Origin: Chiloscyllium plagiosum
Lineage: Eukaryota
Reading direction: 5' to 3'
NCBI RefSeq assembly: GCF_004010195.1
Contig: NC_057746.1
Coordinates: forward strand, 26,742,070-26,806,069
Length of the DNA: 64,000 nucleotides
Shown one piece after another: positions 1 to 64,000 of the stretch (position 1 is its first letter; each line of letters starts with the position of its first letter). The position numbers and the translations under genes were made by a program. The notes under the pieces were generated by a model. The model was given only the letters and a program-made list of their open reading frames with translations, made no database searches and was not told where the DNA came from.

Positions 1-2212
1 TATGTTCAGTTTCTTGTGTATATTCATTAAGTTGCTAATATGACTATGATTGTTGTGGGTATGGTATGGATTACTATGTAGTTCACTGATAGATGATATT
101 ACGCAGTGGCAAACTGTCACAACAAAACAGCAAAGCCATTGTTGCTAGGATTCTTTTCTGGATAACAGAAGTAAAATGGTACAGGGTAAACACAATGAGG
201 TTTTCATTTTATTAAAATAAGTTCCCGTTCCCTGTCAACTAAATAAACCTTATATATTGGTGGTAGCAGGTTGTAGGAAATAGCTTCGATGATGCATACC
301 GCCTGGCACACCAGTGAAATGCAAATGCATCAAGAATCTCGTTGAAGAATAAAAGAAAAGTAATTGTGTCCACGCTGCAAGTATACAGCATTTAAACGTT
401 TATGCAAGGGAAGAAAATGAACTTGAGTCAATTCCTAGTTAAAACCATCCCTATTCATAGGTCACAGACGATTTCGCTGACAGGAAAACCTGTTTGCAGG
501 TCAGAATAAACAGTCAGGTAAACTGATGCTAATTGCTAAGCTTTTGCACTGAACTTACTTGGGACAATTTTGAGAACAGTTTTACAGGATTCTTTGAGGA
601 CCGTCGAGATCCCGGCGAAAGTCAATCGTTCCAAAAGTGAGTATACAATATAACCTACAAGGTGAAATTATGGTTGTTCTTTTTTCACACCAGAGATAGT
701 TTTAAAGCCGTAACCACGCTTCTTATGAGGTCTGGTGCATTGTAAATATATTGGAATATTTTGGGCAAGTGTGCTGTTTCTATCAACATTTAGAAATCAC
801 TCTGGTAGGAGGCACTATATCACAATAATGCTCAAGGATAATATTGTACCTCTGCCTCCACAGGCATATACAAGATTTGGCAGAATTATATCCTTACCAA
901 TGTGATGTATAACGACAGAAATAAATTTTACAACATATTTTCCATGTGGGGATCGTAAAAAAGTCTTACTTTGGTATCGGCTTGCTTTTATTTCAAATGT
1001 ATCACTTCTTGATTCAAAATTGCGGGATGTAAGTTGTTTTAATGCAACGTTTTAAACATTCTTGGGATAAGATGAAATATGTTCATTACTCGCTGTAATC
1101 ACTTAAAATTGACAAATGCGAATTTAGTTTTCCAAAAACAAGGAAGGTGCCATCAATTTGGTCCAGCTAATACTGAGAGACACCTGCAGACAATCCACCT
1201 GTCTTTTACATCTCAGTATACCGTTAAAAGAAATTTGGGTCTCTATCGTTGTGCTTTCTATATTTGAGTTTGTTGAATTTGGTTTGGTCAGTTGCATCAG
1301 TAAGTGTTTACCCGTCTAACAATGCTCTACTTGTAAGATTAAAAATGGTACTATTTTCCCCTTCTACTACTTAATCTGCTAGCACTGGAACATTCAAAGA
1401 ATTGCACATTTGAGACTCGAGTTCTCGATCCACATCTGGATATTCTCCCCTTGATTAATTGCTCAGTTTTATTTCTCTTCAAAATGCGTGTTTCCGTTTC
1501 ACACATGGTCTTCCTTACAGTTATTTGTTATAAGCCGTTCTAAGCAGCTATTTCTGTTATACTTTGAACTACTCCATACTATTTGGGTCATCAGCAAATT
1601 TTGAGATTTTGAGCAGTGCACACATTTCTAAATGGAGACTAATGTTTGCTGGATTTGTGAAACAATTAATGCATAAACGAATATCTGACCTTATTTTTCT
1701 GATGGCCTTTGCAGTTATTTTCTCTGATGAATTAACCCTGCTATATTAGTTGCTTACTCCTCGGAAAGCACAAATTAATTTTTAATCTGAATTCAGATGT
1801 TTGGCCATCGTTCTGTTATTTCATCTTTTGTAAATTTCTAGATCTCAGAGATCCATTTAAGTTGCTTTGATATGCGCATCTGCTCTCTCTACGCTCAAAT
1901 GCAATCATTCGCAGGAGACTGAAAAATTGGTCCCAGCAGTAAACAATTTTGCATTCCAAGCTAGTATTGAATAATCACTCCATATCTTCCGCCACATTAC
2001 CTTGTTTTAAAAAAGAAATAATGTCAAGTGTAATCTACGTGGGAAGAGGAGAGCCAACGGTTCTGTTATTGTCGCAAATAATCCCTTAAATTTGCAAGTA
2101 AACACTCCTTCACGTGGTACACAAGTTTTAAGAAGCACTAAGAGAAGCAAGAGAACAGAATATATTCAAGTTAGAACTTCAATACCCATTAGCCAGAGTG
2201 GTTAAGTAGTTA

Positions 2213-2392
2213 GGAGAAAGTGAGGACTGCAGATGCTGGAGATCACAGCTGAAAATGTGTTGCTGGAAAAGCGCAGCAGGTCAGACAGCGTCCATGGAGC
2301 AGGAGAATCGACGTTTCGGGCATGAGCCCTTCTTCAGGAATCCTGAAGAAGGGCTCATGCCCGAAACGTCGATTCTCCTGCTCCTTGGATGC
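2213..2392. mobile_element. Palindromic PLE-terminus element with a hammerhead core on each strand
   Basis: 14-bp TSD tggttaagtagtta (2199-2212, 2393-2406); inverted arms each read CTGAAGAAGGGCTCATGCCCGAAACGTC. Confidence 0.85.
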
Positions 2393-2768
2393 TGGTTAAG
2401 TAGTTATACCACTAACTTTGCCAGCCGAGGTTTGTTGAACATCACTTCCAGATTGGAAATCCTCCTCCTTGATGCTTTCTATTTAAATTGAATAAATATT
2501 TGCAGAATTTTAAGGAGGTTGTCACTTAGAACCACTTGAGTGTACTTAAAGTGGAAAGTGGCTAAATGTGGCCATACCTGTTTGAGTGACTAAATAAAAT
2601 AAGAATAAATTTAAACTGAATAAGGGAATTTAAGACGCACTCCAGATTCCTACTGCAAATTAGTATGTAAATCCACAAGATGCATCGGAGAAAATTATCA
2701 AAAGCAACGAGGACAAAGGTTCCACAACGTGGCCAAAAAAAAGTAGAACGTGAATTGTTTTACAAATA

Positions 2769-2997
2769 CAGGTAAACTCCCGTTTTTTGAAAGTTTGCTT
2801 CACGCCAGTTTGCTTTTACGAAAGACATAAATTAATACCTGTTTCCCCGAACCAGAAGACATCCAAAGAGGATTTTCACTTTTATGAAAAAAGACAAAAC
2901 TTTTCCCTTATAAATTAATGCTTCTTTGCTTTACACCATTTCAGCTTTTGAAAGGTTTCATAGGAATGCTCTACTTTTGAATAGTTGGGGATATCTG
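2769..2997. mobile_element. Tc1/pogo(Tigger)-type MITE
   Basis: TA|CAG...CTG|TA termini and imperfect ~25-bp terminal inverted repeats. Confidence 0.6.
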
Positions 2998-4128
2998 TAT
3001 GCATAAAAGTACATTAAAGGGAATTATGGAGTCAACTGATAAGCAAGGGGGAAATCTGCTTGTGGATGTAGGAGGCTTGCCTGAGGCGTGAATAATTCTT
3101 CAATGCCTTCAAAAAAGTAGAATTGATTCCTCTACCATAGAGAATGGGGAATGACAATTGCTTAGAATGAAATAGAGAATAGAGAATTACTTAATAGATT
3201 AGTAACATTAAAAGTAGAAATGTATCAGTGATATGATTCATTCATGGATTGATAGGGAAAGTATGGAATAGGTCTTAGGATGTGACACTTGGAATTTTCG
3301 AAATACTTAATGATTTCAAAGTCATGCTACAATCTTTGCAAATCTTTGGTTACGACGTTTCTCGCTTAAATGTCAAAGCCTTGGAGATAATACAGGGAAG
3401 ATTTGTCTTAATTATATCAATATGTTTACAATTGTGACGAGGGACTTCTGTTATGTGGGAGCCTGGGACAGGTCTCTAAGGATCAAAGAAAATAAGTGCC
3501 ATATAGTAGTGGTGTTCAGAGCTATACTTGACTTTGATAGTTCAGGTAAAAACACACCGTTTCTACTGGCAGAAAACTCGTAAGCAGATGACACCAACAT
3601 ATGAGAATTAGCAACAGAACCAGAGCGAAAATGACAGCATTCATTCCCACCAGTTATTAAGATGTACATCACCCTAGTGCATCAGGATAAGAATTCAAAG
3701 GTAAGTTTAAAAATGGAATATATTTACAATTGAAGTGCAAGTTACATGCAGGGCTATGCCAAAGGTGGAATGGAGTGGTTGGGGCTGTGGAACGCTACTA
3801 ATTAGGATGTCCTTTCAAAGAAGAAGAAATGGCACGTTTTGTTGACTCCTGACTCATTTAGATGATGCCCTGGTTTTTAATTTCCGCGCATGGATCGCTG
3901 AACAATTATCCTGCTGTTCTTGTAATGTGATGTTTAAAATTAGATCACGTAGATGATGTGACTCAGCTGGCATCGGCAGTTAAGCAAAACAGAACAGATA
4001 AATTCAGTGTTTCTAATGAAGAATCTGATCATATATTTGTGTGTACGTTAAGCAGATCTTATCTACCACAACAGCGTATGTTTATTTAGGTCAAGTGCTG
4101 ACTATATCAAAGAGAAAATATTGACTCT

Positions 4129-4211
4129 AGAGTGTGGTACTGGAAAGGTACAGCAGGTCAGGCAGCATTCGAGGAGCACGAGAATCGACATTTCTGGCAT
4201 AAGCCCTTCAT
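4129..4211 (-). mobile_element. Degenerate single-arm PLE terminus
   Basis: Similar to the arm of the 2213 and 42219 elements; hammerhead core truncated. Confidence 0.6.
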
Positions 4212-4709
4212 ACAAGATATGAAGAAGACATTTTTTTCTTGACCAGCTATTCTATTCAATTCAGTTATTCTAGCCAATACAATGCAGCTTATTTACATGA
4301 CGATGTAAGAAGGAATGGAAATTCAACTAATTGCACATTTTGCACACATGCCCTCACATAATCAATCACGCTTCATTTAGTCATTCACAAAGCAAAACTA
4401 TATTGACTACAGCTTTAGTGCAATATGTGTGTTGTTTTAATTACATTTAATCCTAAAATGCAATGGCATATGAGAAGTAGCTTTGAATTTCTTGATATCC
4501 TTCATTTTATGCAGTTAAAGTCCGCCATCATATTACTTTATTTGCGAAGAAACACATAGTCCTGCATACAGTTTAAAACCTGACTGCATTTTATGCATTT
4601 TTTACTTAGGAGAACAGAACCTGCAGTGTGCTTGTTCTCACCTGCGTCCTTCAAAGTGACTTTCCATAGCTAAATTCCCCAGCACCAGACATGTCGAGTA
4701 CCATCTTAC

Positions 4710-5999
4710 ACTGATCAGGTGTACCCTAGAACTCTGTGGGAAACTAGGGAAGTGATTGCCGAGATATTTGTATCATCAATAGTCACAGGTGAGGCGCTGG
4801 AAGACTGGAAGTTGGCTAATGTTATGCCACGGTTTAAGGAAGGTGATAAGGACAAACCAGGGAACTATACACCAGTGATCCTGACATCGGTGGTGGGAAC
4901 GTTGTTGGGAGCAGGATGTCCATGTATTTGGAAAGGCAAGGACTGATTAGAGATAGTCAACATAGCTTTATGCGTGGAAAATCATGTCTCACAAAATTGA
5001 TTGAGTTTTTTGGAGAAATAACAAAGAGGATTGATGAGGGCAGGGCAGTAGACGTGATCTATATGGACTTCAGTAAGGCATTTGAAAAGGTTCCCCATGT
5101 GAGACTGTTTATCAAGGTTAGATCTCATGGAATATAGGGAAACCTAGCCATTTGGATACAGAACTGGCTGAAAAGTAGAAGACAGGCAGTGGTGGTGGAA
5201 GGTTATTTTCAGACTGAAGGCCTGTGACCAGTTAGGTGCCACAAGGATCGGTGTTGGGTCCTCGACTACTTGCCATTTACATAAATGATTTGGACACGAG
5301 TATAAGAGGTATAGTTAGTAAGTTTGCATATGACACTAAATTTCGAGGTGTAGTGGACAACGAAGAAGGTTACCTCAGATTACAACGGGGTCTTGATCAG
5401 ATGGGCCAATGAGCTGAGGAGGGGCAGATGGAGTTTAATTTAGATAAAGTGAGGTGCTGCATTTTGGGAAAGCAAATCTTAGCAGGACTTATACACTTAA
5501 CGGTAAGGTCTCAGGGAATGTTGCTAAACAAGGAGACCTTGGAGAGCATTTTCATAGCTCCTTGTATGTAGAGTCACAATTAGATAGGATAGTGACGAAG
5601 GCGTTTGTTATGTTTTCCTTTATTGGTCAGAGTATTGAATACAGGAGTTGGGAGATCATTTTGCGGCTGTACATGAGATTGGTTAGGCTACAGTTGGAAT
5701 ATCGCATGCAATTCTGATCTCCTTCCTATCGGAAAGATGTTGCGAAACTTGAAAGGATTCAGAAAAGATTTACAAAGATGTTGCCAGGGTTGGAGTATTT
5801 GAGCTATAACAAGAGGTTGAATAGGCTGGAACTGTTTCCCTGGAGCGTTGGAGGTTGAGGGGTGACATTATGGAGATTTATAAAATCATGAGGGGCATGG
5901 ATAGTATAAATGGACTAGATTGGGTTGGAATATCTGGTCGGCATGGACAAGATGGACCAAAGGGTTTGTTTCTGTGCTGTACATCTCTATGACTCTATG
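4710..5999 (+). mobile_element. CR1 LINE, 5'-truncated ORF2 RT remnant
   Basis: Peptides DKPGNY.PV.LTS, QH.F..GKSCLT, VDVIYMDFSKAF; (CTCTATGA)n tail. Confidence 0.92.
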
Positions 6000-6189
6000 G
6001 AGTTAGATGATGCCAAGTGCGCACTTTTACGTTCAATATTGCACGAGCAGAATTTCTCAGGTATTGACGCATTTTCAGGCAGCGTGTCTCTATCGAAGAG
6101 ATTATAAAGCAGAATTTCATGTTTTAAAATTGTTTGTTGCCGGTATAAGGAATGTGTAATGGAGTTCATGCATAGCTTGCCATCTGACA

Positions 6190-6300
6190 TCTTACTCTTC
6201 CTGCCTGCCATGCCCGTTAATTTCGTTGACGCCTCACTTCCTGTCAGATGTGAGCCTGTCAGTTCAGCAGTAAACTACAAAACCACTTTATGAATTTACT
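6190..6300 (+). promoter_or_regulatory. Candidate proximal promoter of gene A (ETS site, E-box, RUNX-like site)
   Basis: CACTTCCTG 6235-6243, CAGATG 6245-6250 and AACCACT 6281-6287 lie 150-200 nt upstream of the ATG. Short motifs, so weak evidence. Confidence 0.35.
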
Positions 6301-6434
6301 AGCAACCCGCGGTTCAACTTGTACCGTTTAATGCTGTAAGCCTGGCTATTGTATCACTCTAAAGTTTGATCTTATCTCGTGCTGCAATTTGGAGTAACGA
6401 TATTTATTTTCCTGTTTAAACTCAGTTCGTAACA

Positions 6435-6495
6435 ATGGTGACAGAACGGTGGTCAACAGCCCCTTTCTTCCTTCTCTTTTCAATTTCTCTTTCAG
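6435..6495 (+). CDS. Gene A exon 1, signal peptide MVTERWSTAPFFLLFSISLS(G)
   Basis: ACAATGG start context, hydrophobic core, strong phase-1 donor CAG|GTAAGT matching the phase-1 IgV acceptor. Confidence 0.8.
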
Positions 6496-9400
6496 GTAAG
6501 TGAATCGTCATGCTCTTATTATTGTTAATTGTAGGACAGGAACAATAATTAATTATAGTAAGTTGACGATTACGTGCATTTCTGAAAGCATAGCTTAACA
6601 AGTTGCTGTATTGGCTAAAGCAGACACAGAACTAAATAGCATCTTCAACATTTGATGAGGCATGCATTTAATTACACAAAAACATTCAATTATTCCATTT
6701 GGCATCAATACATTTTAAAACTTCAGCATTGAAAATCACTCAAACAAAAGCACGTCCTTCGATAATATGGTATGAATTTCAAAGACAGACGTCTTGTGCT
6801 AACAATTTACATTAACATCATTCTTTGTATGCGCCGATGTTGTTCAGCTAATTGCATTATGCATCTCCATTAATACAGCTGCGTATTTTTATTTTGATTA
6901 AAACAATTATAAGCATTTTATGTACATCTCACTGATATCTTTCCTATTTGTTTTGCTAAATAAATACTTTGCTGAGTTACCAAGCTTGAAGTACCAAACA
7001 CAATTCAGTAAGCAAGTTAGTAGATTAGTGGTCTCCGAAAATCAAAGGCTACCTTCAATCTAATAACTGCAGGCCATTTAGTTCAGCTACCACAATATTC
7101 CTACGGTGGATTTCTGAGAGTCGTGAATCTTAACACTTGATAATATTTTTATAACTTTTTGAAACCTATTACATTCTCTTTACGCTACTTATGCTAGCAA
7201 CATATCTAACATATTGACTGCCAATGGCACGTTAGTTACTTAGTTTCATATTTTCCTCTTTGTTTCTGATTAGCTAGATCTCATTTCTGGACAATACACA
7301 TTAGGGAGGATGTGACTGCATTAGATAGAGTGCATAAGAAGTTTACGAGAATAGTTCCCAGGATGAGTAACTTGAGCTATATTGATAGAATTGGGAAATT
7401 GGAGCTACTTACTTTGGAGTTGAAAAGACTGACAGATATAGTCGATTAGATTACCTACAGTATGGAAACAGGCCCTTCGGCCCAACACGTTCACACTGAC
7501 CTCGGAAGAATAACCCACCTAAACATTCGATTTACCCCGACTAATGCACCTAATACTATGGGCAATTCATCTTACCTGCACATCTTTTGATTGTGTGAGG
7601 AAACCCACGCAGACTCAGGGAGAATGTGCAAACTCCGCACAGTCACCCGAGGCAGGAATTGAAGACATGCCCCTGTAGCTGTGAGGTAGCAGTGCTAACC
7701 ACTGAGCCACAGGCTTCCTTCATCTGAGTATATCGGGAGAAAATACTCTTCCTAAAAGTGACTAGAAGTAAATACATTTGCAGAAGAAGCAAATTTGTAT
7801 AAAAAATGAACATTCCCCTACAGTGTATAAAAGCAAGTTATTGCAGAAGGTAAAAATTTGAAATAAAAGCAGTGTACTGGAGAAATCAGGTGATCTGGCA
7901 GCAGATTCCTTTTTCAGACACCGAAAAAGAAAAGCCTAGCGTTCTGAAGAAACGTCAGGTCGGCCTGGAAGTGGCAAATCTATTTCTCTCACTATTGATT
8001 GTGCCAGACCTGCTGAGCTTCTCCAGCAATTGCTGTTTTATTTTAATCTCACACAGAGAATGCTTAGGATCGGAAATGTCCGGCCTGAACTCGCTGTGTT
8101 GGATGAGTCAAGCAAGATATTGAGACAGACATTAAATGATTATTTGAATAGAAACAATGATGAGGGTTACGGCAAAAAAGCAGAACGATAAATCATACTG
8201 TTCATTCAAAGAGGCGGTGTATATATGATGGGCCGGATTGCCGTCTTCTGCACCATAATAATTCTGTGCTTTTATGTAATCCTCTGTAACCAACAGACAT
8301 TAAACCAGCCAATTGTTTTATTATTTGGAAACGATTTACCATTATCACTCTTCAAATCTTCTTGTTAAAAATGTCTCATAGTCACCAATATTGGCGCTCA
8401 CATATCATTGCCCTTCAGTGAGGGACAATCTTTGCTGCCATTCCCCATAGCTATTCTGAGTACTGGGTATTCAGTTTGAAACCAAAGATCACGAGCAGCA
8501 CTCCAGATATAGACTCACCAGCGTCAAATACAATCTCAGAATAATTAAACTAGATTTTTCATTTCTTTCATCTGGAATGCAGCAAATGGGGAGATATAAT
8601 TTGCACAAATGATTGTTTCAAAGTATTCCAGAAACTGAAAGGGATAGCCTTACATTTACTAACAATTTAAAAATCCATTTTAGGTTTTAGAAATGGCATA
8701 ATTGTCTGTACATATTTTGAAGAAATTAATTCTGCAATTATAATAACAATGTTGAACACGTATTAATATGGACATCGAGGACTAATTTGAAAATATCAGA
8801 TCATTTGAAGTTGATTTGAATTGTTACAACAATCTGTCAGATGTTGGAAATAACGTGATTGTGTCACTTATGCTGTTTTTCAAATACTGAACCTTTTAAA
8901 AATAAAACGATATACAATAACTAATGCTCAGAATCTTTTCCTGGGGATGTGTATTTTCTCTGAAGTTAGATACTTGTTGCGGGTCATGATCAGCGTAAAA
9001 TCTATCGTTTATTGGTTGAATATTACTGATTCTGACATTTGTTTAATGATTCAGCATGCAGTTAAAACTGTACAGTTTTCATACCCCACCCCTATGGATT
9101 TTAAAACTCATAGATCAAGTAAGAAATTTTGATAAAAACTAAAACGAAGCTTTAAATGTGCACAATCATTCAAATAACTTTACTTGCACACGCTACATGC
9201 AATAGATTTGTAGACAGCTGTCGCTTTCTTTGAGGTGAACAGCCGAAGGAAACACCCATGACAAAATATAAGATTACAGTTTAAGATTACAATCTTTAAA
9301 TCTAGGAAGTAAATGATATTTCTTAATTTAATGAGGCGATGTAACAAAAATAAGAGGCTTGATGTGATTCCACTCTGTGCACTGTCACACGCAAACAAAT

Positions 9401-12400
9401 ATCAGCTCATTTGTAGATGAAAAAAATGCAGCTTATGTTCCAAGAGACAACGCTGCCGAACGTCATTGCTTAAACAAAGACTTGAAGAGGTTCACGAGCT
9501 CATCATGATGACGATCTGCCCCTTCACTGAATTAGTTTCTTATGGCAGCATGTTACATAAGACTTGATAAATACTATCGCCCATCAGATGAATCTCATAA
9601 ATGGAACGTTGATTCAATTCGTTTAAATTTAAGATATCGACAGTTTTAAATGATTCATTCTGTATATTGTAGTTTATTGATGAATTAATACAGGAAACTA
9701 ATACTGAAAATGCATACATTTCTCCTAACTGCCGCTGGGTACATTAATTAAACTCATGTTATTACATTTCCATCACATTGAAATGAGACATCTGTTGATA
9801 GATAATGTTTATTGAAGGTAAAGTGCATTGAGTTGATTTAGGACGTATTTGTAGTGAAGCAAGAAAAAAAAATCAACATTTCCTTGCTTGAGATGTCAAC
9901 ACACCAAAGAATTTCCTCGCAGCATTGACCTATAATCGCAATTGGATAAATCGCTCAAAAGTATTTTTCTTTCGAACAGTAATCTTTGGCTACTGCACCA
10001 GCTACACTTTATACGCTTAATACAATTTGGACAAAAAATGTTCATGTAGTCACTGCCGTCAAATGATCTTAGAATAGCATACTCAAAATTTACTTAATAG
10101 CATTTCAGTCAGAAGTGATACTGCGATCACTAAACCAAGTCAGCATGGTTAAATCGTGCATGATGCAACAATTTAGCCAATTATAATGATAATGATTTTT
10201 TTCTGTTTCGTGCACAATTAGGTATGGACGCTGGTGATGTAGTTCAAGCTCCCAAAAACATTCATATAATGCAAGGCCAGAGTGTGATTTTGAACTGCTC
10301 CTTTCGTTTGCAAGGACTGGGTACCTACAGCTGGAGAAGGGACGACATTCCTATAGACTTTGACTCACCAAGATACAAACAAAGAATTACAAAAGCTGAC
10401 ACTAATGCTTTCAAGTTGAGGAAAGACGCATCCATTCAAATTAAGAATATGACAGAGTGCGATTCTGGCAGATATTTCTGTGAGATTGAAATAATGGGGA
10501 AACAGAAGAGTACAGGCAATGGAACCATGGTTACCGTGGAACGGCGTAAGGAACGGAGCCATAAGGAATTTTGAATTTGTTTTTGGAATTAAAACGTTAC
10601 CTCATTGTTTCCTCCATGCTATTATCATTCTATTTCTCTGCAACCTCTCTCTGTGTTTGCCTGCGTTGCTCAGTCTTGCCACCTGTGAAAAGTGCACAGT
10701 TTATCTCTCTCCCTCCACACTTTCACCTTGTCTGTATGTTTTTATGTCTCTTCTTATGTTCCAGTCTCAACTCTCGTAACTACTGTTTTATTTACCTTAT
10801 GTTTTACATATGCATTTATAAATAAATAAATTGTTTTTCTTTCATTTCTACAGATGCTTGTGATAAAGAAAGGCCTTTAAAAGCCTTGCCATTTGACTGG
10901 ATATGGATTGCAGTGGCAGGAGGAGTCACGCTGCTGGTCACTCTGTCGCTGCTTGTGGTAATCATAATTCTTGCTCGACGAAACAAAGGTATTGATCGTA
11001 TTGAAAATGGCAAGCAATCATAATGCTTTCTAACTCTTGCCCCATAGTACTAAAATGTTGCAGTAGTATGAAAGATCTCATGCAATTTTGAAGTGGTTAA
11101 TATATTTACCATTTTTGAAAGAAACAAGACTAAGTGATACTAATGTTTTTCATGTGTCATGGGAGCAGCTCTGGTCTCCAGGTCATGCAAAGGTATTTTG
11201 CTAGTGGAGAACCTTCAAGAAAAAACGATTTACTCTAATTATGCCACGACAGAGAAACTATGCGTATCAGGAAAGCTTAGGGAGGCAAAGTATGTTTTCT
11301 GCAGTAAACTTGAAAGGAGGATATGGATAGATAATCTAAACATAGATTAATAGAATATACTTCCGTTAAATGGCAAAAGATGGGTCTTCAGTGAAAACGC
11401 AATATAGATGATTCTATATTTAATTTGGGAAAAAAACAATCCTATCCAGAGAGTAGTTAGAATGTGCAGCTCGCCACAAAAAAGTGTGATTGAGGTGAGT
11501 AGGGTAGATGCATTAAAAGAAAACTTGGATAATAATATAAGAAACAAGGAGTAGAAAAAATATGTGATGGAGTTAAATGAGGAAGGGTTTGAATAATCTG
11601 GTATGGATAATAAACATCAATATGATGTTGTGGACCAAGCCAGTGCCCCTCAAATGATTTTAGAAATTAGGTAGGATCTTAACGTTTTTATAAGACAGAT
11701 GTAAAGTGGATATTCCAGGATTGCTGCAGCTGTTCAAACCACTCACGATTGAACTGTATTTCAACACTACGGATGAAACATAAACAAAATAAAACAAAAT
11801 TTAGAATTGCTTAATTATTTGTAAATCCACTGACTCGAAAATGCAACTTAACAATATTGTTTCAAATCACGCCGCATCCCTTAAACACCCCTTGGCAAAT
11901 GATAAATTCAAACGCAGGCTCTTACAGGCAGGAGAGATTTCAGAGAGAAATTCCAGGGGAGACCTTTGTTGAAGCCTGGAACCTCTTTTCACGGTAATTA
12001 CTTCACTAGGTCCCCAGCAGTTTTCTGACTGAAAGCAACCAAACTAGGGAGAAAATAGCTGAACTGGGGCAACGGACAACTACCCTGCCATTGTTCAAAG
12101 TAACCAAATCCAGTCAAATCTGCACCTTTGACTTTACGACCCCTCTTGAGAAAAAACAAGGACAACATAACCTTGTTAAAGGGGCAGCATCGTCACTATG
12201 ATGATGTTAGATAGAATGACCAACTTCTTTGCTCTAATTATAACACAACTTTTAGACTTCCAACATGCTCTGCTATCTTTTGTTTTCCAAAAAATGGAGG
12301 ACAATATGTCTTAATAATATGACTTATAAACTAATCCCACTGACATAGTCAAATAAGGCGCAAAAGGGAAACTAAGCAGAAACAGAAAATGAATTATTGC

Positions 12401-15400
12401 TAGCAGATTTTGCAGTTCAGATCATAACGTTAACCAACAAATTATAACAAGAAGCACATGGATCAGCAGATATATGTGCATATTTAATAAATAGACAATT
12501 TGTTTTCATTTGTATTAAACAAAAATAATACTAACCATAATCATATTTTCCAATTTTCTTGCAGCATACGCTTTGCTTGTCAGGTTAGTCGCTCAATAAC
12601 TTGCTTGTCGATATATTTTGATATAAAGTTTTTCTCTGAAGGTTGCTAAGCATTTTCTTATTCTACAGAGAATGTTCCTCATTCGATTTTGCAAAAGAAC
12701 AGGGTAAGTGCTATCCAGATTTATTTGTTTCATTCAAAACACTGTCAACAATTGCATGAGCATAATGATTTGTATGTGTGTATGCGTTTTGTGTGTGTGT
12801 GTATGTGTCATTGCTTCAAATCTATGATTTCTAGCATATTTGGGTTGAGAAATATAAGCTTAAACAGAGCATGCAAACATGCACTGTTTGTAAAGGAAAG
12901 GTTTTGTAAAGGCATCACCGTGTCTGACAAATATAAACATGTCTTGGACAATCAATTGCTATTAATAAGCGAAGTATTAAGATCCAACATGATTCCTTTT
13001 TGCTCAGAGCTTTAAGGAACATCTATGCTGTCTTTTTCTTTGGAAAACAGGCAACTATCCATGTAGGGAGGTGAGAGAGGAGGTGTGGGCGCAGGTTTTT
13101 CAATTCCTGCGGTGGCAGGGGAAGGTGCCAGGATGGGAGGGTGGGTTGTTGGGGGACGTGGACCTGACCAGATAGTCACAGAGGGAACGGTTTTTGCGGA
13201 AGGTGGAAAGGGGTGGTGAGAGAAATATATCCTGGTGGTGGGGTCCGTTTGGAGCTTTCCATATCCATCAAAGTTTTACTTGCATATCCACTAATATCAT
13301 TTATTGTATCCGTTGCTCCCAATGCGGTATACTCTGAATTGAGGAGACTGGACTCCTCCTAGCAGAGCGCTTTAGGGAACATCTCGGGACACCCGCACCA
13401 ATCAACCACACCGCCCTGTGGCCCAACATTTCAACTCTCCCTCCCACTCAGCCGAGGACATGGAGGTCCTGGGCCTCCTTCACCGCCGGTCCCTCAACAC
13501 CCGACGCCTAGGGGAAGAACGCCTCATCTTCTGCCTCGGAACACTTCAACCCCAGGGCATCAATGTGGACTTCACTAGTTTCGTCATTTCCCCTTCCCCC
13601 ACATCACCCCAGTTCCAAACTTCCAGCTTAGCATTGTCCCCATGACTTGTCCTACCTGCCTATCTTCCTTTCCACCTATCCACTCCACCCTCCTCTCAGA
13701 CCTATCACCTTCATCCCTACCTCCATTCACCTATTGTACTCTAGGCTACTTTCTCCCCATCCCCACCTTCCTCTCACTTATCTCTCCACCCTTCAGGTAC
13801 TCTGCCTCTATTGCTGATGAAGGGCTTTTGTCCGAAACGTCGATTTTCCTGCTCCTCGGATGCTGCCTGAACTGTTATGCTTTTCCAGCATTCTAATCCA
13901 GAATCTGGTTTCCAGCATCTGCAATCATTGTTTTTACCTAACTATCCATGTAGGTTTGAATTTAATCGCATATCAATTAAACTTTGGGACTTCAAACTGG
14001 GTGAAATTTCATGGGATGTGCCTCAGAACAGGTTCAGCAGAAATTGTAACTGTCACTTAACAAACTCAGAGATATTTCGGTAACATTATTTCATGACATG
14101 CTAAGGCCTCAGAGGACAACTTTTGCAAGATTGGCCAAACGTAGTCCATCTGATTGCCACCAGCATTCAAGGTATTGTAAGATGACAGTTCCATCAGGCC
14201 CATTTATAGACTTCCTCAATGTCTTTGTAAGAATTTGGAATTATTCAAATCAACAGCAGTTTCGGAGATGCTGAAAAGCAGGCTGTGCTTTAAAGAAGAG
14301 GTAGAGCGTAAGGTGCAATGAAAATATTTGTAATATTTGTTTTAACGTGATATGAATGCTGAATATTAAAGCACAAAAACTTCACGAAATCGCCATTTCT
14401 TTGAGGACGCTCTTTTTAATCAAAATGAGTGCTCACTATTTTTAACAGCAAATTCACGCTCTTAGAATACCCCAGGCATCTGAAGAACAACTATTCTCAA
14501 GTCTCAATTTCTCTAAACATCTTGAAAATACAGATTCCTTATTGTGCCCGCATCGACTCAACTTTGCCATTCACTTAAATAAGATCTAACAACATCAAAA
14601 TTAGGACATGAATACACAAATTTAAAACAGGAGTGAGTCACTTGGCATCTTAAAGGTGCAAGGGCACTCAATTACTCCACATTCTGCCTTTTACATCGTT
14701 GTTTATCAAGAATCTGTCCAGCTGACTTACAAAAAAGTTTCTGTTTCCACTTCCATTGAAGAAGAGATTTACAATGATTCCAGACACGTAGTGAGAAAAG
14801 AAATCTTCCCGCATCTGTTTTAAATGGGCGACACTTTAAATAGTGATCCTAGTTCTAGTCTTCCCAGTGAGTGGAAGGATCCATTCCATATCTGTCCCCT
14901 CAATACCTCACAGTACTTTTCATTTTGATTCAAATCGGCTTTTACCCGACAATGGATAAAAGTCTGTAAATGGCTGAACTTATTCTCATAAGAAAATGAA
15001 CCGATTTCAGGAGAACTAAATCATGCGACTTAAGCCTGTTACATAATTCAAGTGGTAATTGTCTATTCATTAATGCCTGGAGGGCAGTTAACTGTCAACT
15101 TTATTGCCCTGTTTCTCGACCTTGTGCAGACTAGCCCATAGTGAAGATGCTTTATTTCCTTTCCTGACAGACATTGACGAAGAAAAAGGTATTTTTAAAA
15201 AATATGATGATGCCTATATGAGACTAGCTTTTCATTCCAGCTGTTTTATTGACCACATAATTTCCAATTTCTTTACATCACCATTGCTTACTTTTCTCTA
15301 AAACGTACTCTTCTATCTTTCACAGAACATGCACATTAGTATTTGGAATAGTTGCTGTTCGTCTTTCAGTACACAATTTCACTTAAGTTAATCCTTTTAA

Positions 15401-18400
15401 TGAACACCATGTGTGATTCATGGCCTTATTAGCCCGGACAATAAGCTTGCCTAATGGGGCTCCAGCGTCTTCTGCATTCTAGTGCATTTGTACAAAACCC
15501 TATTCCTTCCTAACTGCTGTCTCGCTAACTTTGATGATTTGTTGGTTCAGTTAAATGGATATGTCTGACTGGAGTAATACATTGGGATGGAAGCTATGTG
15601 CTGTGACCTCGTGTAATTTCAGGGTGATGGGGAGGATTTATTCAACAACAAGAAGAAAACCCTCATAATCTGGAGAGTGTTAGGTGCTAAAATTGCCCAC
15701 AGTGTCCAGGGATGTGTAGGGTAGGCGCATTCGTCTGGGGTAAATGCAGGGGAATGGGTCTGGATGGGTTACGCTTTGGAGGATTGGTGTGAATTTGTGG
15801 AATGAAGGGCTGTTTCCACATTGTAGGGATTCTATGATCCTATGATTCTAAGAAATAGGCAGCCCACCCACTATATGTGAAAAAGGATCAATTGAACTTA
15901 TTAGAAGTTCAGTTGACAACACTCTGACTTGGCCAACACCATGATGCAGCTGGCGTTCACTCATGGGTGTACTTCAGCAGCAAAATCTCTTTCAAAGCTT
16001 TTATAGTGATGAGCAGGGAAAAGTAGTGCGCTATCTTTGAAGCATATGTTTATTCATCAGGAGTACCTCAGTGTATACATCCACACACTGCACACGATGA
16101 AAATACCCCCCTCACTCCTATCTGCTTTACTTTAATACCCTACCCCCACTCTCTAAAAATGGCAAACCTTCATAATCAAACCCCCAAAGGTATATCACTC
16201 CAGAATCCATTACTGCCTTCCTCGTGAACCTATCTATAGTTTTGGTAGCGCCCACTACCTAGCTCTGGCGTTATAGAAATTATTAGAACTGAACGTTTAC
16301 TGGAATTGTGGGTCTCTGCTGTTGTGGTTCTGTTCGCCGAGCTGGAAGTTTTTGTTGCAGACGTTTCGTCCCCTGTCTAGGTGACATCCTCAGTGCTTGG
16401 GAGCCTCCTGTGAAGCGCTTCTGTGGTGTTTCCTCCGGCATTTATAGTGGCCTGTCCCTGCCGCTTCCGGTTGTCAGTTTCAGTTGTCCGCTGTAGTGGC
16501 CGGTATATTGGGTCCAGGTCTATGTGTTTGTTGATGGAGTTTGTGGATGAGTGCCAAGCTTCTAGGAATTCCCTGGCTGTTCTTTGTTTCGCTTGCCCTA
16601 TAATGGTAGTGTTGTCCCAGTCAAATTCATGTTGCTTGTCGTCTGCGTGTGTGGCTACTAGGGATAGCTGGTCGTGTCGTTTCGTGGCTAGTTGATGTTC
16701 GTGGATGCGGATCGTTAGCTGTCTTCCTGTTTGTCCTATATAGTGTTTTGTGCAGTCCTTGCATGGGATTTTGTACACTACGTTAGTTTTGCTCATGCTG
16801 GGTATCGGGTCCTTCGTTTTGGTGAGTTGTTGTCTGAGAGTCACTGTTGGTTTGTGTGCTGTTATAAGTCCTAGTGGTCGCAGTAGTCTGGCTGTCATTT
16901 CAGAGATGTTGTGGGTCTCTGCCATGCTTTTTAATTCGGGGACGTTTGTGTGTGGGTTACTGAACTGGCCTCCGTAAGTTTAGGGCAATTGTCTTTACAT
17001 TGTTGATTCATACTATTCTGCATATTTTAAACGCCATTAACCTACATGAAGAAAGGGAATTAGCTTAGCTCAATTGGCTGGATTGTTGGCTTGTAGCATA
17101 AGATGATTCCAACAGTGTGGGTTCCATCCTTACCACTGGTTTGAGGTTGCCATGAAGAACTGTCCTTCTCAACTGTCTTACTTCACTGGTGGTCCTCAGG
17201 TTGAATCACCACCACTGATCTCTCTAAATCGAGAGTAGACCCTACGGTCTGGTAAGATTATGGCAACACACAGCAGTCAGCCATAATAATAAATGTCTCT
17301 TTTTTTCAATAGATCATCAGTGACTCTTTTCATTTGTCACTATGACAGTCAACAGTTAACTAACTGCTCTGTCACTAATCATTTTTTTGACAATCTTCTC
17401 TGATTGTAACCATGGAGACTTGACCTAATAGGTAAAGTATATCTTGGATGCGCAGAAGAGTTATTTTGTTAAATGAAATTGGAATTTCTAAATGTCTAGG
17501 TTGTTCTTGGCAGTTGTAGGAAATAGTGACCATAGCATGGTAGAATTTTTCATTTAGAATGAAAATTTCTACAGTGTGGAAACAGGCCCTTCAGCCCAAC
17601 AAGTCCACATGACCCTCCGAAGAGTAACCCACCCCGACTCTATTCTCTTACCCTGTATTTATTCCTGGCTATTGCACCTAGTCTAGGCATCCTGGAACAC
17701 TACAGGCAATTTAGCAGGACCAATTCACCTAAGCTGCACATCCTTGGAAGGTGGGAGGAAACCGGAGCACCCAGAGAATGCCCACGCAGACGCAAACTCC
17801 ACACAGACAGTCACCCCAGGCAGGAATTGAATCTAGGCCCCTAGTGCTGTGCGGCAACAGTGCCAACCATTGAGCCAGAGTGCCATCACAGTGGCTTTAG
17901 TTTCAACTTCAAATGGGCTCAAAATCTAAATAATTAGATTCTGAATTCTGAAGGTATGAAAGGGAAGTTGGCTGTGATGGATGAGAAAAGTACATTCAAT
18001 GTTCTGACAGTAGATTGGCAGTGGCAAATATTTAAAGAATTAGTGTTGCTTTCAAAAGCCATACATTCATGTAAAGCAAAAATAATCAACACGAAAATAT
18101 GACAATCAATGGGAGATAGAAATAATTTTAAATAAAAATAAGAGGCTTATAAACTTTACAAAAATATGCTGTAGGCCTAACGATTGGAAGCATTTCGAAT
18201 TTAGCTAAGGTGAACTAAGGAATTGATAAAGAAAGAAGCAATAGAATATTAACTTAAATTATCAAAAAAAGCAAAGCAAGGCTTCTAAATGTATATAACG
18301 TAGAAACAATTAATAAAGGCGAATGTGAGTCAATTACAGTCAGAGTTAGGAGAATGTAGGAAGCAGCGAGCTAATATGCATACCGGTGATGTGGAATAAA

Positions 18401-21400
18401 GTGCAGGAGAAACGTAGCAGGTTTAACAACACCTGTGGAAGAAAAGTAGAGTGAATGGCTCAAGCCCAACGACGTCTCCTTTCGACATTTGAATCCACGA
18501 AGAATTATTGGCATGTTTAAGACATACAATGCTCCCCTGACAGCTGTTCTTGCCGCATCCTGAGTCCCACATTCAGTGCCTTGTGCCACCATATGTACAT
18601 GGACATCTCGAAATTTCTGCATCACGTCCGCCTCATGCTTCCTCAATGCTGTCATTGTTTCCATTCTACCCAAGTCTTCATAGCATTCGATGCATAAATA
18701 AAGGGAAAAGGAAAAAAAAACATTTTTGTGTTAAAGAGCACAAGCTTCAACAACGCATGGATTTCGATGATTCTATGAATCCTTCCTTCCACCTTCTGAT
18801 TCCATCCCTTCTTCTAAGCTTCTAAGTCTCTTGTTGTGTGTTTATTATACATGAGTTTTGAAGCCGAGTTATTCGGTGTAAAGCATTAGCGCTATTTCTC
18901 TCTCCACAGACGCTGCTAAACCTGGTGGCTACCTCCAGCATCTTGTGTTCTAATTACAACAGAAATTATAATAGGAAATAGAGAAATTGCATGGAAGTTT
19001 TAAAAAATAATTTTGTGTCATCTTCATCGAGGAAGATACAGAAATATTGCCCTGAAATATTTAAGCATGAGCATAGAAGTGAACTAATATCTATTAGTAT
19101 GAGTGGAAAATCAGAGTAGTACTACTGATTGTGAATGAAATCCGACAAATATCTGGGACCAATGAATTTAACCTAGAATGTTCAAGTGACAGTTAAAATC
19201 CTAATAGATACAATGTTGATTATCTTCCAAAATTATATCAATTCCACAACGTTGCTGCAGTTTTGAAACTTTTAATTGGAATCCTATTGTTTAAGAAAGA
19301 CTAACTGAGAAAGTCGGGATCTCCAGATCTGTAAGCATGACGTCCGTAGGAAGGAAAATATTAAAATCGATTGTGAGTGATGTAACTGCTGGATTTGTCG
19401 GAAATAATTGTGAGATTGAACAGAATAAATGTGAATTTATGAAGGACGATTCAAGTTTGACAGATAACAATCTTTGTTTTGTTTGGATGTTTTAGCAAAA
19501 TTGATAATGACAGCCAGGGTACGTGGTGTGTTTGAACTTTCCAAATCTTCAATAAAATCCCAGAAGTAGGTTAGAAAACAAATTTATACTGCATTTGATG
19601 AGGCAATATACTAAAATGTATTCAGGATTAACAAATGTAAATAAAAGAGCAACGTCAATGGTGCATTATTAGACTGATAGGTTGTGACAAGTGAGTAACA
19701 GAAATGTCAATGCTTTGGCCCCAGCTGTACAAAGTTATTTAAGTATTTGGATATGGGGACTAAGTGCAATATCTCAAAGTTTGCAGATGATACAAAATAT
19801 AGTGATATTGCGAATTTTGAGGAGAGTGCAAAAATGTTTCAACTGAGGTTATATCGATAGACTGAATCATTGGGTAATAGTATGGCAGATGGGAAATAAT
19901 GGGGTAAGAGAGGTTATCGTGTTTGGTGGGAGGAACAGAGAAGCACATGATTTTTAAAATGGTTAGACATTCTAAAAGGTTGATGACCAAAGGGACATTA
20001 CATGCCTTTGTGATAAGTAGCTGAATGTTGGCTTGCAGCTGCAGCAAGCAATTCGGATAGAAAATGAGATGTAAGACTTCATTACAAGTGGATTTGAGAA
20101 CAGCAGAAAGGAACGTTTGCTTCAACTGCATAGAACACTGGCAACACCATACGTGGATTGTTGTATTTAATCTGGTCCTTTTGCCTCAGGGAAGATATAC
20201 TTTCTATGAGTGGAATTCAAAGAAGTTTCATCAGGCTGGTGAACATGCGAAACTTCTTCAAGGGATTGATTGGGTGGATGCAGAAAACATTCTCTCCTGC
20301 TGTAATGTCTAGAAGCAAGGATCATACTTTCAGAGTAAAAGGAAAGTGATTTAGAACTGAGTAGAGGAGGAATATTCAGAGATTGGTGAATCTTTAGAAT
20401 TTCTTGCCTCAGACAGATGTGGAAGCTTAGTCGATAAGTAAGTTCAAGATAATAAAAATTGAAAGAACTGTGGATGCTGTAAATCAGAAACAAACTGAAA
20501 TTATTGGGAAAGCTCAGCAAATCTGGCAGCATCTGTGAAGAGAAATCAGAGTTAATGTTGTCAGGTCAGGTACCCTTCCACAGAACATCCCCAGTTGAGG
20601 AAGGGTCATTTGACCCAAAACATTAACTCTGATTTCTCTTCACAGATGCTGCCAGATCTGCTGAGCAAGTTCAAGATTGATTGATAGTTTTCTAGGAACT
20701 CATGGCATCAACAGTTTCGTGAATGAATGGGGATATAGTGTTGAGGGAAACGTTGTAAAATCAGGGAGGATGCTGGAGGGCTGAATGGCCTACTCCTTCT
20801 CCTATGTTCCTAATCTTTTTATTACAGTCAATCAAGTCCTGCCACACCCAATCTATTTAGGCAATCTGCATAAATTATATAGGACATAGGACAGTAAAGT
20901 ACAAAACTGGTCTTTCAACCCATCATGTGCGTTCTGATCATGATGCCATTGTAAACTACTCTCATCTGGCTGCACATTCTCTGATCCATCTATCTCCTGC
21001 CTGTTCACGTGAGTGTCTAAATGCCAGTTAACCATTGTTGTGGTTTCAATATCTACGGCACCATCTAACAGTATGCTAATTGCACACACCACGCCCTACG
21101 AAAAAGAAACTTGCCTTGTATTTCTTATTCATACGTTAAACTTGTCAACTTAAACATATGGCCTTTAGCATTTGACAGGACCACGTTGGAAAAAGACTCA
21201 GACTGCCCGCCTTCTCATACTTTCATATTCTTCTATCAGGTCTCCTCTCAGCCTCCAATACATAGCAGAAACAGTTCAATTTTGTCCAATCTCTCCTTAT
21301 AGCTAATAAACCCCAATCCAGGTAGCATCCTGGTAAATCTCTTTAACATTACCTCCAAAGCCTTTCCGTCCTTCATATAATATGGTGACCAGAACTGCAC

Positions 21401-24400
21401 ACTGTACTCCAAATGTGGCTGAACAAAGGTTTTATACAGTTGCAAAATGACTTGCCGATATTTATGCTCAAGGCCCCAACTGACAAAGGCAAACATGCCA
21501 TATGCAATCTTTATCACCTTATCAATTTGCGTTGCAACTTTTGGGGAACTATGGATTTGCACCACAAGATCCCTGTGTATATCATCGTTATAAGAGTCAT
21601 GCTATTTACTATACTATGTCTGTTGTCATTTGACCCATCAAAATGCATTTCCTCACGCTTGTGCGGAGAAAACTCCATCTACCATTCCTCTATCAATCTT
21701 TCCAACTGATCTATATCCGGCTATATTGTCCGAGAAACTTCTTCACTGCCTACAACTCCACGAATTTTCGTGTCACCTGCACACTTACTAGTTATACCAC
21801 TCATATTTTCATCCCAAAACGACTGCCACAAACCTCCAGTCAGAGATAACCTCCCCCCTTCCCCCCCTCCCACACACACACAGTTATATTTGGTTATATT
21901 TGGTCTTCTATAACGAAGTCAATTTTCTATCCAATACGCTAACTCACCGTGCATCCGAAATGACTAGCCTACCATGAGGGACCTTAAATACTTTAATAAA
22001 ACCCATGAAGACAACTTCCACTGACTTCCTTTGATCAACTATTTTCATCACTTCCTCAAAAATGAAACAGATTTGTGAGACAAGGCAGTTCCCCACCTCC
22101 ACTCCACACCACCCCACACAGACACACACATACACACACACAAGTCATGTTGACTATCCCTAATAAGGGCGTTCTTTTCCAAATGCATGTAAATCCTATC
22201 CCTAGGAATTTTCTCCAATACTTTTATTAGCGCTGATGCAAAGATCACCAGCCTTAATTTCCCAGATTATCCCTGATAATCTTCTTAAACAAAGGAAGGA
22301 TATCTACTATTCTTCAATCTTCTGGGATCTCACCTGAGGCTAAAGAGCATACAAAGATCTCTGTCGACACCACACCAATCTCCTTCTTTGCCTCCCTCAG
22401 TCTCGTGGGATAAATGCCATCAAGTCCAACCTCAATGTTTTTCAGGGCACCAAATAGCTTCTTCTTTATATTGTCATGCCCTAGAAATCAACATACTTAA
22501 GCCTAATGTCACAATTTTCAATTTCCTTCTCCCTGGTGAATATGATGTGAAGTACTCATTAAGGACTTCACCCACTTTCTCTGGCTCAACGGATGAATTG
22601 CTTCTTTGACCTTGAATGGACGTAATCTTTCCCTTGCTCCAAATATACGTATAAAATGTCTTAGAATTCTCATTAACTCTACCTGCCAAGGGCATTTCGT
22701 TGCCTCTTTTAACCCCCGTAATTCCTTGTTTATATTCTTTCCTGTTTCCTTTAAATTCCTCAGGGCCTTGCCTGATTTCAGTTCCCTGAACTTTGCATTT
22801 GTTTCTTTTTTTATTTTTGACTAAACTTTCAATACCTCTTGTTACCCCAGGTTTCCGAATCTTGCCATCCTGATCGTTCATGCTCACAAAAATGTACTGG
22901 TTCTGAAATTTGATTGACTGGCTTTTCAATAAAACTCCCACATGTCTGATATGGATTTGCCCACAAACAACCACTCCTAATCTAATTTATCTATTTCCTG
23001 CTTAACTCTTGCAATTAATCTTCTGTTAATTTATCAGTTTCACCAAGGACCCGTCTTATCCTTATCCATAACTATATTAAGGCTTATCGAATTATGGACA
23101 CTGTTCCCAAAATGCTCCACAACTGAAACTTTGATCACCTGGCCAGGCTGAATTGGTTAAGATCTCTCCTCAGACTTACCTGTCAGGATTGATCTTGCAG
23201 TTTAACTACATAACATTGCATATGCCTACTACTGGTTAAGCATTTGCCTTGGTGCCATCAAACCACTAAATTGTCATGAAGTGACCATATAATGGGTCCA
23301 ACTATTTACCAGACAAGAAAGGTCCTCCACTTCACACTTTCCTGTTACATTAAGCACTTCTTTGTCTCCCAGACCATCTTTGAGGACAGCATTAAAACAC
23401 ACCCAATATCTTTGTTGAATATTTTCAGTAAGACAAGTGCAATTGTGCCAAAAACCTACGGAAATAAGTCATAACAAAAAAGAACTAGATAATAATTTGC
23501 TTACTAGGCGATTCTCTTTTTTTTTCTTGTCAGTCACATTTTACAATATGATGATAAAACAAGTTAACAGACACAACACACACGGATATCGAAATTGTTT
23601 GGCAATTTAACACTAAAGTAAGCGCAATCTTCATCCTGTCACATTCAACAATAAAGCATTTTCGATGTTAAGCAGTTACGGTCCATACACAAAAAACGTT
23701 GGCATAAAAAGAAAGAAAATTCACATACATAGAAGATCCATTCAGATTCAAATGCTACTCACATACTGTCCGGCTAGAACATTTTACCGCTTCTGATGTG
23801 TTTCGCTGATTGTAACGCCTTGTGTACAGTTCTGAGGTTCTGTAATACTTTCTTTCCTCTTTAAAGTTTGTTGTAAATGGTGATAAGGTCAATTGGCCAT
23901 GAATGCAAGCATATGTGAGCATTGCCATTAACAGGCAGGCTATTTCTACTAATACCATACATCATAACTTAAAAGCTTATAACCAGAATCTTGGTTATAA
24001 GTGTTTACAAAAAATGTTTTATAAGTGGAAAGTTTTTTCATACCAAAGTATCCTATATATGTCAAAGCATATTTCATAAATAATTTGTTAACTTCATTTC
24101 TCCTTTGGCCAAAGCAGAATTACCACAAAGGAACAAAGTGCGAAATCCTGCCCAGCATCAGGTAAATTAATATTTGCCTACTTTGTTACATATTCTCACG
24201 GATGATTTAATGTGCAACTTTATAGATATTTATGCACCATGAAATTAATTAAACCAAATTGTTTATTAAAAAGTCATCAGTTAACACCACCGGAAAACCG
24301 ATGATATGGTGTACAAAAATATCGGAACAAAAAGTCATCAAAGCAAAATGCACTAAAGCGGATTGAAACAGAAAACAGTTTCAGGTGGTTCACCTGTTTT

Positions 24401-26154
24401 TCTTCCGAATGTATAGGAGTAAAGATTGCCATTTGAATAGTTCCTTTTTTATAAAATTCTCAATTTTCATGATGGGTTGGCACTTTCAGAGGGAGAGGGA
24501 AAATTTACATTTGAACAAGTATTAGGGAATTTGTCATTCGTTTTACCTTTTTCAATTTGCATTTCAACTTGAAGTAATACTCTGAATATTTCAGTACTTC
24601 TAAGTCATGAATTTCAAAGCTCCTCAGAGCGCTATTGGTTCTGCTTGTAGAATGTGACAAAAAAAGCAATTCAGCCATTGCTTCCGTTTGCAAATATTAT
24701 AAAGGTCAATGATAAACTGTGTGGTTACCTTTTAGTGTACACAGTAACTTTAAGTGGGACACTGCAACCTATAAACATTTGCAGCAGCAGATACTTCAGA
24801 AGTTATTTCATCATCAGAATATTAAGCACAACATGCTTAACAGCTCCGATCACGCAAATATGATATAGGATACAAAATGTCAAATGGAAATAACCCTACT
24901 GCACCCATTTAATGGAATATTTTATTTTGCCACTCTGTAGAAATTGCTTAATAATCATATTAAGATTAAAGTTCCATATTCGGCCTTACAATTCCTAACC
25001 CCCCACTATGGACTTTGCAATATATTTTAACATAAAAAGTGTGCTGAATTAGGCAGTCTCTGCTGTTTGGATGGAGCATTATGTTTTCTAGAGAGCGTCA
25101 CACCTGCCACCTACTCGCCAAAACTCTAGGGTGGTTGATGTAGGAAATTCTTGGGGTGTCTTGCTTGCCTGTGGGCCTATTCAGGCAGTTAGGTAACCAG
25201 GAACACGTAGAAGGAACAATATCAATCGGGACGCATGGCATTCACTCCTCCCTTTTCTGTGGACTGCCAAGCTTGCTCTGTGTTCTTTGAGTGGGGGGAT
25301 TGCCTGGAAGCGGCAGTCATTGCCAGCAGCAGTACCAGCAAGTTTTATTGGCTTGCAACTCTACCCATGTAGGAATTGTGCACCTTTACCCAATTCTATA
25401 TAAAATCGGGGGGCAATTGAATTCGAAACGTCTTCACCAGTTTATACATCTCGGAGAGTATATGGTTGATTGCACTAACGGAAAGTTTCTTTTGAAGAAA
25501 CTCAAGAAGCTGATTAGGTTTTTCTTTGCAATTGATTTCCAAACTGAAAAAGTCACATCCATTATGTTTATAAAATAAGGATCATCCTTTTGGATGTCTC
25601 CAAAAAGCAATACTAGGTGTATGAATGTCACTGAGATCAGTCTTTGTTGTATAATTGCAAATGCAATATCGCATTCATTCAACACGAATTACTTTCCTGT
25701 TGCTTACTTCTTCTTTTCCTCATTATTTATTCCAATCAGCACTGGGATTGTTTCATTAATCTTCTTTCACTTCATACAACACCCTACACTTGCTCGTTCT
25801 TTCCTTGCTGCTCAAACGTTTACATTCTGGACACCAACTCGAGAGTCAACTGTGATTTTAAGGAATTGTTGACCTTAATACATGTTTTGCAACGGCTTAA
25901 TTTTGTACACCACAATTTCAGGTAGATATAAATGTTAACTCTATAACTGAAGGAAAGGATGGAAATGTTGAGTTACAAATGCTCACTACACAAATTAAAT
26001 GAGTGAAAGAATACCTTATTTTGGTAACAAGACTAACGAATATAATATTCATGTTTTTTTTTCAAAGCGTGATGATGCTTACCTTCACTGCCATGGCAAT
26101 GAACCCAAACCAAAGAAAAAACGCCCACATCCTCCAAGGAGAAACGTGGAGTAG
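6435..26154 (+). CDS. NCR3: Gene A: NKp30/NCR3-like single VJ-type Ig-domain type I membrane receptor (multi-exon span; ~241 aa model)
   Basis: Phase-compatible GT-AG exon chain 6435-6495, 10222-10545, 10854-10988, 12565-12583, 12669-12703, 15171-15188, 24115-24161, 26068-26154 (726 nt, ends TAG). The V-domain end CEIEIMGKQKSTGNGTMVTVE resembles human NKp30 CRVEVLGLGVGTGNGTRLVVE as recalled. The symbol means NCR3-like; orthology is not shown. Confidence 0.7.
7290..8270 (+). mobile_element. Old CR1 3' fragment interrupted by a SINE and a degenerate PLE-terminus element (~7850-8045)
   Basis: Remnant ALDRVHKKFTRIVPRM frame and a CR1-type 3' end. Confidence 0.55.
7444..7710 (-). mobile_element. 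HE1-like tRNA-derived shark SINE
   Basis: Reverse strand GTGGCTCAGTGGTTAGCACTGCT head, TTCAATTCC B box, CR1-like 3' tail; similar to copies at 17555 and 31895. Confidence 0.8.
10222..10545 (+). CDS. NCR3: Gene A exon 2, IgV (VJ-type) domain, NKp30-like
   Basis: Acceptor ttag|GT and donor C|GTAAGG. Motifs VQAP..GQSVILNC, YSW, ASIQI, DSGRYFC and G-x-G-T (GNGT)-x-V-T-V are all in one exon. Confidence 0.93.
10854..10988 (+). CDS. Gene A exon 3, stalk plus transmembrane (HACDKERPLKALPFDWIWIAVAGGVTLLVTLSLLVVIIILARRNK)
   Basis: Polypyrimidine tract with tacag acceptor, phase 1 to 1, ~26-residue hydrophobic helix followed by RRNK, donor AAG|GTATTG. Confidence 0.9.
11626..12196 (-). mobile_element. 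Solo LTR related to the LTRs of the Gypsy element at 40912-46503
   Basis: Both ends align to the reverse complement of the 40912-41522 LTR; flanked by tatga (11621-11625, 12197-12201). Confidence 0.8.
12565..12583 (+). CDS. Gene A cytoplasmic micro-exon (AYALLVR)
   Basis: ttttcttgcag acceptor, AG|GTTAGT donor, phase 1 to 2; an 85-nt intron leads to the next phase-matched exon. Confidence 0.65.
12669..12703 (+). CDS. Gene A cytoplasmic exon (ECSSFDFAKEQ)
   Basis: ttctacag acceptor, strong G|GTAAGT donor, phase 2 to 1, open frame. Confidence 0.7.
13068..13939 (+). mobile_element. Neptune-like PLE 3' fragment (GIY-YIG) with 5' inversion and hammerhead core
   Basis: 15-bp TSD aactatccatgtagg (13053-13067, 13940-13954). 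FTC.STNIIYCIRCSQCG reads on +, while the upstream PGTFPCHRRN segment reads on - (13068-~13250). CTGATGAAGGGCTTTTGTCCGAAACGTC at 13814-13841. Confidence 0.88.
15171..15188 (+). CDS. Gene A candidate cytoplasmic micro-exon (DIDEEK); alternative phase-2 acceptor at 15129/15130
   Basis: tttcctttcctgacag acceptor and AAG|GTATTT donor. Symmetric phase 1, so it is not needed to keep the frame. Confidence 0.4.
15686..15850 (+). mobile_element. HE1-like SINE 3' half
   Basis: gctaaaattgccc..gtgtccagggatgtg..gaagggctgtttccaca..ttctatga tail. Confidence 0.65.
16320..16908 (-). mobile_element. Poseidon/Penelope-type PLE 3' fragment, open GIY-YIG endonuclease frame plus hammerhead
   Basis: NVVYKIPCKDCTKHYIGQTGR..RIHEH..REFLEAWH; 14-bp TSD ttgtgggtctctgc (16306-16319, 16909-16922). 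Confidence 0.9.
16357..16396 (-). ncRNA. Minimal type-I hammerhead ribozyme motif of the PLE
   Basis: gcaCUGAGGAuGUCaCCUagacAGGgGACGAAACGUC|ugc: conserved core, stem II, 3-bp stem I. Confidence 0.7.
17066..17266 (+). mobile_element. tRNA-derived SINE (second family)
   Basis: TTAGCTCAATTGG A box and GGGTTCCATCC B-box-like motif; related copies at 55899-56095 (+) and ~55757-55880 (-). Confidence 0.6.
17555..17885 (-). mobile_element. HE1-like SINE, near full length
   Basis: Same family as 7444-7710. Confidence 0.8.
17900..20815 (+). mobile_element. Old, heavily decayed CR1 LINE with nested inserts
   Basis: Remnant PLFKK, KFADDTK motifs and a CR1-type 3' end (gaatggcctactcc..ctatgttcc). Confidence 0.7.
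20451..20666. mobile_element. Older palindromic PLE-terminus element nested in CR1
   Basis: 11-bp TSD aagttcaagat (20440-20450, 20667-20677), ~70-bp inverted arms, decayed GAGGAAGGGTC..GACCC(G/A)AAAC core. Confidence 0.75.
20870..23150 (-). mobile_element. CR1 LINE, decayed
   Basis: LQLYKTFVQPHLEYSVQFWSPY..RFTRMLPGL and GEVLNEYF on the minus strand. Confidence 0.88.
24115..24161 (+). CDS. Gene A cytoplasmic exon (AELPQRNKVRNPAQHQ), NAGNAG acceptor
   Basis: Pyrimidine tract then AAG|CAG| tandem acceptors in the same frame, donor CAG|GTAAAT, phase 1 to 0. Confidence 0.55.
26068..26154 (+). CDS. Gene A terminal coding exon (RDDAYLHCHGNEPKPKKKRPHPPRRNVE*)
   Basis: T-rich tract with caaag acceptor, phase 0, TAG stop, followed by a repeat-poor AT-rich stretch with AATAAA at 27263 and 27454. 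Confidence 0.55.
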   Translation, partial: RDDAYLHCHGNEPKPKKKRPHPPRRNVE

Positions 26155-28749
26155 ATCTCTTGTAATTAATTTAGTGTCAGACACCTAGCTCAACCATGTA
26201 ACCTTATCGAAAGAAAGTGTAAGATAAAAAATGAGCATATTACTTCCAACTTTTGGGTTTTGTGCACGAACTAGTTGTTGACCATTTATGTACATGTTGA
26301 ATGAAAACTTAACTATGTGACATCCCTTCTTTTACAATTTAACTTTCTTCAGTCTTTGGTATACTGTTACCAATAAGCAACTTATTGTTAACGATAATTG
26401 ATGCGAATGAAAAGTTTCATTCCACAAAAATACTTCCCAATAACTGAATATTTGGAAATATTACCACATATATGTGATTTATTTATTCAATTTGTTCCAT
26501 TTATTATTTGTATTTTCTCCGTGCCATATGACTTGCCTTATCAATCTCATGCTACAAGTGCTTCCTTCTTAGATTTCTATCTCGGACATGTACAGTCATA
26601 TTTTCATACCTGGCCAGGTCAATGAGTTTCAATCATATAGTAAGGCTTCCTCACTGTAAAAATAACATTAGGCTATGTATGGTTAATTGTGTCGATGCAC
26701 AAATGCCTAGCAGATAACATTTAGCACTGGTGCCCAAATATATACTATGGATTATCTGCAGGTTTACAAACCTAACAGCTGGTGAATTGGGAAGTCATTT
26801 CAAAACCCAAGCTTTCACTAGCTAGTCTAGAAGATGAGTGATAATGCCATCCCAAACTGGGAAAAAACACACAATAGATTGTATATGCCAATAAGTTGCT
26901 TCTAACTAACAACTGAAAATATAATGTAAAGTAAAATATACAGTTGAAATGATGCATATCTACCTCTGTATTGAGTTTAAAGTTTTAGACTCTCCAGTAG
27001 TACATGAACAATCTACAAGTAAAAGAAGACATTACAAAACTGGAATATTACAATTAACTATGCATTGAGGTAGATATGTATGCATGTCACGACGGAGCAA
27101 AATATACCAGATTGCTGTTATATGCTCTGTTACTTTCAAATTATTTATTGTGCAAAACATTGCATGAATAAGTTTACAAGAATGCTGTTTTCATATTTCA
27201 ATGCTTTTCTTTATGGTGATCAAATGCCACAGGTGATTTATTGGTAACCCGTATGGCTTATGAATAAATATTTTATTCTGCAACAAATGAGTGCTTAAAA
27301 TTTAATATGATACTGAAATACAAGTTTAAATGCATGAAGCCAATCTGCACTTGCACAATGTGTACAATTCCAACTTTGTCCAATTGAAGCCTAAATCAGG
27401 CCATTATTTATGTAATTTTTCTATGTCTCATTGTATTTACTGCTACATAGTTAAATAAATGCAACATTAATTATATTAATTAATTAATTTCTGCAGAGCA
27501 GCTCATCAAATGGTCAACATCTCAGAGAAAGTCTCAAGTCTGAATGGGAATGAAAGCAAATGCGAAGTGTTAGGAGCAGCGATGGAGGGAAGGGTAAAGG
27601 AATTAAGCGTAGTTTTATTGAGTGATATCAGGAAATAGCACTCCATACTATTGAATATAAGGAAATTAGTGATCCTCTCATTTCATTAGTCGAGGCAAAA
27701 AGCACCCCATGTGGTTGAGTTTTTGGAAATTTGACGTTCCTTTGTGTATCGGTTGAAGTCAAAATAATGGTCTCATTCGAAAAACATGGTTTGTTGGAAG
27801 ACAGAGGTAGTAGGTGTATATTGTTGTGCTATGGCCATATGACTCTTTCATATCATCCATTTTCTTGGGTAAACAATTGGAAGTTAAGTCTTTTAAAATG
27901 GCTTTTTAAAGGGAAGAGGAAGTAAAGTGTTTGAACTATATAATGACTATCTTAGGATTGGGGCATTATCATTGAATAAATAGCTATCTGTGACTTCTCT
28001 AAGAGATCATCATTGCACTGAGCATGACGTTATTATGTGTTTGGGTATCATTTCATCTGTGAGAGATTATGCGAATACAGCTTCAGTTTGAAGAGGTGGT
28101 ATGAGCTTTTTCTGTGTCACTCATTCTATGTGCAAACATTTGGTTCTGGAAAAGCAATGTCTGCCATAAGTATTACATTTAGAAAGTTGTCTCTCACCAG
28201 GTGTGTAGGATGACTTCTGTTGCACTGTGTTTGTAGGGTTGACATCTGTTTTGGAGCTTTTGAGACCACATGTACCGATGCAATGAACTTCCGCACAGAA
28301 CTGGTGTCATCCCTTTATTAATCATCACATAGATTTCTAACTTTTTATGATTTATGTAGGCAGTTTCCAAGTATATTTTGATCACATCTTACGTCTAAGC
28401 TCTGGGCGTCCTGAGGATATCTTGGAAAGGTTTAGCTCTACTTATACCATATTTTCGAAGATGTGACAAAACTTTGATCCTGCATAAATTCTCAAATGAG
28501 CTGAATCTTATTTTCTTGATCAACATTAGTATACTTGGCATATTTTCAAGAAATGACTGCTACATTTGGCGACTTTTATCGTTCCTTGGGATTCCAAAGA
28601 CACCAGAATTGAAAATTATTGGGATGTGGAAGTTGTCCAGGTCTCATTGCCTCAAACCATATGCTGGAGATGAAGGTGTTAAATCAATTTGAAATATTTC
28701 CATAACTGTATAATTAGTAAGTCAAATTTGTGAATGTCTTTCTAGTCTG

Positions 28750-28841
28750 ATTGTTTGTCACTGTACACCCAAGGTATTAGAATTGTCCGACTACCTCCGT
28801 GATGTGTTTCTGAATCTGATCACAGGCAAATGCACAAATCC
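28750..28841 (-). pseudogene. Probable decayed IgV exon start (GICAFACDQIQKHITEVVGQF*YLGCTVT), paralogue of gene A
   Basis: Phase-1 acceptor tttttcttcctcactattgtgacag. Aligns without gaps to gene A GMDAGDVVQAPKNIHIMQGQSVILNC (9 of 26 identical, same Q/G/L-x-C spacing), with an in-frame TAA. The rest of the domain is not clearly recoverable. Confidence 0.4.
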
Positions 28842-29772
28842 CTGTCACAATAGTGAGGAAGAAAAATACTATACAAGCATGAGACAGATAATACATTACG
28901 CTTTCGAGCTGGCCTTCTACGTTGGGCAGCGGGTTATGCATGATCAGCAGACAAAAAAGTCTTTCATCAAGTATACTACACTTCTGTCTTGGCTTTGAGT
29001 TTTGGGAGGTTTACTAGTTTTGTGTGTGATTATGTGCGTAGGTGCACATTTTCATTATCGCAGCGTAACAGAAAAAAATGAAAAGCAGTGCAGGGACCAA
29101 AGTGCAGACATGTTTCACCCCATCTTCGGCTTGAACATGGTTAAATGTATCATGAAATTGAATGGTACCTATGATTAAGGAGGATAATTCAATTAGATCC
29201 TGTGTGATATGACCAACGTTTGAAGGCTATTTGTTTTGTGAGCAACTACAATATATGTTACTGCGAAAGAAGTTTAAGTGTCATCAAAACTTTGCAGCAC
29301 ACCTGATCTTTTGTCTCTCAAAGCAGCATCAGAGCTGAGTACCTATCTTGCCTATCCCACTTATGGTGACAAATCATTTTGTGAAATCCACAAAAGGAAG
29401 GTATAGTTTTGTTGTTGCTCTGCACTTCTCTTGAACTGAGTTAATAAGAATAGTGTGCCTCCCGTGGATACACTTCTGCAAAAGACATACTGTGCCTCTA
29501 AATATATTTTCCTACTTAGTTGATGGAGTCACGTTGTAGTTACTGTGCCAAAGACTTCTTCAGTGACGCTCCCCAGTCTTTTTCCATGTAGGCTTCCCCG
29601 TCCTGTCATCTCAATTATCGTGAATTTCTTTACTTAAATACTATCCGAACTTAAGATCAGTTTGAGAATAATTTGGGCTCAGAGAAAAAAAAAGCTTCTG
29701 CAAAATATCAACATAGAGCTGATTTGTTTTTAAATTGCTACTAAGCACATCATGGTTTAGACTTATAATCAG

Positions 29773-29960
29773 GAGGAGAAAGTGAGGACTGCAGATGCTG
29801 GATATCAGAGTCGAGAGTGCGGTGTTGGAAAAGCACAGCAGGGCAGGCAGATTCCGAGGAACAGGAGAATCGACGTTTCGGGCATAACCCCTGATGAAAC
29901 GTCGATTCTCCTGCTCCTCGGATGCTGCTTTCGCTGCTGTGCTTTTCCCACACCACACTC
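29773..29960. mobile_element. Palindromic PLE-terminus element with centrally deleted hammerhead arms
   Basis: Same family as 2213 and 42219; arms meet at ggcataacccctgatgaaacgtc. Confidence 0.8.
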
Positions 29961-31894
29961 TTTACTTATTTTATAATTGCCTTATTATGCAACAGCTTAT
30001 TCGTTTGGATAAATATTGATTAATAATCTATTGATTTACGTTTGGCTGCTCAATGCTCATTATTTAATTAATTTCTGTCCATCACTACCATATTCAATCA
30101 AGAACTATGCCTGTAACAAAACTTATATCAAATACTATCTTACCAATCTGCGAATTCACCCATTTTGAACTTCGTATTTGTTCACAACGTTGTATAAATA
30201 CAAAGGCATTGATTCCTGGCTTCTGTCAATAAATTTTTTTTATAATTAGTCCCTATATTCGCAACTGTCCTTCTCCAAGTATTTGGTCGTTCTTGCATAT
30301 AATTTATTTTCCCGCATATGTCATGTGAAATTCTCAAAGTTTTATAGGTTAGAATGCTGCAGCCAATGAATTTCAATCATGACAAAGAATGCTGATAGTG
30401 GAATGCAAAAAAACTGAGAGAAAAAAAATAAATGAAACATCCTGAAGAGTAAAGTTGAAATATTGAAGCAAATTTAACTCAAAATTTCTTTTTGTAAACT
30501 GTATATTGCTTCTGTAAAGTTCCTTGGAATGTGGTATTCCAGCAAAGACTCCATTCAACTGTAAGTTCCAGTCATTGATGAAATATGATTCAATGTGCTC
30601 TTTAGTGGAATAGAGCTATGATATAAGCAAAATGCTAATTCAATAAGGTTATCTAATTTAAATATGTCACAAGTCAGCTTCATGTTTGAAGATCAAAAGA
30701 TAAATGTTTTTCATTTAATATCACTTCACACTGGCTTTGTCTGGAAAAAGAAACAGCGTCAGTTCAATACTTAGAAATGATATTTCTTAATCCGCCTTGG
30801 AGTTTGCAATTAGCGGTGGAAAACATTATTTGAACAACAGACTTATGTGCAAGTACTGTGGTTTCTGCTTGTTGTAAGTCAGTGACACCCACGTGCATTG
30901 CAGCCTATATTGAATTTCCACGCCAGAGTAACGGTGGTTTTGATTTAGCTGCGTTGTGAAATATTTTGTTGAAAAGTACATGAACAGTTGACTATAGCCT
31001 TTAATCAATTATGTGCATAAACACGGTCGGTGTGGTGGTTAAAGCTTTCAGTTTTTGAGTCACATCCGAGCGTTTGTAATAAATAAAGGCAGATTGCAAA
31101 ACTGCTGGCAACTTTAATGCCCGTTAAACTCAAATCAACAAAAATATTTAAACCATTCAGTTTAAATTAAACTACTAGTTTGAAAGGATATTTGAAAGTT
31201 GGAAGAACTTTCATCGTCCCAATGTATATCAGAAGCTGCAATATTTCTATGTGGAGCACACATGAATCAGGGCACGTTTCATGGTACTCTGTCGGAAAAA
31301 AATAATCTCAATTCACCTAAACAGCTCTTTCCGTGTTTCACTAATTGGCCTTAAGGAGAATATGACCTCAGAGGGCATCAGGAAGGGAGGAAGGAGAGAA
31401 ACGAAGGAATGATGTTAGTTCATAGCTAGTGTTGATGGCGTTCAGTCAGATTTAGCTATTTCAAGAAGTGACTCAGCATAGGCAGTTGATCAGATTGTAC
31501 CCGTCACACTTGTTGGAGGCAAACATAGAGGAGACAGGGAAAAAAGGCTGGAGAACCTGACCTGAAATAGTGGAAAAGATCATTGCATTCCAGGATGATT
31601 TTGGAATGGTGAACATTTTTAACAGACTAGAACATGATGTGACAATTGTCCACCACGTGTTTTGAATTCAATATAATTGAGATTTAGGGAAGATGGGATT
31701 AGGTTCAAATCAAGGTGAACAGAACGGCTGAAAGAAAGTAGAAGTTATATTCAGTATCAGAACTTCAACAGTGTGAGGAAGGGCACGATTGATAAAATCA
31801 GCCACTCTGTTGCTGTACAGATGTTATGGCAAATGGCAGTCTAACGGTGTAGGGAGCTCATGAACTTCATTGTCACTTTAATGGGGCATCATGT

Positions 31895-32180
31895 GATGGC
31901 ACAATGGCTCAGTGGTTAGTGCCAGGGACCAGGGTTGGATTCTAAATTTATGGGATTGTATGTTCTCCCTGTTTCTGCCGGGTACTCTGGTTGTCTTTCA
32001 CAGTCCAAAGATTTATAGCATAGGTGGATTGACCATACCAAATTGCCCCATAGTGTCCAGGATGAGCGTGGCTAGATTAGTCATAGTAAATGCGGAGTTA
32101 AAGAAAGTGGGTGAGGGGCTGAGTGTGGGTGGGATGCTTTTCAGAGTGTCAGTGCAGACTCGATAGGCCAAATCGGGTTT
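31895..32180 (+). mobile_element. Degenerate HE1-like SINE
   Basis: atggcacaatggctcagtggttagtgccagggacc head and cagtccaaagat core. Confidence 0.65.
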
Positions 32181-32415
32181 TATGACAATCCAATCAACTG
32201 CCTCTGCTAAATCACTTCTTTCAATAGCCAATGTGTTTGAATCTTTTCCAAACTTCTCCAGATCCCTCTACTCTATTGGATCTACACTGCTAACCATATA
32301 GTTTCCTTTCCTGATCCATGTTTTAAATAATCTATAAAAGGTTTTGTTTCTTTTTGATTTGACCTGCTCTGATTTAAATACTATGAAAGTAACCTTATCC
32401 TAAAAGAAACAAAAA

Positions 32416-32712
32416 CATAGAACATAGAACATAGAACAATACAGCACAGAACAGGCCCCTCGGCCCACGATGTTGTGCCGAACTTCTAACCTAGATTAAG
32501 TACCCATCCATGTACCTATCCAAATGCCGCTTAAAGGTCGCCAATGATTCCGACTCTACCACTCCCACGGGCAGCGCATTCCATGCCCCCACCACTCTCT
32601 GGGTAAATAACCCACCCCTGACATCTCCCCTATACCTTCCATCCTTCACCTTAAATTTATGTCCCCTTGTAACACTCTGCTGTACCCGGGGAAAAAGTTT
32701 CTGACTGTCTTG
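32416..32712 (-). mobile_element. Young CR1 3' end
   Basis: TRGHKFKV..FTQRVVGAWNALP; (CATAGAA)n tail. Confidence 0.9.
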
Positions 32713-33769
32713 ACAGTCATTCTCCAACTACTGTTCTGTCTTTTGTCACCTGTAAAAACGTTATTTTCGTGCGTGAAACAGAGCACAAATCTAATCAGAG
32801 AAACTTTACTTCCTTCCAGTCCACGTGAAAGGATATCACTACTCTTTACATTCTATAAATCTCAACCTCCTCTGAAAATTTCCTATCTACACAGTTGCAA
32901 ATCCACTAAGCGTATGACCTTCAGTTTTGGTAGCATCTGAAATAAGACTCCTTGCACCACCTTCCTCCCAACCCACCCCCCCCCCCCTCGTGTCACACAC
33001 ACACACACACACACTCCGACACATACCCTTTGGCATTTTCCATTGGTTCCCTACATGATTTCTCTTGGATTCCTCGTTCAAAAACACAGAACTATTTTTC
33101 AGATGAATGATGATGGCATCCAGGTGAAGTTTACCATTATACCTAACTTTTTCTAAGCAGCAAAACTGTTTTTTTGATGTTCAAAACACTGTAGCCCCTT
33201 TAGAAACCATATGCCACAGCAACGGCTTAAGGGCTGACCCAAATATTCACAGCCTTGGTTTCATTTTGATCCCACTTGTGCTCTTACAAATGCCTAACTA
33301 CAATGTTAAGACAAAAATATTTCCTCACTTGTAAATTGTCCAACCTTTCAGCCTTAAGATTTAAATATTCTATTCCTGTCGGGCATCTCATATTCGCCCT
33401 TCCTTTTTAAAGTGTATTCTTTAGAATGTGGGAATCTTAAGAAAAGAAATATTATTGCATTTTTGTAATTGATCTTCGACAGAATCACATGTTCAACCCC
33501 TTCAGAGCATAGATAATAATTAACCACATTGTTACAGATTGGAATCTCATGTAGGCAACATCAGATAAGGGTGACGAATTTGATTCCTTAAAGGACGTTA
33601 GTAAACCAAATTGTTTTTAGCAACAATTAACAATAATTTCGTGTTTGCCATTACTGAGAATAACTCCGTACTCATCCTACACGCCTTTGAATTGGAAGAA
33701 GAGATACTGACAATTTTGATGCAATTACCAGAATGATTTTTGAGTGTTTTTTGACAAGCTGAAATTTTA

Positions 33770-36380
33770 GTCTGACTTATGGAACCATATAGTACAGCAG
33801 AGGCCCATCAGTGCACTGAATCTGCATCACCAAATATATACTATTATCTACAGTATACCCACTGTTCTGCCTCAAATCACCTCCCAGACAGTACATTCCA
33901 CACCCCCATCATGCTCTGGATGAAAAAGCTTTTGTTGAACTATCATTAAACTTCTTGTGTTTCACTTTAAAATTATGTCCTTTGTTATTGACATTTAGAC
34001 CAAGGCAAACTGCTGTATTATATTTACCCTGTTCATGCCCCTCATAATCTTACAGAGCTCAACTGTTACCCGAAAAATGACTTCATCCTTCACCCATGTG
34101 TTCTTCGTTTGTGTGACAGACTAATGCAAGGGAGTTGATTTGGAACTTAATTAAACAACCTCTTCTTTATTTAAATATTTGGGTATCAATATAAAACACA
34201 TATTCGTTGTAACATTTACTTCCTACTTCATCTAACTTAACGTCAACTTTAATTCAGTTCGTTTGACTTCAGTATACTTTACTTTAACTATATTCACATT
34301 TAACTGTAACACTAACTTTAACTCTATATGTTTGGCTTGAAACATGTACCACTCTGATTCGAGTGAAATTGCTAACTTTCCAGCTCAGTGCAGATCTTAA
34401 CTTCAGGGTCCATTCGTCGTGGATGTGAGTCTCGAGTGTTCTCCCCAGAAAAAACCTTTCTACTGTTAACTTTATCCCAGAAACCTCTTTGACACTCAGC
34501 CAATGAATTCACTCACACCTGACCACAATGTTCAATCACAGCCAATGGAGTTTACTAGTAAACAACTCCCAGCTGCTCATACCAAGACGTAAGCAGTTGC
34601 ATACCATGCTCCTTATAAGGTAAAAGTGGCGGCAGTATGTTTAGCAGACCATTATGACACATCCCTTATGTGGTGAGCACAGGAAACTGCAGATCACAGT
34701 TTACAGGATTGATCACAACATCAGGGCTTAAACTAGCTGGATCAAAGTTTCCGTCATGCTTAATTGTAGCTCGTAACCAGTCTCGTGGCCATTTATGCTG
34801 TTGGCCACCAGACCGCACAGGTTTCTCTGCTCCAAAGAAAATTATCTAAGCTTGTCCGGCCTCTCTTCATAGGTCTACTCCTCCCAGTTCATTACTTCCT
34901 TCCTGCAGCGTGGTGACCAGCGTGGCACACAAATACTCCAGCTTTGGTCTAACCAAAGTTCTGTAAATCTCCAACTTGACCTTCATGCTTTTCTAATATA
35001 TGACACAATTCATAAAGTTAAGTACTCCATATGTCTTTTTTATACCACTATTAACCAATCCGTCTATATTGGGGACTTGTGCACAAGCTTGGTAACTTTT
35101 TTTTTGCTTTGATTGCCATAGGGCATTCTCATGGTACTCTTCTGTGGGACACTGGAGTTCCGTGTACGTCCATTGCTGCTTCATCTTGTCTGGCGGCATT
35201 GGAACTCAAGCCAGGACCCATCAGTCAATATTCAGCACAGGAGGTGATGTGAGGTCCATACAGCGTGACCGTCCCTAGCTCGGAGACAGTTGAAAGGGTA
35301 GCAATGGCGCTCGTCTTGGCAGAAAATGAGCATATTGCCAAGACAATGGGGACAACATTAGATGTTGACAAATAAAGGAACAGAGAAGGTGGAAGTCTAC
35401 AGAGGGACAAATGATCTTTTGAAGCTGTTTCAGTTCTAGTAATTTCAATTTATTGAGTGCTGTACCATTATATAATTTATTCAGTAATTCATTCTATAAT
35501 CCAAGATGGTGCCAGAACGTGATGACATTATCAACTTCTCACTGTACCTAGATACAAGTGACAATATTAAATAAATCTACATCTTAATCAGTGTCTATCC
35601 ATTAATTGAATGCTCCCTTGTTAATTTCTTCTTCCACAGTGTATCACTTCACATTTATCAGGGCTAAATTCCATCCTCACTAGATTTTTCAGGTATGATC
35701 TCCCTCTGAGAAAACCATCTTGACTGTGCCTGATCAAACCTCACTTCTCCAAATAGAGATTATTTTTCTTATTCACTACTTTTTCCAATTTTTCTTCACC
35801 ACTGATTCTAGACTCACTGGGCTATCTTTGCTAGTTCTCTTGTAAAATAGAATCACATTAGTTTTCTTCATTCATCTGGCACTTTCTCTATTGCAAGAGA
35901 CTATTTGAAAATTTGAATAAATATTCTTGTAATTTCCTCCCTCTACTCCCACAGATGCCTAGGCTCCAATTCATCTGGACTTGGAAATTCGACCACCTTT
36001 TAATCTGCCAAAACCTCAAATTCCTCTTCAATTTTTATATCAATCTGCTCAAGAACGTTATAATCTATCTTTATTAATTCAGTACATGCATATTCCTTCT
36101 CCTGAGTGAACAGAAATGTAAAGTATTAATTTAGCACACGACCAAAGTACTGCAGTTTCACACACAGATTGCCCCTATGGTTCACAATAGTCCCCACTCT
36201 TACTCCAGTTATTCTCTTCCCCTTGATATACTTGTAGAATATCTTGGGTTTTTGCCTAAACTTGCCTGCCAGCCTTTTATCATAACCGTTTTGGACCTCT
36301 AGTTGCTTGCCTGAGTTACTTCTTGCATTTTCTACACTCCGCTAGAGTATCCATTGTTTTTCTCACTTGTGCTTTTTTAT
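33770..36380 (-). mobile_element. Decayed CR1 fragments with an unclassified ~750-bp insert (~34064-34819)
   Basis: CR1-type segments (catgcccctcataatc, tggtgaccag..tactccag..tggtctaacc) on either side of unrelated sequence. Confidence 0.55.
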
Positions 36381-37265
36381 GTCTTTATTTACCTGGGAGT
36401 TGAAACCCAAATCACTCATGTTGACACCACTCTCCCCAAATGAAGCTGAATCCTCCCCATCTACCAGCCCCATGACACCTCAACTGTTTACTCATTTCAG
36501 CTGGAAGCGACTACCCCCTGACTCCATGACTACCCCTTTAAACCTCAACTGTCTTCGGTCCAAGAATACTCATTCATTTCACGATAATCCCCTGTTGGAT
36601 TTTCCCTCTTTGACCAGACTAGACTCTCATAGAGTACCAAAAAATTCAAAATCACTGACATGCTCCCACATTATTGACTATTCCTGCTGAACCAATACAT
36701 AACCCTGACGTGCCTATATCCCGCATCCTATCATAATCCAATAACCTCTGACTCTCTGAACCATCAATGCTCGGCTATAAGCCTCAATCAGAACTGGCCA
36801 CTTCTCCAACCAGACATGCTTCCACCCTTACCACCTTACAGCTCATTCTGACATTAGTCCAAGATCAATTGCATTAACCCTCCTACTGACCCTTCCCAAC
36901 TTGCCCATGTCCTCACCTCACCCAACAATCAAATTCACCACATATTACTCTTACCTACCCATGATGAACTTTAATTCATCGATGCACCACGTATATCCTA
37001 CCCACTTACCAAATCCCTAATTTTCCACCCAGTCACCTTCCCTACCTGACCAATCACCTACTTACCAACCTACCCCACGTAGTCTAACCCAACCACAAAT
37101 TTCCTTCCATACACTAAAACGCTATCCATTTACCTACCTATATAATTTACCTATGTTGCAAGTTACCCACTTACTGAATCCATGTACTCAACATTTCCCT
37201 CTAATCGTCTCATGATCTACACATTTCTAAAAACTACCCACCTATCCCACACAATCATGTAATCT

Positions 37266-38100
37266 TAGCGGGTTTTGAGAAGGTTTGTAGCTCAGGTTGC
37301 GGTTTTGGATGTAGGTTTGCTCGCTGAGCAGAATGGTTCATTTCCAGACGTTTCATTATCCTGCTAGGTAACATCTTCAGTGGGCATCAGGCGAAGCAAT
37401 GCTGAAAATTCCTGCTTTCTATGTGTATGTTTGGGTTGCTTTGGGTTGGTGATGTCATTTCCTGTGGTAATGTTATTTCCTGTGGTGAAATCACTTCTTG
37501 CTCCTTTTCTCGGGGGTGGTAGATGGGTGTAACTCGATGTGTTTGTTGATAGAGTTCCAATTGGAATGCCATGCTTCTAGGAATTCTTGTGCGTGTGTTT
37601 GTTTGGCTTGTCCTAGGATGGATGTGTTGTCCCAGTCGAAGTGATGTCCTTCCTTATCTGTATGTAAGAATAGTAGCGTGAGAGGGTCATGTCTTTTTGT
37701 GGCTAGTTGGTGTTCATGTAACCTGATGGCTAGTTTTCTGCCTATTTGTCCAATGCAGTGTTTGTTACAGTTCTTGCACGGTATTTTGTAAATGGCATTA
37801 GTTTTGCTCGTTGTCTGTATAGGGTCTTTCAAGTTGATTAGCTGTTGTTTTAGTGTGTTGGTGGGTTTGTGGGCTACCATGATGCCAAGGAGTCTGAGTA
37901 GTCTGGCAGTCATTTACGAAATGTCTTTGATGTAAGGGAGAGTGACTTAGGTTTCTGGACGTGTTTTGTCTGCTTGTTTGTGTTTGTTGCTGAGAAATTG
38001 GCGGACTGTGTTCATTGGGTACCCATTCTTTTTGAATACACGGTATATGTGATTTCCCTCTGCTCTGCGTACTACCTCTGTGCTGCAGTGACCTCTGTGT
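37266..38100 (-). mobile_element. Poseidon-type PLE 3' fragment (GIY-YIG) plus hammerhead core
   Basis: FKKNGYP..; NAIYKIPCKNCNKHCIGQIGR..LEAWH; CTGAAGATGTTA..TAATGAAACGTC at ~37346-37380 (-). Confidence 0.88.
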
Positions 38101-41100
38101 TGACTCGTTGAAATCATGTTCTGATGCAGCTTCGTTGCAATCATACCAACACCCACAAACGAGAAAAACAAACAATATCTCTCTCTTTAACGGATAATTC
38201 CTTAGTTTAAACAGTTGTCCCTACTTCTAGATTCTCACAGATACATCCTTTCCGCATGCATCTTGACAAGATCCTTCAAGATGCTAAGTTTCAGGCAAGT
38301 CACCTCTTAATCTTCGAAACTCCACTATGTATAAAGCTTGACTTGTCCAAACTGTTTGCATAAGGAAATAAGTCTTTTTCCAGGTATTCCAGGTTTAAAG
38401 AAAACTTTAAACCACTTTGAATACATTTACATCAGATCACTGTGACGCAATGAGTTATTGTTGTCAATGTTACTATACCCGTAAGCTGTTGATTTCTTTT
38501 TCTATTGTAAACTTAGATGTCACGTAGGCTGTCAAATGGACTTCCTTGTAATTTACTTATCTGTCTATCATAGTCGTATAATTTAATTTTACTGATTTCA
38601 ACTTATTTTACCAGTTCATTTTATGTTGCTTTATGTTTAATTTACTGTGAAAATTTGTGCCATACCTTGTGAAGGGGGATGATTCTTTCACTTGTTAGGT
38701 CAGTTCCCAAGACCAGCCCCATGTTCTATTCCTGTGGAATTTTCACAGGCATTTGGATGGAAATTTGGCGAAATTTCCCTTGATACTTAATCATAATTTC
38801 CTAGCTGTCTGCTGTCAATTAGAGTATCAAATCTAAACACACCACTAAGAAATTAACGCTGAAATGTGAACAGTATGGTGGCACTTTTACTTTTTGAAAA
38901 TCTATTGTCATATTTTTTTCCAAGAACTGGTCGGTCTCACATAGAAAGCATTATATCTAATGGTGCAAAATAAGAGCAAGGCTTTATGTTGATATTCCAT
39001 ATCAAAGATATTTGCAAGGGTTATTAATTAGTAAGTGGGTAAGCCCACTTACTCTGTATCTAAACTGTACCAGTGCATCGAATCAATTGTGCATCCATCT
39101 GGCATAAAGAAAACAAGACAGAACCGTTTCTAACAGTTCAACAGAATATGCTAGTCAAATAGACGATCTGAGATAGAAAACATATATGACTCTGTTACCA
39201 TACTCCACACCAAACAGGTACGTTCAGGAAAATATTACTGCCAAATAGAGAGGTTTGTTATTGGAATGACAGCCGGGCCAGCTGCAATACCAACTGTGAA
39301 AGGTAGAGTTATCTAATGCTATTGCACCGACTCTTGGTTGCTTTACTTTAACTTAGAATGAAGCTGAGATAGTGCACTTTGTTCGAGAAGTGAAATATTA
39401 TCAGGTGCCTTTGGGCAAATGCTGTCATCGCATTTAATTCACTGCCAGTAAGATTTCGTTTAAAATCAAATATAGTTTATATCTAAATGGGTAATGATCT
39501 CACATTTACGTTTTTTTAAAATGCTTTCACAGGTGTGGCTGTCTTTGGCCGGACCAGCTTTTTTTTGCATATGTATAATTGGGTGAATGTGAGGAATTAT
39601 TTTCTTTCACAGCTACCGTGTATATGCTGCAGTTACACCACGGTGTTTCCAAGATTTTGGCACAACGATGGTGAAGGAACAACGATGTATTTCCAAATCA
39701 AGATTGTGTGTGACTTGGAGGGGAACCTGCAGGTGACAGGTTTCCCTTTTTCACACATCTGCCAGAGTTGTTAAGACTATTGGAAGCAATATATGATTCT
39801 CGTTTAGGATCAATGTATGATCGTTTGCTTCATCCTTACTGATTAATGTACAGGCTTACATTCCTATTGAAATGTAGAACAACGAACTAGAATACCAGTC
39901 CAATCAAAATTACAATTTCATATCGTTTTCCAAAAAGCTTCAGATCAAGGAGTTTCAAAATATTCGTGGAATGCCCAATTGAGATGGCTACTGGATCAGA
40001 AGTTTTCATTACAAAGGTTGCGATCAATCGTGTTTCTGTTGTAGTAACAGTTGCAATTGTTCATTAAAGCATAGAGAATCGGTAATTAGGTTCGGGGTGT
40101 TTTGCTTCTGCCCATGTAACATTACTGTGAAACCTGTGGAATGTCCAATCCCAACTCTATCGCTCCCAGGGCTCATGGCCCAAGAGCAGCCGAGCGCAAA
40201 ATTACATACAAAAGTTCTGAAAGTTCTTTTGTTCTGTCAGTTTTTGGTGGTACATGAACAGTCAAGAGAACACTCAGCAATGTTAGCGCACAGTTCTTAC
40301 AAACTGCGATGAGATTTGCAATGCAGCCACATGTGTAATATGGATAATTTCCATTACAAACACGTTTGCACAAAGTTGTTGCAAACACGTCTGGACATTT
40401 GTATTCAGCCTATTCTCTCTGCCTTACCCGGTCTTTCCTATTCGAAAGTAGAACACTAATAACTATGCTTTCCAGTCCAATAGAGTCCTTGTAAATAAAG
40501 TCACTGCAATGCTAAAGTCACTGTTTTGTACAGTATATATTTACAGAGCAAGCTGCAGACTTGGAGCTGTGGAAGTTCTAATCTGAATCATTTTCTTTAA
40601 ACTTAGCTTATGTATCATGCATGATTCTGTACAAATGTGGCAAGTGGAGATTTGTCTGGAAAGTAGGAAGGCATCAACGTCAGAAAGGAGTTTGCCATTG
40701 TCAATTTATGACATCATATTTGTAAACGAAGATATCAAACTTTCACACAACTAGCCTTTTTACTGGTCTGCTACTGCGAAGATTTGCAGAGAGAGGGAAG
40801 AGAGAATGTCTTACCTCACAGCCATAATACCAAGTGACATCGTTGCCTTTCCTTTGCTTGTTCTAAATAAAGTCTTGACCTGTGCAAAGGTGTTTTAAAC
40901 TCCTTTGTTACTGTGATGCTGCTGCACCTTTAACAAAGTTATGCTGTCCTTGGTCATTTTCAAAAGTGCCAGATTTACCGAGTGGTCTGGTTTGGATGGT
41001 TTTTGGAGCCAGTTTGACTATAGCTAACAGAAACTGCCTGTGGAAAAGGCTTTCAAGTTTAAAATAAAACTCATACAATGAAAAGGGAGTGGCCAGTTCC

Positions 41101-42218
41101 CTCAGCTCAGCTTTTCTCTGGTTTGTTTTGGTTTTAGCAAGCAGTCAGTTGTGAAGCTGCTGGACCCAAAGAAGCAGGTTTTGCTGATCCTCCCTTTCTC
41201 TGATATCTTTCCTTTAAGAGCCTGTTTTTCCTTTCTTGGTAAAGGGGTTTGTGGGGATTGTGGCAAGTATTTGCAACAGAATCATTAAGTTTGGATAATC
41301 TGTTGGGTTTTCAGATAGGTTGTTATTCTATATTCTGCCCTCTTTTGTTTGCATTTCATTCGGTATTCTTGCAAATAAATTCTGTTTTTTTAAGACTAAG
41401 TGATTAGGCCAGTTTCATCACTCCTGGAATATGCACTCTACACCAGTTTAAAACAACTGGCAATGTTAGGGTCTGGGCTACTTTCTTCAAATGTTTTGAG
41501 GGGACTGGCCCGGTCCATAACAGATCGGGGGCTCTTTGTGGGATTTGTTCTATAGTTCCAAATTGGGATTGCAGTTGTTCGACTCGAAGGTACCGAGTAG
41601 TAGATGTTAGTATTTTTTCCTCGGAGTGTTGAATTCTGTTGGTTTAAAGAGTGCTTGGGATAGCAATGGCTCTTTCAAATACCAAGAGTTTTCTTGGGGT
41701 GGAAGAAGTGACTTTGGGGATCTTGGAAAAAGTTAATAAAGCCAAGGTGCTTGAATTAGCAGACAATTTTTATTTGGAGCTGCCTCCGTGAGTAAAGGAG
41801 ATATATTACAGCAATAGCTGCACATTTAAATTTGCTGAAAATAATTTTTAAAGATGGCTGAACCTAATTGAAATTGAGGCAACTTGATTTAGAGGCAAAA
41901 GACAGGTAAAGGGCAACAGAAATACAAAAGTTTGAATTACGATTAAAAGCAGAGGAAAGAGAGAGAGAGAGAAGAGAGAGAAAGAAACAGAGGAGAGAGA
42001 AAAGGAGAGCGAAGAAAGGAAGAAAGAGAGGGAGATTGAATTTCACAACTTGACACTTCGACAGGAAAGTCAGTTTAATTGGCGCTTAGTCAGGAAACTT
42101 AGCTTAAAAGGATGGAGATGAAGGCTGAAGGTAAGCTTAGTGAGGGCGAAAGTGAGGATGAGCAAACCCATGATAAACAAAATTCTGGTGAGAATCTGTT
42201 TCACTATATTCAAATATT

Positions 42219-42440
42219 AGGAGAAAGTGAGGACTGCAGATGCTGGAGATCAGAGCTGAAAAATGTATTGCTGGAAAAGCTCAGCAGGTCAGGCAGCATC
42301 CAAGGAGCAGGAGAATCGACGTTTCGGGCATAAGCCCTTCTTCAGGATTCCTGAAGAATGGCTTATGCCCGAAACGTCGATTCTCCTGCTCCTTGGAGAC
42401 TGCCTGACCTGCTGCGCTTTTCCAGCAACACATTTTTCAG
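42219..42440. mobile_element. Palindromic PLE-terminus element nested in Gypsy gag
   Basis: 15-bp TSD ctatattcaaatatt (42204-42218, 42441-42455), ~95-bp inverted arms with hammerhead cores. Confidence 0.88.
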
Positions 42441-43465
42441 CTATATTCAAATATTGCTTACATTTGATGAGAAGGATGTGGAAACATTTTTTGTTGAAAA
42501 GGTGCAAAGCAAATGCAGTGGCCAGTGACCAAATAAACCTGCAGGTAGAGCGAGTGAGGTATCCACATCACTATTAGAGGACCTATCTGGGCATATGAGG
42601 AGGTGTAGAAAACCATCTTAAGTGCATATGAGCTTGTCCCAGAAGTCTACAGATAACGCTTCAGGAATCTAAGGAGAGACCCTGATCAAGCATACATTGA
42701 GTTTGAAAGGATCAAACAAAGTAATTTTGATAGGTGGATAAGAGTATTAAAAATAGAGCAAAACTATGATGCTCTTAAAGCGACGATTATTCTGGAGGAG
42801 TTCAAAACTTCACTTCCTGAAGTGGTGAGATTTCATGTGGAAAAGCAGAGAGGTAAAAAGGCAAGATTAGCAGCTGAAATGGCTGATGATTATAAATTGG
42901 TGCACCAAGCCAAGTTTGGCTTCCAAAGTTAACTTCAATCCGTGAAGGATAGAAATTGGGAAAAGAGGAAAAAAGGAAAAGATAGATCGTGGTGAAGAAC
43001 TTAATGAGTAAAAAGGAAACACTTGAAGGGGAAAAGAAGTTGAAAAGCTAGGGTGTTTTCACTGAAATAAAGCAGGCCACATGAAATCACTATGTTGGTG
43101 GGTTAGGAAAAGCACTGGGAAGCTGGATGCAGAAAAGTAGGGTAAGCCAGTGAATTTTGTTGGAGTGAGAGCAGAAAGCATAACAGAGGCTAGAAAGCTG
43201 CACCAGAATGTACAGTCTGGTTGGAAATTGGTTAAGGAGACAGTGCTAGATATTTTTAAACTATATACCTGCGAATGTAAACTTTACTTACATAAGCCAG
43301 GACCAGCAGGTAAAGAGATTCTAATATTAAGAGATGCTCTCATACTTTGATGTTGAAAGCTGTGAAGATATGAATCTCTGAAGGACTATTGCCAGAAAAG
43401 GTGCTAGTAACGAGAATTCATGGTAAGACAAGAAGTGCTCAGTTATGCAGAGTGAGGTTAGTGAG

Positions 43466-43945
43466 GTCAGTTCCTGGAATGGCGGGACTACCTTACGCTG
43501 AAAGACTGGAGCGACTGGGCTTGTATACCCTTGAGTTTAGAAGACTGAGAGGGGATCTGATTGAGACGTATAAGATTATTAAAGGATTGGACACTCTGGA
43601 GGCAGGAAACATGTTTCCGCTGATGGGTGAGTGCCAAACCAGAGGACACAGCTTAAAAATACATGGTAAACCATTTAGGACAGAGATGAGGAGAAACTTC
43701 TTCACCCAGAGAGTGGTGGCTGTGTGGAATGCTCTTCCCAAAAGGGCAGTGGAGGCCCAGTCTCTGGATTCATTTAAGAAAGAGTTGGATAGAGCTCTCA
43801 AGGATAATGGAATCAAGGGTTATGGAGATAAGGCAGGAACAGGATACTGATTAAGGATGATCAGCCATGATCATATTGAATGGTGGTGCAGGCTCGAAGG
43901 GCAGAATGGCCTACTCCTGCACCTATTGTCTATTGTCTATTGTCC
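43466..43945 (+). mobile_element. Young CR1 3' end nested in Gypsy pol
   Basis: RLGLYTLEFRRLRGDLIETYKI..FFTQRVVAVWNALP; (CTATTGT)n tail. Confidence 0.92.
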
Positions 43946-46900
43946 CTGAAGAATGGAAAAGTCTGGTAGGAGTACTGGACAAACCCTCAGCTCGAGGAGC
44001 ACAATTTGTCCTTACTAATGATATAGCTGATTCACAGATAGGAGTGGTGCCTGCATTAATTGAAAAGTTGATGTGGAATTAGCAGAGACCCTGTTTGATC
44101 AAATGGTTGACACAAACGAGGAGTGGATAGATGACAAAATAGACATCTTTAATTCGGATAAATTAAGTGAGTTACAGCAGAAAGATGAAATTTTAAAGTG
44201 ATTGTATCAAAAGCATACATAGAAAAAATAATCCAAATGTATACCTGAATTCTACTGTCTTTAAAACGATGTCTTAATGAGGCAATGGAGACAATCACAT
44301 GTTCAGGCCGATGACAAATGAGTAGAAGTTCATCAAGTCGTATTAACAGTGAGTTATAGAAAGGAAGTGTTGGAGTAGCACATGAACTAACAGTAGGGGG
44401 TCATTTAGGGTTTCGGAAAACCTAAGCTAAAATATAAAATCTCTTTCACTGGTCTAATTGCACAAGGATGTAATTAATTTTGCCAGACATGTCATACATA
44501 GCATAAATATAGGAGATGTTGTTCCAATTAAGCAACATCCTTATAGGCATAACCCTGTAAAGTTGGCACAGGTTCAAAAGAATATTGAATGCTTCAAGAC
44601 AACATAAACGAAGTGAATTACAGTGTCTGGACCTCACCCGTGCTAATGGTGCCAAAACTAGATGGTATCCAACGGTTATGTGTAGACTATCACAAAGTCA
44701 ATTTTGTTACAAAGACTGATGTATATCCAATTTTGCCTTTGGAAGACTGTGTTGAAAAGATGGAACAAGCAAGTGATATTTTTAAGGTGGACTTGCTCAG
44801 AGGATACTGGCAGGTATTCTTGTCAGAAAGAGTGAAGACAATTTCAGAATCCATAACGCTGAATGGAATGTATCAGTTTAAAGTCATGTCACTTGGTATG
44901 AAAAATGCACCACCCACATTTCGTAGATTAACCACTATAGTCCGGATTACCTAGTTGGGTAGTTTATATTGATGACCTGGTGATTTTTAGTTGCATGTGG
45001 AAGGAACATTTGCAACGGTTATCAGAATTGTTCAATTGACTTCTGGCGGCAGGTTTTCTGATAAACCTGGCTAAAAGTGAATTTGCCAAAACCAAAGTCA
45101 CCTCCCTGGGCCATGTTATTGGACATGGACGAATGGCCCCACAAAATACAAAAACAAAGGTAACTGGGGAGTTTCCCATACCATTGATGAAAAGAGCAGT
45201 GCTACAATTCCTGGGAATGAGTGAATTTTATCGAAAATTCATACCGAGATTCAGCAGTGTGGCTGTTCCATTCACTAAATTGCTGAAGAAAGGCAAGAAG
45301 TTTCAGTGGACACTGAACTTTCATAAGGCATTTGACAGCCTGAAAGGTGTGTTAGCCACACCTAGTTATCCCAAGCCATTCAAGGTGGTTATCGATGATG
45401 TGGGTCAATGCTGTGCTCTTAAAGGAGGGCGACGAGAGGATGAAAAGACCTATCAGGTACTTCTCCAGGAAATTGAACATTCATCAGCAGAAATATTCGA
45501 TAAGGAAGCTTTGAGCTTTGTGTTGGCGTTACAATGTTTCAATGTTTGTGTTACCAATAATGTCTCCGAGATAATCATTTACACTGATCATAATCCATTT
45601 GATGTTTGTGGAGAAACTTAAGAACAAAACTTCCAGACTGTTTATTGTTACAGCCATTCATTTTGAAAATTGTACATGTGGCCAGATGAAAAAACATGAT
45701 TGCCGATGTATTGTCAAGAATTGAATGGGAAAAGGAGGTGTTCAGTGGCAGGAGTAAAACAGATAGAAACAGAATGTAGTAGTGCATGTTTGCATGATTA
45801 TTGCCAATATAGTGTAAATGGGTTTTGTCGTGTACTAACAATTTCAGACTAAGGGATTTTAAAATGAAGCCATCTTTTAATATTGATGGTTCTTTTTTTT
45901 CAGGGGAATGTTATGTTGTCCTTATCTTATTTTTTCAAAAGTGTTGTATGATGCAAAGTTGCCGAGAGGTTTGATTTGGATAGGTTTTATGGCCAAATTG
46001 ATTATAGCTAACAGATACTGCAACAGGCAAAAAGCTTTCAAAATTAAAAAAAAACACTCGTACAATGAAAGGGGAGTGGCCAATTCTCACAGATGAGCAT
46101 TATTGTGGTTTGGGTTTGGTTTGGTTTTCACAAGGAGTCAGTTATGAAGCTGCTGGGCCCAAAGAAGCAAGTCCACGTTAATCATCCTTCTCTCCTTTGA
46201 AAGCCTGTGTTGGACTTTTCCTTTTTTTTACAAAGGAGATGCTATGGGGATTGTTGCAAATATTTGGATCAGCATCACTAAGTTGGGATCATCTGCTGGG
46301 TTTTCAGGTAGGTTAGGTTATGCTATAATCTGCTCTCTCTTACGTTTCATTTGGTAATCTTGCAAATAAATTCCTTTTGTTGAATACTAAGTGGTTGGGT
46401 CAGCTGCATCACTCCACTGTACACCTACTGAAAACAACGAGCTAAGTTAGGGTCTAGGCTACATTCTTAAAATGTATAGAGGTGACCTGGACGGTCCATA
46501 AAAGTTACCCCTGCTGAAATTTCTAATGTCGAGATAAACATTAAGAGAAAACAAATAAAGTCGCAATGTTTACACATTCTCTCTATTATTCAATTATCCA
46601 AGGCCCTTTGAGCCATTTTCACTGAAGCTGAAAATTGGGCAAATCTCTTTTCACTTTGTCACACGCTTGTCAAACTCAAAAAATAAAATGATGAGGGTGA
46701 GGGGAGACATCACCATGGTAATGCCTCATCCAATCATAGTCGTTTCTTTTCAAATCATAAAAAGCATTTTGGGATTAATTGGATTATATTTTTGCTGCAT
46801 GTCTTAAGATCTTTGAATTTTATTATAAGTAACTGCAAGATTCTTACTTTTTGTTCACTTATTTTGCTAATAAACTCAACAACATTGACGCCTTATATTT

Positions 46901-48189
46901 CATACGTAACCTGTTCAGTAACAACTTTGGATGGGATCATAACAAGAAACTCATAAATCGTTGTCATTCAGTCACTTTATAATATGGTTACGGTAATTTC
47001 AAATGACAGTGTATATTGTAAATAATTTGTCGAAGTTTGTGTCATGTACCATGTCTTTTACACCAGGAACAGACCATTTGGCTGAACGGCTCCATGTTGG
47101 TAGATTTCTTCCAGTTCCAAAGTCTTTGATTTTAAAAGTTTAATTCTGCTTTTTACTCTTCACAAATGCTACAATACCTGCTGGGCTTCTCTAGCATTTT
47201 CGGTTTTCATTTGAGATGACCAGACTTAACAGTATTTTGCTTTTGTGTAACCATATCAGTTGTGTATCCTCCACAGCAGCTTCCTCCCTATCAGCGTTTT
47301 TGTGTGCTATCCAGCTTCCTCTTGAATGCACTTATGCTATTTCACAACTTCTTCATGCGTTCACAGGTTCATTTGTGAATAGTAGATCTGCATAAAACAT
47401 TTCTTATTATTATTGATTGAACTCATCAGTGACTATTATATGTGTCCTCTATCCAGCTAAGAGTGACTAAAAGTAGAAAACATGTTTAATATCTAACTTT
47501 TACTTCTTTACTATTCTCAACCAGGTAATGTTTTCAACCCAGCCTTATCAGGTAGCACTTCTTCAGACGTTTTGTGGAAATGTTGAATGCTCTCCCCTTG
47601 CATTTGTTACCCACCTGAATGTTTCAAATTGCATATAATTGTGCTTGTTTTTGAAAAAAGAAATACATTATTACAGTACCACAATAACAAATAAATTCAG
47701 ACTGGTAACAAGGAAAATAAACTCATAATTTGCTATATTTTATCCACTTACCCATATGTCTCAGAAAACTTTACAATGTGTAAAGATCTATGAAAGAAAG
47801 TGGGCACCCTGAAACATGGATGTCTCAGACATCTGATAACAATTCCATATATAAGTCATAAAACAAATTAAAACGTAGAAAACAATAATGTAAAGAAAGT
47901 TGCCTAGAAAGAAAACATCATCTGTGCCATTTGGCAATGCCATTTGCCATTTAAAAGTGACAGGGATCTCCAGAGATCAAGGTAGAACAGTAGTAGAAGG
48001 AGGGGTCAATCAAAATGCAGCTGAATGATGGATGGCACAGAGCCATTGCTGAGGAGCTACAGAAATGTGTGAGAATAGATTAAGGAAGACAAGTATGACA
48101 AACAACGGCAGCCGATCTTCTGGAGCTGGTAGAATACTGGCAATGTCCCTGGATCAGCCATCAAGAATCTCCTGGCTAAAGTTTTTTGG

Positions 48190-48505
48190 ATGATGTGTTC
48201 AAATTCCACCATGGCAGGTAGTCAGCTTTGATTTCTAAAAGCAAATCTGGTTCACTTATGTCCTTTGGGGAAGGTAATCTGCCTGGTCTGGTCTGCATAT
48301 GACTCCAGGTTCTGGATCAATGGTGCTGGAAGAGCACAGCAGTTCAGGCAGCATCCGAGGAACTTCAGCAAAATCAACTTCGGGCAAAATATGACTCCAG
48401 GTGCATAGCAATGAGGGAGACTTTTAACTGGCTTCTAAACAAACATAGATGGGCAAGGCATTCTGACCTAGTCAGCGATACCAACACTCAATGAACAAAT
48501 AAATA
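48190..48505 (+). mobile_element. SacSINE1-like shark SINE remnant with nested PLE fragment
   Basis: gttcaaattccaccatggcag..ctggttcact.atgtcctt..ggaagg.aatctgcc; related minus copies near 33420-33690 and 51080-51300. Family name from recall. Confidence 0.55.
48311..48388 (-). mobile_element. 78-bp PLE-terminus insertion
   Basis: 14-bp TSD atatgactccaggt (48297-48310, 48389-48402); matches the 59159 terminus family. Confidence 0.8.
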
Positions 48506-49399
48506 TCAAAACCAGCAAAAGCAAGATCTTTTGTCTGTTTGTAGTTAGGAAATCGTGGACCAATGACAGGGAGAATAGTGCAGGATAGTGTGAGGACAGA
48601 AATTACTTGTGGGATACACAATGTATAGTGTAAGATTTCAAACAATTGAAATTTGTATTTGGTTGAAATTAGAAAGCCAGAAATGCAGAGGGGAGAAATA
48701 GAGCACCTGAGTGTAAAAAAAATATTTTGAGCGTTTGAATAGGTGATGAAGAAAGTCAGGTTGGTGGAAGATGCCAGCTCTGAGGTGGAAGGAAGTGCGA
48801 GAATTAAGCAGATAGTACTGTATGCAGATGAACTGCTGCCAACGTATGATACCTTGAGAAGGTTTGGGACGACTGGAGACCGTGAAGAATATTTTGAGAC
48901 ATGACATGAGATTCTGTGCCGGCTATTACACAAGCGATTAATATTTAAGATCAGGAAACAATGCATGTTGACGGTAATACTTAACAGTTTAGACTAATCA
49001 CATTAATAATTAATATATTGATTCTGAATAAAGTGAAATTGTGGCTCAATTTGATAAGACCATTCAATATGAAAAAAAAATACAAATTGCATTCAACTAC
49101 ATGGATCAAAATGACTCCGGGGAAATTTATCCTTCAGATAAGCATAAAATATGCAGAAAAAAAGAGATTCTCTGTTCAAATGCTTATGATTTTCAGATTG
49201 TGGAAACAATGCCTTAATTTGTGAGAAGGAGCTTCTCTAGCACTGAAAATCCTTTTTCATGAGTTGAAACTAAATCCTTCAGAGTTTAAATTTGTTGAAT
49301 AAATTTCAGAAAGTTGTTCTTCACTCTTTTATCGCCAATTTGTCTCAATTCCATCATTTTCCCCTTTCTGTTTTATTTTCTGTATCTGTTTTGGGTTCC

Positions 49400-51050
49400 C
49401 CAGATCCTCTGAAGTATTACGATGCAAAAGGAGGCCATTCGGCCTATCCACTCTGCAGTGGTTCATCATGTTTCAGAGACGTTCTCACTGCTCCCTGCAC
49501 CGCCACTGCTTTGCACATTGTTTATATTTAATTAATCATCTTTTGTCAAAGCCACAATTGAATTTGCTCCAAACATACTTACAGACAGTGCGTTTCAAAA
49601 CCATTCATTTTGTGTTTTATTTTTCTCTTCCAACACATTTGCTGTTTTTGCAACTCACTGCAAATGCGTGCCCTCTCATTCTTCATCAATTTGCAAGTGG
49701 AAACAGTTTTTGTATGTTTACTCTATGCAGACTCCTATGATTTTGAAAAATTCTACCAAATCTCCTCCCAGTCTTCCGTCTCAGTATTACATTCCTGTTC
49801 TTGAATTCTATACCACTATTAATAATACCGAAAATGCAGTATGCTTTACTAACTGCTCTCCAACTGTACTGCCACTTTCAATGATCTATGCACAAATACA
49901 ACCAGGTCGCTCTGGCCCCCCTCCCTGTTTACAATTGTACTCCTTATTTCATATTCTCTGTCCGTGTTCTTCCTGCAAAATACATGACCTGACAGTATTT
50001 TGCATTGAACTTCATTTGCTAGCTATGCCTAAGCCACCAAATTGTGTGTGTTGCTTTAAAGTGCTATACTCTGCTCCTAACAGTTTACAATGCTTCCAAT
50101 GTCTGCATAGCTCAAAAGAGTTGAAAATGTCATCTGCAGATCAATATCCAGATCATTAATATATATTAGGGAAATGAAAAAGTTACCTTATAATGAGGTT
50201 TAGGAAATACTGCCTTCATCCAACCCAAACTATATCACTTGACTATTGCTTTCTTTTACTTATCATTCAGCGCATATGTTCACATTGCTACTGACTCTGT
50301 TGTCCATGAGCTATAACTTCTTCAAAAGTTTTTTATTTGTGTCTGATAAGAAGTGAAAAGCCTTCTAAAATCCATACTTGCAACACCAACAGCATTATTC
50401 TCATTAACCTATACTATTATCTATTCGATTAAAAAAACAGCTCTGGTGTTACTTAAACACGATTTCCCCTTCAGAACTCAATTCTGATTCTTCAACTCAA
50501 TCCTTCTTTTTACATGTGTCTACTAATTGTATCCAGAACAATTGTTTCTCGGAGCTTTTCCACCACGGAATTTAAACTGACTGGTCTTCAATTGCTGGAC
50601 CTATCCCTAGATCATTTTACAATCATCATCACCAGGATAAGTAGAATATAAGTACATGTTCAAGAAAAATGCAAATTTTCATTTAACAGCTCAGTTGTGT
50701 CCTGACTTCATGTGCAAATTCTATTTTTTGTCCCTGATCAGTCCTACTCCTCCTTTTGCAACTTTTAAAAAAAATTATGTGTCTGCAGAAGATTTTCGGA
50801 TTCTTCGCATATTGACTACCAATCTATTCTCATTTTTTTCCTCCTTCTTTCTCTTTCATGCTTTTTCACCTCTCTTTGTACCAATTGTATTCGTCTTGAT
50901 TCTCAGTTGTTTACTCTGCCTGACTCGTGTCATAAGCACCCATTTTATTCTTTATCTGAATTTCCATCTTCTTTTATATCTAATAACGTTGGATTTGTTT
51001 GTCCTCCGTTTCTGGATTACTGGAATATATCTTAAAAGTTTCTGAGCCAT
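49400..51050 (-). mobile_element. Old CR1 remnant
   Basis: CR1-type 3' end (aggaggccattcggcc) and decayed RT-like segments. Confidence 0.55.
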
Positions 51051-52600
51051 TTATGAACGCTTGCAACTTGCTACCTCGTAAATCAACAGGGCGGGTAGAC
51101 CAGGTTAGGACAGAAGTTTTCCTGCTCTAAAGCGCATTAGTGAACCAGAAGGATTTTTTTTTGGAAAATTGATAATTGTTTGCTGGTCATCACTAGCCTT
51201 TTAATTTCAGGTGTTTTATTTAACATAAATTCTAATCGCTACATTGGGATTTGAACCTCGGACCCCAAAACACAATGTTTCCATTCATGGGTTATTAGGC
51301 AAGCAACTCCCACCTTCCAAGGCCTCCCTGCGGCTTCCTCTTGCGTAGAGATTCTGAGACATCCTTTTCTCTCCGGATCTGCAATGCATTCCACAATAAA
51401 TACTGCCATCCTACTGCTTTTCTACACACCTTGTGCCCAGTAATATTTAACACATGGATTGCCTATCTTTCAGCCAATATCCCGTTATTACCACATCATA
51501 TTTGTGCATTGCAATCTGCAGCTACCACTCTTCAACGTTATTACCAATATTGTGTGCATTCTTATACACACAGAAAAAATCTCATCGAGCCTTAATTACT
51601 TTTCTGCCTTATTCTGAATTCACGTTTTAATCTGCCTTTCCTGTTATTCTTCTCTTATGCTCTCTTTTAGATTCCGTTCACCTACCAAATTAACAACAGC
51701 AAAACACAGTGCGAGGAAGTAAATATCAGCTCTGATCTTGTGCAACCTCTATCTTGTGTACGTAACATCGTTCGCCGGGGATAATCCCTTTGTTTCTGGT
51801 ATCTGAAATGTTTCCTTCTGCACAATTATGGCAACCTGCTTACTAATTTTCTATTTACTCTCTAATTCCTGATTGCAGTAACACAACCACCTTCCTAGCC
51901 ATATCATTAGTATCAATGTAGAACACGACCTTTATGCATTTGAGCTTTTCTGCATCCAGTTTACGACATCCTTAACTGTGCTACTGGGTAGTCAGCTTTC
52001 CATCCGGGAGTCATTTCTACGGCCTTAGAAATGCCTGTCTGTTCCATTCAGTAGTGAATTGCTCCTACTTTCTTCTTCCCATATCCCTATACCCACCAAT
52101 ACTCATCTGCCACCACTCCTATACAGCTGACCGCTTAGTAGTTCCATAAACAACCTCTGACTGCATTCCGTTGGGGAACAAGTGACGTCATCAATTTCCA
52201 AAATAGTGAAAAACACAATTAGCAGGACTGATATAAGGGTACTCCTGCACCACCTGCTTGTTTCTCCGGAATTGCCTGTGGGTCACCCATCTCCTTTCTG
52301 TCTCTACGTGTTTTAGCTACAGTGTGACCACCCCGCTGAATGTGCTACCAAGCTCACAGGCTCACAAAACTCAGACTCTCAGAAGAACCACATTAACTCC
52401 AACCACTCCAATTCTGACAACTGGAGGTTAAAGTTTCTGCAGCTGGTAGAACTTCCTGCACATTTGCTCATCTAAGACATTCTTAGAGGTCATGATTTCC
52501 CAAATATTACTGACCACACACTCCACTTATCTAACCTTTGTCACCATATATAAACTTTGCTTCCTTTTGTTGACTGCATTCTGTTTAGACTATAAGTTTA

Positions 52601-52700
52601 TACTCCACAACCACCTGATAAAGGAACAGCACTCCGAAAGCTAGTGCTTCCAAATAAACCTGTTGGACTGTAACCTAGTGTTTTGTGATTTTTTTCACTG
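52601..52700 (+). mobile_element. Short PLE-type terminus (third family) with hammerhead-like core
   Basis: cacCTGATAAAGGAacagcacTCCGAAAGCTA|gtg followed by AATAAA. Confidence 0.55.
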
Positions 52701-53034
52701 AGGTGAAGTCGTGATCTTCATGATCACACACTTTAAAAATCCCTTCCTTATATAGAGTTGTCATTAACGACTTGATAACTGAGCTCTTTTCTGGTATAAA
52801 TAAAACCTTCTGCAGGCTAGAGATTTCAGATTATTGAAATTGCACTGCTACTGTCAAGCAGCTGTCTGTTTAAATAAGTTATCTTTACTTACATAAAGGC
52901 TGTTAATTCAAGGTCAGAATCTTGTTTTTACTGTAAAATTGAAAGGACGTATGATTTCAAAGCCCTCTTTAAGCCAAATTTCCAGATATAACTCTCTGCT
53001 ACCTCAGTCAAGCTAAATCTCATTCACAGTGGTC

Positions 53035-53085
53035 ATACACCTTTACTGAACTGTATTATACACCTTTACTGAACTGTATTATACA
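53035..53085. repeat. Perfect 23-bp tandem duplication
   Basis: atacacctttactgaactgtatt x2 plus ataca. Confidence 0.9.
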
Positions 53086-53109
53086 TTACTGTTTCCTACT
53101 CTGACATCT

Positions 53110-53660
53110 GTAGTACTATGCAGTTTTGATCACTTTACTTAAGGAAGGACCTTAAAATGTTGGAAGCAGTTCAGAGAAGAATTATTAGATGGATACCTGA
53201 AATAACTATGTCTTCTTATAGGAAAGTTTGTACAGCCTCGTGTTGCATCCCCTGAAGTTTTAAATGCGATGAAGTGACTTGATTGAAACATATATGACCT
53301 TGAAGGTTCTTGACAGGATAAGTGTTGAGAGGATGCTTTGTCTTAAGGAAGAAACAGAGATTAGGTATCTCCTGCGAAAAAATCATGTTGTCCATTTAAA
53401 ACATAAACAAGGTTTTTTTTTCTCTATTATGAGACTTATGATCTCTCCTCTTGAAAGGTATGTGGAAGAAGCATTCTTCCGTTTTCATTTAAGGCAGAGA
53501 TGGATAGATTGTTGTTAACCCTAGGGGTAAAGGGTTATCAGTGGTGAAAAGGAACTTGGATATTAGGTTATAGTGAGATCATCCATGAACCTGTTGAATG
53601 GCAGAGAAATCTCGACGACCTGAATGGCCTCCACCTGCTCCTAATTTGCATGTGTACATA
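53110..53660 (+). mobile_element. Old CR1 3' fragment
   Basis: LEAVQRR, DLIETY; tgaatggcct..cctgctcctaat tail. Confidence 0.7.
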
Positions 53661-54384
53661 TTGTATATATTCATGTTCCAGTTTCTTTCAGTCTCAGAAA
53701 AAAAATGAACAGTTTGATTGATTAAATACACGCCCATCTGACTTCCTTATTTACGGCAGTCCAGTAATGTGCGCTGAACTGACGAACCACAGAGTATGGA
53801 CTTATTTAAAGGATTGGTGCCGGATAGATATATATTCACCTCATTTGCAGAGGAACTTTTCATAGAATAGCTCCACCATATCTTTCACGCTGTAATTTGA
53901 ATAATAGATTGAATTTTAGTCCTTTCAAATTCTAAGATCTGCAAACTCTAATGCAAAGCTCCAGGATGACTATGGCTGAGCGTAAGTACAATTCCAGTTA
54001 ATAGCGTCGGGCTCCACAATCTCTAGCATTAAATTAAAGTTTAAGCCATAACATACAATTACTTTTTTTTAACATTGCAAATCAACAACATGACTTAAGT
54101 CTAAGTATTCAGGTGACGGTTTAATGTTACACTAAATGGATTACATTGAGATTTTCTTTACAACTAACAATGTTGAGGGAATACAATTGGCCTTGAAACA
54201 CTTAATTGCTGATTTTTAAATTTTGTACGTGGGCTTGTTATGTATATCAGATTATTGAGTCACTTGGTTGAAGTAGCAGATGAAAAATAAGCGGTCAATT
54301 CTGTTCAGAGAATAGATTGATCGATTTGTAAGAAAAAGGGAATGTCATTATAGCCCCAGACCACTGCACTCTCATCAGAGAGAA

Positions 54385-55757
54385 TTGCAGTGAGTCTGAC
54401 ATTAATGGTGGACAAACTATTGGAGGGAATCCAGAGGGATAGGATTTACATGTAGTTGGAAAGGCAAGGACTGATTAGGGATAGTCAAACGGCTTTGTGG
54501 GTGGGAAATCAGGTCTTACTAACTTCATTGAAGTTTTTGAAGAAGTAGCAAAAAGGATTGAAGAGGGCAGAGCAGTGGACGTGATCTCTATGGACTTCAG
54601 TAAGGCATTCGGCAAGGTTCCCCATGGTAGGCATGTTAGCAAGTTTAGATAACATGGAACATAAGGAGGACTAACCATTTGGATACAGAAACTGACTCGA
54701 AGGTGGAAGACAGAGAGTGGCGATGAAGGGTTGCCTATCAGACTGGAGGGATGTAACCAGTGGTGTGCCACAAGTACCTGTACTGGGTCCACTACTATTT
54801 GTCATTTATATAAATGATTGAATGCGAACATAGGAGGTCAAGTTAATAATGTTTCAGGTGAACCAAAATTGGAGGTGTAGTGGACAGTGAAGAAGGTTAC
54901 CTTGGGATCTTTATCCGATGGGTCAATGTGCTGAAGAGTGGCAGATGGAGTTTTTTTAGATAAATGCGAGATGCTGCATTTTGGTACGGCAAATCAGGAC
55001 TTAATGTATAGATTTAACGGTAAGGTCATAGGGACTGTTGCTGAACAAACAAACTTTGGAGTGCAAGTTCATAGTTCCTTGAAAGTGGAGTCGCAGGTAG
55101 ATAGGATAGTGAAGAAGGTGTTTGGTATGCTTTCCTTTATTGGTCAGTTCATTGAGTATAGGAGTTGTGAGGTCATGTTGCAGCTGTACAAGACATTGGC
55201 TAGGCCACTTTTGGAATATTTTCTGCGATTCTGGTCTCCCTCTTTCCGGAAGGATGTTGTGTAACTTGAAAGAGTTCAGAAAAGACTTACAAGGATGTTG
55301 CCAGGATTGGAAGGTCTGAGCAGTAGGGAGAGGCTGAATAGACTGGGGCTGTTTTCCCTAGAGCATTGGAGACTGAGGGGTGACCTTATAGTGGTTTATA
55401 AAATTATGAGGGGTATGGATAAGATACACTGACAAGGTATCTTCCCTGGGGTGGGAGAGTCCAGAACTAGAGGTCATATGTTTATGGTGAGCGATGAGAT
55501 GTTTATAAGGTTCTAAGATGCAACCTTTTCACACAGAGTGTGATGCATGTCTGGAATGAGCTGCCAGAGGAAGTGGTGGAGGCTGGCACAATTAAAACAT
55601 TTCAAAGGCATCTGGATGGGTATATGAATGGGAAGAGTTTAGAGGGAAAGAACCAAGTGCTGGCAAATCAGACTAGATTAGGTTACGATATCTGGTCAGC
55701 ATGCATGAATTGGATAGAATGGTGTGTTTCATGCTGTAAATCTCTATGACTCTATGA
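54385..55757 (+). mobile_element. CR1 LINE RT/3' region
   Basis: MDFSKAF, SGVPQ, LQLYKTLARPLLEY, WNELPEEVV; (CTCTATGA)n tail; splits a minus-strand SINE. Confidence 0.92.
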
Positions 55758-55898
55758 CTGGTGGTAAGTTTAACATTAAGGTCTTCAGGCCTCAGGCGAG
55801 GGGTGAGGTTGAAAAGGAGGGACATTCGTGGTTAACTCAGCCATTAAACCCACGCTATTAGCGTTGCTCTGCACAGTGAATGATACGTTCAGTTTTCA

Positions 55899-56095
55899 GT
55901 TAGCTCAGCTGGCTGGATGGCAGGTGTGCAATGCAGAGTGTCGTCAAGAGCACATGGGCAATTCTCATACTAGCTGGGCTCACCATAAAAGTGCAGGTTT
56001 ATTGACCGAACCATTTTCCTGAGGTGCGGTTGTCCTCAAGTTGAACTGATAACTATTTGTCTCTCTCTATGCAGGAGTAGGACTTTGGGGATTAC
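55899..56095 (+). mobile_element. tRNA-derived SINE (family of 17066)
   Basis: gttagctcagctggctggatggc head and cctgaggtg.ggt..cctcaagttgaac body. Confidence 0.55.
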
Positions 56096-56927
56096 TGTAT
56101 TGCAGACTGAAGTACAGGGTGAAATCCGTTTCTGTGTCTGAACAAGAGGTACAACATGAAACGATTATTCATTTTGTACTGACTAGACTTCCCTAAAATA
56201 TAGTTTTACTACCTTTTTAACATCTTCTTGAAGCTAATTAAAATAAAACAAAACTGTAGAGGGGAACTTTCATTTGTGCAGGGTAAGATCGACATTGCAA
56301 AACTCCATTTGTAACGCAATGTGCTTTAATTATTTAATTAATTTACATGGCAAGTCAAATGATGTGGTATACTGGGTGATGTAAAATATTTCTGTTGCCA
56401 TATGACGTGAGTTGCACCTTGGTTTGAAAAACAACACTTGGTTGAAAAACAACGCTTAATTCAATGGGGAATATTAACAATTGGAAAGATAATATCAGGA
56501 TAATACGTTTGGTTGAGAATGGCTGTACCTCTGTGTACTGCTTCATCAAAAATATGCATGATAAAGGCTGAAGAGCGTGTTGAAATATTTTTAATTATTA
56601 AATTGGTTAAGGTGACAGATAAATGTATTGTTTGTGCAAAATTGTTCTTTGGCTTAACATGACAAAATTATCACTCAGATTCAGAAGCATTGTTTTAGAT
56701 ATGCAGAGGAAGAATCTACTTCGAATTCATTTAATATTATTTCAGTTGTTAATATTTACAGCTGTTTAAAAAGCAAAAAAAAAAAGTGTTTCTTGTCATT
56801 CAGGAAGGAAACAATAATTAAACGCATTTGGCATCATAATGGTTGCAGCCCTGAATTGTTGGTCTGTATATTCATACAAAGAGAATTGGTTTAATGAGAG
56901 ATCTGAATTGCAATGATTATCAAACTT

Positions 56928-57197
56928 TCATAGAACATAAGAACTAGGAGCAGGAGTAGGCCATCTGATCCTTTGAGCCTGCTCCACCATTCAATAAGAT
57001 CATGGCTGATCATATTGTGACCTCAGCTCCACTTACCCTCCCTCTCACTGTTCACATATATATGCTATAAAAGCATTTACTGAAGTTGTGTCAACTACTT
57101 CACTGGGCAGAGAATTCCATAGATTCGTAACCCTCTGGGTGAAGAGATTTTTTTCTCAGTTCAGTCCTAAATCTGTTCCCCCTAATTTTTAGGCTAT
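56928..57197 (-). mobile_element. CR1 3' end
   Basis: catagaacataagaactaggagcaggagtaggcc tail; related to 59713-60127. Confidence 0.8.
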
Positions 57198-59257
57198 GAA
57201 TCATATCGTCATGGAAATGTACGGCACATAAACAAACCCTTTGGTCCAACTCGTCCATGCTGACCAGATATCCCAATCCAATCTAGTCGCACTTGCCAGC
57301 ACCTGGCCCATATCCTTCCAAACCCTTTCTGTTCATATACTGATCCAGATGCTTTTTAAATGTTACAATTGTACTAGCCTCCACCACTTCCTCTGGCAGC
57401 TCATTCCATGTAAATACCACCCTCTGCGTGAAAATGTTGCCCCTTAGGTCTCTTTTATGTCTTTCCCCTCTCACCCTAAACCTTTGCCCTCTAGTTCTGG
57501 ACTCCCCCACCCCAGGGAAGAGATTTATCCTATCCATGCCCCTCATGATTTTATAAACCTCTATAACAGCCCTAGCCTATTCAACCTCTCCCTATAGCTA
57601 AAATCTTCCAACCCTGGCAACATCCTTGTAAATCTTTTCTGAACCCTTTCAGGTTTTGGAACATCCTTCTGATAGGAAGGAGACCAGAATTGCGTGCAAT
57701 ATTTCTAAAGTGGCCTAACCCAATGTCCTGTACAGCCGCAACATGACCTCCCAACTCCTGTACTCAATACTCTGACCAATAAAGTAAAGTGTACCAAACG
57801 TCTTCTTCACTATCCTATCTATCTGTGACTCTACTTTCAAGGAGCTATGAACCTGCGCTCCATGGTCTCTTTGTTCAGCAACACTCCCTAGGAACTTACC
57901 ATTAAATGTATAAGTCCTGCTAAGCTTTGCTTTCCCAAAATTCAGCACCTCATGTTATTTAAATTAAACTCAATCTGCCAATCCTCAACCCATTGCCCCA
58001 TCTGATCAACATCCCGTTCTAATCTTAAGTAACCTTCTTACCTGTCCACTATACCTCCAGGTTTGGTGCCATCTGCAAACTTACTAAGTATACATCTTCT
58101 GCTCCCATCCAAATCATTTATATATATGACAAAAAGTAGTGGACCCAGCACCGATCCTTGTGGCACTCCACTGGTCACAGGCCTCCAGTCTCAAAACCAG
58201 CTCTCCACCAACCCTCTCTGTCTTCTATCTTTGAACCAGTTCTTTAACCAAATGGCTAGTTCTCCTCGTATTCCATCTAAACTTGCTAACCAGTCTCCCA
58301 TGGTGAACCTTGTCAAACGCCTTACTGAAGTCCATATACATGACCTCCACCGCTCTGCCCTCATCAATCCACTTCGTGAATTCTTCAAAAAACTCAATCA
58401 AGATGATGTGACCTGATTTCCCATGCACAAAGCTATGTTGACTATCCCTAATTGGTCCTCGTCTTTACAAATACATGTACATCCTGTCACTCAGGACTTC
58501 TTCCAACAATTTGCCCACCACCAACGTCAGGCTCACTGGTCTTTAGTTCCCTGCGTTATCCTTACCACTCTTCTGAAACAGTGGCACCACATTAGCCAAC
58601 CTTCAGGCTTCCAGCACCTCACCTGTGACTACCAATGCTACAAATAACTCAGCCAGGGCCCCAGCAGTTACTTCCCTTACTTCCCACAGAGTTCTAGAGC
58701 ACACCTGATCAGGTCCTGGGGATTTATTCACTTTAATGTATTTCAAGACATCCAGCACTTCCTCCTCTGTAATATGGGCATTTTTCAAGATGTCTCCATC
58801 TGTTTCTCTACATTCTATATCTTCCATGACCTTTACCACAGTAAACACTGATGCAAAATGCTCGTTTAGTATCTCCCCCATCTCTTGTGAATCCACACAA
58901 AGACTCTCTTGCTGATCTTTGAGGGGCCCGATTCTCTCCCTCGTTAACCTTTTGTCTTTAATGTATTTGTAAAAACACTTTGGATCCTCCTTAACTCTAT
59001 TTGACAAAGCCATCTCATGCCGCCTTTTTGCCCTCCAGATTTCCCTCTTCAGTATACATGCACTGCCCTTATGCTCTTCTAAGCATTCGTTCGATCTATC
59101 TTTTCTATATTTGATTTATGCTTCCTTCTTTTTCTTAACCGAACTCTCAATTTCTTTAAGGTAAAATCAATGACTGCAGATGCTGGAAACCAGATTCTGG
59201 ATCAGTGGTGCTGGAAGAGCACAGTAATTCAGGCAGCATCCGACGAGCAGCAAAATC

Positions 59258-59285
59258 GACGTTTCGGGCAAAAGCCCTTCATCAG
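59258..59285 (-). ncRNA. Minimal hammerhead ribozyme core (intact)
   Basis: CUGAUGA-A-GGGC-UUUU-GCCC-GAAA-CGUC. Confidence 0.7.
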
Positions 59286-59414
59286 GAATAAAGCTTTTTT
59301 TTTCTGTGTGATCTGGGAGATAATGGTTTGGTGATGGGGGGTGGGGTCATGGTCGAGGGGGCAATAGGAAGAGGTGTCCTCGAATTGGCATTTGGCTTCA
59401 GCGGTGTAAAGGTC

Positions 59415-59504
59415 NNNNNNNNNNNNNNNNNNNNNNNNNNNNNNNNNNNNNNNNNNNNNNNNNNNNNNNNNNNNNNNNNNNNNNNNNNNNNNNNNNNNNN
59501 NNNN
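59415..59504. other. Assembly gap (90 N)
   Basis: Run of N. Confidence 0.99.
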
Positions 59505-59712
59505 CCCAAGCAGTTCCAGAGGCTGGGGGAATCTACTGGAATGTTTGAGGAGTGCTGGTTATGGAGGTGGGTAGATAAACGTTTGTTGTACTTACAGTTT
59601 TTGATATTTGAGATGGAGTTGAAATACTGTTTGTTGAGAGTATGGATTCTCCTGAGGATGTAGTACAGAGTGGGTCCTTTGCAATTCTGAGAGAGTGTGG
59701 CCATTATATTCA

Positions 59713-60127
59713 TTGGAATTTAGAAGAATGAGGGGGGAATCTTCTAGAAACATATAAAATTATGAAGGGAACAGATAAATTAGAAGTAAAGAGGATGTTT
59801 CCATTGGCAGGTGAAACTAGGAGAAGAGGGCATAGCCTCAAAATTACAGGGAGCGGATTTAGGACTGAATTGAGAAGGAACTTCTTCACCCAGAGGGTTG
59901 TGAATCTATGGAATTCCCTGCCCAGTGAAGTAGTTGAGGCTTCCTCAGCAAATGTTTTTAAAGTTAAAATCGATACGTTTTTGAACAGTAAATGAATTAA
60001 TGGTTATACTGAGAGGGTAGGTAAGTGGAGCTGAGGCCATCAAGAGATCAGCCATGATCTTATTGAATGATGGAGCAGGCACAAAAGGGCCAGATGGCCG
60101 ACTCCTGCTCCTGGTTCTTATGTTCAC
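59713..60127 (+). mobile_element. CR1 3' end nested inside the PLE composite
   Basis: RGHSLKI..FFTQRVVNLWNSLP; ctcctgctcctggttcttatgttc tail. Confidence 0.88.
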
Positions 60128-62540
60128 ATGTTCTCAGACAGAGGTCCTCTGCCTGACAACAACAATGGGATTGGTTGTCAGGTAATTGAACAACTTGAAG
60201 CAGATTTCTTTTAAAACCTTCAAGTAGTGTGATGACTCTCAGAATAGCAGCTCATGATTTCGAACCGTTGCTGGTGTTTTTGAATCTGTAGTCTGTACTG
60301 TTTGTCCTGTTCGGGTCCGAACTCTGCTGGTTTAAAGGTGGTCCGGAGTCCATGTGGGATGAGTTGGTTACGGAGGCATGCACTGAGGAAGCAAATGTGG
60401 CTGTGGTACCGAGTTTGTTTCAGGACATAGTTGAAGAGCTTCAGGGCAGAGGAAATGACCTGGGAGTTGCAGTGGGAGAGGGACTCCCTGAGATTCTTGT
60501 AGAGAGAGGAAGAAAACTTCGTCAAGGCAGGCATCCTTGCAAGAGGAATCGCAGTAGGTTTAAAATCAACGAGATAAAAACAATGACTGCAGATGCTGGA
60601 AACCAGATTCTGGATCAGTGGTGCTGGAAGAGCACAGCAGTTCAGGCAGCATCCGAGAAGCAGTAAAATCAACATTTCGGGCAAAAGCCCTTCATCAGGA
60701 ATATCTGATGAAGGACTTTTGCCCGAAACGTCGATTTTGCTGCTCGTCGGATGCTGCCTGAATTACTGTGCTCTTCCAGCACCACTGATCCAGATTCTCA
60801 ATTTCTTTAGTCATTCAGCATTTCCTACACCTACCAGACGTTCCTTTCACCCCAACCGGAATATACTGTCTCTGGACTCTCGTTTTCTCATGTCTGAAGG
60901 CTTTCCATTTTCCAACCATCCCTTTATGTGTGAACATTTGCCCAAATCAGCTTTTGAATGTTTTTGCCTAACCTCCTTCTCCAAGTTTCACCTGCCAGTA
61001 GGAACATCCTCTCTACGTCTATCATATCTACTCCCTTCATAATTTTATATGTTTCTATAAGATTTTTCTAAAAACCAATGAATATAATCCCGGTTGCAGG
61101 GAATTGCTTGCAATTGTTTATAGTATATCAGATAACCTTCTTGTTGTCGTGGGAAATAAAGAAGGGAAATGTATATATTTATGTAAGGATGCATAAATGT
61201 TCGGTCACAATTACTAAGGAGGTTAAGGTAGGTGAGGAACTTAACAAGCATTTAACCACGAGGCAAGTGATACTGACCAAAATGATGTAGCTCCATGTTG
61301 ATTTGTGATAGAGATCATTCTAACATCTTAAAAAAGGTCGACTTTGACATGGTAGATGCATTGATTTCAATTTCAAGTTCGTTAGAGTTTGGAAAATTGA
61401 TGAAAATAGGTCGAATCGTGTTAGGAAAAAGATCAAAAGTTCTCAAGAATAGACAGGGTGGGAAATGTGGTATTCACTTCAGCATTGGTTTGATTGATTG
61501 TCAGAGCAGACTCGAAAGGGCTTTTAACCCCTTTTAATTCTTATGTTGTTGTCTTCATATTCTTGCCTCAGCACAACTCGGGAATCAAATGCAAAACAAA
61601 AACAAGCAAGACATTGTATTTTGTACAATAGCCTCATGTTAATGTGTTGCACAAGAATGTAAATTTGCAGCTTTGGCCACACCACAGAAGCAAATTCAAA
61701 CGTAATCAGAAGATATGTGCAACTAAGATGACACTGATTTTACATTTTTTTCTCAACCACTTAGCTTTTTCTTGTTCCAAATTAAACACTAAGATATTTC
61801 CTCTTGAAACCACAGAGTTTGAGTCTTTACACTATTACTTACCACTAAAACTGATTCAGTTAAAGAACCATATATGTCATCATATTCTTTACAAGTACAA
61901 TATTACAATATGTTTCATGTAAATATCAGCTATGTTTTGCTGAGAATCGACTTAGCTTACTGATTGCTCATATTTTGCATTGTCTAACAAAGTTCCCTCC
62001 ACACCTCAACATTGAAGATGTATGTCGACGGTTTCCTCTACAAAACTTAACATGATAGGCGAGAGAGCAGAATTGCCAAAATTGGTCAATGAGAATCCTG
62101 CTAATGCAATGGATTAGATCATAAAACATAGTGGGAAATATGGAAAATAATCACTTTAAAGCATGTATTTACTTTCCAATGTGCTGTTGAATCGTGCTAT
62201 GGGGTAACCATAGAAGGATTTTGTTTCTGTTTTGTACGTGACATCTGAATCTCTGATGTTCACAGTGAAAGTAAAACGTGGAAAAACATTTCATAGCCCA
62301 GCTGCAATTGTTGAAATGAGCAAAGAACGAAAAGGGACAATAAAAATGCAAAATACATCCATGAAACCAGAATGTTTCCCAGTAAAGCAAACTCCTTCGT
62401 TATGCTGCACAGTAGAACAACAATTCGAAATCAGGAGATCAAACACAATTCTCAGCAAATCATATTAGATCAATTTCAATTGAATACTCATGAAGGATAA
62501 AAAGCATTCGTTAACATTTACAAATGCTTCACTTACGCGT

Positions 62541-62641
62541 TCAGGGTTGGTTTTCTGATATTTGTGCAATCGATATTACATAGCACTTGTCATCACTCAT
62601 CCTACTCCTGACTTTCCTTGAAAAAACATGACAGTGTAAAA
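62541..62641 (-). CDS. Gene B candidate short cytoplasmic exon (FLHCHVFSRKVRSRMSDDKCYVISIAQISENQP*)
   Basis: ttttgttcag acceptor, phase-1 frame open with basic stop-transfer residues; a GTAAGT donor lies 4 nt after the stop. Confidence 0.5.
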
Positions 62642-63043
62642 CTGAACAAAATTGAACAGAAAATTGGTTTTGTCATTCCATGAGACAATAGGTCAAACTT
62701 AAAGTGAGTATGTGAGGCATGGAAAATTCATCAGACTTGCATCTTTCAATGAATGTATTTAATTACTTCAATAACACAAACTCTTATATTTTAATGGCCA
62801 TAGATATAAATTTGCATTGAGAAAACGAAGGACATACAAGCTGTGTTAGTACACACTGCACATTTTTGTTTCCATTTACCAACTAGAATTATTTCATTCA
62901 TATTTTGATTTTATATTCCAAATGCCAATAAAATTATCTGGTATCCCAATCGATATAGATTATCCATTATTCCTGGGCTCTTGGGTAGTTGATCAACTTT
63001 TCTCACTCTGCAGCAAATTCAATTGGAAATCTTCAAGACTCAC

Positions 63044-63160
63044 AGAAATACACGAAAGAAATTGTGAGAATGATGATGACAGAAAACACAGAAAGTTTCA
63101 ATCCAACCAGAATCATCTGCCAAAGTAGAGACCTTCCGCTGCTCACAAGTGGCTGGCTGC
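63044..63160 (-). CDS. Gene B transmembrane exon with intramembrane Lys (RSQPLVSSGRSLLWQMILVGLKLSVFSVIIILTISFVYF)
   Basis: Acceptor tttttgttttccgtag, phase 1, hydrophobic helix with a central K, donor T|GTGAGT. Confidence 0.85.
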
Positions 63161-63870
63161 CTACGGAAAACAAAAAGATTCGAATTCAGCATTTGCTTCC
63201 CATAGTTCACTGTTACAGTTCAGTGCAGTGCTCACTCGGCTTGCTGCCAATTCCTTTTCACATTCCGTCTAGTTTGGTCTCGAATCCTCACATTTGCTTT
63301 CGTTTTGGTTGTCAATAATGGACTCTTTCCCCCCACCCCACCCCACCCCCCCCCCCTCCCCCATTGCCCTCGCCTCGCGCCACCACCACGAAGATTTCTC
63401 TTGTGGCAAGTTGAAAGTGTTCCCATTTCTTGGTAAAAAGGTCGAGATTCAATGCCTACCTGTCCCGGAGACGTGTAGTGACATGGTCAGTTAGGTTAAT
63501 TAAACTAACTACATGATATTGGAAGGAAATTTGTTGTATTTATTATCTAACATGTCGGCTGAGCACCTATTGCATTGAATATGTGACAGTTGCGTGCCTC
63601 ATGTCATACAGATCTTCATTCATCTGTTTGAAGTTATGATGTTGAACAAAAAATTATTCTATGAAATGCAACAGTTTGCAATATATATTGCAAGAGCTTT
63701 CTAATGTGTGAATATGGGCCACTATAACAATGAATTATCTTTATCTATCTAACTATATAGCCATCTAATACATCCAGCTCAATTTCTATCTCATCGTCCC
63801 AACTCTAGCCATTGCCACGCCCTCGCTCTTCACACGCATTATTGCTCTCATTCTCGCCATGTAAACTTAC

Positions 63871-64000
63871 GTTTAACTGTTAACACTGTTCCTGGTCCAA
63901 ACTCTTCCTCAAAGAACAATATTACCTGACAGTAATATGTGCCCGAATCATCCTGTTTCAGATTCGTAATTGCGATGGAAGCATTTCGATTGGTTTTGAA
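63871..64000 (-). CDS. Gene B IgV exon, 3' part (FKTNRNASIAITNLKQDDSGTYYCQVILFFEEEFGPGTVLTVK); continues beyond the window
   Basis: Minus-strand translation shows ASIAI, DSGTYYC and FGPGT-x-L-T-V; phase-1 donor C|GTAAGT; colinear with the gene A V domain. Confidence 0.92.

Follow-up and report, generated by a model that had tools for sequence, protein, structure and literature searches.

Palindromic hammerhead-bearing inserts at a Chiloscyllium plagiosum locus are very probably end stumps of PLE insertions

Do the short palindromic inserts with hammerhead motifs in a 64,000-nucleotide stretch of the Chiloscyllium plagiosum genome (NC_057746.1, positions 26,742,070 to 26,806,069; the window) form an element family of their own, or are they remnants of PLE insertions? 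The four fold-backs named in the initial annotation (2213-2392, 20451-20666, 29773-29961 and 42219-42440) are real and a fifth was found at 60572-60795, and in all five an inverted, 5'-truncated copy adjoins the other copy head to head. The fold-backs are head-to-head pairs of the hammerhead-bearing PLE end (pLTR) and fall into three PLE families (A, B and C; Table 1). It is very probable that they are PLE end stumps and not a new class. About a dozen PLE derivatives had been counted in the window and about 15 segments were seen, amounting to roughly 8% of it by hand-set intervals, and the predicted genome-wide abundance is supported as well, with more than 70,000 contigs per DNA run matching a 1.2-kb stretch.

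Table 1. Positions of PLE-derived features in the window
Feature	Position	Strand	Remarks
TSD left copy, 14 bp	2199..2212	.	right copy 2393-2406; last 2 bp ambiguous with arm
Family A long arm, pLTR + tail	2213..2341	-	intact minimal hammerhead, core 2337-2310
Family A short inverted arm	2340..2392	+	intact minimal hammerhead, core 2343-2370; end +50 from CUGA
Decayed family A arm, tail-less	4129..4218	-	broken core; 6-nt mirrored stub 5'; duplication not found
Degenerate family C-like pLTR arm	7943..8049	+	E 1e-6
Family B PLE, 5'-truncated	13068..13939	+	broken GIY-YIG-like endonuclease end, 3' UTR, pLTR, tail
Hammerhead of 13068-13939 PLE	13814-13841	+	family B pLTR
15-bp duplication of 13068-13939 PLE	13053-13067 and 13940-13954
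Family D PLE fragment	16321..16979	-	GIY-YIG-like frame; hammerhead 16393-16360, longer stem-loop II
Degenerate family C-like pLTR arm	18855..18948	+	E 1.5e-5
Family C fold-back	20451..20666	.	long arm minus (+132), short arm plus (+71); 13-nt centre; both cores broken; 11-bp duplication 20440-20450, 20667-20677
Family A fold-back	29773..29961	.	central deletion spans both hammerhead cores; degenerate or no duplication
Second family D PLE fragment	37271..38200	-	hammerhead 37380-37351; upstream limit approximate
Family A fold-back	42219..42440	.	long arm minus, intact hammerhead 42345-42318
Short arm of 42219-42440		+	first stem II pair broken; end +90
15-bp duplication of 42219-42440	42204-42218 and 42441-42455
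Degenerate family C-like pLTR arm	47126..47234	+	E 2e-7
Family B single arm, tail-less	48311..48388	-	5'-truncated inside stem II, without core
14-bp duplication of 48311-48388 arm	48297-48310 and 48389-48402
End piece, unrelated family E	52601..52694	+	hammerhead-like motif at 52615, G8 changed; duplication not found
Family B 3' pLTR + tail	59159..59290	-	intact hammerhead core 59285-59258
14-bp duplication bounding insertion 59159-60795	59145-59158 and 60796-60809
Interior of 59159-60795 insertion	59291..60571	-	ORF N-terminus 60534-60259 and 59710-59519, colinear with P0001; A-rich join to 3' pLTR; neither RT core nor endonuclease visible
Interrupting segment in 59291-60571	about 59716-60125		includes LINE-like repeat piece
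Assembly gap in 59291-60571	59415-59504		90 N
Family B 5' pLTR	60572..60703	-	continuous with ORF start
Inverted pLTR, tail-less	60705..60795	+	1/90 nt different from distal 3' pLTR, 8/90 from adjacent 5' pLTR

The segment at 13068-13939, earlier taken for a coding PLE, is instead a 5'-truncated fragment with a broken endonuclease end and no intact ORF, the endonuclease-like frame running into the pLTR. The proposed match of the arms to this segment applies to families A (76-84% blastn identity; 88% over 52 nt for the 2213 short arm) and B (79-89%), and blastn gave no match to it for 20451 or 52601. Families A and C are putatively assigned to the PLEs by pLTR similarity only, and 52601-52694, for which similarity to the other arms and families was not found, may be of PLE origin judging only from its motif. 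Family B runs from pLTR into ORF at 60703-60259, 89% identical to P0001. Its endonuclease-end piece had no Pfam match (Atlas lead 0.90) and is 42% identical over 31 aa (E 1e-6) to the family D frame, which has a Pfam GIY-YIG hit below the cut-off (E 0.037) and Atlas neighbours at 0.95-0.96 with GIY-YIG on 15-20% of members; this is suggestive of a GIY-YIG endonuclease in families B and D, under the curated threshold. No RT core of families A-C was seen in the window, and none of nine relatives scanned had an RT Pfam match. Judging only from motifs, family B may be Neptune-like and family D Poseidon-like.

Exact duplications of 11-15 bp bound six of the ten boundary pairs searched and four of the five fold-back units. 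The target duplications claimed earlier thus stand for three of the four named fold-backs and fail for 29773, where none lay at the boundaries and the best exact match (7 bp) was off them. None was found within 25 nt per side at 4129 and 52601, nor at the 16.3-17.0 kb element, whose boundaries are only guessed. Two of 300 random boundary pairs gave at least 10 bp, in a search of 12 nt per side that was narrower than the 25 nt used for the real pairs. Three to four of the six duplications are clearly above the 61% AT of the window.

Each of four traits seen here has been described for PLEs in print: inverted pLTR, tail on one side, target duplication, and minimal hammerhead. Pen2a_Av and other PLEs have pLTRs, an adjacent shorter inverted pLTR, a tail at one end and a duplication (PMC3846280; PMC8557442), and the insertion at 59159-60795 matches the Pen2a_Av layout. 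As in published endonuclease-positive units, the copies here are truncated and head to head, with an inverted arm about 35-40 nt shorter, a tail at one end, a target duplication and a junction palindrome (PMC3846280, PMC8557442, PMC2377424). In contrast to those units, most of ours are reduced to about 180-220 bp without ORF, the duplications measure 11-15 instead of 8-10 bp, and several units occur per 64 kb. Their 5' ends are concentrated at the hammerhead's 5' edge, a feature not found in the available text of the three papers. The evidence supports the earlier suggestion that these are ultra-truncated PLE insertions whose 5' end is inverted: the same layout is published for full-length PLEs, and at 59159-60795 a single 14-bp duplication encloses both ORF sequence and a fold-back of this kind.

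Counted from CUGA, the end of the long arms is fixed, lying at +125 to +127 for families A and B and at +125 to +132 overall, and the other ends lie mostly 35-40 nt earlier, the difference corresponding to the published tail; of seven tail-less ends, five fall at about +86 to +91 and two elsewhere (+50 and +71), the short arms ending at +50, +71, about +86, +90 and +91. Most arms begin 4-5 nt before CUGA, and 5, 5, 6 and 13 letters separate the cores in four of the five fold-backs. The sister copies, 2213 and 42219, match at 94% identity across the centre and share a 5-letter centre whose middle base, with the long arm as reference, is A in one copy and T in the other. When recurrence between the copies of the window was checked, as had been proposed, the centres recurred in position, the short-arm lengths differed and the central base flipped. 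In young copies the two arms are 95-96% alike, and a loop II variant specific to 2213 is common to both of its arms. The inverted arm at 60705 shares three changes with the distal pLTR that are missing from 13814, 48311 and 60572L.

In three DNA runs the largest classes of contig loose ends among those listed (the best 24 of 3,344 rows) were found before 13810 and 13814 (751 and 857 in X1, 626 and 702 in X5, 778 and 860 in X16), where an agreement of 0.32-0.34 points to mostly unrelated flanks, and behind 13890. The peaks are partly due to the reference's own changes at 13809-13813 and to other families diverging upstream. Among the joints listed (15 of 224), few contigs, 1-3 in each run, changed strand at the centre. 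Both junctions of 13068-13939 are also present in organism B.

The hammerhead-core pattern matched eight times in the window against 0.01 expected, and none of 100 shuffles reached eight. Core, 4-bp stem II and CG-UC are intact in three of the ten fold-back arms (both 2213 arms and the 42219 long arm); 42219R and 60705R each have one broken stem II pair, and 60572L has lost the CG palindrome. Minimal hammerheads, defined by the CUGANGA core, an extra base, a G-C-closed stem II, GAAA, palindromic 15.2-16.2 and UH, were found in 2213L, 2213R, 42219L, 59159, 13814 and 16393, the closing pair at 37380 being G-U; Rfam hammerhead models gave no match at E up to 1. By eye, the stem II sequence differs among families A/B, C, D and E with pairing kept, CG-UC is replaced by GC-UA in family E, and no two-sided stem II change was seen within families A/B. 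The hammerheads resemble the metazoan PLE minimal hammerheads of PMC4209133 in being type I with a helix III consisting only of the palindromic 15.2-16.2 pair, an additional base between positions 9 and 10.1, G10.1-C11.1, a short helix I and many families per genome, mostly as solo motifs. Opposite-strand pairs 100-700 bp apart are already reported there, whereas ours lie only 5-13 nt apart and, in families A and B, differ in a stem II of 4 bp; sharks are not named in its available text.

Hammerheads on both strands, as described earlier, are thus present intact at the DNA level in one of five fold-backs and not in the other four, and none of the single arms at 4129, 48311 and 52601 retains an intact one. 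Each transcript of a fold-back has one sense hammerhead, downstream of its own complement, and hammerheads on both strands have no catalytic meaning for one RNA. The computed stem II pairing probability rounds to 0 in five of five read-through folds and is 0.82-1.0 in four of five isolated arms. Since the antisense arm is made first in any read-through RNA, it would pair with the hammerhead, so that the ribozyme is predicted to stay unfolded, masked by its own mirror copy, and a dimer would not be supplied. The long hairpin anticipated upon transcription is supported by predicted energies of -113 to -177 kcal/mol, dsRNA in vivo being a prediction only.

How PLEs form inverted repeats has been called undefined (PMC8557442). 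We propose that a fold-back is one dead-on-arrival insertion by an endonuclease-bearing PLE, cut down to the pLTR end. The target would be cut with a stagger and its two 3' ends would prime cDNA on PLE RNA, each cDNA beginning at a different one of two start sites. Both usually terminate 4-5 nt short of CUGA, probably at the start of the template RNA, and their ends would join by a 0-3 nt overlap, making the palindrome anew at each insertion. The arm starts, the central flip and the match to the distal pLTR favour, from few copies, synthesis of the mirror arm during insertion, with priming at both ends of the target; annealing of two cDNA ends over 3 nt, with the central base mismatched, would produce an A/T flip. 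For the whole chain, from PLE end stump through two-ended priming to masked ribozyme, we lean slightly towards acceptance. These junction arguments draw on two sister copies and a single compound insertion. A point mutation could account for the central flip, and 59159-60795 contains a 90-N gap and a foreign segment, where mis-assembly, later nesting into an already existing palindrome or gene conversion could explain the arm kinship.

A PLE protein assayed in vitro cleaves both strands of the target and extends them, with two adjacent internal starts that delimit the tail (PMC11167929); like Anolis Poseidon in that system, our copies have two fixed 3' ends delimiting the tail and AT-rich targets. 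The published starts are alike on both strands, which leaves the one-arm-only tail unexplained, and inverted products were not reconstituted (PMC11167929). Hammerhead cleavage was unneeded and no reads ended at the cut site; the Anolis ORF starts in stem II (PMC11167929), whereas that of family B starts about 35 nt past the tail.

As an alternative to priming from both target ends, the first cDNA of a PLE stump may have folded back or primed itself at insertion, or an antisense template may have been primed, the second arm made in this way then being trimmed. Fold-back priming has been proposed for head-to-head PLE junctions with palindromes (PMC3846280), it predicts the copy-specific letters shared by the 2213 arms, and two short arms do end at irregular sites. 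However, it also predicts that the inverted arm copies its neighbour, whereas 60705 copies the distal pLTR; a 1-nt centre leaves no hairpin-primer loop unless more native sequence was lost, and there is no reason for five of seven short ends to lie at one site, making this route rather doubtful. It is improbable that the fold-backs are secondary, formed when full-length or longer inverted-repeat PLE insertions collapsed through deletion between the inverted pLTRs or when two insertions landed head to head: tip deletions do occur, as in the 29773 centre, and PLEs tend to insert into or beside existing copies, but a single duplication bounds each unit, the arms of young copies are 95-96% alike, deletions would not be expected to halt again and again 4-5 nt short of CUGA, and a large number of single, uninverted copies share that start.

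The non-autonomous, ribozyme-only family also suggested by the initial annotation, in which a master palindrome would be transcribed and re-inserted whole by PLE proteins, would account for the recurring centre position (four of five copies) and for the similarity of 2213 to 42219; PLE proteins are able to work in trans on cargo flanked by pLTRs (PMC3846280), and non-LTR retrozymes have been proposed as non-autonomous PLE derivatives. Self-propagation is nevertheless unsupported, as the shape arose in three separate families, the end sites of the short arms vary, the orientation of the central base to the tail changes between copies, and the junction also occurs in an ORF-bearing insertion. 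In addition, the hammerhead is masked and usually decayed, a perfect 50-94 bp hairpin would be a poor template, and RNA reads from one poly(A) single-cell run come from both strands about equally, 93% continuing into unlike sequence; we hold this reading to be highly improbable. The same run, from a library blind to small and circular RNA, showed no pile-up of RNA starts or ends. Like non-LTR retrozymes (bioRxiv 10.64898/2026.07.22.740005), the fold-backs are short, non-coding, pLTR-related sequences with type I hammerheads in a cartilaginous fish; retrozymes are head-to-tail tandems permitting dimer cleavage, whereas fold-backs are dispersed head-to-head pairs. A head-to-tail tandem with at least two same-sense hammerheads, as expected of a retrozyme, is absent: each strand has one sense hammerhead, and the nine tandem-repeat rows of the window include no array of the unit.

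As a class the fold-backs offer little that is new, the architecture and the ribozyme being in print, and their remaining value is mechanistic. The stumps offer genome-wide discriminators, as inverted-arm kinship, the centre-base flip and the 5' end position would separate two-ended priming from fold-back priming. Tentatively, the dominant PLE template in carpet sharks might be a short pLTR-only RNA from solo copies, starting at the 5' edge of the hammerhead and mobilised in trans in a SINE-like way, a dimeric PLE protein copying two such RNAs from both target ends and joining the cDNAs by a few-base overlap. If so, the stumps, in their many thousands, would document in vivo, and settle, how PLE inverted repeats originate, and the fold-backs would be a large self-silencing dsRNA source. 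Inverted Alu pairs are a main source of endogenous dsRNA in primates, and, by comparison, dense 50-94 bp hairpins could be a main such source in sharks if they are transcribed in host RNAs.

The four fold-backs recognised in the initial annotation (head-to-head pairs of pLTRs, the hammerhead-bearing ends of Penelope-like elements, PLEs) were all borne out by self-comparison and direct reading of the window, and these also revealed a fifth inside the compound insertion at 59159-60795. Every fold-back is joined head to head, with the left arm antisense and the right arm sense with respect to the element. A profile search with a model built from family A and B arms returned 16 stretches in the window, the 6 seeds included, and none in 5 control sequences; combined with family C and other models this gives about 15 separate PLE segments, amounting to about 8% of the window with intervals set by hand. 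The 11-15 bp target duplications ascribed to the elements were exact at 6 of the 10 boundary pairs searched, where they directly adjoin the element ends, but were absent at 29773, 4129 and 52601. The boundary search found no exact 11-15 bp duplication at the 16.3-17.0 kb element either. In the null comparison, for which the search window was narrower than for the real pairs, duplications of at least 10 bp arose in 2 of 300 trials. None of the three single arms has an intact core: 4129 lacks one, and 52601, likewise without an intact core, is unrelated to the remaining arms; 48311 has no intact core but is a clean insertion bounded by a duplication. The element at 13068, taken earlier for a coding PLE, turned out to be a broken fragment.

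Positions of PLE arms and neighbouring features in the window
Position	Feature	Family	Remark
2213-2392	fold-back	A	
4129	single arm	A	
10164-10574 (+)	open frame with immunoglobulin V-set domain		Pfam E 6e-12; probably a single exon belonging to an immune-receptor gene of the host
13068-13939	endonuclease-end fragment	B	endonuclease assignment suggestive only
20451-20666	fold-back	C	family C also has three faint arms
29773-29961	fold-back	A	
40935-41523, 45907-46504	600-bp direct repeat copies		73% alike
42219-42440	fold-back	A	
44589-45621 (+)	degraded pol fragments resembling an LTR retroelement		Pfam RVT_1 E 4e-5, below cut-off
47532-47566 (-)	loose match to hammerhead-like CUGA...GAAA pattern		no convincing stem II; probably decayed or chance
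48311	single arm	B	
4711-5999, 21214-21805, 43374-43925, 54388-55757, 57201-58712, 59716-60125	LINE-like repeat copies		63-87% alike
59159-60795 (-)	compound insertion	B	
60572-60795	fold-back in compound insertion	B	

The hammerhead-core pattern matched 8 times in the window against 0.01 expected, a count that none of 100 shuffles reached. The proposal of hammerheads on both strands holds at 2213 but not elsewhere, with an intact hammerhead in 3 of the 10 fold-back arms. Rfam gave no hammerhead match in the window; all 10 of its matches were hairpin models below the gathering score, and nine of them were microRNA models, which any fold-back attracts. Exact pattern scans of metagenome contigs and of viral contigs gave 0 loci each. 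Transcription of either strand would yield the antisense arm ahead of the sense hammerhead, and when growing prefixes were folded in silico the probability of stem II rounded to 0 in all five cases. In isolated arms it was predicted at 0.82-1.0 in four of five cases, the fifth having a broken stem, and the predicted folding of whole fold-back units ranged from -113 to -177 kcal/mol. According to the available sections of two papers (PMC4209133; PMC6765202), a hammerhead dimer needs a same-sense partner. Due to the antisense-first order and the near-zero stem II, the modelled fold-back would supply neither an active monomer nor such a partner. Cleavage was dispensable for insertion in the one reconstituted PLE (PMC11167929), and the most fitting view of the hammerhead motif is that the pLTR carries it as cargo.

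Counted from the C of CUGA, the long arms of families A and B end at +125 to +127 (2213 left, 42219 left, 13068 and 59159), the left arm of 29773 has the same end sequence, and the family C long arm ends at +132. Five of the seven tail-less ends lie at about +86 to +91 and the remaining two are shorter (+50 and +71); of the five, 42219 right, 60705 right and 4129 were measured, and 29773 right and 48311 were placed from end sequence. Four fold-backs have 5, 5, 6 and 13 letters between their two cores, while the centre of the fifth is deleted and gives no spacing. The start of the 3' pLTR at 59159 likewise falls 4-5 nt before CUGA, behind an A-rich join. Exceptions are 48311, which begins inside stem II, and 13068, which reaches 746 nt further upstream.

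Contigs from three public DNA runs were aligned to 12900-14100 at 80% likeness (X1, 72,891; X5, 73,258; X16, 78,638), and their depth, the sum of which was not taken as copy number, peaks over the hammerhead-bearing pLTR. Among the 24 of 3,344 rows listed, the largest classes of loose ends are found before 13810 and before 13814, each with hundreds of contigs at an agreement of 0.32-0.34, and behind 13890; at this last site the loose letters carry on into the short end of family A. These peaks, inflated by the reference's own changes there and by other families, fit many dispersed copies beginning at the 5' edge of the hammerhead. Few of the joints listed change strand near the centre (there are 209 further joints), and contigs probably break at palindromes. 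Hammerhead cleavage was rejected as an origin for the 5' ends: a cut after GUC would take the core away, yet the copies begin some 32 nt ahead of the cut site. A splice acceptor, as reported from D. virilis, found no support either, as the 13814 copy has no AG ahead of its start and the loose ends have no common upstream exon. Our best guess is that the 5' ends mark transcription start. According to the available parts of published accounts, an internal promoter drives PLE transcription from within the pLTR.

In published work, a PLE protein cuts both strands of the target and extends them, using two internal start sites (PMC11167929). Besides what has been demonstrated (target duplication, two preferred 3' ends, clustered 5' ends, the head-to-head join and masking in silico), we lean towards a mechanism in which both target ends would prime cDNA on RNA templates beginning 4-5 nt before CUGA and the two cDNAs would be joined through a short overlap, and we hold it somewhat likelier true than false. 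The copies at 2213 and 42219 are 94% identical and have a 5-letter centre in common, the middle base of which, relative to the long arm, is A in one copy and T in the other. In a palindrome propagating whole, this base should not change its orientation to the tail; such copying is very improbable. The flip would be expected if two cDNAs ending 4 nt before CUGA annealed over 3 nt, with the mismatch falling exactly there, although a point mutation could also account for a difference between only two copies. Secondary collapse or double insertion is also improbable.

An inverted arm arising from fold-back or antisense self-priming is rather unlikely. The compound insertion is bounded by one 14-bp duplication and contains, on the minus strand, an inverted pLTR without a tail, a 5' pLTR that leads into the beginning of the ORF, pieces of the ORF that are colinear with P0001, a foreign segment, an assembly gap of 90 N and a tailed 3' pLTR, which is the layout of Pen2a_Av in the available part of its description (PMC3846280). 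Over 90 sites, the inverted arm has 1 difference from the distal pLTR and 8 from the adjacent one, and it has three changes in common with the distal pLTR that are absent from three other family B copies, which is the opposite of what a simple fold-back predicts. This single compound case is weakened by the assembly gap and by the possibility of later nesting or gene conversion. At 59291-59304, an A-rich run links a mid-ORF position directly to the 3' pLTR start, as if reverse transcription, on reaching the 5' end of one RNA, had switched to the poly(A) end of another that ended prematurely, in a single case beside the assembly gap.

The best relatives of the ORF piece at 60534-60259 are in carpet sharks (Chiloscyllium punctatum 90%, Hemiscyllium 70%, Stegostoma 68%, Rhincodon 58-59%), where the matching gene models are unnamed or misnamed. 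No RT domain was found in the 9 scanned of 34 matches from a representative protein search with this piece. The public protein P0008 (180 aa, with a V-set domain) is 93% identical to the PLE ORF piece over 30 aa in its last part and is a gene model that took in a PLE fragment; its V-set is not the exon in the window, to which it is 20% identical. Downstream of the V-set frame of the window, at a distance of 2.5 kb, is the 13068 insertion. A second organism has both junctions of this insertion, which is therefore older than the split from that organism. The LINE-like repeat is presumably CR1, judging by motifs, and two large copies face one another 1.4 kb apart.

In the RNA run, 2,598 reads aligned out of 12,955,460 records. 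Over the pLTR the strands are about equal and 93% of reads continue into unlike sequence, which is consistent with passenger transcription; read starts or ends did not pile up in this library, which is blind to small and circular RNA. A>G and T>C counts rise from DNA to RNA runs about as much as other kinds of change, a comparison that, with paralogues pooled, does not bear on A-to-I editing.

Inverted pLTRs, tails, duplications, junction palindromes, minimal hammerheads and opposite-strand hammerhead pairs are already published. In the literature covered, with subscription papers, Repbase, Dfam and supplements outside its scope, we found no account of these shark families or of shark PLE fold-backs, and none that describes PLEs with twin priming or with 5' ends gathered at the edge of the hammerhead. 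The compound insertion provides a modest lead to the mechanism.

What the first reader, a model, noticed from the sequence alone, without database searches (positions are those of the whole stretch)
6435..64000. Convergent pair of NKp30-like VJ-IgSF receptors with opposite signalling architectures (possible paired-receptor system in a shark)
Seen: two genes with colinear VJ-type V domains point towards each other. Gene A has an uncharged TM and a ~70-aa multi-exon tail with two Tyr; gene B has a Lys in the TM and at most a short tail. Known: mammalian NKp30 is a single activating receptor with a basic TM residue coupling to CD3zeta/FcRgamma, and paired activating/regulatory isotypes are typical of the KIR, NITR and CD300 families. 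Inference: this is an expanded NCR3-like cluster that has evolved adaptor-coupled and self-signalling members.
Basis: partly seen in the sequence, partly recalled or inferred. Interest (0 to 1): 0.8.

Follow-up and report, generated by a model that had tools for sequence, protein, structure and literature searches.

The report
Shark NKp30 cluster; pairs lie elsewhere
These two facing genes are real, spliced members of a known shark family of NKp30-type immune receptors, one likely a switch-on receptor and the other with an unusual conserved tail, but they are too different to be a matched pair; the likely on/off pairs are other genes on the same chromosome.

Summary
Gene A (+, 7 exons, 234 aa) has an uncharged TM and a 65-aa tail with two Tyr. 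Gene B (−, 173 aa) has TM Lys153 and a 3-aa tail. Expressed-looking contigs of a close relative support both models. Both are orthologues of nurse-shark proteins already deposited as NCR3 (79% and 84% V identity). They lie in a 7-V-exon cluster beside AIF1 and PRRC2 on the MHC class I chromosome, and gene A's V model matches human NKp30 best.

The pair reading is not supported. The A and B V domains are 33% identical, the cluster background. A's tail has no ITIM, ITSM or ITAM in 11 of 11 orthologues scanned. A broken V exon lies between the two genes.

Better pair candidates lie outside the window. L005 (ITIM+ITSM) and L006 (TM Arg) share 81% V identity. L013 (two ITIMs) and L016-L011 (TM Arg) share 86–88%. 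Both sets are oppositely oriented, and DNA identity stops at the V-exon edges, as gene conversion would leave. The key 2021 paper could not be read, so novelty is uncertain.

The parts
6435..6495 (+). Gene A leader exon (ATG at 6435)
   Evidence: leader-V joint in 3 of 4 runs
10222..10545 (+). Gene A VJ-type V exon (C46, C107, DxGxYxC, GxGT)
   Evidence: the model's top four Foldseek hits are NKp30
10854..10988 (+). Gene A stalk (Cys131) and uncharged TM exon
   Evidence: Cys present in 11 of 11 aligned orthologues
12565..12583 (+). Gene A tail exon 1 (19 nt), with Tyr175 in KAYALL
12669..12703 (+). Gene A tail exon 2 (35 nt)
   Evidence: joint to 24118 in 2 of 4 runs
24118..24161 (+). Gene A tail exon 3 (44 nt)
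   Evidence: joints on both sides
26068..26154 (+). Gene A last coding exon: Tyr211, basic/proline-rich end, stop; first AATAAA downstream at 27263
39043..39306 (+). Broken V exon (stop codon and frameshifts). Its best match is the first V domain of two-V proteins in horn shark and sawshark whose second V is gene B's orthologue
   Evidence: nhmmer E 7.6e-7; tblastn E 4e-9 to P0019 and 3e-9 to P0020
61547..63032 (-). Gene B 3' UTR, contiguous with the TM exon; ATTAAA at 61538
   Evidence: contig X1 record 6 covers 61547-63160 unbroken
63033..63160 (-). Gene B terminal coding exon: stalk, TM with Lys153, 3-aa tail, stop
63871..64000 (-). 3' part of gene B's V exon. The exon continues to window position 64221 and the leader exon lies at 64438-64396, beyond the window
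   Evidence: V-TM joint

Best explanation
Genes A and B are two old, separate subtypes of the shark NCR3/NKp30 family in a multi-gene cluster next to AIF1 and PRRC2, and they are likely not a matched activating/inhibitory pair. Gene B has one V domain, a TM Lys and no tail (shown). It likely signals on through a CD3zeta/FcRgamma-type ITAM adaptor (inferred, about 0.85). Gene A has a stalk Cys, an uncharged TM and a conserved tail without ITIM, ITSM or ITAM (shown). It most likely works as an adaptor-independent, disulfide-linked modulator, in which the invariant membrane-proximal YALL is a sorting/endocytosis or single phospho-Tyr site and the basic proline-rich end is an SH3 dock. That would make it CD28/CTLA-4-like in logic (inferred, about 0.4, the weakest step). 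The family does appear to contain paired receptors, but these are other genes: L005/L006 and L013/L016-L011. They combine opposite TM/tail architecture with V exons likely kept alike by gene conversion (architecture and exon-limited identity shown; opposite signalling and shared ligand inferred).
For: Orthology: A groups with nurse-shark NCR3 QTT61900.1 (79% V identity) and ray orthologues (95/88). B groups with QTT61904.1 (84%; 100/99). Fold: A's V model has pLDDT 94, and Foldseek ranks 1-4 are NKp30 (E 1.3e-10, TM 0.82; SIRP next at 5e-9). NCR3 is the best single-domain PDB hit for A and for the family profile (85-87 bits against 65 for SIRP). Synteny on C37: PRRC2 26.46 Mb, AIF1 26.55-26.56 Mb, V cluster 26.586-26.874 Mb, three TNF genes 31.5-31.6 Mb, MHC class I 0.45-17 Mb. 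B: the basic residue is followed by 15-21 uncharged residues in 7 of 7 basic-TM relatives measured, and a zeta/gamma-type TM exon with Asp exists in this genome. A against B: 33% V identity, within the 30-40% among unrelated genes of this cluster; no DNA alignment and dS about 1.8. A tail: ITIM, ITSM or ITAM in 0 of 11 tails; KAYALLVRE invariant in 10 of 10, Lys at the -2 position. Other pairs.
Against: B's best single-stretch PDB hit is an antibody light chain (40.8 bits), above NCR3 (31.6 bits), and B was not folded. In the VIA search NKp30 (Z 15.1, rmsd 2.6, 103 aligned) is tied with IgNAR V (14.6, 1.7, 96) and TCR delta V (14.2, 2.0, 100). The tree does not prove one NCR3 clade (75/78) and does not reject A with the CD28 family (p-AU 0.116) or B with TCR/Ig (p-AU 0.226). 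An exclusive A+B clade is rejected (p-AU 0.0155), but not once B's sister V1 domains are added (p-AU 0.236), and A+L002+B+V1+L010 is a weak clade in the best tree (61/47), so A and B may still be nearest lineages. Receptors only 33% alike can share a ligand. An AIF1+PRRC2 paralogue pair also lies on C30. No function was tested. The proline motif scan used loose patterns with no chance control. L006's TM exon is predicted from DNA only.
Confidence: 0.78

Rival explanations
1. One reading: A and B are a functional paired set that shares a ligand, with A inhibitory or self-signalling through its two Tyr and B activating.
For: Opposite TM architectures and opposite orientation are real. Tyr175 is invariant and in YxxL. 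A and B fall in one weakly supported group with L002, L010 and V1 (61/47).
Against: V identity is 33%, with no DNA similarity. There is no ITIM, ITSM or ITAM in 11 of 11 tails. Tyr211 is lost in P0160. Neighbours with canonical ITIM/ITSM exist, including L010, 22 kb upstream of B.
Confidence: 0.1
2. Gene A is a co-stimulatory receptor of CD28-family type, or an atypical inhibitory one, and not an NCR3 in function; its V only resembles NKp30.
For: It has a stalk Cys, an uncharged TM and a multi-exon tail with Tyr and prolines. The tree does not reject A with the CD28 family (p-AU 0.116). NKp30 is itself counted in the CD28 structural family (PMC6514059).
Against: Its CDR3 lacks the PPP/EIP motifs and its tail lacks the YxxM/YxN motifs described for CD28 members (PMC11599192). 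The CD28-type V exons found here map to C12 and C7. It sits at the NCR3 syntenic position, and NKp30 is the top fold match.
Confidence: 0.2
3. The likeness of L005/L006 and L013/L011-L016 comes from ordinary duplication or exon shuffling and not from selected gene conversion, so the family has mixed architectures but no maintained pairs.
For: L005/L006 have dS 0.36, old enough for TE-rich introns to lose alignment. There is no transcript for L006's TM exon. An orphan TM+ITIM unit lies downstream of L006, so its V might use that one.
Against: L013/L011 have dS 0.074 and 93% identity limited to the exon plus about 30 bp, with no intron alignment. The tandem duplicates L011/L016, at a higher dS of 0.16, keep about 80% identity over 1.6 kb. 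The TM exons within each set differ in type.
Confidence: 0.25

Closest known systems
Nurse-shark NCR3 family (Kinlein et al. 2021, PMC8273117; text not held, title seen in reference lists; 'eight subtypes' is recalled). Deposited proteins QTT61898.1, QTT61900.1, QTT61903.1, QTT61904.1
   Same: A is the orthologue of QTT61900.1 and B of QTT61904.1. L004 matches QTT61903.1, which has the ITIM LTYAQV. L003 matches QTT61898.1. PMC12227049 lists eight nurse-shark NCR3 accessions; that these QTT proteins belong to that set is my inference.
   Different: QTT61900.1 ends two residues after the TM exon, as intron read-through would give, so A's 61 further tail residues are absent from the deposit. Whether the paper discusses TM charge, ITIMs or pairing could not be checked.
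Human NKp30/NCR3 (PDB 3noi, 3pv6, 6yjp)
   Same: Single VJ-type V domain, basic TM residue and MHC class III location (PMC6514059). It is the best fold and sequence match.
   Different: Human NCR3 is one gene with a TM Arg. Here at least 14 intact V exons lie on C37, B uses Lys, and A has no TM charge and a 65-aa tail.
Paired receptors homogenised by gene conversion (Xenopus CEACAMs, PMC5112662; KIR, Ly49, SIRP and SIGLEC named there)
   Same: L005/L006 and L013/L011-L016 show 81-88% V identity, opposite architecture, opposite orientation and exon-limited DNA identity, which are the criteria used in that paper.
   Different: A and B meet only the architecture and orientation criteria. No ligand or pathogen is known for the shark pairs.
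CD28/CTLA-4/PD-1 family (PMC11599192)
   Same: Single V domain with GxG, uncharged TM and Tyr-bearing tail. L005's ITIM+ITSM tail is PD-1-like in layout.
   Different: A lacks the CDR3 proline motifs and the known tail motifs, and it lies on a different chromosome from the CD28-type exons found.

Membership tests
NCR3/NKp30 family | Non-rearranging VJ-type V domain in one exon | tested here: met
   A 10222-10545 and B 64221-63871 each carry the Cys pair, Trp, DxGxYxC and GxGT
NCR3/NKp30 family | Orthology to named NCR3 proteins | tested here: met
   QTT61900.1 (79%) and QTT61904.1 (84%) are sister to A and B in the tree, 93/97 and 100/99
NCR3/NKp30 family | Closest structure is NKp30 | tested here: met
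   Gene A only: Foldseek ranks 1-4; the VIA top hit is tied within 1 Z. B was not folded, and its phmmer best is an antibody light chain
NCR3/NKp30 family | MHC class III synteny (AIF1, PRRC2A, TNF) | tested here: met
   AIF1 about 25 kb and PRRC2 about 125 kb from the first V gene; TNF cluster and class I on the same contig. The human neighbour order is recalled
NCR3/NKp30 family | Monophyly with tetrapod NCR3 against CD28, TCR and Ig | tested here: inconclusive
   A clade in the best tree at 75/78; alternatives not rejected. No mammalian sequence was in the tree, and the TCR/Ig outgroup labels are my reading
NCR3/NKp30 family | Basic TM residue for CD3zeta/FcRgamma coupling | tested here: met
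   Met for B (Lys153). A has no such residue, so A is a family member that does not work like human NKp30
NCR3/NKp30 family | Binds B7-H6 | not testable with these tools
   needs a binding assay
Paired receptors (A with B) | Highly similar ligand-binding domains | tested here: not met
   33% identity, dS about 1.8, no DNA alignment
Paired receptors (A with B) | One partner carries ITIM or ITSM | tested here: not met
   0 of 11 A tails
Paired receptors (L005/L006; L013/L011-L016) | Highly similar ligand-binding domains | tested here: met
   81%; 86% and 88%
Paired receptors (L005/L006; L013/L011-L016) | Opposite signalling modules | tested here: met
   L005 IHYAKV and TEYATI against L006 TM Arg; L013 VQYCAL and LQYCAL against P0044 TM Arg. 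Exon joining for L005, L006 and L013 is predicted, not read from RNA
Paired receptors (L005/L006; L013/L011-L016) | Gene conversion limited to the V exon, opposite orientation | tested here: met
   clear for L013 (dS 0.07-0.14), suggestive for L005/L006 (dS 0.36)
Paired receptors (L005/L006; L013/L011-L016) | Shared ligand with opposite cellular outcome | not testable with these tools
   needs experiments
CD28/CTLA-4 family (gene A) | CDR3 PPP/EIP motif and YxxM/YxN or ITIM-ITSM tail motif | tested here: not met
   A sequence against the motifs in PMC11599192

The most novel reading that the evidence does not exclude
The shark NKp30 family is a true paired-receptor system at the ancestral MHC class III site. 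ITIM/ITSM and Arg/Lys members are kept alike by V-exon gene conversion, as in pathogen-driven pairs, so the single activating NKp30 of mammals would be the remnant of a balanced family. Gene A is a third class, conserved from sharks to rays, with an undescribed tail motif. One V exon (L006) may even be spliced to either an activating or an inhibitory TM cassette.
Probability: 0.4. Interest if true: 0.65.

Novelty: new member of a known kind. Interest (0 to 1): 0.4.

Why it matters
NKp30 is regarded as the one NK receptor traceable from sharks to mammals (recalled) and is a model for the unsplit VJ ancestor of antigen receptors (PMC10751288, PMC12227049). If sharks use it as inhibitory/activating pairs under gene conversion, that names candidate 'self' receptors for shark NK and T cells, suggests pathogen pressure on them, and gives specific pairs to test. 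Gene A's full tail also corrects a tail-less deposited orthologue. The A/B arrangement itself is ordinary.

Tried and rejected
Complex prediction of B's TM with two zeta-type TM chains gave no verdict (score 0.08) and is not used either way. The full-length fold of gene A failed (pLDDT 42.7); only the V domain folded. The run search listed no RNA holder on record. The two raw single-cell runs laid gave no reads on the genes (X8 on B; X9 on A), so they are no test. The MHC class II beta search found nothing and the tool marks that as uninformative. The Atlas search with A's TM and tail gave no hit at 0.9 or above. A spliced tail for B through the GT at about 63043 was rejected as the main form, though contigs drop rare isoforms. 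No V exon was found for the orphan TM+ITIM units at C37:26,693,401 and 26,723,363. L008's TM was not found; a 6.9-kb assembly gap lies there. L012's TM was not found, and L002's tail was not traced. In the Pfam scan of the flanks, 140 of 247 candidate ORFs were sent and 5 hit a family. Kinlein 2021, Flajnik 2012 (PMC3709836) and Ohta and Flajnik 2015 (PMC4594805) are not held. Nine paper searches listed no paper that by title or abstract describes paired shark NCR3 genes, but they cannot see those three papers or their supplements, which bear directly on novelty. Look-ups of earlier scan findings gave nothing on this locus.
Full report
1. Observation. Gene A starts at the ATG at 6435 and has seven exons with GT..AG introns, giving 234 aa. 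This is identical to an existing RefSeq model, XP_043534105.1, listed for Chiloscyllium plagiosum on a contig as long as G000:C37. It has a leader, a VJ-type V exon, a stalk/TM exon with Cys131 and no charged TM residue, and a 65-aa tail with Tyr175 and Tyr211. Gene B is on the minus strand. The window holds only the end of its V exon; the rest and the leader lie within 440 bases past the edge. The protein, P0009, is 173 aa with Lys153 in the TM and three residues after it.

2. Transcript support. Four runs were laid on each gene. The contig runs are only guessed to be RNA, but their joints fall on the predicted GT..AG sites. Runs X1-X3 come from a close relative. For A: leader-V in X1, X2 and X10; tail exon 2-3 in X1 and X2; tail exon 3-4 in X1. 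The other joints were not among the rows shown. For B: V-TM in X1, and one 1.6-kb contig that runs from the TM exon through the cryptic GT at about 63043 to 61547, next to an ATTAAA. So B's TM exon is terminal in the main form. I did not see the relative's stop codon directly, and a rare spliced form is not excluded.

3. Family. A has orthologues across the sharks searched (57-98% identity) and in two rays (46-47% V identity). Its nurse-shark orthologue is deposited as NCR3 (QTT61900.1), and so is B's (QTT61904.1). NCR3 is the best single-domain PDB hit for A and for the family profile, but for B alone an antibody light chain scores higher. A's V model (pLDDT 94) has NKp30 at Foldseek ranks 1-4. 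In VIA it is first but tied with IgNAR and TCR V. On C37, PRRC2 (26.46 Mb) and AIF1 (26.55-26.56 Mb) directly flank the cluster, and TNF genes and MHC class I lie on the same contig. NCR3 in the class III/TNF region is stated in PMC6514059 and PMC12272517; the AIF1-PRRC2A neighbourhood is recalled. A paralogous AIF1/PRRC2 pair exists on C30. Trees (79 of 101 domains; 44 chosen rows) resolve the subtypes but not the deep family. All NCR3-like rows form one side at 75/78, and A with the CD28 family is not rejected (p-AU 0.116). The outgroup labels are my reading of the sequences.

4. The cluster. In 464 kb around the window there are seven intact V exons and one broken one. In order: L002 (+, uncharged TM); L005 (−, uncharged TM, last exon IHYAKV and TEYATI); L006 (+, predicted TM with Arg); A (+); broken V (+, window 39043-39306); B (−); L010 (−, P0177, TIYAKL and IVYATV); L004 (+, P0022, no canonical ITIM here, but LTYAQV in the nurse-shark orthologue). 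Seven more V exons lie at 17.6-18.6 Mb in the 190 kb fetched there. Mixed orientation is the rule, so the convergence of A and B carries no special weight.

5. Are A and B a pair? PMC5112662 (passages read) defines pairs by similar ligand-binding domains with opposite signals, and reports 80-93% identity, opposite orientation and conversion limited to the exon. A and B are 33% identical, like any two unrelated cluster genes. They show no DNA alignment and dS about 1.8. An exclusive A+B clade is rejected (p-AU 0.0155), but not when B's sister V1 domains are added (0.236), so the tree gives only modest support. No ITIM, ITSM or ITAM occurs in 11 of 11 A-type tails scanned. Tyr175 sits in an invariant KAYALLVRE, with Lys where an ITIM needs a hydrophobic residue or Ser, and Tyr211 is replaced in 1 of 10.

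6. Better pair candidates. Six V-exon pairs were compared with 1.5-kb flanks. L013/L011: 93% over 376 bp, exon only, dS 0.074. L013/L016: 93%, exon only, dS 0.14. L005/L006: 87%, exon only, dS 0.36. L003/L008: 80%, exon only, dS 0.47, with L008's TM in or beyond an assembly gap. Control L011/L016 (tandem duplicates): dS 0.16, yet about 80% identity over 1.6 kb including introns. A/B: nothing. L013 has an uncharged TM and two ITIM-type exons, whereas L016+L011 form a two-V protein with TM Arg and a short tail (P0044). Each set is in opposite orientation. This is the pattern gene conversion leaves. It is strong for L013 and suggestive for L005/L006.

7. Mechanism. B: PMC6514059 and PMC4536121 (passages) describe basic TM residues pairing with the Asp of ITAM adaptors. 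B has such a residue and no tail, and a zeta/gamma-type TM exon is in the genome. The Lys lies 17 residues from the inner end, in register with Arg-bearing relatives. By recalled spacing this fits CD3zeta/FcRgamma better than DAP12. This step is inferred. A: the conserved stalk Cys suggests a covalent homodimer. The YxxL six residues from the membrane suggests sorting/endocytosis or a lone phospho-site, and the basic proline-rich end suggests SH3 binding. I commit to an adaptor-independent modulator that captures or tunes ligand, at about 0.4, with co-stimulatory and atypical inhibitory roles as rivals.

8. What is known. The expanded, MHC-linked shark NCR3 family is published (Kinlein 2021: title seen in reference lists; content recalled; text and supplements not held). 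Four deposited nurse-shark NCR3 proteins were found here, including one Lys-TM tail-less form and one ITIM form, so the contrast was visible to those authors. Possibly new: A's full tail, which the deposit lacks; the conversion-linked pairs; the orphan ITIM cassette. Papers seen as passages: PMC12227049, PMC11599192, PMC10751288, PMC12272517, PMC6514059, PMC5112662, PMC4536121. Seen only for reference entries: PMC10450919, PMC12619710, PMC12863176.

9. Verdict. Interest 0.4; novelty is a new member of a known kind.

Noticed in passing
window 39043-39306 (+): Broken V exon matching the first V of two-V proteins P0019 (horn shark) and P0020 (sawshark), whose second V is gene B's orthologue. Here it lies downstream of B and on the opposite strand, which suggests an inversion or split in this lineage.
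   Followed up: partly
G000:C37:26,693,401 (TM exon) and 26,701,787 (tail exon), + strand; L029/L028: Intact-looking uncharged TM exon and a tail exon with LHYVQL and VEYTSV, with no V exon of their own and no N gap. L006's V lies 19.5 kb upstream, beyond its Arg-TM exon. This is either an orphan or an alternative inhibitory 3' end. A decayed second copy lies at about 26,723,360-26,725,730.
   Followed up: partly
L010, G000:C37:26,828,478-26,817,275 (−): The nearest canonical ITSM+ITIM receptor (P0177) lies 22 kb upstream of gene B on the same strand, with 38% V identity to B.
   Followed up: partly
P0017 (QTT61900.1) against window 10854-11022: The deposited nurse-shark orthologue of A ends like a read-through into the intron after the TM exon. 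It is either an incomplete model or a tail-less isoform; read-through here would give a 10-residue end.
   Followed up: partly
G000:C37:17.62-17.66 Mb and 18.49-18.61 Mb (L003, L011, L016, L009, L013, L012, L008): A second group of NCR3-like genes lies 0.65 Mb from class I genes, in mirror arrangement. L009's relative P0186 has a long tail with ITIM-like and ITAM-like matches.
   Followed up: partly
P0137, P0157, P0091, P0101, P0054, P0103: Non-shark relatives also include both ITIM-tail and basic-TM forms (named ones: turtle, frogs, bichir), so mixed NCR3-like families may be general outside mammals. A bichir model is fused to PRRC2A (P0191).
   Followed up: no
L014 (C89912) and L015 (C17:68.92 Mb): VJ domain followed by a C1 domain (P0028, P0031), a separate non-rearranging family off the MHC chromosome.
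   Followed up: no
window about 41,600-46,000; 16,380-16,979; 37,494-37,913; 54,900-59,200: Decayed retroelements fill the introns and the gap between the genes. There is a weak RVT_1 hit at 44589-44951 (1 of 10 ORFs scanned); the element classes are my recalled reading (LTR gag-pol-like, Penelope-like, CR1-like).
   Followed up: no
L055:6639-7004 (−), L056:511-873 (−), L056:1819-2121 (−): Envelope HR1-HR2-like, reverse transcriptase and zinc-knuckle fragments about 100 kb beyond the cluster suggest an old endogenous retroelement; observed only.
   Followed up: no
window 59415-59504: 90-base assembly gap, the only N run in the window.
   Followed up: no
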